From positions 434,001 to 498,000 of the forward strand of contig JBLDXI010000031.1 of assembly GCA_047495785.1 (NCBI GenBank): a DNA stretch of 64,000 bases. Direction: 5' to 3'. Below, piece by piece: positions 1 to 64,000 of the stretch. Numbering within the stretch: position 1 is the stretch's first letter; the number at the start of each line of letters is the position of its first letter. The position numbers and the translations under genes are program-made. The notes under the pieces were generated by a model that was given only the letters and a program-made list of their open reading frames with translations, did not search any database and had not been told where the DNA came from. The stretch comes from Lepidodermella squamata. Lineage: Eukaryota; Animalia; Gastrotricha.

Positions 1-276
1 CTGGAACTATCAATTTGCGCTTTCGTCTTGATCGTTCCGATATTCAATGTTGCTGCACTTTTTATGACTAAGGTATTTGATTTTGTATTCCTATTCGAAG
101 CGGTTTTCTAAACGTGAGATTTTCAGGCATTCCGGCGGAAGCATAGTAGCGTATTGAGCCGAAGCGATGTGCAGCCTATGCCCCCTCATTCGGTATTCGA
201 TGCATTCAAGGCGAATCCACTTTTCACAGATTTTTTAGTTCAAGACAGCGGGTTTCGCATTGGAATTAAAGCTTGA
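1..276 (+). CDS. 3' end (TM7 and tail) of a class C GPCR, paralogue of the 8807-11797 gene; 5' part lies outside the window
   Basis: Frame 1 reads LELSICAFVLIVPIFNVAALFMTK, then GT-AG intron 73-126, then AFRRKH...GIKA*. It aligns with 11572-11797, including the intron position. Confidence 0.85.
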
Positions 277-832
277 GCGAGTTGATTGCTGTAAATTCGA
301 AATCTCAATGTCTGACGAATCTTGACAGTTATATACAACTCCCTAAGAATTTTTTCAAATACTTGAATTACTGGAACGGTTTCGACGATGAACTGGAGCG
401 GAAATAAAATTAGCTTAGAATGGCAGACCTACATCTTAATAAACAATGAGTCTGAAGCTGGAGCACAGTTCGTACCGCACAATATGCTTTGCTTTATCTT
501 AATTTGCATCGGAAAATCTAAAATAGGTGCTTGTCGGTGTACGTCAGCTACTCTCAATTAGCTTCCCAAATAACTTTTTTCAGCATATAATTGTGTTTTG
601 AAGTATCAAGGCATGGTACGCAGACGATGGTCCCCGCAAACGATTTGCCCCCTGCTAATCATCACGTTTTTGACATTCAGTCGACGAAATTCAAAGCGAA
701 ATGAGTTAATATTGGACTGCAGTTGTCGAGTTTAGTACATACTGTCAGTATTGCTGAATTGAACGAATCACGCTGGAACTCGTTGTTATTATCAAATTTG
801 TTGCAGAATTTTAACGTTTCACAAGCTGAACA

Positions 833-3800
833 ATGAGAGTAAACAATTGGGTGCTCTTGCAAATTGGTTTTAGTTTTGCCATGGCGAAGATTCCATTTCG
901 AAGCCAGATGCCAAAAATTATCACTTCATCGGCATATGCGAACGAAACGCTTAGAAACACGACAAATACTCGAAAAATTATCAAACTGATGTCAACAATC
1001 AATTACGCAAGTCCACTATTCGCCCTTGGCACAATGTGCACCGAATCGATGCGAATGGCTCTTGACAACATGCGGCAACTCCCGAACTTCCTCGAAGATT
1101 ATGAAATCGTCATTGAACCCTACGAAGATTACGTAAGGTGGTACCAAGACATTTTTATCAAATTTAGTTACCTTCCGTGTTTTCAGTGTGCGCGACAATT
1201 CACAGTTTCGGCATACGTCTCATTTCTTCAAAGGGCTGTTCTACCAGGCAGTATCGCTTTCCCCCTGACTTTAGCCTCCTTTTGTCCAGGAAACAGTCAC
1301 GCTGGTATGATATCGGTACATCACAACGTTCTCCAAGTAAGAACACGCTATTCATATATTTCCATTTATGATTTAGACATTTCTGTTAGCTTACCGAGGT
1401 CAGCGCGGCTCCGGAAACCTACAACAACAGGCAGTTGTATCGAAACTTGTACCTCATGATGCCATCTCCAAGCGCTGCCATAGAATCAGTGGCCTGGTTC
1501 TGTTTGAAAATGGGCTGGACGCGGCTTTTCATGTTCTCGGAGAACGTCGATTACGCCATCGAGCACGAATCCAGGATCATCGCTGAATTCGATCGGTTCA
1601 ACGTTACCTACTCATTTCAATCAGTCAAAATACCTTTCCAAGAGGGTTTACCGCCCGATTCCGAGGCACTAGAGAGAGGAATTGGGGAACTAGCGGCTTT
1701 GAAGCCTAGGATCATGTTGTTTGAAATGACAATCTTCTCTCGAGTCGCATGTTGGCTGCATCGATATGAAATTTACGGTCCTAACTACGTCATCTTGATC
1801 ACGAGTGGCGGGCTCTTTGAAGAAAATGATTTTCTGAGATTTATGCCTTGGTGTACCCCACAGATGTTACGTGACGTTCTCCGAACCATCATTAGTTTCA
1901 GCTACTCAAATGTTATGAATAGTATGTCTGATGGCGGATCGTCTTATAAAGACTACACTGGCACGTCTGGCAAGGAATTCGAAGAAAATCTTAAACTAAT
2001 TGTCGAAAGTCCTGAGAAGCAGCCTGTTTGGTTCTTTTGGAGGTCATTTTGCTACGACAACGTCATAGCAGCCGGCTACGTCCTCAATGCGACTGAGACT
2101 GTTTTGAAATCGCGTAATCAGTCGCTTATTGACTGGACGATGCCGTCGCAAAGGTTTCAAAATAACGGGGGCGAGATTGTCGAAATTATGAAATCAATTC
2201 TCGACAAAATGCAACTTCGCACGTTCCTGGGCGAGGTGACATTCGATCACAGAATGAGGTTCGCCTACTCACAGATCCAGGAAAGTGACACTGAAAAAAG
2301 TTATTCCAATCAACAGCTGCCGAGACTTGTTGCTATTCCTGTGGCTATTTACAACGTTGATGAGAACAACGCGAAATCTATTGAATTTGGACCACACAAT
2401 TTCATCTGGAAAACATGGAATGGAAAGGCGCCTGAAGATCGATTAAAAGTTGTACAGATTCAAAAACCGGTTTTAGGCCTAGCATCATACGGAGCACTGA
2501 CAGGCATCGGATGCATAGAATGTTTGCTTCTAATCGGTCTTCTTATTGGAACTATAAGGTCTCTAGTATCTGAAGGGCGTAGAACTCGTGAAGCTAAGTG
2601 TTGTAGTTTGTCCATGATTTTCTCCGATTTGCTGCTTTTATGCAACGTCCTCTGCCAGCCTCAGGATCCGAATGAATCGACCTTAACTTCAACCTGCATG
2701 CTTTCTTATGCATTTCTCACGCTCGGTCTGTCAGGAATTTTCTTCAGTTTTATGGCGAATTTCGAAGTGGTTGCAAAATCTGTCAAAGTTGTCGCGAGTA
2801 GAGGAAGACTTCAGTCTTCTACAGCTAAAGAATTACAAACTCGAGGGAGCAGTGTTTATTTCAGAGAGTCTTCGGCAAATGAAGCGAGGATATCGGTGAT
2901 ACCTGTTAGCCAAGTTTCTAGCTTCAAGCGGAGGTTTTTCGCATTAGGATTCGGACAAACTGGGCTGTATTCCATGCTACTTCTAGCTTGGTTCATTGCT
3001 AGCCCATTTGAAATTGTAACGCGCACAGTGGACTATGTAGAAGATGCCAGGAACCCTGCCCTGGCTTATCTCTACTTAACCCTTTCATGGCGGAATTATT
3101 TATCAGCGGGAGAAAAAATATTTGACGGCGGTTCTAGGGGTTTTAGAGGACCCTGATCACGATTTTGAAACCCGTTTAACTCTATCTATCACCGTTAATG
3201 CTGTACAAAAACTGGCCGAAATCGTCCTATCCGCCCAGCTGATTTCAGCAGATTTTTCGAACACGCTAACTTCTGTGTCAGTGATTCCAGCTTTGGAATT
3301 TTAGATTATAAATTACTCCCATGAATGTCCCCAAGATTCTCCCTCACTTAAATCGCCAAAAACATTCAGTTTAAAAAAGATTCAGAGGCTCAGCATTCAG
3401 ATCTGAATTCAGCTTTTCCAGTTTTTGCTCGCGGCAGTTTTTGCAGCACAAAAACCACGCACTCCGCCTGTATGAGTCGAGGCGGATAGGACGATTTCGG
3501 CCGGTTTGATTAAATCTCAATAGCGTCGTCATTTTTGATTTCCAACTCGAAAAAATTTACAAAGAGGTCAATGAGACTATGGCGGACACGGTGGTATTTT
3601 TGTTGGATCAAAAAATGATCAGAAACCTATGAGATTTCAAGTTGAAAAAAATCGAAATTTCAATCTCAGGTTGACTATTTTCAAATTGCTTTTATGTCCT
3701 GACCATGCAAGATAACCGCGCCCTGGTCTTAAAACCTTGTAGCCAACATCGAAAAGCAATATTCCTGAAAAGGGCGATCAAAAATTCATCGAATTCAATT

Positions 3801-4287
3801 TTCTGTGAATTTTCAAAGTCGAAATTCCGAAATCGTCCTTCCCGCCGTGAAAGGGTTAAGGAAAGAATGCTCTATCCCAGGGAATCAAGTTACCTATGGC
3901 ATTGTCGGAGTTTTAGCCGCCATACCTTCAGCATTCATCCTGAGGTCTTGCCAGCTCATTCTAGGACTTGATCGAGTAAGTTTTTAAAGTTACGCTAAAC
4001 CTTGATTAATTTCGCCCTTTGATTAGACGAAGAGCTCTCGAAGCAAGTTGATGTCAAATTGTTTCTACGGCAGTGTCATACTGATTGGATGTGCCTGTCT
4101 GGTATGTGGCGCCATCTTTAGCAACGATCAAGGTCATCTTCGAATTTCGCTGTCCGCTTTCGTTCTGATTCTGCCGCTTATCAACTCAGCGCCGTTATTG
4201 CAAGAGTTCATGGGCGGGAAGAAAAAAACTACTGAGTTACGTGAATCCGTTACGGCGTCGCGGCGCAGGACAATTTCGTCGCGCTGA
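833..4287 (+). pseudogene. Class C GPCR (GABA-B-like, VFT+7TM) 'R-A', interrupted by a 776-bp TTAA-site MITE in ECL2
   Basis: Exons 833-1132, 1187-1336, 1390-3975 (minus insert) and 4027-4287. Signal peptide present; collinear with intact paralogue 31800-34597. Removing the insert plus one TTAA restores YLYLRKECSIPG. Confidence 0.85.
3080..3855. mobile_element. Non-autonomous piggyBac-type element (MITE)
   Basis: TTAA at 3076-3079 and 3856-3859. Ends are CCCTTTCATGGCGG and CCGCCGTGAAAGGG. The empty site is visible in the paralogue near 34050. Confidence 0.93.
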
Positions 4288-4804
4288 GTTTGAAAGGAGC
4301 CGCAATTATATATTATCATGACGAATCATGTTAGGAGTAAGGATCTATTTTAGAGATGCTTACGAAGATCATCCATCAACGTCCATACTTTAAAGATTGA
4401 AAGAAAGACCTGTAAAGCGAGTATACGACTTCGATGATTTTAAAGTTTTTGGACTATTTTTTACCGACTCGCCAAGTAAATAACATATCACGCGAAATCA
4501 TACGATCTCATCGCGTAAAATTATTGACCTCTTTCCAGCGTAGAATCTATGAAAGATTTCGCTCTTGATATAAGAAATGTTTCAATGAGGAAACCGGGCA
4601 AAATGTGGAAGCAGCGGCTATAGCATCAAGTGTCGTTAAGTGCGGAAACTTATCGATCGATAGGTACAAATGAACAATGAACCATTCGAATTTCTTGAGT
4701 TGGCACTGACATGAATATCAAATTTAACACCCATCTGGTGACTAAATCTATTTGTAATTTTTCATAGCATAGAAACCTTACATGTCGCATGTCGCATTGG
4801 ATGA

Positions 4805-5163
4805 GCTTGTTGGAAATATATTGGTTCATAGACGTTAGCCGCCTCCAAGTTTCCGACTGCTTTATATGTCTAATGTTTAGCAAAGCAACTTTGTCGAATT
4901 TGCACTCCGTTTAACTTTAGAGTCTGCTTTGATAATAATGTCAATAAGGATTATTACAGCTCTCAGCTTCATTTCAGTCATTGCTTGTTGGAAATATATT
5001 GGTTCATAGATGTTAGCCGCCTCCAAGTTTCCGACTGCTTTATATGTCTAATGTTTAGCAAAGCAACTTTGTCGAATTTGCACTCCGTTTAACTTTAGAG
5101 TCTGCTTTGATAATAATGTCAATAAGGATTATTACAGCTCTCAGCTTCATTTCAGTCATTGCT
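4805..5163 (+). repeat. 178-bp tandem duplication covering the promoter, start codon and signal peptide of GPCR R-B
   Basis: Copies begin at 4805 and 4983 and are almost identical (one C/T difference seen). GCT microhomology at the junction. Confidence 0.95.
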
Positions 5164-7449
5164 GGGGAATCAATTAAAAGAAAGGAACTTGTTGTATTAT
5201 CGCTACATCCATTCGCGGGTTACGAGCCTCTAACCTTCCAACACTGCCGCTCTGTCCAGCAAATGGTGGTTGACGATGTGAATAAACGCAGCGACATTCT
5301 ACCCGAATACAAGTTGACATTTGACTTCCGAAATGAAGGTGCGGCTGGAATGCTGGCTGTCCGAAGTACTTTTGATTTCATTCGCCAGCCAGTTGATTCG
5401 TCTAGAATTCTGTCTCCGATTACAACCGGCCCGCTTCAAAGCGTTGGTTGCAAAGCTTCGGGGACAATCCTACACCACCTTGACCTCATTGGAATCGGAT
5501 CGTCTTGCACTGCTCCTGGGTTGATAGATAACAGATCGAAATATCCTAATTTGTATCGGATCCGTGGCCCAGCTCAAGCTTGCATGACGAGCCGATTAGC
5601 TTTCTTGAAGCGAAAAGCTAGCCACGTGAAGAAAATGGCTATAATAATGCATTTATCAGCAAATTCTTACAGCATCGAGACCGGGAGTTTTTTGTTCAAA
5701 GCTGCGACTTATAAAGGCTTTGACATCACATTGTTCGAGGCCAGCCCTGATTTCAATGACGATTTCATGCTTCACTTGAAGGAGCTCGATATCAGAATTT
5801 TCAACATGGAGACGAGTGAAGGAATAGTAGCCCTGAATTTTCTCTGTATGACCTACAAACACGGAATAACAGGGCCGAAGTATCGATTCATTCTCCAAAT
5901 GGCATCGCAGTTCGTTCCGCCAGTTCTGCCCCCAATGCTGTGGTCGAAGTGCACTAGGGCATTCATAATCGAACAGTTGAAGTCCACAATCTACGTCGGG
6001 GCTCCGACTGAAATCTGGCTACCACCCCCAGCTAGCAGTGTTGACTCTCTCGGAAGGACCCTAGAGCAATTCAACGCTGAACTTGATGCTTTTACAAACA
6101 AATCGAGACCTCCTGGGGATTTCAGTTTTCGACATCTCTGTTACGATTCCGCCCTTCACACTATAGTTCGGCTGAATGTAACGAATCAGCTGTTGCAGTC
6201 GCAAAACCTGACCTTCGAAGATTACCGCACGAACCCTGGCTACGTGGTAAAGATTGCCGAGCAAAGCTTTGCTGCAGAAGTTCGCGACTTGAGGTTTGGG
6301 CTCCTTAAATACTCAAAACGCATGGAGTGGGATGAAGAGCCTCAATTGCTCGGGACTTGGTCTGAAGCGAAGCAATCTGTCGATGTTCGATACAGAATGG
6401 TTTGCTATGAAAACTGCGCTGATGAAATGAACGCTGTCTTCAAAATGGATGAGCTCAATCCTTTGCCAAGTTTCCCAGCTGATGGCGCTGTTAGAGCCGT
6501 TACCTTCATCGAATTCCCTGAATCTGGCTTCATATCCATCGTCGTTTTGAGTTCGATGGGAATTCTTGCAACGTTGGGAATGTGCTGTCTCAGGATAAAG
6601 AGATCATCAGTGATAAAAAACCCAGTTTTTCTCGGTCTGATTCTCATCTTCGGATCTAGCATTCCTTTCGCAGCCACAAAGTCTCTAACCAACGCTTTAG
6701 GCTGTTACTTTAGGATCATTCTTATTGTCTTGGGTGTTAGTATAACTAATTCATCTCTCGGACTTAGTTTAATGCTTCGAGTTACTCGGGCCCGAATTAG
6801 GAGAACTGAAACAGGTCTAGCTCTGCAGCGAAATTATAGCGCCGCATTTTCAATGGGCAGAAGCGTTGGCACTGCTGAACATTTACAAAGAGTTGATTCA
6901 TCCTCGAATGTCTCACTTAGTCGCAGGAAAAATCATTCTAGCACTAATCGTGAGGTCGCAGTCGAAATTCACGAAGCAAATCTCACCTCAAAAGTGACGA
7001 TCTTCACACTTCTCAATATCATTGGAATAGTTGCGTGGCTGCTAGGCGATCAACCGACTGTTACAGAGGTTATACTTTCCTCAAAGTATCACGAAGATTC
7101 TGATGCTTGGATTGATACGAAATCGTTAACATGCCAGCTCAGTCGTCAAAATAGCTTGGGGTCCATCATTCAGGCTGTTTTGATCGTCCTGAATGCTATT
7201 CCGCTAATAGGTGGTTGTTTATGCGCACTAAAACTGCGAGGGAAGTCTGTCTCATTTGAGATTCAGAGGACGAAGGTTGCGAATGCTGTGTCTTTAACGC
7301 TCTTCATGGCTGGTATTGCTGTTTCGGCCATGGTCGCTAATCAACCTGTAGCGTTGCAGGGGTTGATTAGTGGTATTTTAATAATTTATCCAGCAGCTAT
7401 ATTTTTGATATTGGCTCTTAAAAAACCAAACGATACCCCCTTGTCTTGA
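5116..7449 (+). CDS. Intronless class C GPCR (GABA-B-like) 'R-B', ~777 aa
   Basis: Signal peptide; VFT motifs (DVNKRSDILPEYKL, YPNLYRI, CYDS); seven hydrophobic helices with Cys in TM3 and ECL2; no cysteine-rich domain. Confidence 0.9.
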   Translation: MSIRIITALSFISVIAGESIKRKELVVLSLHPFAGYEPLTFQHCRSVQQMVVDDVNKRSDILPEYKLTFDFRNEGAAGMLAVRSTFDFIRQPVDSSRILSPITTGPLQSVGCKASGTILHHLDLIGIGSSCTAPGLIDNRSKYPNLYRIRGPAQACMTSRLAFLKRKASHVKKMAIIMHLSANSYSIETGSFLFKAATYKGFDITLFEASPDFNDDFMLHLKELDIRIFNMETSEGIVALNFLCMTYKHGITGPKYRFILQMASQFVPPVLPPMLWSKCTRAFIIEQLKSTIYVGAPTEIWLPPPASSVDSLGRTLEQFNAELDAFTNKSRPPGDFSFRHLCYDSALHTIVRLNVTNQLLQSQNLTFEDYRTNPGYVVKIAEQSFAAEVRDLRFGLLKYSKRMEWDEEPQLLGTWSEAKQSVDVRYRMVCYENCADEMNAVFKMDELNPLPSFPADGAVRAVTFIEFPESGFISIVVLSSMGILATLGMCCLRIKRSSVIKNPVFLGLILIFGSSIPFAATKSLTNALGCYFRIILIVLGVSITNSSLGLSLMLRVTRARIRRTETGLALQRNYSAAFSMGRSVGTAEHLQRVDSSSNVSLSRRKNHSSTNREVAVEIHEANLTSKVTIFTLLNIIGIVAWLLGDQPTVTEVILSSKYHEDSDAWIDTKSLTCQLSRQNSLGSIIQAVLIVLNAIPLIGGCLCALKLRGKSVSFEIQRTKVANAVSLTLFMAGIAVSAMVANQPVALQGLISGILIIYPAAIFLILALKKPNDTPLS

Positions 7450-8806
7450 ATTTTGAACAATGAGTCATTCCGTTCAACAACTCAATAGCATCAATAAAAA
7501 TATTTAATATGACGCCGAAGGTTCGTTACTATGCCGTTTGCTGCTGTAAGTATGAGTTATCCAATAAGATTGGGACTAGGGTAGCGAGAATTATCATGAC
7601 AGGATAGTAAGACCTACATTTGATTCGACCATATGGAAAGGCGCCCTGAAACACGTCGCCTAATTTGAACATCTGCAGCACACGTGCGCAGCACAATTAT
7701 GAAACCCGCGCGCGTTTCACAGGTGCGCAGCTCAAATGTTTGCTTTGTAACCGCAATAACACGTGTGCAGCCGAACGCATATTTTTTAGTAGCCCTAATT
7801 AAAAAATTTGAAGCACGATTATTCAATATTCAGTATTCATCATTCATCCACCTAAGATTCCTTTTTTCTAAGATTTGTATTTATAGGCTTAGGACTGGAA
7901 GTAATTGGAAATAGCCTTTTCATAACAAATTTTCTTGACGTTCATTCAGCTCCCTGAGTTCACGTCGCGGACGAACTCGCCCTTCAGTATTTTTTCTGTT
8001 CACCATACTGTCACTTACGGCTTGGCAGACTTTATTTCTCCTTACTTCTTACATACCACTCGTTGTACTGCCAGACCTTTTCTGAAGTGCGAGTTCTTCC
8101 GCGACGTGAACGACATACATAGTTTAATCTTTTCTGCCCGGTCACAATCGTAAAGGCTCGGTGTTTATATTGCGACATTGAAATGAAGGAGTCATTTGAA
8201 GAGCCAATAACGATTAACTGAGCTAATTCTCGACATGTCGACTGCTTTTTGATCTTATAGCGGCCGGTATCATAAAAAATAGCAGAAGTCCCCATATTAT
8301 CCATATCGGACACATATTAGTAAAGCGTAGTACCAAAAATCGGATGTGTACTTTTGACTGTCTTTCGGACAAAAAATGCGGTTCAAATTTTAAAGGCGTT
8401 CTCAGTCCCTTCGATCATCCGAGACTCATTCCGTCCCTTATGCGTTATGCGAGATTCGCCAGCTTCTGAAATACCTAAGTGTTTATACATACACCGAACA
8501 GTCTAGAATCTTCTATGCCTAGCACTATATAGCTTTTGTCAGACAGCGAGATTAGAAATTTCGTGTCGCTGGCAGATGAGATTCTTTACGGAAATGAATC
8601 TATCATAGATGAAATTGAAGACTCAAGTTTGCTGTCTGCCTCTACAAGGCTAATGTTTCTATGCCAATTCACAGTCGCACTTGAAACAACGGAAAATGCG
8701 TTGTACCAGCTCGAAAAAAGCGTAACGCAGTTAGAGAGTAGGCGATAGCACATAAAAAGCTTCGAGAATTCTCGAGAAAACAATATAATAATATTGACAT
8801 CGCGAA

Positions 8807-11797
8807 ATGTTTGCAATAGTAACTATAACACTAATAGCTATTGGTCTTCAAATCGAAGCGAAAGTTCCATTCAGAAGTTCGCTACCTAAGCTTATCTCAG
8901 CTTCAACCTCAAATGCATCCGTTCAGTCGGACGAAAGGAAAATGATCAAATTATCGGCTGCGATTCCATACCTGGGCCCACTGATTTCGCTAGGAGCGAC
9001 TTGCACGGAATCTATGAAAATAGGACTGGACAACATGCGAGCTCTTCCCAACTTCCTAACAGATTATGAAATCGTTATCGAGCCATATGAAGATTACGTA
9101 AGCCTTTTCTTTAACTTGATTGGTTTATCGAACTTAAATGCTGAATCTAGTGCGCTCGGCAAATAACTATAGCAGGTTATATGGGATTCCTGGAAAGATC
9201 GAAAACACCGAATAGCAGCTATTTCCCATTATCTCTTGCGTCATTCTGCCCCGGGAACAGCCATACTGGCTTGATTTCACTCCATCAGAACGTGCTACAG
9301 GTAAATCCGGATCATTTTCCAAATTCGCTCACTATATCTTCTAATCTGAAGTTAACAGAAGTGAGTGCTGCTCCTGAAGTCTACAACGACCGAAAAGCTT
9401 ATAGAAACCTCTATTTGATGATGCCATCGCCAAGCGCGGCTGTTGAATCAGTCGCTTGGTTTTGCATGAAAATGGGCTGGAATCGACTATTTATGTTCTC
9501 GGAAAATGTTGACTATGCTAATGAAGTAAGTTCCCCCAAATACAAATTCTGTCAGATTGATAATTTGATGATCCATTAAGTCGATTCAAAGTACTTATAG
9601 ATGGAACTTCAACTTCCCCTCTGAATTTCTAAATCTCCTTACAGAATCACGTAGTTCAAAATATTGTATTCAAATGTTTTGCAGCACAATGCCCGAATAA
9701 TGTCCGAATTCGATCGTCTGAACATTTCCTATTCGTATCAAACGGTCAAAATGCCATACATGGGTGGCCTACCTCCAGATTCCGAATCTTTGGAGCGTTA
9801 TGTTGGCGAACTAGCGGCTCTGAACCCTCGCATTATCCTCGTCGAGTTGGTCATTCTATCACGAGCAGCCTGCTGGTTCCACAGGTACGGCCTTTACGGG
9901 CCTAACTACGTCATTATCATCACAAACGGCGGTTTATTCGACGAAAATGACTTTCTGCGCTTTCAACCTTGGTGCACATCCCAGATGTTGCGAGAATTTC
10001 TTCAAAGCGTCATTAGTTTTGGTTACTCTAACGTGATAAACAGTGCTTTAGATGGAGGGGCGAGTTACCAGGATTTCACGGGGATGTCTGGCAAAGAGTA
10101 TGACGAGGCTCTGAAAAACGCAGTCGAAGGTGCAGATAGGCAGCCTGTTTGGTGGTTCTGGCGTTCATTTTGCTACGACAACATCCTGGCGGCTGGTTAC
10201 TTACTCAACGCAACGGAAGCTAAGCTGAAAAATCGTAATTAAAAAAAACAATCCCATATCCTGCTAATTGATCCTTTTAGAAAGTGAGACCTTAAGTGAT
10301 TGGTTAATGGACGGAGCTAAGTTTCAAACGAATGGAAAAGACTTAATACAAACTATGAGATCCATTCTCGACCACTCTTCTATACGAACGATGCTAGGCG
10401 AGGTGACATTCGATAAGCGCATGAAGTTTGCCTACTCGCAGATGCAGTTGAAGACGGAAGAAGGCGTGGCGAAGCTCAGTCCAATTCCTGTTGCTATTTA
10501 TGAAGTTGACGCTAACGAACGGAAGTCGATGAAATTAGGCCCGGGAAAGTTCGTTTGGCGAACTTGGAATCGCCTAGCTCCTAAAGACAGTTTAGTTTTG
10601 GTCGACATCCAAACGCCTCGATTTTCATTAGCAACCTACGCAACCATACTCCGTAAGGGATTCGGACATTTCTATTTTTGTTTAACATTCAATTTCTCGC
10701 TTAGTTTTCAGCGTGTCTGAAGTAGTCCTGATAATTGGGTTGATATGCCTCCAGATTTATCGAAATGGATTTCCGGTCATGGAAGATCTTTTTTCCACCT
10801 TTTTAATCTTTTCAAGTGACATCATTCTTCAAGGGTTTGTTCTCAGTCAGCGATACAACGGCAAAGCTTCGGAGCTGCTTCCATCCTGCAAAGCATCATT
10901 TACTATGTTAATTTTCGGTTTAGTCTCACTATTTTTCGGCTATTGCGGGAAGTTTGAGGTTTGGTACCTGGAGCGGAAATCGATGATTTCGAAAAGTACG
11001 AGTTCCGGGCATGTTTCGCAAAATCATCTGGTCCACAACGATACTTTCATCAATGCTGTTACCCTTAAAGTCCCAAAAGTTTACAAAGTCAAGCCAGTAA
11101 CTAGTTTTGAAAAGCGAAAACTGGTGAAATTACGCAGCTTGCTTGTGATCCTTATCAAAATATGCGTGGCTACGCTGGTAGCTGTGGTAGTCTGGTTGGA
11201 ACAAAGCCCGATTTCGATTTTGCGAGCGTATGATAAAGACGAATCTTACTCAAAACATGCTGCGATCACCTATCAGTACCACAGCCTGAATTGTTCGATC
11301 AACGAGAATTGGGCTGTTTACCTGTTGGCAGGGACGATCTTCACAATTTTAACAGCTCTCATTGCTCGATCGGTCTATCTAGTTTTCAGACTTCAAAATG
11401 TAAGTTGAAAATGATTCCGTTGACATATACTTATTTTCATTGTTTTAGATAAAGCTCCATCCTCAAATTAGGGCTGTAAAGATTTTATCAAACGCATTTT
11501 TTGCGACAACCACACTCATGGCAGCAATTTTGCTTGTTTCCGCGGCAATTTTCCGAAGTGAGGACGCGCAGCTGGAACTATCAATTTGTGCTTTCGTCTT
11601 GATCGCCCCGATTATCAGCGTTGCAGCCCTATTCATGACTGAGGTATTGTATTTTGTAAATCACATTCAATGCTATTTTAAGGTTAATATTTCAGGTTTT
11701 CCAACGGAAGCATCGCGTATTGAGCCGTTGCAACACGCAGCATATGCAACTTCGTTCGGCGTTCCATTCTGCAAACCCACAATTCACAGATTTTTGA
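8807..11797 (+). CDS. Class C GPCR (GABA-B-like) 'R-C', 8 exons
   Basis: ORFs 8807, 9181, 9664, 10268, 10713 and 11518 join in frame through GT-AG introns. Shares MMPSPSAAVESVAWFC and WRSFCYDN with paralogues. Last exon is 11696-11797. Confidence 0.88.
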
Positions 11798-12323
11798 GTC
11801 AAGCAATTGGTATCGATCGGCTCGAAACCGCTCCGTTTAGAATAGTCCTAGAATAGTCGAATGAATACTGCATGAATATTGGGAGTTCAATATTTGAGCC
11901 CCAATTTGCACATAATGATAATTTATTAACTGAAAGTTTCTTGACTTGACAAGCGAGCCAGCTGATGATGATCGGACGAGTTGCCGGCAAGCTTTCCCTA
12001 AGTTTTTACGCCGTCAATTCGTAAAAATGTGGCATTGACCAAAGACTTTAGCTATTTGAATATTGTGGTCACCTGCCTCCTTGAAAATTTCCGACCAGTT
12101 ACTTTTCAACCGTTCATGGCACGGCAGCGAGCGATGGCTCAAAAAAACAGGCGAGGATCATCTTTCGAATGGATGCAGCCGCGTGAATAAAGTCCACGAA
12201 TTGGTGCTGAGTGAATAACTTATTAAACAAGTTAGTTAATCCTTTTATTTTTTCCCAAATTATCAAACAATTTACTAAGAAATAAAATTTACTAAGTGTT
12301 TGCTGATCAACAAACGTCCCTCA

Positions 12324-13193
12324 TCAAGCCCCCCTGGTGCATTTCTCAACATAGAACGAACCGGATGTTGACGTGGGGGCTCCATAACTGAATTGGACGC
12401 CATCGGTTCCTGCGATAAGATTGGAGCAGCATGCAGCGAAGCTAGCAGAGGCCAAGCTATTGGGAGTAGCAGGTAGTAAATCATGCTGTGAAAGAATGAC
12501 ATTCATACAGAAAGCCAAAGTGAATATTTATCAGTGTGCGAAGTTTGATTCTGAAGCTGAGATGCTTTCCTCAGCCGAAGAAATCAAAGGTTCAGCCTCC
12601 TATATGCATCGCATGTTAATCAAACGCACCTGAATCGTTATTCCAACGGTGTTAGTCTCACAGCTAGATGGGAATCGCAAGCAATACCCAGCGGGCGCAG
12701 AGCCGCAAGCTTTGAAGGGCCTCGCATCAGTGCCAACTACACCGCAGTAGGACACCATAGTTGAATTTACCGATATGACATCGTATATCGTTGTCGTCGC
12801 GGTTCCGCCAAGAGATGAGCAGCAAAGCTCGAACGAAGTCGCCCCAACTCCTGTCGAAACGCCGCCCAAGTTACACAAGCCATTTCTGGTGCAGTATTTG
12901 AGGGTGGCTGCCACAGGGGAAGCACCTATTGTTGCGACTGAGCAACCGGCATATGATGTCTAGGATAACGAGCCGTGAGCCTATTTCTCGAAAGAATATC
13001 TATGACTCACTGTTGGCGGTTGACAAGTTTGTCTCGCCAAGGCACAAGTGTTATCTGCATAGCAGACTGTGCTTGCCGGGCAAATACCTGTGGCGCAATT
13101 AGTGCTAGCAAAAGTTCCGATAGATGTCGACGCTGGACAGGTGATGGCATAACTGAAGAAGGACGCAAAAACCGCAAACAAAGTAACGACCAT
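12324..13193 (-). CDS. Secreted 18-Cys protein, type A, copy A1 (~224 aa)
   Basis: Exons 13193-13011, 12959-12630, 12485-12324, all phase 0. Signal peptide then CPAST; YCLRFPSSCET motif; ends EKCTRGA*. Confidence 0.88.
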
Positions 13194-13533
13194 TTTTAAT
13201 TGAAAATTCTAACTTGTGAGCTTTCAACGCCGCAAGAATGAAGAGTTTATCTGCGGACAGTTGCGGAAGTAAATGCGTTATCTTATGCCTTCATACATGT
13301 CTCATAGCTGTTCAATTCGTAGTTTTTCAGAGAGTTCACACTCGAGCGAAAGAATTGAATGACGACACGCACATTAGCATGAAGCTTGCACCACAGCGAC
13401 GGCGTTTATAACATTAACAGTTGAATACAAGTTTAGACTATGATTCGACCGAAATAAAATGAGTCAGTTTCGACAATTTCGCTACTTTCCCGCGGAAGAG
13501 CAACCTACCGCTTCTGGTTGGCAGGGCAACGAC
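13194..13533. promoter_or_regulatory. Putative bidirectional promoter of the A1/B1 pair, homologous to the other pair spacers
   Basis: Alignable with 21450-21849 (TTGCGGAA-TA-ATGCG, GCACATTAGC, CCGAAATAAAATGAG). Contains TGAGTCA, an AP-1-like site, near 13460. Confidence 0.6.
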
Positions 13534-14344
13534 ATGGCGCTAGCTGATAATCAAAGGACGAATCAGCGGCCGAAGAATTATAATACCCAGCACTATATTA
13601 GGCATTATTTCAGTATTTTGTTTACGACATGTTTTCTTCACGCCTCGTTCGCTTGCCCCGCGTCTACAACTGCATCAACGAACTGTGCGACTGGTGTTTG
13701 CCAATCGGGCCAATCGTGCCGAACAATCAACCAGTGCGATATTAGCGGTCAGAGTTGCTCGGATGTGAGTTCTTCCTTATTCGAGCTTTAATACCAGTAG
13801 CGTTACATGCCATTAGAGTTACATGTCATGCCGTGTGGCTACTGTCGGCGGGACTGGCGTTGGTTTGAAGGAAACTAACGGCATCAGGTATTGCACGTAC
13901 ACCAAATCATGCGCTCTCGGTGGCAGTACTATTGCTCAGACCTACAACAGCTTCGAGGCGTGCTGCACGGGAATAACTGCTCAGATCTGGGATGTTTTCA
14001 CTGTCAATGGGCAGAAAATAGAGGCCTGTCTTAGTCCCACATCAGCCGATACCAGACCCCACAAAGTCTGCGCTGGTGCTTACTGCTTGCGTTTCCCGTC
14101 GTCTTGCGAGACGAATTTTGTTGCACTCAGTACATACCCAGTAAGATTTTATTTGAAATTTTCTTATTGATTTTGCAACATTAAATCACGACAGGTTGAT
14201 ACTTTTCCGTATGGCGTTTTTCAGTACAGCTCTTTTGCTGAGTGTTGTGCACGCTTAAACAAAGCTACCGAAACAGTGATGGTAAATTCGGCAACAACTG
14301 CAACGGTTAGCGGTTTCCCAGTCGATAAATGCTTGAAAACCTAG
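13534..14344 (+). CDS. Secreted 18-Cys protein, type B, copy B1 (start codon uncertain, 13459 or 13534)
   Basis: Exons ..13764, 13817-14140, 14195-14344, phase 0. Hydrophobic leader then CPASTT; ends VDKCLKT*. Confidence 0.85.
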
Positions 14345-14704
14345 AATCGCGAGATCGAAAGGTCAACCTTTTCATGGTATTGATCCATCTGCGGCTAATG
14401 TATCGTTGCTATGTAGTTCTGTGAAATTTCGTGAAATACAATGTACCGATGATTTTATTTATAGTTGGCTATGTGATATTTGATCACGGTTCGGGCTCCG
14501 CTTACAGTTTGAAGTTACTCAGTCCTCCTCCTCCCCCTCCTAGTCTCCTGGCTAGGGGAATCGAAACACACTTCGACGGAATTGATTAAACGCCGAATGT
14601 CTCAGTTGTTCGGCGGAAACATCTTTCGAGCAATCATTCTGAGATCCTATTAGCTGATGTTCACTGGAAATTCTAAGTCTTCAAAGTATTATCAAATAGT
14701 GATA

Positions 14705-15271
14705 CAGTGCGCCCTCCATAAATGCGCCCTCTGTAAATGGAAAACCTCCGTAAATGCAAGCGATTTTGTCTCCCGTTTATTTTATTTGTTGAAAAATTAT
14801 TTTTCATTAAAATAAAAATTTTAGTTTGATTATTTATATTAACGGTGAAAAAAACAGGCGTCGTTAGCAACGAAATTTCAACGCTGCGGGCAGATTTCTA
14901 GCTTTTTTGACTAGACGGTCGCGCGGTGTTATCTCACCCAACACCCAACCTCTCGATCTTTACAGACCGTTGTTTTTTATAAAGTGCATTGAAATTGCGA
15001 ATCAACAAAATCGTGCGCACGCGATTTTCCGAGTTTTTGCTTTTTACAAATACTACAACCCACTCAAATCAATGAAGTTTACTGAATTCGTTCCAGCTTA
15101 TCTTGAAACATGGCTAACCACTAAAATCATCGTCGCCTTGGCAACTATGAAAAAAACTTAGCGACGCACTTATGATTCATCGCTAGCTCTTTAACAGCCC
15201 TCTATAAATGCAACCCTCCATAAATGCAAACGCGTGTCTCCCGACCGTTTGCATTTATGGAGGGCGCACTG
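14705..15271. mobile_element. Tc1/mariner-pogo-type MITE
   Basis: Perfect 21-bp TIR CAGTGCGCCCTCCATAAATGC, TA target duplication, and subterminal CCTC(C/T)(A/G)TAAATG repeats. Confidence 0.93.
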
Positions 15272-15933
15272 TATTAGGTGATAACCGACCCTTACAATCA
15301 TCCAATGAAATATCGGATGATCCATAATCCATAATTCGATGATTTGTTAACTAAGATGACTTATAAATAAATAAGTCATCTGACTGATGTATGACCCACT
15401 ATTCATTGTAAGAATTCTTCCTGCGCTGAATTCAGAATTCAGTTGACAGTTGGCTGTTTCTGCGCAGTGGAGACGAAAGACTGTAGTGCTTAGGAATCAA
15501 AATTTGAAATTTGATAAATTTTAAATCAAGCGGCCATTCTGCTCCAATTTAGGTGAACACAATACACAATACTGGGACAACACTGTTGTAGCTTGTCTGA
15601 ATTAAATGCCGCTAATTTCTTTCATAGCTCCCTCGCCAAGTGGTCGACAGCCCGCTTAGTCTCGATAGCTTTTACCTCGACAATACGGAAACAATTGATG
15701 GAAACTCGAAAAGGTATTGTTTCCATCAACTTTCACTGGGTTTTAGTTGCCTATCTACGGTTCAAAGTAAATTTGCAGTGTGGCTGTACTGAAAATCTTC
15801 GAAAAACTTCGAAGAGCTCATTTCCGGCTAATTGGCCGCACAGCGATAATTCAATGACTCATTTTTAATCTAATTCAAAATTCTCAATACATCACACGTT
15901 GATGCCAGATGCCAGGCATTCGATGTGTCCGAT

Positions 15934-16190
15934 TCATCCTCTAGTGCATTTCTCCACCGTAAATGCTCCGACTGTTGCTATGGAAGGTGCATTGCTGAAC
16001 GTGAGGCCAATTGGATTCTAGGGCAAGGGACGAGCAGCACTTGGCATACGTGGAATGAGTGAATTGTCCGGTAGGAAGCGTATCTTCAAGAATAAGCTGT
16101 CAAGAAATAATTTCTATTATGAAGAAATCTAATATTTATTGGAAAATACTGGTGTGGATGATAGGGGAATGTTGTGTCTCACAGCTGGGT
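15934..16190 (-). pseudogene. Remnant of a type A gene (end of exon 2 and a frameshifted exon 3)
   Basis: Reads DTLPTGQFTHSTYAKCCSSLAL, then a +1 frameshift, then GLTFSNAPSIATVGAFTVEKCTRG*. An SCET remnant lies near 16170-16190. Confidence 0.8.
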
Positions 16191-16280
16191 AAGACCTTCG
16201 GCAATAATTTTTCATCGCCAGAAATATATCACTCAAAAGAAGCAGTTATGACTTCTACCTTCGTAATCAGATATCTTATA

Positions 16281-16467
16281 TCGCTGGATGGGCGCCAGAA
16301 CGGCTTGCTAGAATAGAAACAAATGGCGTAAAACTTAAAACTAACTTCTTGCATCTCGGCCAAGTTGGTCGCGTGCCTGGTCATTAAAACGCCAGTTTTT
16401 TGTGCGTCAAATGCATTGCGCCATATGTTTCTATTATAGGCAGGTCGTTCTGTCGCCCACCCCGCGA
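16281..16467. mobile_element. ~185-bp MITE, copy 1
   Basis: Degenerate TIR related to TCGCGGGGTGGGCGACAGAACG, flanked by TA. Same element as 22737-22920 in the opposite orientation. Confidence 0.85.
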
Positions 16468-16689
16468 TATTAAAGATGAATTTTTGCAGTTCTTGACATT
16501 AGAGCAGCCAAGAATGGAGCTAGCAAGTCCATGCGTAATAATTCACCTATACCCTATACCGATGGCTCGAATATGTTGCCGCGAATTTGAAAAGAACAAT
16601 CTTAACAATACGACATCGTCATTTGAACTCATTATGGGCATACATTGTTTCAGTCACAGGCCGCAGTTGGCATGGGTGAGATTCACCTT

Positions 16690-17486
16690 TCAGCCTCCTC
16701 TCGTGCATTTATCAACCGTGAATGCCCCGGTTGTTGTGGCAGTCGAAGCGCTAAAGATGATGCCGGTGACTCCGAGGATGAGGGAGGAGCAGCACTTAGC
16801 ATAGGTAGAATGAGTGAATTGTCCGTTAGGAAGGGTATCCGATTGCGAAAGAAAACTTTATATATTACAAAGAGCCTAATGCTTTACCGAAAAACTACCG
16901 TCGTGGATGACAAAGTACCAGCATTGGTCTGGCAGCTGGAAGGAAATCGCAAGCAATACGCAGCGCCAGCAGCACCGCATACTTTGAAGGGAGCCGCGTC
17001 GACAACGGAGCTGATGATACTACAGTACGACACCCAATTCGAAGTTGAATTAACCGATATTATATCGTTTATCAGCGCCGATGAAGCGGTCGCGCCGAGA
17101 GCTGCGCAACAAAGGTCGAACGAAGTGGCCGAAATTGGTGACGGAGAGATGATCGGAGTACCGCCCAATTTGCAAAAGCCCGTTCTAGTGCAATACCTGA
17201 GAGTTTGTGCGACAGGGGGAGATCCTATCGTTGCGACTGAGCAACCGACATATGATGTCTAGGGGAAAAGTTCTTGATCATATTTCTAAAAAGTCGTATG
17301 ACTCACGATTGGCGTTTGGCAAGTCTGTGTCGTAAAAGCACAGGTATTAGGCGCGAAACATGCCGTGTTAGCTGGGCATATACCCGTGGCGCAATTCGTA
17401 CTAGCAGCAGTAGTGGTTGTCGGAGGTGGGCAAGCGATAGCTGAGCTAACGATGCATGCCAATCCCGATAAGATTGTAACGATCAT
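16690..17486 (-). CDS. Secreted 18-Cys protein A2; last acceptor is AA instead of AG, so it may be defective
   Basis: Exons 17486-17307, 17258-16899, 16842-16690. All reading frames are open and all 18 Cys are retained. Confidence 0.72.
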
Positions 17487-18333
17487 GTGAAATAAAAAAT
17501 TGTAGATGACGCTTAAGAGGAGCAATTTGACGACGGCAACTTATTAGCTTTAAACACCAGTGAGTTGGGGTTCTCTGCTGGAAACTATGGTTTTGCACGT
17601 GTCAGTATGAATGTGTCACCGCTATTCAATTCATATTCCTATTTCCTCCACTGTCGTGGGAAACTAGTACACGTGGAATTACAGCGCCGTTTATTTTATT
17701 ATAGTTAAGTACCTAATTACTATTTTTCAAACCGGAATAAACATGACTCAGCTGTGAATCCGTCACCTTGTTATTTTTACGCATCTATGTAAAACTTTGC
17801 GCCAGGCAGAATTATTTATCGGCTTGAAGGCTGCCCAAGGCAGGCATTTTCAACTTGAAAATTTAATTCATCCTTAACCATTACTATATGTTTTTCGGTT
17901 TTTAGCAGTATAAAAAGACATTACTCCCCAAGGACAACGTCGATTTAGACTTTAGAAATGACCTTTCCTGAATTGTTTGTCAGGGGCGGAAACTTTTGAG
18001 TCAGGAAACGAACGAATTTAGAGGACCCTCTGAATTAATGTTAAAATCGCAGCTCCCTTTTCTTTGACTCCATGATTTTATAATTATGCTATTGATCATC
18101 TGAAAAACTGAAGTATGGAATTTTGAATTCTGATTAGCCCGAGGAAATGTGCCGAAATGCCTCTGATCCTATACTCACTTTCTACCTTTTGAGATTTTCT
18201 CAAGCGCAATATTATTGTGGGCCGCCTCTGATTTATTTTCTTTTGTTTAATCAATGGATTAGAGGAGTCATCTTACATAACACGGTGGTACTTCGGGAAG
18301 AATTTACTGTGCTGCCTGTCTGCCTTATCTGAG
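17487..18333. promoter_or_regulatory. Putative bidirectional promoter of A2/B2, with an unrelated internal segment at ~17790-18195
   Basis: Homologous to 23872-24160 and 26291-27157: TTTTG(C/A)ACGTGT E-box-like site, GGAATTAC(A/G)GCGCCGTTTATT, TGACTCAGCTGTGA. Confidence 0.6.
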
Positions 18334-19164
18334 ATGCCATATTATGGACAAAATCTGTTGGCTAGTCAAAAGCTATCAGTTCATCCTTTTCACCTTAATG
18401 TTAACCAACGTTCTCTCCCCTTGTTCACTATTTTGATTGTGGCATGCCTCGGTGGCTTATCATTAGCCTGCCCCGCCTCCACAACAGCTGCTACAAGCTG
18501 TGCGATAGGCGTTTGCCAATCGGGCCAATCGTGCCGAGCCGTCAATCAATGCGATACGAGTGGCCAGACTTGCTCAGATGTGAATTTGTTCCTATACTAA
18601 CTTTCATACCGTAACAAACTTACAATAGAATTTCATGTCATGCCGAGTGGCTACTGTCGGCGGAACTGGCGTCGGTTTGTCGGAAGCTAACGGCATCAGG
18701 TATTGTACGTACACCAAATCTTGCGCTTTGGGTGGCAGTACAATCGCGCAGACCTATAACAGCTTCGAGGCGTGCTGCACGGGAATAAATGCTCAGATTT
18801 GGGACGTCTTCACTGTCAGCGGACAGAAAATACAGGCCTGCCTGAGCACCACAAAAGCCGATTTCAATCCGTACAAAGTCTGCGCTGGCGCTAACCCATA
18901 CTGCCTGCGCTTTCCTTCGTCTTGCGAAACGAATTCCGTTTCACTGAGCTCGACACTGGTGAGATTTATTAACAGTCATTAGTCGTGTACTAGACTTCAA
19001 TATCACGATAGACTGACATCTCACCGACTGCCTATTTCCAGCACACCACTTTTGTTCTGTGCTGCGCACGATTGAACAAAGGCGCACCCGGAATAGCGTA
19101 CACAGACTCGGCATCATCCGCAACCTTTGGCGGTTTCACCGTCGACAAATGCATGATAGCATAA
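18334..19164 (+). CDS. Secreted 18-Cys protein B2
   Basis: Exons 18334-18579, 18629-18958, 19012-19164. Ends VDKCMIA*. Confidence 0.87.
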
Positions 19165-19769
19165 TAAAAATATCAGAAGAGGTCGACATGTTCTCGATAC
19201 TGAACTTTGATTATGATTATGTATTAAATTTTTATAATTTTTAAATGTTTAACATTTAAAATCTTGCTGTATCTTCTTCCGTACAACGCTAAAGTCTGAT
19301 GATGAAGATGGTCCTGGCCAGGTTGATGAGATTTTCGATGACTACGCGCGATGCACGCTGAAGGATGCAAAAGAAGCCGTGAGAGAAGAAGATAAATACC
19401 TATGGACCTTGCCCCACCGAAGTAAGAAAGACCCCTTACTTTTTTTGCCGGTTCAACCGCAACAAGAGCTACCATCCTTGTCCAGCTAACGGCCGGCTAA
19501 AATATAACGGCTTGAGAGCTACTAACAATGTGCTGAAGAATGAAAATACTGAACGAGTTTTACAAACGGTCAGCACTTTCTTGCCCATAACCTTCGAAAT
19601 CACGCGAGACTGGACATTCCACTTTGAAGAGTGGGCGACTTCTCTGAAAACTACCGTTAGAGAAGGCACCACTGCTTAATCTTACTACCTCAAGTTCGCT
19701 GATCATTACAATCAGTGGCTGTGGCTTCCTTGTGATTGTACAGTCGACTATTCAGTTATTATACCGCTC

Positions 19770-20060
19770 GTGCTCGAGCGATAAGCGATAACACAATCGA
19801 AACGGGTGGAAAACTCGGCCCGTCGGGCCGAGCGTTGATTCAGAATTCAGAATTTTGCCTTTGCTTTCGAAGAATTCGAGATTTCGGTGGTCGGTAAAAA
19901 CAAGTGGGCCTTCCAGTAACATAGTGGCGCCATTGCTCCAACGCGACTTTGATTGCCAGGAGTTCCTTGTCGAAAATGCCGTATTTTTGTTCAGCCTCAG
20001 TAAGGCTCCTCGAGTAAAAAGCGAAATGATGAAGATAACCATTAGCCGCCACTTGATGCA
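19770..20060 (-). mobile_element. Decayed Ty3/gypsy LTR-retrotransposon pol fragment (RNase H)
   Basis: [35 protein letters not shown], followed after frameshifts by [10 protein letters not shown]. No LTRs recognised. Confidence 0.9.
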
Positions 20061-20370
20061 GCCCTCATCTCATCTCAACTCGCCTCCGGCTTGTTTCGAT
20101 TCGTTAATCTCGGTCGGCTCCGTTCAGATATAAACTCTTTACTCATGTTATACCATACAAATATATAATTTCATTTCACAGTTTGTTTAGGTCTACATTT
20201 AATCGTCTATCGCATATCGCGAAAAAATTCTCGCCAAATCGTCAAATCGCCAAATCGCGCCAAATAGTTGATTCATGTCAAAATGGCAATGGTACCCTTT
20301 TCATTTTAATATTACTATACATATTATAAATTACGCACTGATGCCATACATATATTCGATGTGTCCCATT

Positions 20371-21449
20371 TTAATATCCTCTCGTGCATTTCTCCACCGA
20401 GAATACCCCGGTTGTCGCCGTGTTAGCCGAGGTGCTGAGCGTGAGGCCGTTTGTTCCCAGGGCTAGAGAGGAGCAGCACCTAGCGTACGTAGAATGAGTG
20501 TATTCTGCGTAAGGAAGCGTATCTGCCTGTGAAAAAATGGAAGCCATATTTTTCGAATAAAATCAATACCGAATGACACGAGCTTAGCTGGCGATATTTT
20601 TACGTTACTTAGACAGAAATGGTCCACGCTTCACTCAAATGTTGGTAAAACCTGGGTCTCCGAGCCAGGGAGAGCAGTCATCCCAGCCCGGGACGTTCTG
20701 TCGTTGGAGCAGGACAACCCTTTGCAACCCGCCTCCCCTTTTTCTCTCCCCCTCTCCCGGCATTTTCTACACTGAGAGTAAGTGAATTGGGAACTAGGAA
20801 GCGTAGAACCTGCCTGTCAAAGAAATATGAGTTTAAATGAGTTTAACTGAAATCGTACTGATGTGGCTGACAAAGGCACGCTGCTTGTCTCACAGCTGGA
20901 TGGGAATCGCAAGCAATACGCATTTCCAGCAGATCCGCATACTTTGTAAGGAAGCGTATCAGCTGTATTGCCAGTAAGGGCGACACCGCAGAAGGACACC
21001 CATGTTGAGTTGACCGATATGACATCGTATATCAGGGTGGAAGCAGTTCCGCCTAGAGCAGCGCAACAAAGGTCGTACGAAGTGGCCGAAATTGGAGACG
21101 GATAAGTGATCTGAGAACCACTCAAGTTACAAATGCCCATTCTAGTACAGTACTTGAGGACTTTTGTGACAAGACCATTTCCCACTGTCAGCACAGAGCA
21201 ACCGACATACGATGTCTAGGGCAACGAGCCTAATCACATTTTTCAAGCGTGAGATCTAAGACTCACGGTCGGCATCTGACAAGTCTGTGTAGCCAACGCG
21301 CAAGTGTTGTCTGCGTAACAGACCGTTTTGGCCGGGCAAACACCCGTCGCACAATTTGTGGCAGCAGCAGTTGCAACAGTTGTCGACGCTGGGCAAGCCG
21401 CAGTAGACATGGTGAAGATCACAAAGAACACTAGCATTGTCACGAACAT
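20371..21449 (-). CDS. Secreted 18-Cys protein A3 with two candidate last exons
   Basis: Exons 21449-21267 and 21215-20859, then either 20526-20371 (family-typical, ends EKCTRGY*) or 20813-20631 (chimeric). Confidence 0.82.
20636..20774. mobile_element. Short MITE-like insert truncating the proximal exon-3 copy of A3
   Basis: Family homology breaks abruptly at CAGTGTAGAAAATGCCGGG (minus strand). The other end, CAAATGTTGGTAAAACCTGGG, is an imperfect inverted match. Confidence 0.5.
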
Positions 21450-21849
21450 TATGACTCTTGAAAGTTTCAAAATTCTAGCTGTTTTAAGTTAATGCCGTTA
21501 GAGAGAAGTTAATGCCGCACGATTGACGAATATTCTCGCCAGTTGCGGAAATACATGCGAAATCTTGTGCATGTGTATATGTGCCATAGCTATTCCATTA
21601 ACTTTATTCCATTGAGTGTACAGTCGAGAGAAAGAATGAAACCAGGACATGCACATTAGCCTGCAGGACAACGACGCCGTTAATTCTTGTCATAATTGAA
21701 TACAAATTGACTTCTAACATGATTCAACCGAAATAAAATGAGCCAGTTTCCAACATTGTTATTTGCTTAACGTATTGCACTTTAGTGAAGAGGATATTAA
21801 ACTGGCTAATTATCGGTTGACGAGTCAATGGCCAGTGAAAAATCATTTT

Positions 21850-22609
21850 ATGCATAAATATGCTCGACGATATTACTTTATTTTGTTTACGACATGCTTA
21901 AGTCGCGCGTCGTTTGCTTGCCCCGCGTCGACGACTGCTCTTACGAACTGCACGAGTGTTTGCAAAGCTGGTCAATCATGCAGAACCATCAACCAGTGCG
22001 ACGTAAGTGGCCAGACTTGCACAGATGTGAGTTCTATTATTCAAGCTTCCAAACATTAAATTACTTTCCAATTACGTCAGAGTTTCATGTCGTGCCGCGT
22101 GGCTACAGTTGGCGGGACTGGCGTCGGTTTGACAGAAGCGAACGGCATCAGGTATTGCACGTACACCAAATCCTGCGCTTTGGGTGGCAGTACAATTGCG
22201 CAGACCTACAACAGCTTTGAGGCGTGCTGTACGGGAATAACTGCTCAAATCTGGGATGTTTTTACTGTCAACGGGCAGAAAATTGAAGCCTGTCTTAGTC
22301 CCACATCAGCCGATACAAGACCCTACAAAGTCTGCGTTGGTGCTTACTGCCTGCGATTTCCTTCGTCTTGCGAAACGAAAGTCCTTACAATCAGCACTTT
22401 ACCGGTGAGACTTTATTTGCAATCTTCATAATTGTTTTTACACCATGAAATCGCGACAGGCTGATACGTTACCGTCTGGCGTTTTCCAGTACAGCTCTTT
22501 TACTGAGTGCTGTGCGCGCTTAAACAAAGCCAGCGAAATAGTGATGACAACTGCAGCAACAAGTGCAACGGTTAGCGGTTTCCCAGTCGATAAATGCCTG
22601 AAAGCCTAG
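21850..22609 (+). CDS. Secreted 18-Cys protein B3
   Basis: Exons 21850-22026, 22081-22404, 22460-22609. Leader MHKYARRYYFILFTTCLSRASFA; ends VDKCLKA*. Confidence 0.87.
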
Positions 22610-22736
22610 AACAGCGGAATCGATGGGACGCAATTCTCGGTATTGATCCATCTGTGGCTGCTGTATTGTTGCTTCTGTAGCTCTGTGTTACACATTTTCT
22701 CAATCCGTCTCATGAATTTGACCGATGATACATATA

Positions 22737-22920
22737 TCGCGGGGTGGGCAACAGAACGATGTGCCTAGAATAGAAACAGATGACGTAATGTATTTGATGC
22801 GCAGAAAAAAACTGGCGTTCTAGTGATCAGGCACGTGACTGACTTGGCCGAGATGCAAAAAGTTAGTTTTACGCCATTTGTTTCTATTCAAGACAACTCG
22901 TTCTGTCGCCCACCCCGCTA
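22737..22920. mobile_element. ~185-bp MITE, copy 2 (inverted relative to 16281-16467)
   Basis: TIR CGCGGGGTGGGC(A/G)ACAGAACGA in a TA-repeat context. The interior is the reverse complement of copy 1. Confidence 0.88.
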
Positions 22921-23569
22921 TATATATACTTGGCTATTGAAAAATGGAAATAATTCAAGATAAATCAAGAAGAAAAAATTGTTTTGCAAAGTTTTCCTAA
23001 GACAGTAAATCCCACATTAATCTCGACCAACTACTGCGGCAAAAAACATTTATTGCAAACATTTTAATGGATATTGGATCGCTGGATCATAATGTTTAAA
23101 GCCGGATTCGTTGTAACCAGTTTACAATCAGCGTGCACTAAGAAACAAGGCATTTTTGGACCATTTACAATTTCGACTTAACATCGAAAAAACCTTCAGC
23201 TAAAGCTCACTTCGCTAGCGAGCTGCCATTTTATGAATTTGTTTTATGAAAGCCTCTGATCCAGAGACAATAAAGGATATAATTAATAATTGAAACTGAC
23301 CTATTCCCCATTGTTATTTAAGCTCGTTACAGAATTTACCTGACAACTAACTGCATGTATGGGAGAGTCCCGACCATTGTCACATTTTAATGAAGTTATA
23401 CGTCGTGTTTCAGTGTCAAATTCGAAATATTTCATGGCTTCGCTCGCATTCCTAAACAGTTATACATTATTAATGATGTTCTACATCTCTCTTTTTTCAC
23501 TCTGTTACAACTGACATGGGTAAATGACTTTAAAAAGCAGAGCGCTTGTCAGATTTTCATGGCTGTTTA

Positions 23570-23871
23570 ACAAAAGCGGCGTCGAAAAAATAGCGCTATT
23601 CGTCTCGCAGCTGGAAGGAAATCGCAAGCTATACGCAGCGCCAGCAGCCCCGCATACTTTGAAAGGTCTTGTTTCGACAACGGAGTTGATGATATCACAG
23701 TAGGACACCCAATTCGAAGTTGAATTAACGGATATTATATCGTTTATCATCGTCGATGAAGTGGTCGCACTGAGAGCCGCGCAACAGAGATCGAACGAAT
23801 TAGCCGAAATTGGCGACGGAGAGGTTATCGGAGCTCCGCCCAAGCTAATATTGTAACGATATTGTAATCAT
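23570..23871 (-). pseudogene. Deleted A2-like gene (A4); its B partner is lost
   Basis: The ATG at 23871 is followed by an early stop and fused into mid exon 2 (LGGAPITSPSPISANSFDLCC...YSLRFPSSCET). No exon 3. The promoter is retained at 23872-24160. Confidence 0.85.
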
Positions 23872-24331
23872 GCGAAGTGAAAAATGACAATTGTTGATGA
23901 AATTTAGGTAAGCGATATGACGGCAACTTAGAAGCTTTTAGCACCACACGAGCGAGTGCTCTGTCTTGCAGGCGACACTTTTGCACGTGTGATAAGGAAT
24001 GTGCCGTCGCTGTAAAATTAATATTCCTATTTTCGCCACTGTCGTGTGAAACTAGTCCACGCGGAATTACGGCGCCGTTTATTCTAATAACTGAGTAACT
24101 TCTTATTTATCTAAATTCATGAAGTCAGCTGTGACTCCGTCAACTTGTTTTTTCTACATCTCATTGTGTTACCACTTAAAATTTCAATCCGATGCGCACA
24201 CTGATTGGTCAATCGATCGTTCCTCGGTGCTATGACTCCCGGATGAAACATTATGAGATTTCATCCATGAGATTTTTTTGCAACAAGTGTTTGTTTTTTG
24301 CCGCAGTAATTTACCACGATTAATATGGAGT

Positions 24332-24640
24332 TTACGCTCGTGGAAACCCTGTTGTCGCAAGGTCATTTTTTACATGAATAGAAAATAATGTAATAATGGC
24401 GGCCCCAGTGCTGAACTGGACGCCATTGGATCCTGCGACAAGATTGGAGCAGCAACCAGGATAGCTAGCCGAGACGTAGCGACTGGGGCAGGTAGTAAGT
24501 CTACCTGGGAAAGAATTACATTCTTTGCATTCCTTCATTGCTGGACAACCACCCGTTGCGCAATTCGTGGCAATGATCGCAACAGTTTTCGACGCTGGTC
24601 AAGCGATAGCATAGATGGCGAAGATCGCCAACAATAAGAA
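24332..24640 (-). pseudogene. Deleted A1/A6-like gene (exon 1 fragment joined close to exon 3)
   Basis: LLAIFAIYAIA*PASKTVAIIATNCATGGCPA has the first Cys codon changed to TGA. Exon 2 is absent; exon 3 reads SASYPGCCSNLVAGSNGVQFS. Confidence 0.82.
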
Positions 24641-25496
24641 CAACTCACAAGATGACGCTGACTGCAAGTGGCGTAGATTACATAAAAAAGCAAATTCCGC
24701 GTCAGATTTCCGCGGCTGCTTTGAAGAGTTTATCGGCTGTTTAACGGCCTAAAAGCCCTGAAATTGAAATTTTCTAACAGTTATTTCTTCCTTTTCTTTT
24801 CAACTATTTTTCATATCGCTCACCAGAGATTTATCCAGCCATCCCCTACCCATCCCCTGGACATCCCCTCAAATCGAGCGGTCATCCCCTAAATTTTAGA
24901 GACAGTAATAGTATTGTGCGATTCATGACTGATCCCGTAGGGGCGGCAGCCTTAATAGAACTTACCGCAGTCTATGAATTTAGGTATTTTCTTTTGTCGA
25001 CCTTCTCGAAACAGTTAAAACAGCACTGTTATGTTAATTTGCATATTCGAATTTAGCGTGTGACTACGATAATGAGCGCGCGCACTAATGCTGGTTGCGT
25101 AACTGGTATTGCGTGCCGCATTTTGAGCGACAAATTTGAGCGCGCACACCGCACACTCGAATAAAAAGCCGCGCAACACGAAGAAAAGTGAAATAGCGCG
25201 CAATTTCTCTCATAAAATAATGTAATATAATAGAAATATAGGGGCATAAAGTGATTATCCGCGAGCGAGCGCCATAACATCCAAAACCCCTTAATTTTGT
25301 AACCCATCCCCTCAGACAAAAAGCTGGATAAACCCCTGTCGCTCACTACTCGCGATGCTCGCATGGAAGCTGAATCGTTGGGATGACATTCCATCTCAAA
25401 AAAGACAATTTTCCAATTGAAAAATTATTATAGCTTGTAATTGCCACAGATGTCATAGCTGATGCCACTCATTAGAATCCATTAGATGTCTACCGT

Positions 25497-26290
25497 TTAG
25501 GAGCCTCTCGTACATTTCTCGGCCACAAATGCTCCGGCTGTTGCTGTGATAGCTGTGTTGCTGAACGTGACGCCGTTGGTTCCGAGAACGAGAGATGAGC
25601 AGCACTTAGAATAGGTAGAATGAGTGTATTGTGCGTTAGGAACTGTATCAGTCTACAAAGGAGCCCCTTCCTCAAATTAGAGCAGCTACGTAATATTTAA
25701 TTCGAAAACGTACACTTGTTGTTGCTATAGTATCGGCTGATTTCTCGCAGCTGGAAGGAAATCGCACGCAATATGTCGCACCGGCATTTCCGCAAACTTT
25801 GAAAGGAGCCGTGTCGGTAACGGAGCTGATGATACCACAGTAAGGCACCCATGTTAAATTAACCGGTATTATATCGTTTATCATTGTAGAAGCGGTTCCG
25901 CCGAGAGCAGCGCAACAAAGGTCGAACGAGGTCGCTGAAATGGATGACGGAGAGATGATCGGAGCACCGCCCAAGTTGCAAACGCCCTTGCTAGTGCAAT
26001 ACTTGAGAATTTGTGTGACAGGTCCAGTTCCTATCGTTACGACTGTGCAAGTGGCAAACGATGTCTGGGGCAAATTTCCTTAATCAAATTTCCAAACGGT
26101 TACACGTAAGACTCACGATTGGTGTCTGGCAAGTCTGTGTCGTCAAAGCGCAGGTATTAGACGCAAAACATGCCGTGTTCGCCGGGCAAATACCCGTTGC
26201 GCAATTCGTGCTTGTAACAGATGTCGAAGGTGGACAAGCGACAGCTGAGCAAGCGATGCACGCCAAGCCCAATAAGACTGTAACAATCAT
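25497..26290 (-). CDS. Secreted 18-Cys protein A5
   Basis: Exons 26290-26117, 26064-25714, 25652-25497 with canonical splice sites. Ends EKCTRGS*. Confidence 0.88.
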
Positions 26291-27157
26291 TTGAATTGAA
26301 AAATTAAAATTGTAGATGAAGCTTTAGGTGAGCAATTCAGCGGCAACTTGAAGAGCTTTTAATACCGCACGAGTCGGGTACTTTGTTGCAGACAACTTTT
26401 TGAACGTGTCAGTATGAAAGTGTCGCCATTCAATTCATGTTACTATTTCCGCCAATGTCGTGTGAAACGAGGACACGCGGAATTACGGCGCCGTTTATTC
26501 TACTCTAAATGAGTACCTATTTTTATTAAATAAATGAATAAAAACAGTTGTGACTCGTGACTCCGCCACCTTGTCATTTCTACATCTTTGTTCAGATATG
26601 AGTCTGGTATCCATTGAAGATTTTATCGCCGAGAGCGAAGTACCGCTACCAGTTCCATCGGTCCGTACGGTGAGCTTATTCACAGACCAGAGGGGGACCC
26701 TTATGTCGATTTTTCCAGTCCCTACCAGTTCTGCAGTCCTACTTCGCTCTATGTTTTATCGTTTTAGTCTGTGTTGGAGTTCGAGTTCTGTGTTCGAGGC
26801 AGTCTGTGTTAGAAAGAATTTCATATTTTTGTCAATATCGATATAAATGTTTTAGTATTCGCTAATAAATTCTTAAGCTCGCCTATTCCTTTATTCCATG
26901 ATTTAAGAATTTCCTGCTGATACTGAACATCTACGGCTCTAAAATTGGAATTTCATTATGTCCAGGCAGATTTCTAGGACCCCAAAATAATCTGGATAAT
27001 AGACCATATTTTCATAGTGGAATCTCGTAAAAGCAATAATATTATTATACGTTGATTAACTTTCATATAGTTATCGAATAGATTAGATGAGTTATCTTAT
27101 ATAGCATACTGACACGTCGGGAAGAATTTAACTTCTCGCCTCTCTGCACTACCTAGC

Positions 27158-27991
27158 ATGGCTAGGCAGAATAAGTTGCTCAGTCATCAGATAGCCGTTC
27201 AGACATTTCACCTCATTATAAGGAAATATTCTTTCTGCCTTTTCACTAATTTGATTGTGACATGCCTGAGTGGCATATCGTTAGCCTGCCCCGCCTCCAC
27301 AACTGCTGCTACAAGCTGCGCGGTAGGCGTTTGCCAATCGGGCCAATCGTGCCGAGCTGTCAACCAGTATAAGTGGCCAAAGTTGTTCAGACGTGTGTTC
27401 TTTCCTATACTAAAGTTCACACCGTGGCATAACTTTCATTAATTATTATAGAATTTCATGTCATGTCGTGTGGCTACTGTCGGCGGAACTGGTGTCGGTT
27501 TGACGGAGGCTAACGGCATCAGATATTGCACGCTGGTCAGAACTTGCGCCCTGGGTGGCAGTACGATTGCGCAGACCTACAACAGCTTCGATGCATGCTG
27601 CACGGGAATAACTGCTCAGATTTGGGACATTTTCATTGTCAGCGGACAAAAAATTCATGCCTGCCTCAGTCCCACAACAGCCGATTCCACGCCATATAAA
27701 GTCTGCAGTAATGGCGATAATCCTTACTGCCTGCGCTTTCCTTCGTCTTGCGAACTTTTCTCCACAATCAGCTCCACACTGGTGAATTTTTATTCTGAAT
27801 AAACTGTAGCCGTTTATTAGACTTTGATAATATGATAGACTGACACACTACCGAATGGTATTAACCAGTACTCCACTTTTTCTCTATGCTGCGGACGATT
27901 GAACAAAGGTTCGCCCGGAATAACTTATTCAGATTCGGCATCATCCGCAACCTATGGCGGTTTCACGGTCGACAAATGCATGAAAGCGTAA
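27158..27991 (+). pseudogene. Type B copy B5 with a 5-bp frameshifting deletion in exon 1
   Basis: CAGT-ATAAGTGGC at ~27369 versus CAG TGC GAT ATT AGC GG in paralogues. Exons 27452-27781 and 27839-27991 are intact. Confidence 0.78.
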
Positions 27992-28441
27992 AAAAGATCA
28001 AGAGAGAGGTCGGCTTCAGGATACAAGATTACGGCATATACTTCACTCCAATTTTCTCACTCTGCACTAGCAGGGATGATCCCCATATTATTTCTCCCTG
28101 TCCCGTTACTTTGCTCTCTATGTTGAGGGTATTTCGATAAATGATATATAAATGGTTTTTTAATTTTGGGGGCGAATAAGAGAAATAAATAACTTCGACA
28201 TACATACTTCATTTTTTCAATTAATATACAATATTCGACTGTACATCTTATAGGTAACGATGGACGCAGGCCTGAGGCGCGAATATCCGTCTAGATCCAC
28301 CGATAGCACCCGGAAATTGTTCACCTATTCGAACTGCTTATTATTTGTGTCCATCTTTTTATTCTCTAAAAATTATCGGAAAATGACTAAAATTGAGTTG
28401 TGTTAACTATTTTTGCAGATTAACTCGGTTTTACTTGTGTT

Positions 28442-29214
28442 TCAGGCCCCTCTGGTGCATTTCTCAACATGGAAAGCGCCCACTGTTGACGTGGCGGCCC
28501 CGTTGCTGAATTGGACGCCATTGAATGCTGCGACAAGGTTGGAGCAGCAACCGGCATAGCTAGCCGAGACTAAACTGCCAAAAGAGGCAGGGAGTACATC
28601 TGCCTGTATAAAATTCGTTCATAAAAAATTAGAATTGCACAGAAAACGAACTATAGTAGCAGAGACTGCAGCACTGTTCGTCTCACAGCTGGATGGGAAT
28701 CGCAAGCAGTACGCAGCGCCAGCAGAACCACATACTTTGAACGGCGTCGCATCAGTACCAAGGACACCACAGTAGGACACCCACGTTGAATTGACCGATA
28801 TGACATCGTATATCGTCGTCGTCGCGGTGCCACCAAGATACGAGCAGCAAAGATCGAACGAAGTCGCCGCAGCTCCCGTCGAGGCGCCGCCCATATTACA
28901 CAAGCCCGATCTTGTGCAGTATTTGAGGGTGGCTGCCACAGGAGCAGCTCCAATCGTCTGAACTGAGCAAATGATAAAAAGTGTCTAGAACAACAAGCCT
29001 GTTGAGCATATCCTCCTGAAATGTTTGAATAGTGACTCACGGTTGGTGATTGACAAGTCTGTCTCGCCAACGCACAGGTGTCATCCGTATTACAGACTTG
29101 ACTTGCTGGGCAAATGCCTGTAGCACAATTTGTGCTAGCGGCAGTTGTTGAAGATGGGCAGGCTATGGCGGAGCTAACAAGGTATGCCAATATCCAGTAG
29201 AGAGTGGGAATCAT
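28442..29214 (-). CDS. Secreted 18-Cys protein A6
   Basis: Exons 29214-29041, 28984-28652, 28603-28442. Ends EKCTRGA*. Confidence 0.88.
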
Positions 29215-29516
29215 TTGTAGCTGAGAGTTTGAAAAGCGGAAGTTGAAGAGTAAATCTAACAGTTTGGCAGCAGCTCTTAACAGCTTTTAACAGCACAAGA
29301 GAGAGAATCTCTCGACACGTGTGGATGTTGCGAGATCTCGTGCCATTATCAATGTGTCATCGCTATATTAATTGGTATCCGCTTTGCCGTGTGAGACGAG
29401 AGCAAACAAGGTAACGTGAAGAATCATTGCGGCACATATTCTATTCATAACTGAGTGTGTATATTTTGATTAAAAACACGAGTCGGTTGCTAACGAGTCG
29501 TTGGAAGCCTTATCAT

Positions 29517-30342
29517 ATGGCTTTCTACGGCTACCAACAGGCGAGTCGAAAGCTTTTTTATTGTCATTTTCAGCAATATTTTCTGCTGCAGTACGCTATC
29601 TTGCTAGCCTCATGCCTTGTTGAAGCATCAATCGCCTGCCCTGCCTCCACGACTACTCCTACAAGTTGTGCGACTGGTGTTTGCCAATCGGGACAATCGT
29701 GCCGAACCATCAACCAGTGCGATATTAGCGGCCAGAGTTGCGCAGATGTGAGTTCTTCCTTATTCAAGTCTTCATTTCGGTAAACAGCGTGACATACCAC
29801 TAGAATTACATGTCGTGCCGTGTGGCTACCATCGGCGGAACTGGCGTCGGTTTGACGGAAGCTAACGGCATCAGGTATTGCACGTACATCAAATCATGCG
29901 CTCTCGGTGGCAGCACTATTGCGCAGACCTACAACAGCTTCGAGGCGTGCTGCACAGGGATAACTGCTCAAATCTGGGACGTTTTCACAGTCAACGGGCG
30001 GAAAATCGAGGCCTGCCTCAGTCCCACAACAGCCGATACCACACCCTATAAAATCTGCGCTGGCGCTAACCCATACTGCTTGCGTTTTCCTTCGTCTTGT
30101 GAAACGAGTTCATCCGTGATGAGCTCAACAGCGGTGAGAGTTTATGAGAGTTTCATCTTGTTATTTCTAGATCCCTTTAATAAAGACAGGCCGACTCGGC
30201 ACCTGCTGGAACCCTTTCTTACAGCTCATATGCTATGTGCTGTGCGCGCCTGAACAAAGGCGCGCCTGGTATAACATATTCCTACTCGGCAACATCAGCC
30301 ACTTACGGCAGTTTCGCCGTCGACAAATGCTCTAAAGCATAA
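29517..30342 (+). CDS. Secreted 18-Cys protein B6 (start uncertain)
   Basis: Exons ..29747, 29804-30133, 30190-30342. Ends VDKCSKA*. Confidence 0.85.
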
Positions 30343-31799
30343 CTATATTATGCAAGATCGAGAAAGGCCTACTAATAACGTGTACTATTAGCTTGCGGCA
30401 ACCTTCATTCTATTTTTCTCCTTTTGAAGTGGACGCTTGGAAGTTTGGAGTAAATATTTTCTCATCAATGAACCTTTTTCTCCCTCATCGTCCCATCATT
30501 GTATCATTAATATCCTTGCGGCTGATACAAATTTATCGAACTGAAATACGCGCCTTACTCAGTGGCTTCATGCTTATCTGGAATCATGACCCAAGTAATT
30601 CCAACGTGGTTCGTGGTGTATCAGAAGAAATGCTGCCCGAAATCAATGTCATTTTAATGCTTGATCCAACAAACCACGTTGAATGGCTCATCGCTCATTG
30701 AGAATCTTTCCGAAGATGAATATCAAAGTTGAACTGATCTTCACTTGGTATTCATTCGACGCTAATTGTGCTATATTTGTAATGACAACAATAAAATGTC
30801 TCTGAAACATATTCTTCCAACTCGGTCAAAGATCAGCAGGGAAATATTTATTGCAATGCAAACGGCCTATTTCCTGTTTCTCGAAAAAATCTTAAACTTT
30901 TTCAAAACTAACAATGCCAAATACATCTTTCCTATAAATACAGTGATGTTATTGACGGTATATCGGGAAAGGTATCGCGTGGTAGCTCGTTCAATTGATT
31001 GCATCCTCTTACATCCTTCGAAAAGGTGCCTTTTCGACCTGGTTCTTCGACGGTTTTTCGAGCTGTAGTTCATGACGGTGTTTCTCGCCCGCTGCCGTCT
31101 CTGCCTTCGAGTGGATTTGTTCTGTCCCCCGAGCTGCATTTTTGTTTCGTGGTAATCCAATGCGAATCTAAACTGTAATCAAAGGACCTCATCAAACCTA
31201 ATCACTTTGAGTGCAGCTATCATAGAAACTACCCCGATCAGACGTAACTGATTGCTTTTAGCGTCTGATTGAGATGCATTATCTGAATGAGGTTAACGTG
31301 TGCAATCAACAAAGATCGAAATGCTTTTCAGACCTGCCCTGATCACGTTAGAAAAATGTCAAATGAATCCCGTTTGCCGGTGTCAGATCCTTTGAGGCTA
31401 CCGGCACCGAAAATCTTTTGGATTAAAATTGAATGAGTAGAAAAATATTACCGATTGCTGCTAGACTTACATATTCTTTTGTGCCAGCCAAACTGTTTGT
31501 CGGCATTTCCAGATTAGTTTTCAAATTAGGTTTTCGAATATACATGTTTTCGTCAATAATAACAGTTCAAGTCGGGGCAGACGTTTTGTTTCCTGCTAAT
31601 TATCACGTTTTATACTTCCATGCAGCCAAATTCTCAGCATAAGTTTGTTTATCGGACCTGTGTCTGCTATCGATTTGGCTTAGTTACCAGAATTAGATGT
31701 TTGGGTGGCATGCATCGCTCTATTTAAGGCTAGAAATGGTCTTGACAGTTATTTTGAACTCTTTTTAGCGATTATCTAACACAAGCTGACTTGAGTGCC

Positions 31800-34597
31800 A
31801 TGGAATTGAGATTAAGATATTGGCTGCTTTTACAAATGCTTATTAATCTTGCAGTATCGAAGTTGCCATTTCGAGGCCCAATGCCAAAGATCATCACTTC
31901 TTCGGCTTTTGCTAATGAAACGCTAAACAGCGCCACGAACAATCGGAAAATTATCAAACTGATGTCAACCATCAATTACGCGAGTCCATTATTCGCCCTC
32001 GGTACTATGTGCACTGAGTCGATTCGAATGGCCCTTGATAACATGCGGCAACTCCCGAACTTTCTCGAAGATTATGAAATCGTTATTGAACCCTACGAAG
32101 ATTACGTAAGTTGGTGCTTGGGAAGTTCATCAAAATGTTGGTTCTTTCGTTGTCTTTAGTGTGCGCGACAATTCACAGTTTCAGCCTATGTCTCATTTCT
32201 TCAAAGGGCCGTTCTACCTGGAAGTAATGTTTTCCCTCTCACTCTAGCTTCATTTTGTCCTGGAAACAGCCATACTGGAATGATTTCTGTACACCACAAC
32301 GTTCTCCAAGTAAGAACTCACCTTTAATACATTTCTATTCATGATTCAGACATTTCTATTAGCTTACCGAGGTCAGCGCAGCTCCGGAAACCTACAACAA
32401 CCGTCAGCTGTATCGGAATCTGTACCTCATGATGCCGTCTCCGAGCGCTGCCGTAGAATCCGTGGCCTGGTTTTGTCTGAAGATGGGCTGGACACGGCTT
32501 TTCATGTTCTCAGAGAACGTCGACTACGCCATTGAACACGAATCACGAATCATCGCTGAATTCGACCGACTCAATGTTACCTACTCGTTTCAATCAGTCA
32601 AAATCCCGTTTCAGGGCGGTTTACCTCCAGATTCTGAGGCTTTGGAGAGAGGAATTGGGGAACTTGCTGCTTTGAAGCCTAGGATCATGCTGTTTGAGAT
32701 GACAATCTTCTCTCGAGTCGCATGTTGGCTGCATCGATATGGAATTTATGGTCCTAACTACGTCATCTTGATCACAAGTGGCGGGCTCTTTGAAGAAAAT
32801 GATTTTCTTAGATTTATGCCTTGGTGTACCCCACAGATGCTTCGTGACGTTCTCCAAAGCATCATTAGTTTCAGTTACTCGAATGTTATGAATAGTATGT
32901 CTGATGGCGGATTGTCTTACAAAGACTTTACTGGAACGTCGGGCAAGGAATTCGACGAAAAACTCAAACTAATTATCGAAAGTCCTGAGAGGCAACCTGT
33001 TTGGTTCTTTTGGAGGTCATTTTGCTACGACAGCGTCATAGCAGCAGGCTACGTCCTCAATGCGACCGAGTCTGTTCTGAAATCACGTAATCAGTCGCTA
33101 ATTGATTGGATAATGCCGTCGCAGAACTTTCAAAATAACGGAGGCGATATTGTCGACATTATGAAATCAATCCTAGACAAAATGCAACTGCGCACGCTCC
33201 TAGGCGAGGTGACATTCGATCACAGAATGAGGTTCGCCTACTCGCAGATCCAGGTAAGTGAGACGGAAAAAAGCTACGCTAATCAACAGCTGCCGAGACT
33301 TGTTCCTATTCCGGTTGCGATATATAACGTTGATGAGAATAACACAAAATCTATTGAATTTGGTCCTCAAAAAGTTATTTGGAGAACTTGGAATGGAAAA
33401 GCGCCAGAAGATCGACTGAAAGTTGTACAGGTTGAAAAACCAGTTTTAGACCAAGCATCATATGGAGTACTGACATGCCTAGGATGCATCGAATCCTTTC
33501 TCTTAATCCTTCTTCTCGTCGGAACTGTAATGTCTGTGGTATCAAAATCTGAAGGGAATAGGAATTTTGAAGCAAAGTGCTGTAGTATGGTCATGATAAT
33601 TTCCGATTTGCTGCTGTTAAGTTACATTTTATGCCAGCCTCAGGATCCTATCCCTTCGATCCTCCGTTCAAGCTGCATGCTATCATATGCGCTCCTCGTC
33701 TTTGGTTTGGGAGGGATTTTCTTCAGCTTCATGGCGAAGTTCGAGGTAGCTTCATCCTCTATCAGCATTCCTGCGACTAGAGGTAGACTTCAGTCTTACG
33801 CAGCTAAGGATTTTAAACCCAGAGGAAGCAGTGTTCATTTCAGTGAATATTCAACAGATCAAGAGAGGATATCCGTGATACCAGCCAATCAAGCTTCCAG
33901 CTTGAAACGGAAGTTGTTTATATCAGGGTTCGGCGAAATTGGGCTATTTTCATGGCTACTTCTAGCTTGGTTCGTGGCTAGCCCTTTTGAAATAAAAACT
34001 CGAACATTGGACTACGTCGAAGATGCTAGGGACCCTGCCCTGGCTTATCTTTACCTGAGGAAGGAATGCTCTATCCCTGGGGATAAAGTTACCTATGGCA
34101 TAGTTGGAGTTTTAGCCGTCATACTTTCAGCATTCATCCTGAGGTGTTGCCAACTTATTCTTGGACTAAATCGGGTAAGTTTTTTAATTTCCGTTAAGCC
34201 TGGAATAATCTTCACTTCTTTACAACAGAGGAAGAGCTCTCAGAGCAAATTGATGTCAAACTGCTTCTACGGCAGTGTCATATTGATTGGATGTGCTTGT
34301 CTGGTATGTGGCGCCATCTTTAGCGACAATCAAGCTCATCTTCGAATATCGCTGTCCGCTTTCGTTCTGATTCTGCCGCTCATTAACTCGGCCCCGTTAT
34401 TGCAGGAGCTCATCGGCCAGGGAAGGAAAGTTGCTGAGTTGCCTGAGCCCGTTACGGCATTGCGACGGAGAACAATTTCTAATGGGCGAAGGAGTAGCCA
34501 GCAACCTGAGCAGGCTAATTTCAGCGACGTTGCCGGTAATCCTAGCGAAGCAAGAAGAAGTAGCAAGAAATTCAGCGGTTTTCCAGCTTTAAGCTGA
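31800..34597 (+). CDS. Class C GPCR (GABA-B-like) 'R-D', intact close paralogue of R-A
   Basis: Signal peptide, VFT and 7TM. Introns near 32106-32159, 32310-32362 and 34175-34228, at the same positions as in R-A. Confidence 0.9.
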
Positions 34598-35005
34598 AGA
34601 AAATAGTCGAAATGTGACATAACAGATATAGCCCTGAAATATTTTGAAGTTCCGAAGTTTCTGCAGCATAGTATCATTTGTAACGGTAAAAGGTAATTCT
34701 CTGCAAAAAGAAACTCCACAGCAAAAGCAAAAGGGAAGGACTCTTTAGTTGAACTGATCACTTGTCGTGGTTAGCTCTAGCAAAACGTAATTTTTCGCAG
34801 TTTGAACGAATGGTTTTCGAGCCATAGCCCCGAATGACTTATTCGATTTTATTCGATATAATAGCGGATTAAAGAAGAGATTGAAGTAAAATTAATAGGC
34901 TCAATGGTAAACTGGTCAATCGATAGGAAGGTGAAGCATGTACGGGTAACGCATACAGCCTTCAATCTAAGCTGATCGATTCAGGGAATATTTAATGTTT
35001 ATGAT

Positions 35006-35983
35006 TTATGATGGACTCCAGCACATTTCCATCTGGTCAACACCATATATTGTTTGAGTTTGGCGACCGTCACCTCCTTGCCCTGATCTTCCGAGTAGGT
35101 AGCAGCACCCCGTGAATGTACTCGAAGAAAATGATGTAATTCCTGCCTGCAACACATCATCAATGATTCATGAGACATATTGATCGGCAAAAATATACAA
35201 GCTTACCCTTATGTCTACAAGAACATGATTTGAAGCGGAAGCCGTGTGCGGGAAACGAACGCAATAGGCACCTCCAGAAGTCGCACTACCATCTGCAGCT
35301 GTCATTTTATAGGGCCTCGCATCAGCTGATCCAATGCACGTCAACACACCAGCATTGCTGATTCCTTGTGGGAGAACTTCATATTTGATTTTCTGGAGCT
35401 GAATATCAGCAGTTGATACTGTGGCTGAGCAGCATTCGAAAAATGTTTTGAAGGAGTTTGGCGTTTCAGGAGCAGCCTGGCGACACAAATTGATCTGGAG
35501 TTGTGATGCGCATATAAAATAATTACCACAGCAGGAGGTGATGCAGTCAGATAAGATGTACATGAAGCACCGGCGACGTTGTGGCAAAATTTGACAGTTT
35601 GAGATACCGCACCGGAGCCACTGGAGGCCCCTTGGGTTGTCATTGAACACAATCGGTAAGTAGACTGGGTGCAAATATAGGAAACAATTTAATTTGTATA
35701 ACCTCAAGTGAAAAAAGTAGCTTACCGAAGCTGCTGCAGCTTGGCAAGTCTGACCACCGGTAGCACACTGATCGTCGGTCTTGGCGATGCAGTTCTTGCT
35801 GGTGGTATCGCAGACATTTGCAGTGGGAGCGCAGGTTTGCCCAGTGGCGCAAGAGCTGGAAGAAATGGCTGGGCATGTTGGGCATGTTGCGGATGTTGGG
35901 CAAGGAGTTGTTGTAGTCGATGCAGGGCAAGCTGTGACAGCGACACAGACGGAAGCGATGATAGCAAGGGTAAGATAGTCCAT
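35006..35983 (-). CDS. Secreted Cys/Thr-rich protein, type C, copy C1 (~274 aa), distant relative of A/B
   Basis: Exons 35983-35726, 35664-35527, 35494-35207, 35146-35006. Signal peptide then CPASTTT; QTCQ at the end of exon 1; RPYK...YCVRFP; ends MEMCWSPS*. Confidence 0.85.
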
Positions 35984-38647
35984 TTGAAAACGTTTCGAAA
36001 TAACAGCCAGAATTATGCTCCAGCATTATTCTTGCCCAGAAGTTAACGTTGTTTCGCACCCTGTCGGACACACCTTTCGCCAGTTACCATATAGGATTCT
36101 GAAAGTTTCGGAGGTATTATTGGAGAGGCAGGCATAATTGCCCTCTCAAACCTGTACGAGTATATCGAAAATATCCCAGGATGACATTCAATGTCAATAG
36201 TGATACATGTTGATATGGACTTTCGCGCAAAATTACTCGAGTGCATACGACAGATATTTATAAATTGCGTTTAAAAATGAGCAAAAAATTAACCACGCTA
36301 ACAACATCGCCCAGGCACCCGAAGTTAATTATTCAGTCGGCGCTGAAACCCTAAGCTGTAGCCTCGTGCACCTGCCGGTGGCACAGACTAGGGATTCACC
36401 GCCCACTTAATAATTTACTTAGGGTTGACGTTACCAATGCAGTCACGAACTAACGTAGCAGAAGCCGATGAGCGCAGCCAAAGGCACAACTGGGAGATAC
36501 CCAGGTTCATTAAGCGCAGAAACCTCAGCGGGCACCATCGGCGCCTACGCGGCTCTACGCATCGGCAAAGCAATCAGCCAGTGAATCGAGCTTTGTAAGA
36601 AAATCACGTGGCCACGATTACCCACGACATTACAGCTGTCTTTTGAGATTCAGCTACAATTAATTCAGCTAATGGCTCATTGATGAAGTAGTTCGAGGTT
36701 TTGAGCATCATAGCGTGTAAAATAAAACAAAATGACGTGGCCGCGTTCACTAAAGCCAGCTGAAAATCAGGTAAAATTACTTCAGGTTGAAGTGGCGTCA
36801 GGTTGATGAATTAGCTCAAATTGTTGAAAATTATAGCGTGTAAAGTAATATTACGCTGTTAGAAAAAGTTGAGAAATTATAATAAATTAGCCATGAAGTA
36901 ATGAGCTCACATCCAAGCAGCTTTTATACACAGGACAGCAATAAACACTATCGCTTACGGCCTATAGACTTATTGCTGACATGACTAATCACTCTTTTGA
37001 GCTCTTTCTTACTGGATAATTGCATTGCATGGGCCATGACCCTTGGGTCTTGATTGAGACCATTTGTAGATATCGATTTCCTCGCTCGCTCGCTAAATAA
37101 ATGCCGCAAATGTCCAGTGAAGTTCTCCGACGCAGTTTAAATGATCCTTTAACCTTCAGATATCCAGTCACAGATAGCTACGTCCCTGCCCGGGACTGCC
37201 AGTCGAGGCAGGTACAACCCCATTATTGGGCTCATTTACGATGACAAGCTTTCAAGCCTCATATTGACCACGACTAACAACGGTGGGGCGTAAATTTCGT
37301 GGTTTCACACTGTCGTGCGTCTTCCGGGCCTGTCTTTGAGATGGCGGTCTTCGAGCTATTCTACACGTCCGACCGGATTTCTACCCTTGAGCAACGCTGT
37401 CGCTTGCGTAGTATCTCCACCTTTCTGGCCACCGCTCAAGGTGGGTATTCTGACACTTTTGTTCGATCTGCGATATCTGTCAATCTCATGTGAACGGTAA
37501 ATTTACCGTCAGTTTGATTACGTGATTGATGACCTAATAGCGAGACCCATATCGCGGCAAAATTCAACGACCTGCTGTGCTTTCAAAGCAATGAGACGTT
37601 TCAGCAATAAACTTTGAATTAAAATTCTATGATGGCATTGCGAAAACCACATTTCCATTTGATATGCAACTAAATAAATGCGGCTCGGGTGAATTTAACC
37701 AATGGCTATCAGTTCTTTCTTCTCTCTTTTCAGAGTCATCTGCTTGACTTTTTCTTCAGCGTTTGGTATCAGGAAATTAGCGTGACTCATCCGCCGCCCG
37801 CGGGTGGCGGTGATATTTGAAAAAAATATTCTGAAAAACAAGAACGGAATCAGCAAAGTCAAATTAGGCATTCGGCTTGTTGAGGGAAATCGCAGCTTAA
37901 AGCGGTTTCCACAAAATCTTATTTCTTTTTGCAAATATTGACATGGCAGCCGAAAATTGAACAATGTTATTTCATGACTAATAGAACCCCCATTTCTCCA
38001 TAGGAAAACATTGCGAGCTGAATCTGAGTTTTGGACCTCTATTCCACCTGAAACCCTTTGATTCAGCCCGTAAGAGCTGATTTGTTTCCGAAATTTCCAG
38101 CTCTAAGCTTCTCGCCTTCAGGTTTCACCGGTTCACCGCTGCTCTCTGAGGGATCATTCTTATTATGAATTTTGCTTATGAATTTTGGAAAATTTTCGAA
38201 AAGCGACATTTTTGCCCAAATTAACTTCTGAACTACAATTACGTTGTTTTCATGACTTATATTCCTCAATTTTTGGTGTAAAAAGCAAGAATAGCTGACC
38301 ATCATGTTAGTTGAAAATCTGAGGCTGAGCCTGAGCGCCCGCTGGGAGGATTGTTTAGTGCGTTTATCCTGCTACGAAGCCATCTGCTTTGTGGGGGAAC
38401 CCAGCACAGCAGCGAAATGGAAGGACTCATCAGTTTGACTAATAGCATTTAAGCGGCACTCGGTTGAAGTCTGACATATAACCAAAAAGCCCTGTATTCT
38501 GTTACAGCTCTTTTATTCAATATATAATCGCGGATTGAGGAAGAGATTGAAGTTAAGTTCAAAGGCTCAATGATAAATACTGCATGAAAATCGATGTGTA
38601 GATACAGCCCTATTATGTTAAAGCCTGCAATTACCTGGGGTAATCGA

Positions 38648-39597
38648 TTATGGTAAACCTTCACACATTTCCATACCCGAAACGCCATATACAGGTGTTA
38701 GGGTTACGAAAACATCTGTATTATATCCCGATTTTGCGACCAGGGCGCTGCAACCTGCAAATGTAGCCGCAGCAAAACTCGTTAACTTTGGCTGAAATCA
38801 TCAATAATTTCACTTTTCAAACTGATGAGCGAAAAATGCTAGCTCACCATTGACGTTACAAGAACGTTACCAGAACTGAAAGCTGTGTGGGGGAAACGAA
38901 CGCACTGGGCAGAGGCTGACGCAGTTGTATCTGAAGCTGTTATTTTGTAAGGCTTCGAATCAGTTGATCCAATGCACGTTAAAATGCCAGCTTTACTGAC
39001 TCCTTGTGGGATGACTTCGTAAGCGATATTGCCAAGTGTCCCCGAGGCTAAGCAGCAATCGGTAAATGTGTTGAAGGTGTTTGGCGTGTCAGAAGCAGGC
39101 TGGCGACACAAATTGGTCTGACGTTATGATGCACAAATACAAAAATTACCGTAGCAGGAGGTGATGCTGCGAGATAAGCTGTACATGAAGCCCCGGCGAC
39201 GTTGTGGCAAAATTTGACAGTTTTAGATACCGCATTGGGGCCACGGACAGTCCCTTGGGTTTCCATTGAACATAATTGGTAAACAGCCTGAGTGGGAAAT
39301 TGAAGAAGAACCTTAATTTGTATGATAAATGCAACTTACCGGAACTCCAGCAGCTTGGCAAGTCTGACCACCTGTAGCGCACTGACTGTCGGTTTTGGCG
39401 ATGCAGTTCTTGCTGGTGCTATCGCAGACATTAGCGGTGGGAGCGCAGGTTTGACCAGTGGCGCAAGTGCTGGAAGAAATGGCTGGGCATGTTGGGCATG
39501 TCGCAGATGTTGGGCAAGGAGTAGTTGTAGTCGATGCAGGGCAAGCCGTGACAGCGACACAGACGGAAGCGATGATAGCAAGGGTAAGGTAGTCCAT
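38648..39597 (-). CDS. Secreted Cys/Thr-rich protein, type C, copy C2
   Basis: Four exons as in C1, with a 32-bp intron at 39118-39149. Exon 1 is nearly identical to C1; ends MEMCEGLP*. Confidence 0.85.
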
Positions 39598-40821
39598 TTG
39601 AAATTACAGCCAGAAATATGATTTTGCATTATTCCAGCCCAGAATTTAACGTTGCTTCGCACCATGTCAGACACACCTTTCGCCAGTTACCATATAGGAT
39701 TCTGAAGGTTTCGAAGGTATTATTGTAAAGACAGGAATCATTGCTCTCCCAATACTGTACGAGTATATCGAAAATATCCCAGGATGACATTCAATGTCAA
39801 CAGTGATATATGTTGATATGGACTTCATGCAAGATTTCGCGCAAAATTACTCGAGTGAATACGACAGATTTTGAAAAAACGTGTTACCGTATAATGGGCA
39901 AAAAATATAAACTACGCTAACAACATCGCTCAGGCACCCGAAGTTAATTATTCAGTCGGCGCTTAAACCCAAGATGTTGCCTCGTGCACCTGCTAGTGGC
40001 ACAGCCTGGGGATTCACCGCCCACTTGATAGTTGACTTAGGGTTGACGCCACCAATGCAGGTTCATTAAGCTCAGAAACGTCAGCGGGCACCGCCGGCGC
40101 CTACGCGGCTATCACTAATCAGCCAGTGAACTTTGTAAGAAAAATCACATGGCCGCGATTGCCCGCGGCTTTACAGCTGTCTGCTGAGATTCAAGTAAAA
40201 TTAATTCTGTTAAAGGATCAATGACGGGTAAGTGGCTCAGAGTGTTTGAAAACTTAGCGTGTAAATAGTATTATATACTTGTATATAAAATACACAAGTT
40301 GGTAATTTGTAATGAATTAGTAAATAAAAAAGAGCTTATAGCCATGCTGTTTTTATACAAGACAACAATATCGCTTACGGCAGCCATGACTGTAATTACT
40401 CAAGAACGAAGGAACTTTCGTACTGTTGTTCTTAACTAGTGATTATCTTTTCAACTAAACTATAGCCGCGGCAAACGGGAATCTACCCTGGACTATACGA
40501 CTAACCATTGAATTATAATTGATTATAATTGATTTACGTCAAACTCGACGCCTTAGAATTTGAATGCTGTTTTGATTACAATCGAGCCAGGTTTTCTGTG
40601 CGTTTGGTGATCTCTCCAGGTAACCATAGCTTGTAAACTCTTATAGTCGACCTTCAGCATATAATTTCCTCGCTAGCCAGATGGCGCTGAGTACGCAACC
40701 ACTAAATCAACGCCAAAAATGCTCTGTTCTTCGAAGCATCATCAGTTTCAACTACTCGAATGTAAGGAATATTATTTTGGACTTGTTGTCACGGATTACT
40801 CATTTATGCAGGATACCTGGC

Positions 40822-40963
40822 GATTTCTAACGGGCAAAGGGGTAGTCAGAGCGAATGGGACAAGCTAATTTCAGCTCCGTGACTAGCAATGAACCCGGCG
40901 AAGCAAGGCGGAGCGGCAAGAAATCCAACAATTTCCCAGCTTTGAACTGAAGAAAATAGTCGA
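40822..40963 (+). pseudogene. Relic of the C-terminal tail and 3' UTR of an R-D-like GPCR
   Basis: CAAGCTAATTTCAGC...GCGAAGCAAG...CCAGCTTTGAACTGAAGAAAATAGTCGAA matches 34475-34612. Confidence 0.75.
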
Positions 40964-41695
40964 AGGATGAACCAAAAAGCGACTTGAGCCGTAAAATCGC
41001 TGTTACTTGGTAACAGATGCAATTGTGGCTTGTGGAGTTCCGATTGCTTAGAAAGGCATTCATGTTAACAATATTATGTACTATAAAGCTTTAAAATATA
41101 TGAGGCTAGCCAATTCCAATTCGACCGAGATCTTTGATTTGCGAAGGAAGTTACACGCACGCATGGAAAAATGGAGCCTGTAGTAGTAGTTACTTTTCCT
41201 CTACTAGATTGCGGCCGTGAGGTTGCAAGTGGGACTGTTATTTGTCAAATTCCAGAATAGTCACTACATTCATCCTCTCCGGTTCAGAAATCCAAAACAA
41301 AACTCAATGTTGTCCCGCGCAATCGAAGCTGATTATTCATGCAAATCAGTTGTTTGAAGCATGTGACACGCAGCCGTCGCCTATGTCGGGCGTGCCATAT
41401 TTGTGAACTCGTTGAGCAAGACAAGGCTCAGTGAAAACCGCGCCAATGGGCACTTCTTAATTGCTGTTACCCAATCTTCACCGATTTATACATCGCCAAT
41501 GACGTTTCACTACGTGACATGACGGGGAAATCTGGCCAATTATAACAATGAATAGCAATTAATTGAATTTCCGAGGCTGTGCTTCCATGTCGTAACGTGA
41601 TCGCAGCTGATTATTCTCGAAATCCCTCTGATAAAGCTGGACTAGGGCAAAAAAGATCTTCATTTGACATTATTCAGGCTGTCTTGAACTCGAAA

Positions 41696-44512
41696 ATGAA
41701 AATTATTTTCTTTTTAACATTATTTGCCTCGTTTTTTGGGTTTATAATCGCCAAGGTTCCATTTCGAAGCCCTATGCCCAGTGAGATAACATCAACGTCG
41801 TACAAGTTACAGCTGAACGGCAGCTTCGCTGGGAAACCTCGACGGCCGTTGAAAATGATGGCGTCCATAAACTACGCCAGCCCTCTTTTCTCGCTCGGGG
41901 CTATGTGTACAGAATCAATGCAACTCGCCCTCGATAACATGCGATCTCTTCCGAATTTCCTGGAAGACTACGAGATTGTTATCGAACCTCACGAAGATCT
42001 GGTTGGTTTACTTGCATCTATTCCGTGAAAGTGCACAATTTTTGATATTTTCTAGTGCGCCAGACAAGTTGCAATATCAACCTACGTCAACTACCTTCAA
42101 AAGTCTACAATGAAAGGTGGCGGGGTTCTGCCCTTGAATTTAGCCTCATTTTGTCCCGGAAACAGCCATACTGGGATGATTTCAGTACATCACAATGTTC
42201 TTCAAGTAAGGATTCCCTTTTCATACATTTCTATTCATAATTCCGGTATTTCCTAGCTTACCGAGGTCAGCGCAGCTCCGGAAACCTACAACAACCGTCA
42301 GCTGTATCGGAATCTGTACCTCATGATGCCGTCTCCGAGCGCTGCCGTAGAATCCGTGGCCTGGTTTTGTCTGAAGATGGGCTGGACACGGCTTTTCATG
42401 TTCTCAGAGAACGTCGACTACGCCATTGAACACGAATCACGAATCATCGCTGAATTCGACCGACTCAATGTTACCTACTCGTTTCAATCAGTCAAAATCC
42501 CGTTTCAGGGCGGTTTACCTCCAGATTCTGAGGCTTTGGAGAGAGGAATTGGGGAACTTGCTGCTTTGAAGCCTAGGATCATGCTGTTCGAGATGACTAT
42601 CTTTTCCCGAGTCGCGTGTTGGCTGCATCGGTATGGCATCTATGGTCCCAACTACGTCATTTTGATCACAAGTGGTGGCTTGATTGATGAAAATGATTTC
42701 CTGCGCTTCATGCCATGGTGCACTCCTCAAATGCTGCGAGATGTCTTGCAAAGTGTGATTAGCTATGGCTATTCCAATATTATGAACAGTATGACTGATG
42801 GTGGAGACTCCTACAGCGACTACACCGGAATGACTGGTAAGCAGTATGACGAAACCTTGAAGCAGTTGGTCGATCGACCTGAGAGACAACCCGTTTGGTT
42901 CTTCTGGCGCTCATTCTGCTACGACAACGTCATAGCAGCGGGCTACCTACTAAACGCAACTGAGACCGTGCTGAGAGCCAAAAATGAAACCTTGGCTGAT
43001 TGGGAGATGTCTGGCTCAAAGTTCCAATCCGACGGGAAAGAAATCGTATCGGCTATGAAGTCGATCCTGGACAAAATGCAGCTCAATACCCTCCTAGGAG
43101 AGGTTACTTTCGACAGTAGGATGCAGTTTGCCTATTCCCAAGTCCAACTTAGCGATAACGAATCGAGCTTCACAAATTCTGATGTGAAGAGACTAGTAGC
43201 AGTTCCTATAGCTACCTACAGTGTTGACCAGAATAAGCAGAAGTCTCTAGTTTTCGGACCAGGGAACTTCGTCTGGAAAACCTGGAACGGACTAGCCCCA
43301 GAGGACAAGTTGAAAATTTTGGAAATTGAAGTACCACTGTTCGATTTGTCGTCCTACGTCATTCTGACCACACTGAGCAGCTTTGCCGCGTTAGTTCTCC
43401 TGATAGTTTCTGGGATTCAACTGCATCTATGGTACAAACATGGCCGAACTAATTATGAGCATCGAATGACCGCTGGGAATTTCCTCATCTTGATCGGCGA
43501 TTTCTTCCTACAGCTTTACGTGCTGATTCAACCATTAGAAGCTAGCCCTGGCGTCAAAGGCGCTGCTTGCATGGCAGCGTTTGAGGTGCTTATCATCGGA
43601 GTTGGTTTAATTTTGTTCGGAATGCTGGCGAAGTTCGAGTTTCTCGATGCTGAACCGTTCGAGCAACCTAGGCTATCGGGCTGGACGAAGGTCAAAGATT
43701 TAACCAGGAAATCTCAGCCTGCAAAGTTCAGCGAAGTGTCAATTACGATTAACCCGTCAATCCTACCGAAATACGAGTCCTTTCCGCGCAGAATTCGTCG
43801 AATGATTGCTTTTGGCATCGTTGCGATCAGCGCCGTAGTCGGAATGTCTATCATTCGATTCTCAGTCAGTCCATTTCAGTTGATCCAATCCGTTGATCAG
43901 GATTATGTATACGAAGAGAGTCGCGGAGCTACATTAGCGTATCAATTCTACAAAAAGGAATGTATGATTCCTGGCGGCATGACGTCTTACGCTACCACGG
44001 CTGTTATAGCTGCTATTTTCGGAATCATTGTCCTTCGATCTTGTTATTTGGTCGTTAGGCTTAGCAAGGTAAGACAAATATCTAGAAACTAATTCTAATT
44101 TTTATAAACTTTCCTCTATTTCTCAAATATTTTCTTTCGGATCAGGCATAATAATTCTCTGTTAATTTTTCAGAAGAAAAATCGCGAATATAAACTGCTG
44201 ACAAATTGCTTCTACGGCACTGTTATCCTACTGGCTTGCGGTTGTCTCATCTGTGGGGTGATTTTCCAAGGCGACGAGATGAAACTCCGCCTCAGCCTGT
44301 CATCATTTGTCCTAGTTCTACCGATGTTAAACGTTGGGGCAACCATCGTGCCAGAAATGGCAAATTTCAAAAAATCTCTGCGGCAACGCATGTCTTCAAT
44401 GCATCACATATTCGCTGGTGTTCGTCCATCTACGGTGCTCTTGGCTTTGATGCAGCGTCGATCTACGATAGCAGAACATCGGAACAGTGTATCGGCCCAA
44501 ATTGAACACTAG
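41696..44512 (+). CDS. Class C GPCR (GABA-B-like) 'R-E'
   Basis: Signal peptide MKIIFFLTLFASFFGFIIA; introns near 42002-42055, 42207-42256 and 44069-44173; VFT plus 7TM. Confidence 0.9.
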
Positions 44513-44707
44513 ACAGGGTCAAATTCAAACTTGGATCAATGTTAGCCAGTTTGATCCCTCTTTGATGCTTATGCTTAAGAAATTAGAATAAAATAATGTT
44601 TTAGCTCCGTAAATTTATGCTGCAGCTATTTTATTCAGCCTACTTCGCAAATGGAAGTAGCGAAATGTCGATATTTAAATAAAATTAGGCCGCGCATTGT
44701 TTGAAGC

Positions 44708-44947
44708 TCATTCCGTTTGCCAGCATTCACACTTCTCCTGCGATCTAGCCAAATAGTACTTGCAATTTTCGTCGCACAGCATGTAATTCCGATCTGGGCA
44801 GCCGCATTCCAAGTTGCTATCAGGCATAGCGTTCTTGCATTCTTCGGGGCAGTATTTTAAGACGGTTTGTAACCCTGAAGTTGATTGGAGATGCAGGACA
44901 GCGACAACTGCGACGAGGGCTGTCCAAACTAGCAATTTGTAGTTCAT
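44708..44947 (-). CDS. Small secreted 8-Cys peptide P1 (79 aa)
   Basis: Signal peptide; C-x3-C-x10-C-x-C-x7-C-x3-C-x10-C-x-C; clear paralogue of 50965-51210. Confidence 0.88.
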   Translation of the reverse strand: MNYKLLVWTALVAVVAVLHLQSTSGLQTVLKYCPEECKNAMPDSNLECGCPDRNYMLCDENCKYYLARSQEKCECWQTE

Positions 44948-45262
44948 TTCTAAGAGCTATCAGAATTCTGCTAATTTTTATCTCGGCGAATCGCAGAAAT
45001 GTTGTCTAGAATTCGCATCACGTTTATGTTGGGATTAGAGTCTAGACATAATTCTCTTGGCAAAAGAGAAAGGGCTCTGTACCAAATCTTCAGTTGAGAC
45101 TTAGTTTCGAGACGAATGGTGCAATTAACGTGATATCGGGTTATCGCTGAGACACTTAATTCCAGTAATTAGCCTCTCTATTCTTTATAATAAGCTTTTT
45201 TGAGAATGAAATGATCACCACTGCTAACTCACTTGCTGAAGTTCTCGATTTCCCCGGAGAAA

Positions 45263-45574
45263 ATGCTGAAAGGATTGATCCTATTTGCGGCAATGTTTTA
45301 TGTTGCAACTGCGCAAACAACTCAAGCGGTAAACGGAACTAAAATCTTTGATTTCTTCAACGCAACTGAATCGGAGCTGCAAGACTTCTTCAATAATAAC
45401 CGCCGACTTTGTCCTGGCTACTGTGAACATGCGGCTCCGATGCCGCCCGATTTCATGTGTGACTGCCGCGGAGAATATTACGGTAAAATGAAATTCTGCC
45501 CAGCTGAGCATTCTTACTGTGTCTTCTCGCACTATTGGCAAGAAACGGATGAAGCATGTAAATGCGAGGATTAA
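45263..45574 (+). CDS. Small secreted 8-Cys peptide P2 with a pro-region ending in RR
   Basis: Signal MLKGLILFAAMFYVATA; CPGYC...CDC...CPAEHSYC...CKC; AATAAA at ~45647. Confidence 0.82.
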   Translation: MLKGLILFAAMFYVATAQTTQAVNGTKIFDFFNATESELQDFFNNNRRLCPGYCEHAAPMPPDFMCDCRGEYYGKMKFCPAEHSYCVFSHYWQETDEACKCED

Positions 45575-45798
45575 TCGACCTTCTGTGTCATATTTGTGAC
45601 TCATCCGAGAAGTACTTGACCCTTGGAGTGTTTTGAAATCGAATTTAATAAATTGCTATTTTGTTGACTGATGGTTGTTCAGGAATGCAAAACGCAGCGG
45701 AACTCAAGCAGTTCCGATTTTTTTGAATACAAGAACTTAATCTTACATGCAAGGGTCCAAATATTCTTGCCCAGATATTATTCCAGTCAGGTTCAGGC

Positions 45799-45942
45799 AC
45801 GGTGCGAAGTAGGATCCGGGAGCTGAGGTGTTTTCTACTTGTTTTCTAGCACCCAGCTGAAGAAACTTGTGGTTTTTTCAGCCTTCCTATGGTTGGAGTC
45901 CGGGAGCTGGGGTGTCCAGCACCCCTGTACTTCGCTCCACTT
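45799..45942. mobile_element. Degenerate short MITE
   Basis: Imperfect inverted ends GCGAAGTA and TACTTCGC, with an internal GGGGTG..CAGCACCCC hairpin motif. Confidence 0.4.
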
Positions 45943-46599
45943 CAGGTGTTTGCAGCGTAAATGAACCCAAAAGGTAAGCCAGAACAAGATTTTGTGAGCA
46001 GGACACGACCTAAATGATTACCCGGATGGATAAACACGATCCTTGCATAGCTTTCATTATTTGTATAGCCTTCCGCCTTTTCCCATAGAAAATATCTCAC
46101 AACATCGAAAGATAAGTCATATAATTCAAAAGCAATCAGATGTTGCGCAATCCTTCGATCGGTGGATTGAATATTGGGAAATGAACGTTATTGCCCGGCA
46201 AGTCTGGCATTTCTCCACATTTGCATTGCTCCTCTGATAAATGCGCGTAATACCAGCAAGATGAAGTTTCAGATATGGCCTAAAACGCGAATATGTCGCA
46301 CCAAACAGCGTTTTGAAAAAGTCATATGATCGGAAAAACCGATATAGATTCTGAAAGCCCTGGTTTCGGGCTACATTAGGAACTTACAATTTTTGACTTT
46401 CTCAGATGACGTAACACTTATTACGTCATGTCAAAATACTACCTAACAGGCGTGCCAAAAAAGTGTTTTAGAGCAAATTTTGCCACTTGATTGCGAGCAA
46501 AGTGTAACAGCTGGGCTTTTATCGTTTTGCAAGTGTGTGAAGGTTATGTCAACGGAGATTTCCTGAAAATTTCGGCGTCTTTTGACAAACAGATGTTGC

Positions 46600-48547
46600 G
46601 TAATTGTCAAATATCAAAACGCTGTCAAATGCCATCTGTCGGTGACAAAATTGATCTTCGTTGTAGTCAGCTCTTAGAATCCGTGAGTTATAGGCTCCAA
46701 ATATTTTTCTGAAATCCCCAGTGACCATATCTATTTAATTTGACACTTAAAAGCTATGTGGGAGTTCTCCGTATACTAGTAATCAGCGTCACCGAGGGAG
46801 AAAGTTTCTGTCGGTGACGCTATTTTTTTCCTGTCACCGACAGATAAATTAACTATTTTTATGCTGTTTAGTCGTTATTTCGGCATTTTATTGAATATTG
46901 AGTATGCCAGCAAAAAGCGGAGCTGAAAGGACTGCAAAATGGCGTTCTAATCTCAGTCAAAAACAAAAGGCGGACATTCGAGAACATGATCGACTGTACC
47001 ACACCGAAACACGGGCAGCAGAATCGTCTGCTGAGACGGAAAAGCGACGCAAGAAGGACAGGGAGAGTAAAAAAGCTACCTATGATATGAAAAAGGCAGC
47101 TAAAGCCGAAGTTGTCGATACACCAGTGGTGGAAGAGCCTGATGAAAGCCATGAAGAAAACAACGACTCGGCCTATTCGAGTCGGCAGCGATTAGGTCGC
47201 GATTATGCAAAACTCTGGAGAGCACTGCCGACAGATCCTTCGAAGCAGCAAGTTCTGGCCATGAAGCTAGCTAAGGACCAAGGTCTCGGCAAGCAATTAC
47301 CTAAGAGGCAATACAAGGGGCGACCGATTACCGAGCAATTGAAGGTATTAATTCAGGAAATATATGAAGAACATTCACGAGTATCGCCAAATCAACGTGA
47401 CGTCAAGCGCTAGTTACGGATGCGAGAACATTTGCCTCGATTTCTGAAGCTATTGTTGAGAACGTGCAATGCTTCTTTGTCAGCAGCGAAGCAGTGGATC
47501 GTTGCGAGCCAGAAGTCGGTGATGTCTGGGACGGTGAGGAATTAATTCAAAAAGAAGTGAAACAAATTCCCGCCACTCAAAAGCAACATTGCTTTCAAGT
47601 CATTTCACCTTATGTGATTAGCTACACTTCAATTTCGGACTCAAACGACTCTAAAACTCACGAGTTTCACGAAGAATCAAGTTTGCGACGAAGGCGATTC
47701 TCCACGGTCTCGATTGAGAATGATGATGATGAAATGGACGTGAGCTTTTCCAATGCTCTCTCCAGCACAATTGTGGATCGGCCAAAAAGCGCATTCAAAC
47801 GCCCGGCTCCTATTTCGCGAGCTGGTTCAGTGAAAAGACCGGCAACTGCTGCAGCTAAAAGACCGGCAACTGCTGCAGCTAAAAGACCGGCAACTACTGC
47901 ATCTAAAAAACCAGCAACTGCTTCAGCGAAAAGATCAGCAACTGCATCGAAAGTCGACGATTCATTCGACGATTCATCATCTGACGAATCTGACCAAGAA
48001 CCGCTGACCTATCTGAAAAGTAAATGTGCCAGGTGCGACATAAGCTGGTCGGAATGGAAAAAACAATCGAAGGAAGGTCAGGAATGGGGCCTTTGCAGCT
48101 GGTGCTTCGAATGGTTCTGCTTTATCTGCTCTCGAAAGGCCAACTCAAAGTTCATCTGCTCGGAATGTCAGGACTAACAATTATTTTGCTGTCACTGCTT
48201 TTTTCCCCTCCTTATACTCCTATGTATTGATTCTCGAGTTGTTATGTGGTCATTACTAGTAAATATGGCGAAAAAAATCAATTTGAAAATGTCTTTTTAA
48301 AACCTCTATCGGTGACATTTTGCCTCCTCCGTCGGTGACGCAGTTTTTGTACCTCCCTGGCCTAATTTGAAATAAACTCGTCACTTTGTTTATGTTTTTT
48401 TATTCCTTGAACCTGTGCGGAAGTTTTAAAATTCATAAATAATCTTTTAAACCCAAATCTGATTAGGAAATTTAGTTGGAAAAAAATGCGAAAAACAGCA
48501 AAAACATTTTTTCTCCGTCGATGACGGCCCATTTTCGACCCACCCTG
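46600..48547 (+). mobile_element. Internally deleted DNA transposon, Sola2-like by recalled motifs; left boundary unresolved
   Basis: ORF1 has a basic N-terminus (YSSRQRLGR..RALPTDPSKQ..LA, SRVSPNQRD). ORF2 has FFVSSE, IPATQKQHCF, KRPATAAA repeats and a C-terminal PHD-like Cys finger. GTCGGTGAC repeats occur on both sides. No catalytic core. Confidence 0.6.
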
Positions 48548-48682
48548 CAATGACCTTGAACTCGGTTGAGTCGCGGATAGGCTTAAAACATAGCCCTAAG
48601 TGGCATACACACGTTATTAGAAGCGCTCAAGAAAATACATCGCCGTTGCCTGTGAAAACTGCCTGATGTGTCGAAAAAAAAG

Positions 48683-48904
48683 TTAATCTTCTCTGTCGGT
48701 AACTCGTGTTTTAGGCCATATCGGGCATCGTTTATACTCAGGCGGACAGCCGCAGTCTGCCTGCAGATTTTCGTCCATAATCACTATGGCTTGGGCGCAC
48801 TGATCGCTAGGAGGGCAGTGGCGCATTCGAGCGATTGGCGGATTTTCTATCGGAGAGGCAGATATAGCGGCTACCAGAGAGAAGATCGTCAAAATGCGTC
48901 TCAT
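48683..48904 (-). CDS. Small secreted Cys peptide P3 (5 Cys; truncated or spliced C-terminus)
   Basis: Signal MRRILTIFSLVAAISA; HCPPSDQC...DCGCPPEYKRCP matches the first half of the P-family framework. Confidence 0.65.
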   Translation of the reverse strand: MRRILTIFSLVAAISASPIENPPIARMRHCPPSDQCAQAIVIMDENLQADCGCPPEYKRCPIWPKTRVTDRED

Positions 48905-49108
48905 TTTTAGGAAGAATACGATGCTAGGGAAAGTTTTAGTGCAGTATATATTTTGAAAAGCCTAAATCTGTCTAGACAATGAGCCCTACAATACCCACTA
49001 AATGTATGTCTTGAGTCTTGATTACCGTATTGCCCACTTGATAAAACAACTCTTTGCACCTTTTTGATGGGATATGGGATACCCACTATGTAATCCCCTC
49101 GACACCCC

Positions 49109-49158
49109 ACGAGGAACACACGAGGAACACACGAGGAACACGAGGAACACGAGGAAAC
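49109..49158 (+). repeat. Short minisatellite (ACGAGGAAC[AC]) x5
   Basis: Directly visible tandem units. Confidence 0.9.
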
Positions 49159-49793
49159 ATCTTGTTTCAAAGCTTGAGCATGGCTGGGCGCAACTTACAC
49201 GATGGTTCCCATTGTTCCTGGACCATCCAAAACAGTAGTGGGGAGTGGGATAGGATCAGCACGACGCAAACGGACGCAAAGTGCGATGAAAGGTTTTCAA
49301 AAGTTAAGCTGAAAATACTCGAGAGAGAAAAATTGAACAATCTAGTATTCCAAATTTAGTTTTCCAACTGCCATATGGTTTACGAGTGAGAATCCGGTGC
49401 ATGAATCCGGTGAATCCGATTTTTCTGAGAATACGGTGTGGAAGGCTACTTTGGAAGTTAGGATTGCCATTGCATGTGCGAATCCATACAGATACTATGC
49501 CCAACGGAAACTGTGATGTTATGATCGACTTCCAAATCCTATGAAACTTTGTCTTGCAATTACGAGAATAACCGACTCGATATATTTTTTCAAACCTCGA
49601 ATGAGTTAGGTTGAGAACCACAGATAACTTAGTTTCTGTGGCAGAAATTTTTCCACTTTTGACGGGGAAAACAGAAGATGGAAAATCGATTGCTTATTTA
49701 TGTCTTTTACAGTAATAGTAAATTCAGTTATCGTTTTTATATTAAGCTTTATTTTCAAGTGGGTCGTCAAGTGCTTGAATAATCTTGAATAAT

Positions 49794-50093
49794 TTATATC
49801 AGATAACCAGGAACTCCGGTCGCGCCGAAACGAGGCTGTGCATTCTCCACACCTTCGCCCACATAGCAACCGCAATCAGGCAAGCTCGCCGCCATGTAGT
49901 AATTGCAAAATGCCTCTTTAAGTGGGCACTTGATGTGACCGGCAGGGCATTCGCATTCGTAATCAGCGTCGTAGCTCTCAACCCTAACCATTCCTTGTTT
50001 GCACTGAGGACCACAGTGAATGTCGAAGGCCTGCATCTCAGCTGAGGTAGCTGCAACCGAAATCATCAAGCAAATAGCTATATAGCCGTTCAT
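49794..50093 (-). CDS. Small secreted 8-Cys peptide P4 (99 aa)
   Basis: Signal peptide; HCGPQC...CECPAGHIKCPLKEAFCNYYMAASLPDCGCY. Confidence 0.85.
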   Translation of the reverse strand: MNGYIAICLMISVAATSAEMQAFDIHCGPQCKQGMVRVESYDADYECECPAGHIKCPLKEAFCNYYMAASLPDCGCYVGEGVENAQPRFGATGVPGYLI

Positions 50094-50964
50094 TGTTGAG
50101 ATGATGAGTTTACGTAAATATGAAACGTAGGGGAAAAGAGTGTTCGATGTTCGATACCAATAGTAATGGGCTTTTAAAGGAATAAGGCTTCTACTAATGC
50201 CCAGCTACGCGGCTTACTTTGCAGACATTGTAATGATGTAGCACGATTAATTGGTCCAATCAAAAATCCCAGGTTTCACCTAAATTTGAGTAACGCCTAG
50301 ACCATTTTCAGTTGAAGTAACGTAAAAATACCGCCAGCTAAGCTTGCTTCGCTCGCTATTGGTTCTATTCATTGATACATGGCCTGCCAATCGAAAAATT
50401 TACTGAAGCTAAGAGCGCATAAACAAGCGAGCGTGTGTAGCATGCGAGCCCAAAATCTCACTATTCCCATCTCAGCGAATGGTCCACAAAACACACCCCA
50501 GGGCCTTCGGAAACCTCTCGAACTGCCGACAAATACTTTTTCCACCGCACTGTCCACTCCACGCGTGAATTCGCGCATGCACTACATAAATTTGGTCTAT
50601 TTAGAGAGCTAAGAACAGTAAACCAAAATCTCGTGAGTTTGATATGTTGGAACCGTTATGACGAAACGAAACGAAAAGGCGAATAGTCCCTTCCAACAAA
50701 GCAAAAAGCATGGTAAATTTCGATATTTGACTGATTTGGACATTTCCTTGCAGCCTCGCAATTTGTTTCCAGCCAACGATTTTATTGTTTGGAGGAGAAT
50801 GGGTGAAAGAGAATTTTCAGAGCAGTCCAGTTTATTTTATTCAAAATTTGATTTCTATATTAAACTGAATCGGGAAACGTTTTTAGAAAACAATGGAACT
50901 GTCATCTCTTGGGTAATAGCATTCTAAGCTCGACTAGTATTCTGAATAAACCTTTGAAACCAGA

Positions 50965-51210
50965 TTATTCGTTAGCGACGTCGTAGCATTCGCACCTCTC
51001 CAATTGCCGTGCCATGAAATACTTACAGTTATTTGGGCACAGCACGAATTGCTTGTCCGGGCAGGCGCAATCTTTATTGTCATCCGGCATCAGGTTGGCA
51101 CATTCAGCCGGGCAGTGCTTGAAATCGATAATCGCAACTGCTGGTTGCAGAACTGCCAGTAGGACAATAGCGACCATCGCATAAGAAAGAATAACTAATT
51201 TATTGGCCAT
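50965..51210 (-). CDS. Small secreted 8-Cys peptide P5 (81 aa)
   Basis: Signal peptide; Cys spacing identical to P1; shares MPD, CPD and CKY(F/Y)xAR. Confidence 0.88.
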   Translation of the reverse strand: MANKLVILSYAMVAIVLLAVLQPAVAIIDFKHCPAECANLMPDDNKDCACPDKQFVLCPNNCKYFMARQLERCECYDVANE

Positions 51211-51499
51211 TTTTGTGCGTGTTACAAGAATTTTATTATGATCTGTATCTAGCAGTGGTGTTCCTTTAAATTCAACCCGTAATTAGCGGCCTTAAATAGC
51301 ATCATTTAATTGTCTCAAAGTAAGCCTGCAATCTCAGTGTCTAGACTTTCGTCTGGTAGTTTCACTCTTTTGGGTAATACCCTAGCTTAAATTGTACTAC
51401 TGATCACGGGAAATCGTAAATCTGATGCAATTTTCAAACCAACTCAAATGTTCGAGTTAATCCGCTTCTTACGCTAACCATTTTACTCGTTATTTAACT

Positions 51500-51559
51500 G
51501 GTTAGGGTTAGGATAAGGTTAGGATTAGATTAGGGTTAGGTTTGGTTTAGGTTAGGGTT
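51500..51559 (+). repeat. Degenerate interstitial (TTAGG/TTAGGG)n tract
   Basis: GGTTAGGGTTAGGATAAGGTTAGGATTAGATTAGGGTTAGGTTTGGTTTAGGTTAGGGTT. Confidence 0.8.
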
Positions 51560-51658
51560 GAAGGCTGGGTCTTAAAACTTGGGATTTGTAAATGAGTGGA
51601 ATAATTCGGTGCGGAATTCATTGTTGTTTGATACTTCAACAATTCAGGAATGATTAAT

Positions 51659-54258
51659 CTATATCCCAATCCGCTTAAGCTTAACTTTCCTCGCTTGACG
51701 GAGCTTGAAAAGCAGCCCAAGGTTAAGTGTCACACTAGCCAGATTCATTGCTGACAGAGCGTAGCGTTGCTTAGTCTGTTCTGTGAAGATAACAGCCGCG
51801 ATCACCGCAACAGCAGCCAGCAGCACGATTGTCCCATAAAAGCATATAACTACCGCTTTCAGGTCGGTCATTTGCCCCATAGTTAACTGAAAAAAGATGA
51901 AATCATCCAAAAAAATCGCAACAATATCTTGAAACATCTCAAACGATATTTACTTACTGATCTAACTTTGTAAGCAGCAAGCGACCCTCGAAGCATTAGA
52001 ATCATGATAATCGCACAAATACCGCCTATGGTAGCTTTGCTAAGATCTGAATCCCCGGTGGAGCATTCGAAAACAACCTCCTGATAAGCGAGCGAATCGT
52101 CGAGGCTTGAAAGTTGAGGCGTTTTGAAAGTCGCAGTCAAGATATGCGGCTCGAGGGAAAAGCAAATCAGCAATAAAACGATCAAAAATACGGAAACACT
52201 TGCAATAGCCATCGTAACAATATTGTACCTTCGAGCAAATTTAGCGTAAGGGCTCAGTTTCTTCACAGTGGAAGCTAACTTTGCGGCAGCTGTTCCGCAG
52301 CTGTATCCTAAATTGAATGCGTTTATCAATCGGATCACATTTCTCTCTTTCCGGCTTATCACGCTTAGCACCTTGGCGAGCTCTATTTTACCGACCATAG
52401 CTGAGACCAGGAAGAATATTCCAAGGAACAGCAGACCGTAAGAGGCCATGCAGAATTTGGCAAGGCCTTCTTGATACCAAGGTAACTGGACCAAATTAGA
52501 ACTCAGAAGTAGTAAATCTCCAAGCAAAATGAACGCATTGAGTTTTGGTAAGGAATTCCTGATCTGTGCAGATTTTCGACATTTCATCTGGTTAAAAGCG
52601 GCTGAAATCACTGCGAACGCCCCGAGGCATGACAGGATTGTTATTGCAATATAGGCCTCATTTGAAATTAAGGGGAGAACGATTGCAGCAATCCTAACCG
52701 AATCTGGAGGGGCATTACCACAATGAGTTTCCCATTTCAATTTACCAGGTATCAACTCGAGTTGTTTAGCTTTTGTGTCAAAAGTCGCGATAGGAATCGC
52801 AAGTGGGCTCGAGCTGTTAGGTAGTAACTGAAGCTTAAAGAATCCGAATATCACATTCCCACCCGAGTTGAGGGTAGTATTTCGCTCGAAGGCGATCTCC
52901 CCCGTTTTTGTTGTAACCCGAGTCGCGAAAAGCGCTTCCTTCATTTTTTCAATGACATAACTTCCGTTTGACGCGAAATTCTGCCCAGAAGTCACCCAGT
53001 CGATAAGTGACAAATTGTCCTGTCGCAGGTACGTCTGAGTTGCATTTAATAAATGGGCAGCTAAAAGCACGCTGTCATACGTGTACTGGCGGATAGCCCA
53101 GCTCATTTTTGTCTGAGGATCGTCTATACCAGATATCAGCATAGAATCAAAGTCCGAGCCAGAATTGCCTGAAGAATCGACGAGATTTCCCTGACCCAGG
53201 GTCATTGTGTTAGTATAGCCGTGTTGAATAACGGATTCTACGACATCCCGTAACATAGCCTCTGAGCACCATTCGAATCGAAAAGGATCAGTTGGCTGGA
53301 AAGGGGTCAGCATAGACACGGTAATAACGTAGCTAGGCTCAAATAACTTGTAACGATGAAGCCAGCATGCAATGCGAACTGGCGATGCAGTTGCTAAACT
53401 AATAATTCTCGCGTCATTTCGCTTCAATTCCTCCACTACAACGCGTATGCTTTCAGAATCTGGTAGGATACCATTGAGTAATGGAATTTTGTACTGAATG
53501 GATGAGGTTGCGTTAAATTTTTGTTCCAGCAACTTTTGCGCGTAAATATCGCTAGCGTATAGAGAATCTTTCATATCTGAGACGAAATGCAACTTCTTCC
53601 AACCCATAGCCATCAGGAAAGAAATCTCGGCATCCACAGAAATCGTCAACGGTGGTGATACGATAAATAAATTCTTGTAAAGATTCCTCTGCATGAAAAT
53701 ATCACTCCGAGTGGTCCAGTGAGCTATCTGAAAACAAAAATTCGGACTTTTATATAAGATTCGGCAGTTTGGCTTACACTCATGAAGTTGTAATGCTGCA
53801 GAGTTTTTCCCAAGGTGAATTGAACCGAACAAGTTGGGTACAGAATAAGAGGAAATCGATCTGGAACTTGGTCATTCATCATCTCAGCGAAAAACCTCAT
53901 GGTCGCCAAAGGTTCACTGCACTTAAAAAGGTTCAAGTTATAGGTGATGTCATTTTTAGGACGATTCACTTACAAAATCCTCGATTGGATCAATGGCAAG
54001 TTCGATCCCCGGTAGAAGATTAGGCTGTCGCTTTATGCTGTCGAGCGCATATCGAATTCCCTCAGAGCAAATGGGGCCTTGTTGATAACTGGTCCCGGCA
54101 TAATGGCACGAAAGCAAGAGGCTGATTGTAGCCCTCGACGAGTCGTTAGCGTTGTAAGTTGAGGATCGAATTCTCGACGGTATCGAGCTGTTCCAGAGCA
54201 ATTTAGCCTCAATAGACAACGCTGCAAGTAGGACGATAAGATTTTTCATAAGATTCAT
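51659..54258 (-). CDS. Class C GPCR (GABA-B-like) 'R-F', divergent paralogue, 4 exons
   Basis: ORFs 54258, 53969, 53832 and 51937 join via GT-AG introns at the same positions as in R-A/D/E. Motifs ACWLHRY, YTYDSV and W..GNAPPDS; 7TM. Confidence 0.88.
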
Positions 54259-54500
54259 TCTCTTGGATCGCGAACGAGGTCTCAGAGTTGTTCAAGAAAA
54301 ACTATGCACAATGCGATGAACTTCGTTTCCATGACACGGAGAAAGCGAACCTTTAAAAGCTTCCGTCTTTTCGATGTTGTTCTTAACACTTTAACTGCCC
54401 AAATTACGGCAAAATTACCGTTGCGGTCGTAACTTAGTAACGGTATTTCGTATCGGCATAAGTTTCGTTATTTTCAACCGGAATTTTGTGTCGTTAAAAA

Positions 54501-55874
54501 TTACCGGTACTTTCTACATACAATACCGTTATTTTTATTCGAAATCCACAAGAAAATGTCAAGAGCAAGAAAAATTAGCCTGGCTGAGCATTTGGGCCGA
54601 GTTAGCCTTTCGATGATCTGCTTTCTCACATCTCTGATGGAAATATCCATTGTACCTGGCATTTTTCGCAATAGACACCACGTGTTGACCACAGCGCTGT
54701 TCAGCAGCAGTTCTACGGCAACTTTGAATTCCCACCGTCGCGACTTCCGCAATGCCGAGTGGTAAGAAGCCATCTGGTCTCGTTTATCGATGCCGCATTT
54801 GCAGAGATTGTAGTCAATCAACGCTTTTGGAAGTAATCTGGGATGCCCTGTATTCTTCGAATGGTCCAAGGATTTTTTATTTTGGTGGAAGTTTGAGAGA
54901 AACATGACTTCCCGTCGATCAAAGAACCGAAAAATCAAAGTTCCGAGATCATCAGTCGCAGCAGCCAGATCGCCGCGTTCGATGCGTCGATGATGTGTAA
55001 GAGTTCCTGAGGGTTGCCGTTTCTGTTTTTACGCAAGGTCCCAACAAGATGTGTGCTTCGTTTCCATAGCTTTCGGGAAAGCAAATAGGACGTAAAATAG
55101 TTGTCAGTGAATAAGATATGACCCCGGTCGAGGTGGTGACGCATAAGGCGCATGCAAAGCCTGGCTGTTACATTTCGCTTATTCGATTTTCCAGTGTATA
55201 TTTCGAAACGATAACAGTAGCCCGTTGGATCGCAAAGCCTGTAAATTTTGATTCCATACTTGTGGCGCTTTGACTTGTTGAATTGCCGAAAAACAACTTT
55301 TCCTCGATAATTCATTAGAGATTCATCAATTACCAAGCAACGCGGGGCAGATCGTAGCATAAGAAATCTCCGATTCAATCGATTAATCAAATCTTGAATT
55401 GAAGCTAGGCGATTTACGCCCGCGTTCATCAACGCCCTCCTGGGTTCAGAAAATCGGACAGTTGACTGTAGAAGTTGAAATCGATTTCTCGACATGAATC
55501 GAGGGCGACGACGCCGAGTAGACCAGTAGTCTTCGATTGTCGAACCATGTTCGAAACCCATATCCATGATGATACCGAAAAATCCAGCAATTTCATGAGC
55601 GCTAGTTGGTCGCCACCGAGCCCTTCCTATTCCCAGATGATCATGATTTTAATAAATTTAAAGAATAGAGAGATGGCTTACTCGAAGTGGGTCTCATGAA
55701 TATGAAACGATTTGCGGATGCATGAGCATTCGTCCACGACGCAATATCCCGAAACAGTCTATTAGCGTCGACCATTTTCAAGAAGAGCTGGAAAGGGTTG
55801 TGTATTACAGGAGATTGGAAGGGAAATCGCCGTGGCCGAAATGACTGGCCTATATTACGCCAAACCGGAGCCAT
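54501..55874 (-). pseudogene. piggyBac (PGBD4-like, DDE_Tnp_1_7) transposase with an intron and a frameshift
   Basis: Motifs IEDYWS, MSRNRF, VIDES, KRHKYGIK, TDNYFTS, GTLRKNR, DYNLCKCGIDKRDQ. Intron near 55630-55681; frameshift near 54995. Confidence 0.9.
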
Positions 55875-55916
55875 TAGAAAGATAACAAACAAAAAGATCT
55901 GCCCAATTTAAAACTT

Positions 55917-56794
55917 CACAGTAAAAAAAAACTCGGTGCTTACCGTGCCAAATAAGCTACCCAGTAATAACCAGTTTACATGTTAATCAAAAAGGGAAAA
56001 AACCTTGTGCACATACAGTCATTACCGGGTTTTGGAGTTTTACCGGGTTCCATCGAACACGGTTAAAACCGGGTTGGAACTAACCGAGCTTCGAAAAACA
56101 CGGTAATAACCCGTTCAGCGTTCGGATAGGTATTTACCGATATAGCTGTGAGCTCGGTATTTACCGAGTATCGACACCTCGATTATTAAAAATCATCGAT
56201 AATAAATGAAAAATTGATTTTTCTAATCGATATTGGCATCTGTAACCCGGATTACGCCTAATATCGATTAGAAACAATATTTGAAAGAATATTAAACAAA
56301 TTAAATGATAAGTTAACTTACGTCACCAGCGAGGCTCGAACTTGGGACCTTGGCATCATACAGCGCGCGCGTTACCACTAGACCACGGCTCCTACTTCTA
56401 CACATGACCTTAATAACGACTCTTAAGTTTTTCATGAATTTTTCCAATTTTTTCAAATTAGCGCTTGCGAACTGTATGCCAGCTGTATGAAGTTGCCCAC
56501 TGCATACCCTACCTAATTTTCGAGGGGGAGTGCAATTCATCATGCGATCCAATAGGAATGGGGACTTAGAAATATTTTCTGTAAAAATGCGGCAAAGTCG
56601 GTACAAAGTCGGTACAAACCAGGTTCATAACCGATATTTTGTAGATGCATGGTTCTTACTGGGTTGCACTAGGTCGGTTACTGCGAAAAGTAGCAAAAAC
56701 TCGGTTGTCATCTGGTATTTACCGGGTTCCGTAAACGCTGCACGGTAAATTCCGTTTTTCCAACTGGGTGAAAACCGAGTTATTTTTTACTGTG
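55917..56794. mobile_element. Nested non-autonomous CACAG-ended element (CMC/EnSpm-like)
   Basis: TIR CACAGTAAAAAA(A/T)AACTCGGT, 2-bp TT flanks, and many subterminal ACCG/CGGT motifs. Confidence 0.82.
56320..56392 (-). other. tRNA-derived (Pol III A/B-box) segment, not a functional tRNA
   Basis: Minus strand reads GGAGCCGTGGTCTAGTGGT...GGTCCCAAGTTCGAGCCT. The acceptor stem does not pair. Confidence 0.7.
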
Positions 56795-56944
56795 TTATAT
56801 GAATGGGACTTGAGAGTAGAATTGATATCAATTAGAGATGAGAAAAACTCAGCGCTCCAATAAATTGAGGCTGCGTTTCAGTAAATGAGCATAAGAAACC
56901 ATTTCTTCGGAAATTTATTGCTTGAATAAGATTTATTTTTTGAA

Positions 56945-57458
56945 ATGAAACTTCACAAAGACAAAAGTGTGTCTTTGGATCACTATCACCCCGATCCAAC
57001 GAAGTTTGCTAAAATAGGCTTCGCCAACTGGACCTTGCATACACGCTCTTATTACCCCGCAGCTACGTTCAAAAACAGCAAAGATATTCCCGACCAATTT
57101 TATCGATCTAATTTCCATCACTTTGAGAAAAGAAAATTGATTGTTGTCTACGGATTCCTCGACAAGACCATCTTTGCCGCTACTAGATTGGTTCGCCTAA
57201 CGGAGGAAAGACCATCGATCTTGAAAGATGACGGTTCTCACAACGAAGATTTCCGGCGTTGCTGCGCAGCGATGGAGTCCGAAAACCGCGGCCAAAGCGG
57301 CGACGAGTCCAACAAGGTAAGCTATCTTGATCTGCAACCATAGCCCATGGCTAATTTATTTCCATTTATCGTAGTCAGTTTCAGCAGAGGACATTTACGG
57401 GAAGACAATACCAGCCGGGGAAATGGAAAGCGTGTCCGAGGCCGATGAGGACGAGACT

Positions 57459-57490
<32 letters not shown>

Positions 57491-58626
57491 CGACGACGAC
57501 GACGACGATGACGACGAGAACGAGGATGCGGACGACGCCGAGGAAGAAGAAAATGGTGCCATTGGCAGTTCCCGCAAATCTCTCCCGAAAACTCGATCGC
57601 GAGCCTAAGCGGCGGCAACAAAGCAATCGGAGCCGAAAGGTCAAACAAAAAATCGACAGGCAAAGGAAGCTTCTGCTAAAGCAACGCGGAAAGAAACTCC
57701 TGGGAAGAAGACACGTCAAGACACTCCTACCAAAAATTCAAGTAAACGAACTACTGCGCAGAAAGCACCTGCAGGCAGGAGAGCTACGCCACCAGCTTCT
57801 GATTTCCCCGACTTTCAAATCGATCCGGATTTACTCGAAGTCGATGAGCCCTCTACGAGTCGAGCAAAATCGTCCGCAAATCTATCCAGGGCTGGCACGC
57901 GAGCTGAGTTCGAGCAAGCTCCAGTCCCAGATTACATCCTGTTTAGTGCTAATGGCGCAGAGCGAATCGAACTGGCACTTGCGAAATCGGTTGCGGAAAT
58001 ATGCCCCGGTCAGTTCCAAGCGCAGTTCCAAATCATCACGATTCTGAGCGATGTGGTCGAAAAGATGCAATGGCACGTCAATAAAATTGTCTGGTATGAG
58101 GTCCGTCACACTGAGGCAATCGCTCGAAAGCATCCGGCGCCCGCGTCTCCAACTATTTCGATTTCAAGTGGTGATTCGTCGCTTATTGCACTAGCTCCGA
58201 AGCCCGAGCCGAAAAATCCCAAGCCACCTATAAAACTCGGCGTGATTTATGGCAAAGAAGTAGAAATTGACGCCAAGACGGAGGAGCTACTATTTAGTAC
58301 GCATGACAAAATCGCCGATTATGCAAAAGCGCTGCTTATATGGATTTGCAAAGAAAGGTTACTTTTATAAAAGAAGAAAAATCTTGTAATTTCTACAAAT
58401 GTGATGATTTAGTGGCACTAACTTTGTTTCTGTGGCCCAGTGCCCGGAAGAAATGCGGCTTGCGGTGGCTGCTCGGGTTGCTGCTCGTTATCAGGGATCG
58501 TTCAAGTTGTATCACCTGATTGATTCGGCCATCCAAGCAACCCTTGACCATCGACGATCAGCAGCGGCTGCGCGCTCATCGGTGAATAGTCGGAAAAGGG
58601 TCAAAAGTGAGCCGAGCAGCCATTGA
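56945..58626 (+). pseudogene. piggyBac passenger or accessory gene: acidic tract, basic low-complexity linker and helical C-terminal domain, with an in-frame TAA
   Basis: Exons ~56945-57316, 57373-58357, 58413-58626. The E/D-rich frame continues past TAA 57606-57608 into ORF 58053. Confidence 0.65.
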
Positions 58627-59521
58627 AACGATTTAAAAATCAACATCATTCAAAAACTATTCTCCATTGAAATTGTCGCCGTAGTTGCGTAATCTATTGA
58701 GAACTGTTGCTCCTAACTCGGAATTATAGAACTATTTCCTATGTAAGTGACGACATTTAGAGTAAGGCAAAAATTCCGAGCCAATTTCTGATAACGTTGG
58801 TAATAGCAAGTAAAAGCGAGTTGTTTTTTGAACATGTTCCGTTACTAAATGCCGACAATGCCGAAATAAATTAACGGAACTATTTGACGGCAAAATGTTT
58901 CGGTTGAAAATAACGAAACTTAGTGTCGTTACGAAATACCGATACTTAGTTACGACCGCAACGGTACTTTTGCCGTAATTTGGGCAGTTAAAGTGTTAAT
59001 TCACGCATATTTTCGATCTTTTCACAGAAGTGATTGCATGACACGGAGAAAGCGACTCCGATAAAATTTTCCGTTTTACCATGTTTTGTTGCAACGCTTG
59101 GACAAATGCCTTTACCAAGAAGAAGCCGTACGCTTTCGGGGATAGAAGGGGTGGAAATCGCTCAAAATGTCCTCTCTTCGCTCTTTATGCGTTGAAATTA
59201 CAAGTCAGTTTCGCAGAGATATTATTCGCGATTTTACTCTGACGAGTTTTTACCGTACGAAAACGGATTTTTTCAACCGGGAAAGCCTTGATCACAAGAG
59301 GTAATCAAGCGTGATAATTTCTCGCCTTGAGCGGCAACAAGAAACAAGATACCGCGCGTCAAGTGGTGCGCACTGCCTAGCTCAAGCAAGGTGAGCAATG
59401 CCGGGTGACACTAATGGCCTCAATAATGTCAAGTTAGCGCAAAAAATGCAAAGCAGCCACTCTCGCAAGTTTACACTTGAGTCGAGTGGAGTAGAATACG
59501 ACATTCGCTATAGGGCTAAAC

Positions 59522-62500
59522 ATGACAAAGTCCGTCTTACTGCTCCTTCTATTAGAAACAGGTAAAAATACCGAAAAATCCCAAAATTTCCGAGTATTGG
59601 TAACTTTTTTATTTATACAGTTTTAGTATCGGCTGAAGATGTGGATAACTATGCCATCAAAGTTGGACAACGATGTTCGGGTGGAACAAGTGCCGCCATT
59701 GGCGAAACCATAAAAGGCACCCAAAATGCGTGCGCTAAGGAGTGCAACTTCCTTGGAGCTTGCTACGGCTTCAATTACCGTTCAGACCTAGGAACTTGCG
59801 TCCTGCGCTCTTCAGGCTGCGTCATGGTCGATGACGAAGACGGAGTATTTTTCCAGAAGGTTTCTGCACAGAGCACGAATCAAGCGTCGGCCTTTTCCGC
59901 GAAGGAAGTAGTCAAAATGGCTGCTGACGAATGGATCGAAGACTCGCAGTTCCCCGACTACGTCCTGACAAATGGTTGGAAATGCCGTAGCGACATCACT
60001 ATTGGCGATCTCAGGGTGGATGATACTTACTTCTGCTCTGCGATTTGCCAAGCTGCCCAGCACTGTTTGGGCTTCAACGTCGAGTCTGATGCCGCGAACC
60101 CGAGCCAACAAACCTGCAACGTCCGACCCATCGATTGCCAACTCGAGCCTGATGCCAAGACCACGTTCTACCGATTCGCGATGCAAGTCATAAAGCCGGG
60201 TAGTCTCGACGGCAAAAAGAACCCACCAATCGCTGGTTTTGATTCAAAAGTCGGTGTTCGCTGTGTTGGTGGGACGAGTACGGTTATTGGGACAACAGAA
60301 TTCGAACTCCACGACTGCTCAGAGGTTTGTAAACGGGATCCGACCTGCACGGGTTTCAATTGGCTGCAGGAGGGCAATGTTTGCGTCTCGAGATCTGGGC
60401 AATGTAACGAAGTCAAAGATACCGCCTTTGTTTTCTACCGGAAACAGGTTGCAGCCCTAATTTACAAACAAACCGAACTGCCTACTACTACAACATTGGC
60501 TACAACTCTGCAGCCGAAGGTTGCTCCGTCGAGATTTGAGATCACATCTGAGTCGAAATGCATCGATGGCTCCAGCTCGAGGATTGGCGAAGTTATGAAT
60601 GATTTGGATACTTGCACAGTGGAGTGTTTGAAGACAGCCGATTGTTATGGGTTCAATTTCAACAAGGAGACATCGGCTTGCGTCATGCGAACTGATGGCT
60701 GTTTGATTCAACGTGATGTTAGGTTCACGTTCCAACGGAAAATTCCGAAAATTCAGCCAAAAGCGGTAGCTCAGTCAGGTAATTTTAGAAACATCCTAAA
60801 AATTCTCAAAATATTCTCAAAAATGTCTACTGAATTCCTGAAAAATTCAGAAAAATCCCTGAAAATTTTAAAATTTCGAAAAAATATCCTCGCCATTTTT
60901 TTTATTTACATAATCTTTCGGGTGCCTACTGATGATAATAACGACATCCGTAGTTCGTTCATATAGCAATATAGCCATATCCTTGCAAAATATCAATAAA
61001 TTTTTTTAGATATAATACAAATCTGAAAAATCAATCATTTTTTATTTAATTCCAGAAAATTGGGGAATTTGTGTAGATTTTCAACTTTTCGGAATTTCGG
61101 GGAAATTTCAAGTTATTTCAAATTAAATTTATTTGAGATTTTTAAACATTTCTGAACACATTGAAGGGTGCGATCCTTTTCACATTTTTCGAAAATTAAA
61201 AGACAATTATTCCTGATTTTTTCTTGTTTTTTCTGGTTTTAATAGCTCTTGAAATCGACCCGAACGCACAGTCGACATCTCCTGATATTCTTGGCTACGA
61301 CAAAGCTCCTAGAACCGGCTGTTTCCCCGCAACGCCAAGTCTTGAAATTAACCTGTTCTACACCCTAAAAGAATGTCAATCAAGTTGCGACCGAGACCTA
61401 TCCTGTCTCGGTTTCAACTCGCGCTACACCGAAAGCGACAAACTCGAATTCTGCGTCACGCAAATCGGCGAATGTCGAGAGCGAACAATAGAAAACTACA
61501 AAATCATATACTATAGAAAACAGAAATCTATGGAGCCTAAGGTTGTACCCCAGGCACCTACAACATGGGGCACTACAACCCAACAAAACATCGCAACCAC
61601 CCTAATTTTGCCGAATTATCCTAACCTTGACGGTTACATCGCTGATAAAGACCGAAAATGCAGCCTAGGGACAAGTCGAAGAATTGGAAATTCGGAGGTT
61701 GTTATTCAAAAATGTGTCGAATATTGCGCGAGTGACCCGGAATGTTTCGGGATTAATTACATCACCGAAACAGGAGTTTGCGTCGCGAGGTCAACCGGGT
61801 GCGATGAGGCCGAACAAACTGGGGTTATTTTCTATCGGAAAAAGTCGACTTCAAGCCCTTACCACGAGAGTCTACCAACCTCGGATGACGATAAAGCCCA
61901 GCCGAATGGGTTTGCTAGTAAGACTGGGGTGAAGTGTACAGGTGGGACGAGTTCAAAGCTGCGAGATCCTGATGTTACGTTGAAGAATTGTTTGGATTTT
62001 TGTGCGACGAATTCCGAGTGTTATGGCGTGAATTGGAACTCGGGCGGCGGTGCTTGTGTGGCGCGGACTGCCGGCTGTGAAGAGTTGGAGGATGCGCAGT
62101 TTGTGTTCTATTTGAAGGCTGCCACGCCTGTTTTGGGTGCAGCGAGGCCGAAAGTTGCGCCAAAAGACTCGGGTATGTTTTTTACAACGCGAATTATCAA
62201 ATTTATGTCATGCTTGAAAACGCTAGCTTTTAGACTAGATAACCAAAATTTTATCCCCGAATTGTTCTGATTTTTTAACCAATTTTATTCCGTGGCAAAT
62301 GACCGTTTATTTGAAATTAGCTGGGAAACGTCTAGAAAATCGTGAAAATATTATATATCAATGAATTTTGGAGTTCATGACAATTTTTTTGAGATATATT
62401 CGCATGGAACTTCAAACAATGTTTGCGGGCGCTGATGTCGAACTGTCATTTTCAAATTTATTGTATCAGTTTTCGCATCTGAATGATTTTCCGAAAATTC

Positions 62501-63732
62501 GGAAATTATAAGGTTTTTGCGCTGAAAATATTACTATGTAGTGACGAGCTTTTAAAGAACTTACAAGCACGCTCCGAAGTTATGAAAAAACTTTCACTTT
62601 CAAACGCGATAATTTTCGATAAAGAATTATTTTCAATTTTATTTTGGTCTGTAATCCGCTGCAATATTCGAATTAACTGTTCCACATCCTACTAACTATC
62701 CGTTTGCCTGAAATATTTCTGAAATATTTAGTGGACACAGATTTATTAATTCTTGGTATTTTCGTGAATTTTTAACGGTCGGCTTGACGTGACGATTGAT
62801 AACAATTAAATGAAATCGAAATCGGCCCAAAATTTCCGAAATTCGGGGCTAAATAATTTCAACTGTTTCTCAATCAAATCTATCGGGAAATCTATCTATT
62901 CAACACTGCAATTTTCCAAATTTTTCAAACTTTTAAATTTTAAATTGTTTTTGGTATTCTTATAATTTTGTCGCTTTATTTTCATTACGTTGAATTCCCA
63001 GTCCATTTGAAAAGTTTTCGTGATTTGCGTAGAGTTAAAAAAAAACTCTAAAAATATTTAATTGCTAGAAAAAACGATATATATTTATTCTGGAATATTT
63101 TTCGTTTTTTATTAGTCTTTGACGTCTCAACGCAATCGCCAATTTTACCGACCTATTCCAGTCTTCCAAAGGTCGATGGCTACTCCGAAAAAGCCGGCGT
63201 CGTTTGTTACTCCTTCACCCGCCCGAAATCCCTGGCAATGGAATTCCTTGAAGACCTCGCCAGCTGCAAATCGGCCTGTGATCCCGACTTCAACTGCCTC
63301 GGCTTCAACGTTCAATTCGACGACAACAACCAACTCGAATTCTGTTCGACCCAAGTCACGGAATGCTCGGAAAAATCAAACACAGAACACAATTTAGCCT
63401 TCTACCGAAAAGACAGCTATGCATCATCGAATGCGTTGAAAGATGTTGAATTCAATAACAATGAGTCGCCCTATCAAAGTGGGACAAGGCTGTTCATCGA
63501 AAGGCCAAACACGCGTTGCAGCGGCGGCTTCAGCTATGTGATAAGTAGGGCAACGGCGACTCTGACCGAATGCTGGGCGTCTTGCTTGAACAAAGACGAG
63601 TGTTACGGGGTTAATTACGCCCCGTTGTTAGGCTCATGCACCCTGCAGACGAGTGGTTGTATCGAGGCTAAAACCGGCCCTGACTCTGGGCTGAATTTCT
63701 ATCAAAAAGTTGTCCAGCCTGGAAATATGTGA
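59522..63732 (+). CDS. Secreted multi-PAN/apple-domain protein (9 domains visible; 3' end uncertain)
   Basis: Signal exon MTKSVLLLLLLET; phase-1 introns; repeats of C...CxxxC....CxG(F/V)N...C...C...FY(R/Q)K (4+3+2) with Thr-rich linkers. Confidence 0.87.
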
Positions 63733-64000
63733 AATAATTGACGTTCTCCGATGCGCTTTTCTTGTATAATATATAAATTGTTTTTATTTAGTCATCTGTG
63801 AGTTATAGCTCTTAATAACGGTAAATGGCGTCTTAGGATTTTTCGCTTGAATTAAAGTGTGATTTATTCAGGTAATAAATGAAACGTGGAAATTCGCTAG
63901 TTTTTAAGCAAGACTAATGCTGGCGGCTGATTCCTGACGTTGTAGTGATTTAGCATTAAAATCACTCGAAATATTATTCAGTAGTCGATGAATGTTGCAG

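Follow-up and report, generated by a model that had tools for sequence, protein, structure and literature searches.

Across 54 kb of the window (the whole 64-kb stretch of DNA that we analyzed), GABA-B-type receptor genes alternate with arrays of orphan genes for secreted cysteine-rich proteins, and this interleaving is probably explained by ordinary local gene duplication and not by a matched receptor-ligand system. The host genome is a small-intron genome. Using six-frame ORF all-against-all BLASTP, tblastn with the spliced R-D protein, and DNA self-comparison, we resolved the window into six full-length class C receptors (R-A to R-F), the cut tail of a further receptor, a receptor relic, and secreted genes comprising 11 A/B genes (18 Cys), two distant relatives of these (C1 and C2), and five genes for small 8-Cys peptides (P1 to P5). 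The features are laid out as follows.

1-244, + strand: further receptor gene, its 3' tail cut by the start of the window, matching the last exon of R-C (11572-11803) at 74% of nucleotides
833-4287, + strand: R-A, with 82% identity to R-D over 565 aa (tblastn) and a frame that stays open when the insertion is left out
833-1132, 1187-1336, 1390-3079 resuming at 3860-3975, and 4027-4287, + strand: exons of R-A
3080-3859, no strand assigned: piggyBac-type MITE of 780 bp in exon 3 of R-A, with a TTAA duplication (3076-3079 and 3856-3859) and inverted ends CCCTTTCAYGGCGG
5116-7449, + strand: R-B, placed by Pfam ANF_receptor, PDB GABA-B1, and Atlas features
8807-11853, + strand: R-C, with a gene model that is approximate at the 3' end
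12326-30342, both strands (A, six genes, -; B, five genes, +): A/B array of three-exon genes
12326-13193, - strand: A1
13534-14344, + strand: B1
16692-17486, - strand: A2
18334-19164, + strand: B2
20371-21449, - strand: A3
21850-22609, + strand: B3
23508-24598, - strand: A4, a truncated remnant
25499-26290, - strand: A5
27158-27991, + strand: B5, with a frameshift in exon 1
28442-29214, - strand: A6
29517-30342, + strand: B6, with intron 30134-30189 seen in RNA contigs
31800-34597, + strand: R-D, with intron 32310-32362 seen in RNA contigs
31800-32105, 32160-32309, 32363-34174, and 34229-34597, + strand: exons of R-D (878 aa)
about 35171-35983, - strand: C1, a distant A/B relative with a partial exon model
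about 38842-39588, - strand: C2, a tandem copy of C1
40823-40964, + strand: relic of a receptor C terminus, resembling the end of R-D in nucleotides (74% identity to 34475-34611) and in protein (66% over 29 aa to R-D residues 851-878)
41696-44512, + strand: R-E, 868 aa, four exons
44708-51210, both strands: P1 to P5, single-exon genes
44711-44947, - strand: P1, an 8-Cys secreted peptide
45263-45571, + strand: P2, an 8-Cys secreted peptide
48686-48904, - strand: P3, missing the last three Cys
49797-50093, - strand: P4, an 8-Cys secreted peptide
50968-51210, - strand: P5, an 8-Cys secreted peptide
46895-48174, + strand: pair of adjacent ORFs encoding a K/E/A-rich protein whose tail is Cys rich and zinc-finger-like, with no signal peptide and no Pfam family
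51659-54258, - strand: R-F, 808 aa, four exons, placed by Pfam 7tm_3 and PDB GABA-B1
54383-58999, no strand assigned: piggyBac element, its ends TTAA/CACTTTAACTGCCC, encoding a DDE_Tnp_1_7 transposase
59566-63729, + strand: ORFs with repeated PAN/Apple domains, beyond the range of the original observation (1-54258)

BLASTP, tblastn, and DNA self-comparison bore out the gene order given in the original prediction (receptors, A/B, R-D, C, R-E, P, R-F, PAN), and its description of class C Venus flytrap (VFT) receptors accompanied by two families of secreted disulfide-rich proteins holds. Its statement that every host gene encodes a receptor or a secreted protein stands with one exception, the K/E-rich ORFs with the zinc-finger-like tail, which belong to neither class and are probably element derived. 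Birth-and-death turnover, claimed for both classes, is evident in R-A (broken by the MITE), the receptor relic, the truncated A4, the frameshifted B5, and P3, which is short of Cys. No housekeeping genes were recognized in the 54 kb.

All six receptors were modeled as open spliced frames with GT..AG introns of 46 to 159 nt. In each, a signal peptide and ~500 aa of extracellular domain are predicted, together with about seven hydrophobic segments. R-C has seven exons, i.e., three introns more than R-D; the possibility that it is a pseudogene was ruled out, since the breaks in its frame are introns with good splice sites. R-B is intronless and very divergent (777 aa); it matched Pfam ANF_receptor (2.9e-15) and GABA-B1 in the PDB (1.4e-13), and its Atlas features lay at 0.97 to 7tm_3+ANF_receptor clusters, which are without NCD3G. 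R-F matched Pfam 7tm_3 at 36.5 bits (cutoff, 33.5) and GABA-B1 in the PDB at 3.8e-7. R-A, R-C, R-D, and R-E were linked to R-F by BLASTP (1e-62 to 1e-70), with R-E aligning over 612 aa, membrane part included. These four receptors have seven predicted hydrophobic segments and align to the membrane part of R-F; they gave no direct Pfam 7tm_3 match, and their PDB profile alignment stops after TM3.

A profile of all six receptors matched GABA-B1 (9e-15) and GABA-B2 (6e-9) in the PDB, with an alignment that was unbroken from the VFT into TM1 to TM3, and the sole further class C match was to a T1R (3e-4 over 77 residues). Pfam gave no match in the receptors to NCD3G, the cysteine-rich domain (CRD), and the GABA-B1 alignment was continuous from the VFT to TM1; nor did Pfam report a GBR2_CC coiled-coil domain for them. 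The window receptors are class C GPCRs of the GABA-B type and are not V2R-like. The analogy with V2Rs that had been drawn from the sequence fails on architecture, given the missing CRD and best matches to GABA-B1 and GABA-B2. Word-indexed searches with R-E exon 3 and R-B against 5.8 billion proteins returned only the queries themselves. The HMM alignment places SYGSSSP of GABA-B1 opposite LTEVSAAP of R-A, R-C, R-D, and R-E at ~20% identity, where residue equivalence is unreliable; on this low-confidence reading, GABA itself would be an unlikely ligand of these receptors.

The two halves of the receptors have evolved differently. Among R-A, R-C, R-D, and R-E, the VFT is 63 to 89% identical, versus 25 to 73% for the 7TM, and VFT identity exceeded 7TM identity in 14 of the 15 receptor pairs. 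Pairwise dN/dS, estimated gene-wide and in receptor windows of 50 codons, was 0.02 to 0.21 for the VFT and 0.26 to 0.41 for the 7TM. No exon, and no 50-codon window, with estimable dS reached a ratio of 1, and all paralogue comparisons, receptor and secreted, indicated purifying selection (dN/dS, 0.02 to 0.68). R-D and R-E share an identical + strand tract of 335 bp (32360-32694 and 42254-42588), attributed to gene conversion. Flytrap likeness does not track which secreted family adjoins: the VFT of R-A, which has no secreted neighbor, is 89% identical to that of R-D, which sits between A/B and C. The pattern is an unusual one, in which the membrane half of the receptors diversifies and the ligand-binding half is conserved.

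DNA self-comparison of the window revealed no unit joining a receptor to a secreted gene; the units were receptor-only, A+B-pair-only, or C-only. The match between R-A and R-D was confined to the gene body. Among the A+B cassettes, 12646-14423 matched 20878-22687, A2/B2 matched A5/B5, and A1/B1 matched A6/B6, while C1 and C2 were 81% identical in nucleotides over 1.3 kb. At a dS of at least 0.5, decay of the neutral flanks has gone too far for the full reach of a duplication to be seen, and an old co-duplication of receptor and secreted genes is therefore possible. We also observed an x-C repeat, in which 34847-34911 matches 38511-38577. Together with the receptor relic beside C2, this repeat may be what is left of a repeated receptor-plus-C unit.

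The explanation that we favor is a duplication-rich stretch in which three lineage-specific families, the GABA-B-type receptors, the 18-Cys A/B/C family, and the 8-Cys P family, would have expanded independently and become interleaved through ordinary local duplication, decay, and rearrangement. A duplication-prone region had been named as an alternative in the original prediction itself, and it fits better than functional linkage. With a signal peptide and a VFT that runs directly into the 7TM without a CRD, the receptors would most likely be orphan sensory or modulatory receptors for small-molecule ligands. A and B are copied together as head-to-head pairs; a shared promoter is probable, and the two products may act together. 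The striking order, with three secreted arrays each lying between receptors, counts against a view based on duplication only, as do the lack of a recognized housekeeping gene and the transcription of both classes in one RNA library.

The families might instead form a coregulated neighborhood without direct binding, in which a shared chromatin domain serves one cell type, such as that of a sensory or secretory epithelium. Tissue-restricted gene classes are indeed densely packed here, the head-to-head intergenic regions of A/B are short (303 to 868 bp), and both classes were transcribed in one RNA library, where RNA contigs confirmed the splicing of B6 and R-D. However, no 7-mer was common to at least four of the six receptor upstream regions, and RNA contig depths were uninformative. 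We regard coregulation as rather unlikely. Scans of metagenomes with the receptor and A/B/C profiles gave no match, and a related run from the same study (X2) yielded nothing at a likeness of 90% or more.

The original prediction had put forward a functional receptor-ligand locus as a possibility. On this reading, the secreted proteins (A/B/C or P) would serve the adjoining receptors as ligands or as partners that present ligands, and selection would maintain the linkage in the manner of pheromone or self-recognition loci. Surface and secreted genes do adjoin over 54 kb, both classes are expressed, linked receptor-ligand loci occur elsewhere (the Brassica S-locus and basidiomycete pheromone/receptor loci), and V2Rs sense peptide pheromones (PMC9018814). 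However, none of the tests that we ran supported the inference, and several spoke against its diversified pheromone or recognition-pair form: receptors and secreted genes form no co-duplicated unit, selection is purifying throughout, the VFT is the conserved half and does not track the neighboring family, and the architecture is that of GABA-B receptors without a CRD. Characterized VFTs of the GABA-B type bind small molecules. Functional linkage is, in our judgment, improbable. It is possible that a conserved family of ligands acts on a conserved VFT; what is weakened is the diversified-recognition form of the idea. A specific version, in which the A+B pairs (and perhaps C and P) would be protein ligands or cofactors acting on the conserved VFTs of R-A, R-C, R-D, and R-E, with the fast-evolving 7TMs routing one shared signal to different intracellular outputs, strikes us as very improbable. 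Were the linkage functional, the locus would be without precedent among GABA-B-type class C systems in having protein ligands linked to it in the genome, and it would offer a way to de-orphanize a large invertebrate receptor expansion.

The secreted proteins belong to two superfamilies (A/B/C and P) and not three, since C1 and C2 are distant A/B relatives: they carry the A/B motifs CC...PYK...YC[LV]RFP, and C1 has a longer Cys-rich N-terminal part. Three exons encode each A/B protein, which has 18 Cys and measures ~230 aa, or ~200 aa in mature form. An exhaustive search of 1.84 billion representative proteins with the A/B/C exon-2 profile recovered one true relative, P0002, which is full length and comes from a contig of transcript-like character in a different run; the other two hits, both long and repetitive, were taken to be compositional matches. 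A word-indexed search for homologues of P0002 returned nothing beyond the query. Pfam gave no family for A/B/C (all exons) or for P1, P2, P4, and P5, and in the Atlas A/B/C and P had just generic small Cys-rich peptide neighbors (<0.9), with P5 placed loosely among defensin-like small peptides (0.72 to 0.80). AlphaFold2 models of P0002 with exon-2 rows (pLDDT, 38.5) and of P1 with four paralogues (pLDDT, 47.6) were too poor for a fold search. Judged by these sequence comparisons, A/B/C is a true orphan family. The lack of Pfam or Atlas families and the low-confidence structure models might suggest that the small genes are not real but are chance ORFs or decayed repeats; this is scarcely credible. 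P0002 counts against it, and, for A/B, it is refuted by the B6 intron spliced in RNA contigs, by full canonical GT..AG models with signal peptides and conserved Cys in six A/B genes (B1, B2, B3, B6, A3, and A6), and by dN/dS well under 1 (0.11 to 0.68 at dS of 0.24 to 2.2).

Several known systems resemble this locus in part. Defensin-like and toxin-like clusters of animals and plants share with the secreted genes a signal peptide, a Cys framework, and tandem arrays with pseudogenes; in contrast, A/B/C and P have no sequence family match, and the A/B proteins are larger, with their 18 Cys, three exons, and head-to-head A+B arrangement. The Brassica SRK/SCR S-locus and the basidiomycete pheromone/receptor loci are linked receptor-ligand loci, and they too place surface receptor genes beside genes for small secreted Cys-rich proteins. 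However, matched pairs in those loci are inherited and diversify together, whereas the window contains no unit pairing a receptor with a secreted gene, is under purifying selection, and encodes ectodomains that ignore their neighbors. With V2R/OlfC receptors, the window receptors share a clustered multigene class C family, a VFT, and candidate chemosensation. In V2Rs, the VFT is highly diverse and the 7TM is conserved (PMC9018814). The window receptors, with their conserved VFT, are the reverse of this; moreover, V2R/OlfC receptors have a CRD and fall on the CaSR/mGluR/T1R side of class C, while the window receptors lack it and are GABA-B-like. The likeness is closest to GABA-B1 and GABA-B2, which are the best matches of solved structure and in which the VFT likewise leads into the 7TM with no intervening CRD, although identity to GABA-B1 is low and the 7TM of the window receptors evolves faster than their VFT. 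Lineage-specific GABA-B expansions have already been described in sponges (bioRxiv 10.1101/120998), and the likeness to such expansions lies in an expanded family and its tandem arrays. Beside these, the window has descriptive value as a well-resolved lineage-specific GABA-B-type array accompanied by an orphan 18-Cys family in A+B head-to-head cassettes.

Six-frame ORFs, compared all against all, fell into clear families at the places named in the original prediction and bore out its order of receptor and secreted-protein genes. G+C content is ~43% across the whole window, and the features run as follows.

1-244: receptor tail, first in the gene order
After the receptor tail and before the A/B array: class C receptors R-A, R-B, and R-C
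12.3-30.3 kb: A/B array (18-Cys secreted-protein genes in head-to-head pairs), followed by receptor R-D
29517-29747, 29804-30133, and 30190-30342: exons of B6, a three-exon gene of the array
After R-D: C1 and C2, then a receptor relic, then receptor R-E
Between R-E and R-F: P1-P5 (genes for 8-Cys secreted peptides)
54258, minus strand: start codon of receptor R-F, its end in the window
54383-58999: piggyBac element with TTAA flanks and ~130-bp inverted ends starting CACTTTAACTGCCC
Past R-F and the piggyBac element: PAN-domain ORFs

Two adjoining ORFs at 46895-48174 (+) encode a K/E/A-rich protein with KRPATAAA repeats and a Cys-rich, zinc-finger-like tail. It lacks a signal peptide, falls in no Pfam family, and is neither receptor nor secreted; the ORFs are probably element derived.

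In every receptor, an ectodomain of ~500 aa is accompanied by a signal peptide and about seven hydrophobic segments. R-B matches Pfam ANF_receptor, and R-F matches 7tm_3 above its cutoff. In searches of solved structures, R-B and R-F both matched GABA-B1, R-D exon 3 alone had zero matches, and a profile of all six receptors matched GABA-B1 (9e-15) and GABA-B2 (6e-9). By Atlas features, R-B was placed at 0.97 among 7tm_3+ANF_receptor clusters without NCD3G. Since the profile alignment to GABA-B is continuous from the flytrap (the ligand-binding ectodomain) into TM1-3, the receptors have no cysteine-rich domain. These matches, together with the domain layout, identify very divergent GABA-B-type class C receptors. 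The original prediction was thus right about class C receptors with a flytrap, but the V2R/CaSR type behind its analogy does not apply, as GABA-B1 is the best match and the cysteine-rich domain is absent. Word-indexed searches of 5.8 billion proteins for the receptors found nothing.

Gene models were guided by two GT..AG joints in RNA contigs (public run X3), one at an R-D intron (32310-32362) and one at a B6 intron (30134-30189); the RNA evidence consists of assembled contigs from one small library, compared over window positions 28600-34599. Introns at the locus are tiny (46-159 nt). R-D (878 aa) has four exons, a plan shared by R-E and R-F, while R-C has three introns more than R-D and R-B has none; the frames of these five receptors are all open, with canonical splice sites. 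Such a wide range of intron numbers in one receptor family at one locus (0 in R-B [5116-7449], 3 in R-D/E/F, and 6 in R-C [8807-11853]) points to loss or gain of introns among close neighbors. R-A is intact except for a single 780-bp insertion in exon 3 (3080-3859), whose TTAA duplication and inverted ends CCCTTTCAYGGCGG mark it as a piggyBac-type MITE. Skipping the MITE restores the frame exactly, and the insertion is either a very recent knockout or polymorphic. It differs from the element at 54383-58999, which carries a DDE_Tnp_1_7 transposase split across two ORFs, plus another ORF that is K/R-rich. The R-B start codon and first 16 codons are repeated in a tandem duplication of 178 bp (4805-5163; 99.4% identical), which gives rise to a 24-codon upstream ORF at 4938; the duplication may be recent or an assembly artifact.

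The two predicted families of secreted Cys-rich proteins were confirmed as an A/B/C superfamily and P. The B6 protein (231 aa) carries 18 Cys and a signal peptide and lacks a membrane anchor, and B1, B2, B3, A3, and A6 gave clean models on the same three-exon plan; in B5 the first exon is frameshifted, and of A4 only a truncated remnant is left. Intron 2 of A3 (20527-20858) is 332 nt long versus 48 to 56 nt in the other fully modeled A/B genes and may hold an insertion. Stray A/B pieces occur at 16022-16084 and 24335-24598: one is an exon-3-like fragment on its own, the other an ORF fusing exon-1-like and exon-3-like parts, with exon 2 missing. RNA contig depth reached 528 in bin 28600-28799 (3' half of A6 exon 2) and was 1 to 4 over the next four bins, in the remainder of A6; DNA depth in the peak bin was also ~2x baseline, and the peak could come from a close paralogue that is highly expressed elsewhere in the genome or from an unrelated short transcript. 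C1 and C2 have the motifs CC, P[YF]K, and YC[LV]RFP in common with A/B and are therefore distant members of that superfamily. P1-P5 are single-exon genes whose products have a signal peptide plus the pattern C-x3-C ... C-x-C, twice; the second half is missing from P3. Neither A/B/C nor P has a Pfam family or a convincing Atlas neighbor, and structure predictions (pLDDT, 38 and 48) were too poor to use. When 1.84 billion representative proteins were searched exhaustively with a profile, one true A/B/C relative emerged: P0002, a C-like protein of 227 aa encoded by an intron-free, transcript-like contig of 929 nt from another public run (L001, 1-929). At least one further sample therefore contains the family; a further search for relatives found nothing more. 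A/B/C is a genuine orphan family. The secreted families are real genes, being spliced, conserved, and under purifying selection.

The original prediction read this linkage as a candidate receptor-ligand (pheromone, recognition, or immune) locus. DNA self-comparison of the window detected no duplicated unit combining a receptor and a secreted gene. The R-A/R-D match is confined to the gene body, C1 matches C2, and the A/B array was assembled from A+B cassettes (A1B1 with A3B3, A2B2 with A5B5, and A1B1 with A6B6) and probably also from a two-pair block of ~8.5 kb. A 65-bp repeat lies upstream of C1 as well as C2 and, with the receptor relic adjoining C2, leaves slight room for an old receptor-plus-C unit. 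Among A/B paralogues, dN/dS (here and below, pairwise Nei-Gojobori estimates) is 0.11 to 0.68 at a dS of 0.24 to 2.2; the duplicates are mostly old and constrained, with no sign of diversification. Nor does the ectodomain follow the neighboring family: although R-A has no secreted neighbor and R-D is placed between A/B and C, their flytraps are 89% identical, and R-D and R-E adjoin different secreted families yet share a perfectly identical 335-bp tract (32360-32694 and 42254-42588). With normal divergence on either side, this tract is a gene conversion in the flytrap-coding part. Ectodomain similarity is therefore independent of the neighboring family.

The most likely reading, and one we hold with reasonable confidence, is the alternative that the original prediction itself offered, a duplication-prone region: receptor, A+B, and C would have been duplicated separately, and the receptors, A/B/C, and P would each have expanded on their own as lineage-specific families. 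A shared expression neighborhood, in which receptors and secreted proteins are linked without binding, is unlikely; no 7-mer was common to at least four of the six receptor upstream regions (a weak negative). Less likely still is a weaker form of the original idea, in which a conserved flytrap would respond to a likewise conserved family of secreted ligands. Diversified pheromone or recognition pairs are disfavored by duplication units, selection, flytrap conservation, and neighbor independence alike. Metagenome scans with profiles of the receptors and of A/B/C were blank, and related run X2 contained nothing at 90% likeness.

A conserved flytrap joined to a fast-evolving membrane half (7TM) is the most unusual feature of the locus. 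In exon 3 of R-A versus R-D, the flytrap part has a dN/dS of 0.02 to 0.21 and 86 to 98% identity, compared with 0.26 to 0.41 and 60 to 66% for the membrane part, and flytrap dS is no lower than that of the membrane part. Of 15 full-length pairs, 14 show higher identity in the flytrap than in the 7TM (63% versus 25% for R-D and R-C; 73% versus 34% for R-D and R-E). In V2R/OlfC receptors, by contrast, the flytrap is the highly diverse part (PMC9018814), and the predicted V2R analogy fails on this count as well as on receptor type. Sponges, for example, are already known to have lineage-specific GABA-B expansions (bioRxiv 10.1101/120998), and the receptor array described here, likewise a lineage-specific expansion, is a further case of that kind.

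Follow-up and report, generated by a model that had tools for sequence, protein, structure and literature searches.

Tandem head-to-head gene pairs encode two classes of a lineage-restricted 18-cysteine secreted protein in Lepidodermella squamata

The window analysed here is a 64,000-nucleotide stretch of a Lepidodermella squamata contig, in which positions 12,324-30,342 contain five head-to-head gene pairs, each with an A-type gene on the minus strand and a B-type gene on the plus strand. The pairs were found by scanning all six translated frames at exon level with tblastn and HMMs, followed by splice-site checks, and the layout agrees with that described in an initial annotation, with 302-867 bp between the two start codons. 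The accompanying statement that no B gene occurs without an A gene also holds for the window in the exon-level scan of its six-frame translation. Each A and B gene (10/10) has three exons and two phase-0 introns that lie at homologous alignment positions in both types; these introns have GT..AG ends, the acceptor of A2 intron 2 excepted, and are mostly 48-61 nt long.

In pair 1, A1 (12324-13193, minus strand; exons 13011-13193, 12630-12959 and 12324-12485, the last including the stop codon) encodes a 224-residue product with an 18-residue signal peptide and 18 cysteines in its mature part. A shared 5′ region of 340 bp (13194-13533) separates it from B1 (13534-14344, plus strand; exons 13534-13764, 13817-14140 and 14195-14344), whose 234-residue product has a 40-residue N-terminal region ahead of the CPAST motif and, again, 18 cysteines in the mature protein. 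Pair 2 consists of A2 (16690-17486, minus strand; exons 17307-17486, 16899-17258 and 16690-16842) and B2 (18334-19164, plus strand; exons 18334-18579, 18629-18958 and 19012-19164), with an 847-bp spacer at 17487-18333. In pair 3, A3 (20371-21449, minus strand; exons 21267-21449, 20859-21215 and 20371-20526) has a second intron of 332 nt, enlarged by a repeat insertion in which 20555-20656 resembles 50268-50370; its 400-bp spacer (21450-21849) is homologous to that of pair 1, and B3 (21850-22609, plus strand; exons 21850-22026, 22081-22404 and 22460-22609) has a short N-terminal region of 23 residues. Pair 5 joins A5 (25497-26290, minus strand; exons 26117-26290, 25714-26064 and 25497-25652), the sister of A2, to B5 (27158-27991, plus strand; a frameshifted exon 1 at 27158-~27392, then 27452-27781 and 27839-27991). 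Its 867-bp spacer (26291-27157) carries a high-copy repeat at ~26569-26902, where DNA-run depth is 600-1600 compared with ~100 elsewhere. Pair 6 has the shortest spacer (29215-29516, 302 bp), between A6 (28442-29214, minus strand; exons 29041-29214, 28652-28984 and 28442-28603) and B6 (29517-30342, plus strand; exons 29517-29747, 29804-30133 and 30190-30342).

Every unpaired A-type copy in the array is a pseudogene. There are three such fragments, all between pairs and on the minus strand: a frameshifted remnant of exon 3 (15937-16099); A4 (23580-23867), which has lost exon 1, so that a truncated exon 2 directly abuts sequence of the A-type upstream region, and in which one framework cysteine has been substituted (YSLRF); and A4′ (24335-24643), a chimera of what is left of A exons 1 and 3, with an in-frame stop at the first cysteine and no B partner. 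Two paired genes also carry possible defects. The acceptor of A2 intron 2 (16843-16844) reads AA rather than AG, so A2 is either possibly damaged or possibly spliced at a non-canonical site. Exon 1 of B5 is frameshifted after 27367 in the window sequence; five extra letters at 27367 in the DNA run X2 would keep the frame open, so the break is not common to X2.

After the signal region, the mature protein has exactly 18 cysteines in every intact copy, distributed 6+9+3 by exon, and the motifs CP(A/S/P)(S/P)T and YC(L/V)RFPSSC(E/Q) occur in all copies. A and B proteins are 36-44% identical to each other, compared with 55-82% within a type, and form separate clades in the gene tree. Alignment, splice checks and the tree thus bear out the 18-cysteine framework, shared phase-0 introns, common motifs and distinct A and B classes that had been proposed for these genes. 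The proteins, of about 200 residues, probably hold nine disulfides, and they stop shortly after the last cysteine with no hydrophobic tail. Charged residues make up 8-12% of the sequence, Ser plus Thr 24-30%, Ala plus Gly ~20% and Cys ~9%, and the GRAVY score is positive, a composition that fits extracellular material rather than a soluble signal. Complementary charge between A and B was not found in the sequence composition of the two types, nor did the A/B alignments contain co-varying indels or any co-variation beyond that of a shared duplication history.

Searches for known families and folds gave the same answer as the initial annotation, which had not recognized the protein. No Pfam family matched any exon, or the foreign homologue P0001 described below, at E ≤ 1 or E ≤ 10, and no match was found in the PDB by sequence, in fold libraries, the ESM Atlas, the AlphaFold DB, 5.8 billion clustered proteins or metagenome contigs. 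P0001 was the sole relative when 1.84 billion cluster representatives were scanned exhaustively. Among known small disulfide-rich domains, including EGF, WAP and granulin, even the best profile matches lay far under the curated thresholds (EGF_LRP2, 14.5 bits with a cut-off of 30; WAP, 10.6 with 20.8; Granulin, 7.1 with 20.9). We also rejected the chorion superfamily as a relative by sequence (no Pfam chorion model matched) and the SIX and AvrLm10 families (no Pfam match, and only P0001 among the 1.84 billion representatives). AF2 produced a low-confidence single-chain model of the central domain encoded by exon 2 (best pLDDT 64 and pTM 0.56, in one of five models); in Foldseek searches with this model, all hits among AFDB clusters, in the PDB and in the Atlas had TM ≤ 0.36 and E ≥ 0.38, the model being too weak to rule out a known fold. 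The 18-cysteine family is a lineage-restricted orphan, so far known from this genome and from a single transcript of foreign origin.

That transcript, P0001, is an unannotated 227-residue open reading frame on a 929-nt Logan contig (SRR30674226), an intronless mRNA from another organism. It has a signal peptide, a CPSS start, the 6+9+3 cysteine arrangement and the motifs YCVRFP and SFxxCC; its identity with A, B and the unpaired gene R35 is 29-35%. It groups with R35, not with A or B (support 100/98, both branches being long). R35 (35006-35983, minus strand; exons 35726-35983, 35530-35664, 35207-35476 and 35006-35146) is an intact, divergent ‘C-type’ member with one extra intron and hence four exons, a longer N-terminal Cys-repeat module and two framework cysteines absent. 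R39 (~38651-39597, minus strand), also C-type, is a tandem copy of R35 with 81% DNA identity to it over 1.3 kb; in its exon 3 one cysteine of the CC pair has been lost, so this copy may be decaying. Both genes are unpaired, which indicates that pairing is not needed for the fold and counts against obligate A/B pairing. Their existence also favours an account in which the pairs are a historical by-product: an inverted duplication was followed by tandem copying, and A and B are independent paralogues, sub- or neofunctionalized, for which neither co-expression nor interaction is required. We regard this account as a real but rather unlikely possibility.

The pair is the unit that was duplicated. 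Pairs 1 and 3 share a 1849-bp colinear DNA alignment that runs through A, spacer and B, and pairs 2 and 5 are colinear over both genes, their flanks and the proximal spacer; both ends of the pair 2 spacer are colinear with the pair 5 spacer, and the ~450 bp in the middle are unrelated. The dS between A2 and A5 (0.40) matches that between B2 and B5 (0.41), and the sister group (A2,A5) is mirrored by (B2,B5). Colinearity, matching dS and the mirrored sister groups support the earlier claim that the pair is copied as a whole. As A and B are paralogues that share intron positions and the cysteine framework, an old inverted duplication, also put forward earlier, is the simplest origin of the pair. 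The duplications are old (dS 0.4-1.6 across array copies), and the B genes are mosaic in a conversion-like manner. Spacers 1 and 3 are 67% identical, compared with ~44% in a shuffled control, whereas similarity between the spacers of pairs 1 and 6 is at background, spacer conservation being confined to related units. No k-mer of 7 or longer is common to all five spacers. The lack of a common spacer motif speaks for the by-product account, as does the lack of A/B co-variation beyond shared duplication history; against it, the spacer has been kept short, with a core of 300-400 bp, through duplications of this age.

All within-type comparisons gave dN/dS values of 0.15-0.45, and B exon 2 is 79-87% identical in nucleotide sequence among old copies. 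The A and B genes are thus real and under purifying selection. Both genes are constrained in all five intact units and the unpaired A copies in the array are all pseudogenes, a pattern that argues against independent paralogues. Transcription was observed directly for pair 6: contigs of both A6 and B6 are present in one RNA run, those of A6 span exons 1 and 2, and intron 2 of B6 (30134-30189) is spliced, with RNA contigs skipping 56 nt bounded by GT..AG. In the pair 6 spacer, the RNA contigs of the A side extend as far as 29236 and those of the B side begin by 29463, which places the transcript starts at most ~230 bp apart. The same run contained no contigs or depth for A5/B5, and none for the spacers apart from one repeat. 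A further RNA contig, with a depth of ~630, matches a portion of A6 exon 2 at its conserved end and probably comes from an abundantly expressed paralogue elsewhere. The joint presence of A6 and B6 is a second point against the by-product account, and it lends partial support to the co-expression of A and B predicted in the initial annotation, for one pair in one low-depth, unquantified RNA sample. We also considered whether these are genes at all. Possible defects in two of the ten copies (the A2 acceptor and the B5 frameshift) and three clearly dead fragments could suggest chance open reading frames or a decayed repeat, but this idea is refuted by the 18 invariant cysteines in ten genes and a homologue from a foreign species, dN/dS well below 1, conserved GT..AG introns and spliced RNA, and we give it practically no weight.

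The proteins are secreted, cysteine-rich, multi-copy and lineage-restricted and show birth-and-death dynamics, as might be expected if they served in defence or offence as disulfide-rich toxins, antimicrobials or other interaction proteins, with the array providing dosage and diversity. Weak feature neighbours in the Atlas include toxin-like clusters, at scores (0.54-0.65) that are not significant. We consider such a role improbable: dN/dS of 0.15-0.45 and the conservation of B exon 2 are the opposite of usual toxin diversification, the proteins are large, nearly uncharged and rich in Ser, Thr, Ala and Gly, and toxin families returned no match.

Class-C GPCR genes, at 0.8-3.2, 5.1-7.4, 9.2-11.4, 31.8-34.6, 41.6-44.1 and 51.9-53.8 kb, flank and interleave the 18-cysteine genes, and the GPCR copies that bracket the A/B array share 82% identity. 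This position within a class-C GPCR array suggests a linked cue-receptor cluster, in which A, B and C-type proteins would be secreted cues sensed by the neighbouring lineage-specific receptors. Low charge and a hydrophobic composition are unusual in a diffusible cue, and we find this reading very unlikely; because the array lies inside the lineage-specific cluster, this pairing of cue and receptor lends itself to a direct test. A more elaborate version, also very unlikely, likens the locus to arrays of mating-type gene pairs: each pair would be a secreted two-part recognition cassette (for mate, kin, self/non-self or settlement) read by the interleaved receptors, and pairs would differ in specificity. 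In Tetrahymena thermophila, MTA and MTB form tandem, similarly oriented head-to-head pairs, and both genes are needed for one recognition function; they encode transmembrane proteins, their germline pairs are incomplete and are finished by programmed DNA rearrangement, and each pair determines one mating type (PMC3608545). Here, in contrast, the proteins are soluble and nothing points to rearrangement, and a transmembrane recognition pair of the MTA/MTB type, with shared terminal exons, was rejected because the hydrophobic tail is missing and all genes have complete exon sets.

In organization, the closest known system is the chorion A/B pairs of Bombyx mori (PMC4639761). Silkmoth chorion A and B genes, including HcA/HcB, are paralogues of one superfamily that diverge from a common region of ~330 bp; 21 HcA/HcB pairs lie in tandem with unpaired pseudogenes interspersed and undergo gene conversion, and the secreted products, which are cysteine-rich in the case of Hc, are co-produced (PMC4639761). 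Paralogous pairs, a short shared 5′ region, tandem repetition of the pair, pseudogenes and conversion-like mosaics are all present here, and this likeness suggests joint production of the two proteins. A chorion gene has a small first exon and a single intron rather than two phase-0 introns, and encodes a fibrous protein rich in Gly, Tyr and Cys (PMC4639761). The 18-cysteine proteins are unrelated to these in sequence, and copies in the present array are also much older (dS 0.4-1.6) and less homogenized. Given this well-described precedent, the paired organization itself is not new. In Fusarium oxysporum, AVR2(SIX3)-SIX5 and SIX8-PSE1 encode small secreted cysteine-containing proteins head to head from one bidirectional promoter; Avr2 and Six5 interact physically and act together, and SIX8-PSE1 illustrates that the products of such a layout do not necessarily bind one another (PMC8101498). 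These fungal effector genes are single pairs (‘minicluster’) whose partners are not presented as paralogues (PMC8101498), unlike the tandem paralogue pairs here.

The reading we favour, tentatively, is that the locus is a birth-and-death tandem array of divergent paralogue pairs whose A and B products are made together and act jointly outside the cell in a structural role. The ancestor would have been an unpaired gene resembling the C-type R35/R39 and P0001, and its inverted duplication would have left A and B flanking a spacer of ~300-400 bp. Five or more tandem duplications of this entire A-spacer-B unit may have followed, with later changes through gene conversion or recombination, insertion of transposons and copy loss. 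The short common 5′ region could hold a pair of oppositely facing core promoters under joint activation; one cell would then secrete A and B in comparable quantities, and the two would work together extracellularly. Coordinated expression driven by the spacer, physical cooperation of the two proteins and their structural role are inferences. On the basis of composition and analogy with silkmoth chorion, A and B most likely co-assemble into a material outside the cell, for example a coat, shell, cuticle, adhesive or mucus; a soluble, hormone-like signal is less likely. The unpaired R35 and R39, spacer conservation that is confined to related units, and the lack of complementary charge or co-varying indels between A and B speak against this reading.

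Should A and B prove to be partners made together, the array would be an independent second example, with unrelated proteins in a different organism, of the solution seen in chorion, in which an inverted duplicate around a short control region, amplified as a pair, supplies two components in fixed proportion. It would also provide a compact natural bidirectional promoter, within the interval between the pair 6 transcript starts. The structure and localization of the 18-cysteine protein would define a new extracellular domain.

The initial annotation described five head-to-head pairs of genes encoding two paralogous types of secreted 18-cysteine protein, A on the minus strand and B on the plus strand. 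The same copies were recovered from a list of open reading frames, by tblastn using the exons of one pair as queries, and by exon-level HMMs scored on all stop-to-stop segments. With exon borders set from homology and splice sites, the pairs consist of A1 (12324-13193) and B1 (13534-14344), A2 (16690-17486) and B2 (18334-19164), A3 (20371-21449) and B3 (21850-22609), A5 (25497-26290) and B5 (27158-27991), and A6 (28442-29214) and B6 (29517-30342). Every A and B gene has three exons, and both introns are phase 0 and lie at the same alignment columns in the two types, as had been proposed. Eighteen of the 20 introns in these ten genes are 48-61 nt long, the exceptions being intron 2 of A1 (144 nt) and intron 2 of A3, which reaches 332 nt because a repeat is inserted in it. 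This repeat, at 20555-20656, is a short dispersed element with 81% identity to an inverted copy at 50268-50370.

The start codons are separated by 340, 847, 400, 867 and 302 bp in pairs 1, 2, 3, 5 and 6, respectively. The spacer of pair 5 contains a high-copy repeat at 26569-26902, with a word depth of 600-1600 in X2, probably a DNA run, versus about 100 nearby, and this repeat probably accounts for the length of 867 bp instead of 300-400 bp. No motif of at least 7 nt was found to be common to the spacers of all five pairs, which loosely share TATA-like and GAGTCA-like blocks, and an Rfam search of the window gave no match.

The encoded proteins are closely related in framework and distinct in sequence. 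From the CP(A/S)ST start common to A and B onward, every intact copy contains exactly 18 cysteines, distributed 6+9+3 by exon. Identity between A and B is 36-44%, compared with 55-72% within A and 61-82% within B, and the two types form separate clades. A proteins begin with a classical signal peptide of 18 residues, and B proteins have 23-45 residues ahead of the common start. In B6, no ATG lies upstream of 29517 within the stretch covered by contigs of X1, an RNA run, which extend past this ATG. The mature proteins are about 190-215 amino acids long and contain 24-30% Ser+Thr, about 20% Ala+Gly and 8-12% charged residues, with a positive GRAVY and a pI of 5.6-8.1. An N-glycosylation sequon, VNST, is conserved in A and absent from B. 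In every A and B gene, exons 2 and 3 both encode x-S-F-x-x-C-C-x-x-L, with a lone cysteine some 25-30 residues further on, which hints at an internal duplication; an alignment of exon 3 with the middle of exon 2 over this SFxxCC...C pattern reached an hhalign probability of 24% over 17 columns, and we do not claim such a repeat.

Several lines of evidence support the earlier proposal that the pair is the unit of duplication. In a self-comparison, pairs 1 and 3 gave a single colinear DNA alignment of 1849 bp at 72.5% identity, which extends from exon 2 of A1 across the spacer and the whole of B1, and their spacers are 67% identical, compared with about 44% for shuffled controls. The alignment between pairs 2 and 5 covers A with 300 bp upstream and B with 100 bp upstream. 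The synonymous distances of these two pairs are equal (dS of 0.40 for A2-A5 and 0.41 for B2-B5), and their genes form matching sister groups in the tree, (A2,A5) with support of 94/94 and (B2,B5) with 89/91. B1 is a mosaic whose intron 1 resembles that of B6 (81%) and whose intron 2 and exon 3 resemble those of B3 (81-87%), and the closest relative of A1 is A6. These mixed affinities point to recombination or gene conversion among the units.

The array also contains decayed copies. Between the pairs are three A-type remnants, none adjoined by a B: part of an exon 3 carrying a frameshift (15937-16099), a truncated exon 2 in which one framework cysteine is replaced and which is fused to A-type upstream sequence (23580-23867), and a chimera of exons 1 and 3 interrupted by a stop (24335-24643). 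Among the paired genes, the intron-2 acceptor of A2 is AA (16843-16844), and B5 has a frameshift after 27367; this break is an assembly error or polymorphism, because X2 has five additional letters there. Mobile elements are interspersed, including a foldback MITE-like element with inverted ends of about 60 bp downstream of B3 (22729-22928), a second, inverted copy of it downstream of A2 (16277-16470; 82%), and a retrotransposon RT/RNase H fragment, classified by motif type, between pairs 2 and 3 (19752-20052, minus strand).

Pairwise comparisons within A and within B gave dN/dS values of 0.15-0.45 at dS of 0.4-1.6, and the genes are therefore old copies held under purifying selection. Such conservative evolution disfavours the possibility that A and B are defence or toxin proteins. 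X1 contigs cover exons 1-2 of A6 and exons 1-3 and the 3′ UTR of B6, and one of them lacks a stretch of 56 nt that has GT..AG ends and coincides exactly with the predicted intron 2 of B6, indicating splicing. The 5′ end of A6 in these contigs is at or beyond 29236 and that of B6 at or before 29463; therefore, the two starts are at most about 230 bp apart. No X1 contig was found on A5 or B5, and none on the spacers apart from one repeat at 26569-26735. The suggested co-expression of A and B is partly supported by the presence of both members of pair 6 in one RNA run. At 28674-28739, the end of A6 exon 2, an X1 bin has a depth of about 630, and the match of one X1 contig begins at 28674, the contig being unlike the window before that point. 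This signal is probably derived from a paralog with high expression elsewhere, which has the conserved YCLRFPSSCE-coding stretch in common with A6.

The proteins had been described as unrecognised, and no described family was found in the databases searched. Pfam gave nothing near threshold for all exon types, for R35 (an unpaired relative in the window) or for P0001, a relative from another organism encoded on a Logan contig (SRR30674226), which was the only true relative detected with an exon-2 profile among 1.84 billion representative proteins. Two further candidates from that profile search, P0002 and P0003, were leucine-rich or simple repeats and were rejected. There was no match in the PDB by sequence, no relative of B6 exon 2 or P0001 in a word-indexed search of 5.8 billion clusters, no confirmed relative in two metagenome scans, no family for P0001 in the ESM Atlas (best feature score 0.65), and no match to the A/B motifs in a literature search. 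The AF2 model of P0001 was poor (pLDDT 40). For the B1 exon-2 domain, one model was beta-rich, its only helix lying at SFEACC (pLDDT 64, pTM 0.56), and the other four were much worse; compared with AFDB clusters, the PDB and the Atlas, the first of these gave TM scores of at most 0.36 and E values of at least 0.38, the model being too weak to rule out a known fold.

As a protein family this is new to the databases searched; its genomic principle is already known. The array has the organisation of the silkmoth chorion locus, which contains 21 HcA/HcB eggshell gene pairs, with a separation of 330 nt, and unpaired pseudogenes scattered among them, and in which gene conversion occurs frequently (PMC4639761). 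On the basis of this analogy and of the nearly uncharged, Ser/Thr/Ala/Gly-rich and heavily cross-linked composition, A and B would most likely be co-produced by a single secretory cell type and function jointly in an extracellular material, the sole direct support being the joint presence of A6 and B6 in one RNA run.

The neighbouring genes raise another, less likely possibility, that A and B are ligands of class-C GPCRs. The 18-cysteine genes are flanked by and interspersed with six class-C GPCR-like genes, which are largely intronless (833-11408, 31791-34597, 41579-44092 and 51883-53832(-)), with a Pfam ANF_receptor match and the Atlas features 7tm_3 and ANF_receptor; the Atlas clusters closest to the GPCR in features are labelled as diatom. 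The array is embedded among these genes, and copies on its opposite sides (1435-3156 and 32429-34597) are 82% identical. A word-indexed protein search found no relatives of these genes at E≤1e-10. Further along are two consecutive plus-strand ORFs of 171 and 237 amino acids (46898-48177), with a high content of Lys/Glu/Ser/Ala, KRPATAA repeat units and a cluster of cysteines at the C-terminus; two adjoining minus-strand ORFs whose translations resemble pieces of a piggyBac-type transposase (54501-55567); and three long plus-strand ORFs with repeated PAN/Apple domains (59641-63732; PAN_1 and PAN_4 matches), whose Atlas neighbours are kallikrein/factor XI-like clusters.

Alternatively, A and B may have no functional coupling, the head-to-head layout being a by-product of duplication, and the existence of unpaired relatives favours this explanation. 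R35 (35006-35983) and R39 (about 38651-39597), both on the minus strand, are family members in tandem with 81% DNA identity and no divergent partner. R35 is intact and differs from A and B by an additional intron and a longer cysteine-repeat module at the N-terminus. It lacks two framework cysteines, those in ...KVC... and ...SSC..., and their joint absence suggests that they normally bond to each other. P0001 has 227 amino acids, begins with a signal peptide and shares the 6+9+3 cysteine framework and the motifs; its coding sequence lies without introns on a 929-nt contig ending in AATAAA, which identifies it as an mRNA of another organism. In the tree, P0001 and R35 group together against A and B (100/98), with support of 88/92 for A and 77/88 for B. 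Because the branches of P0001 and R35 are both long, we treat their grouping as a lead only. If it is true, the unpaired form would have come first, with the A/B pair a later invention.
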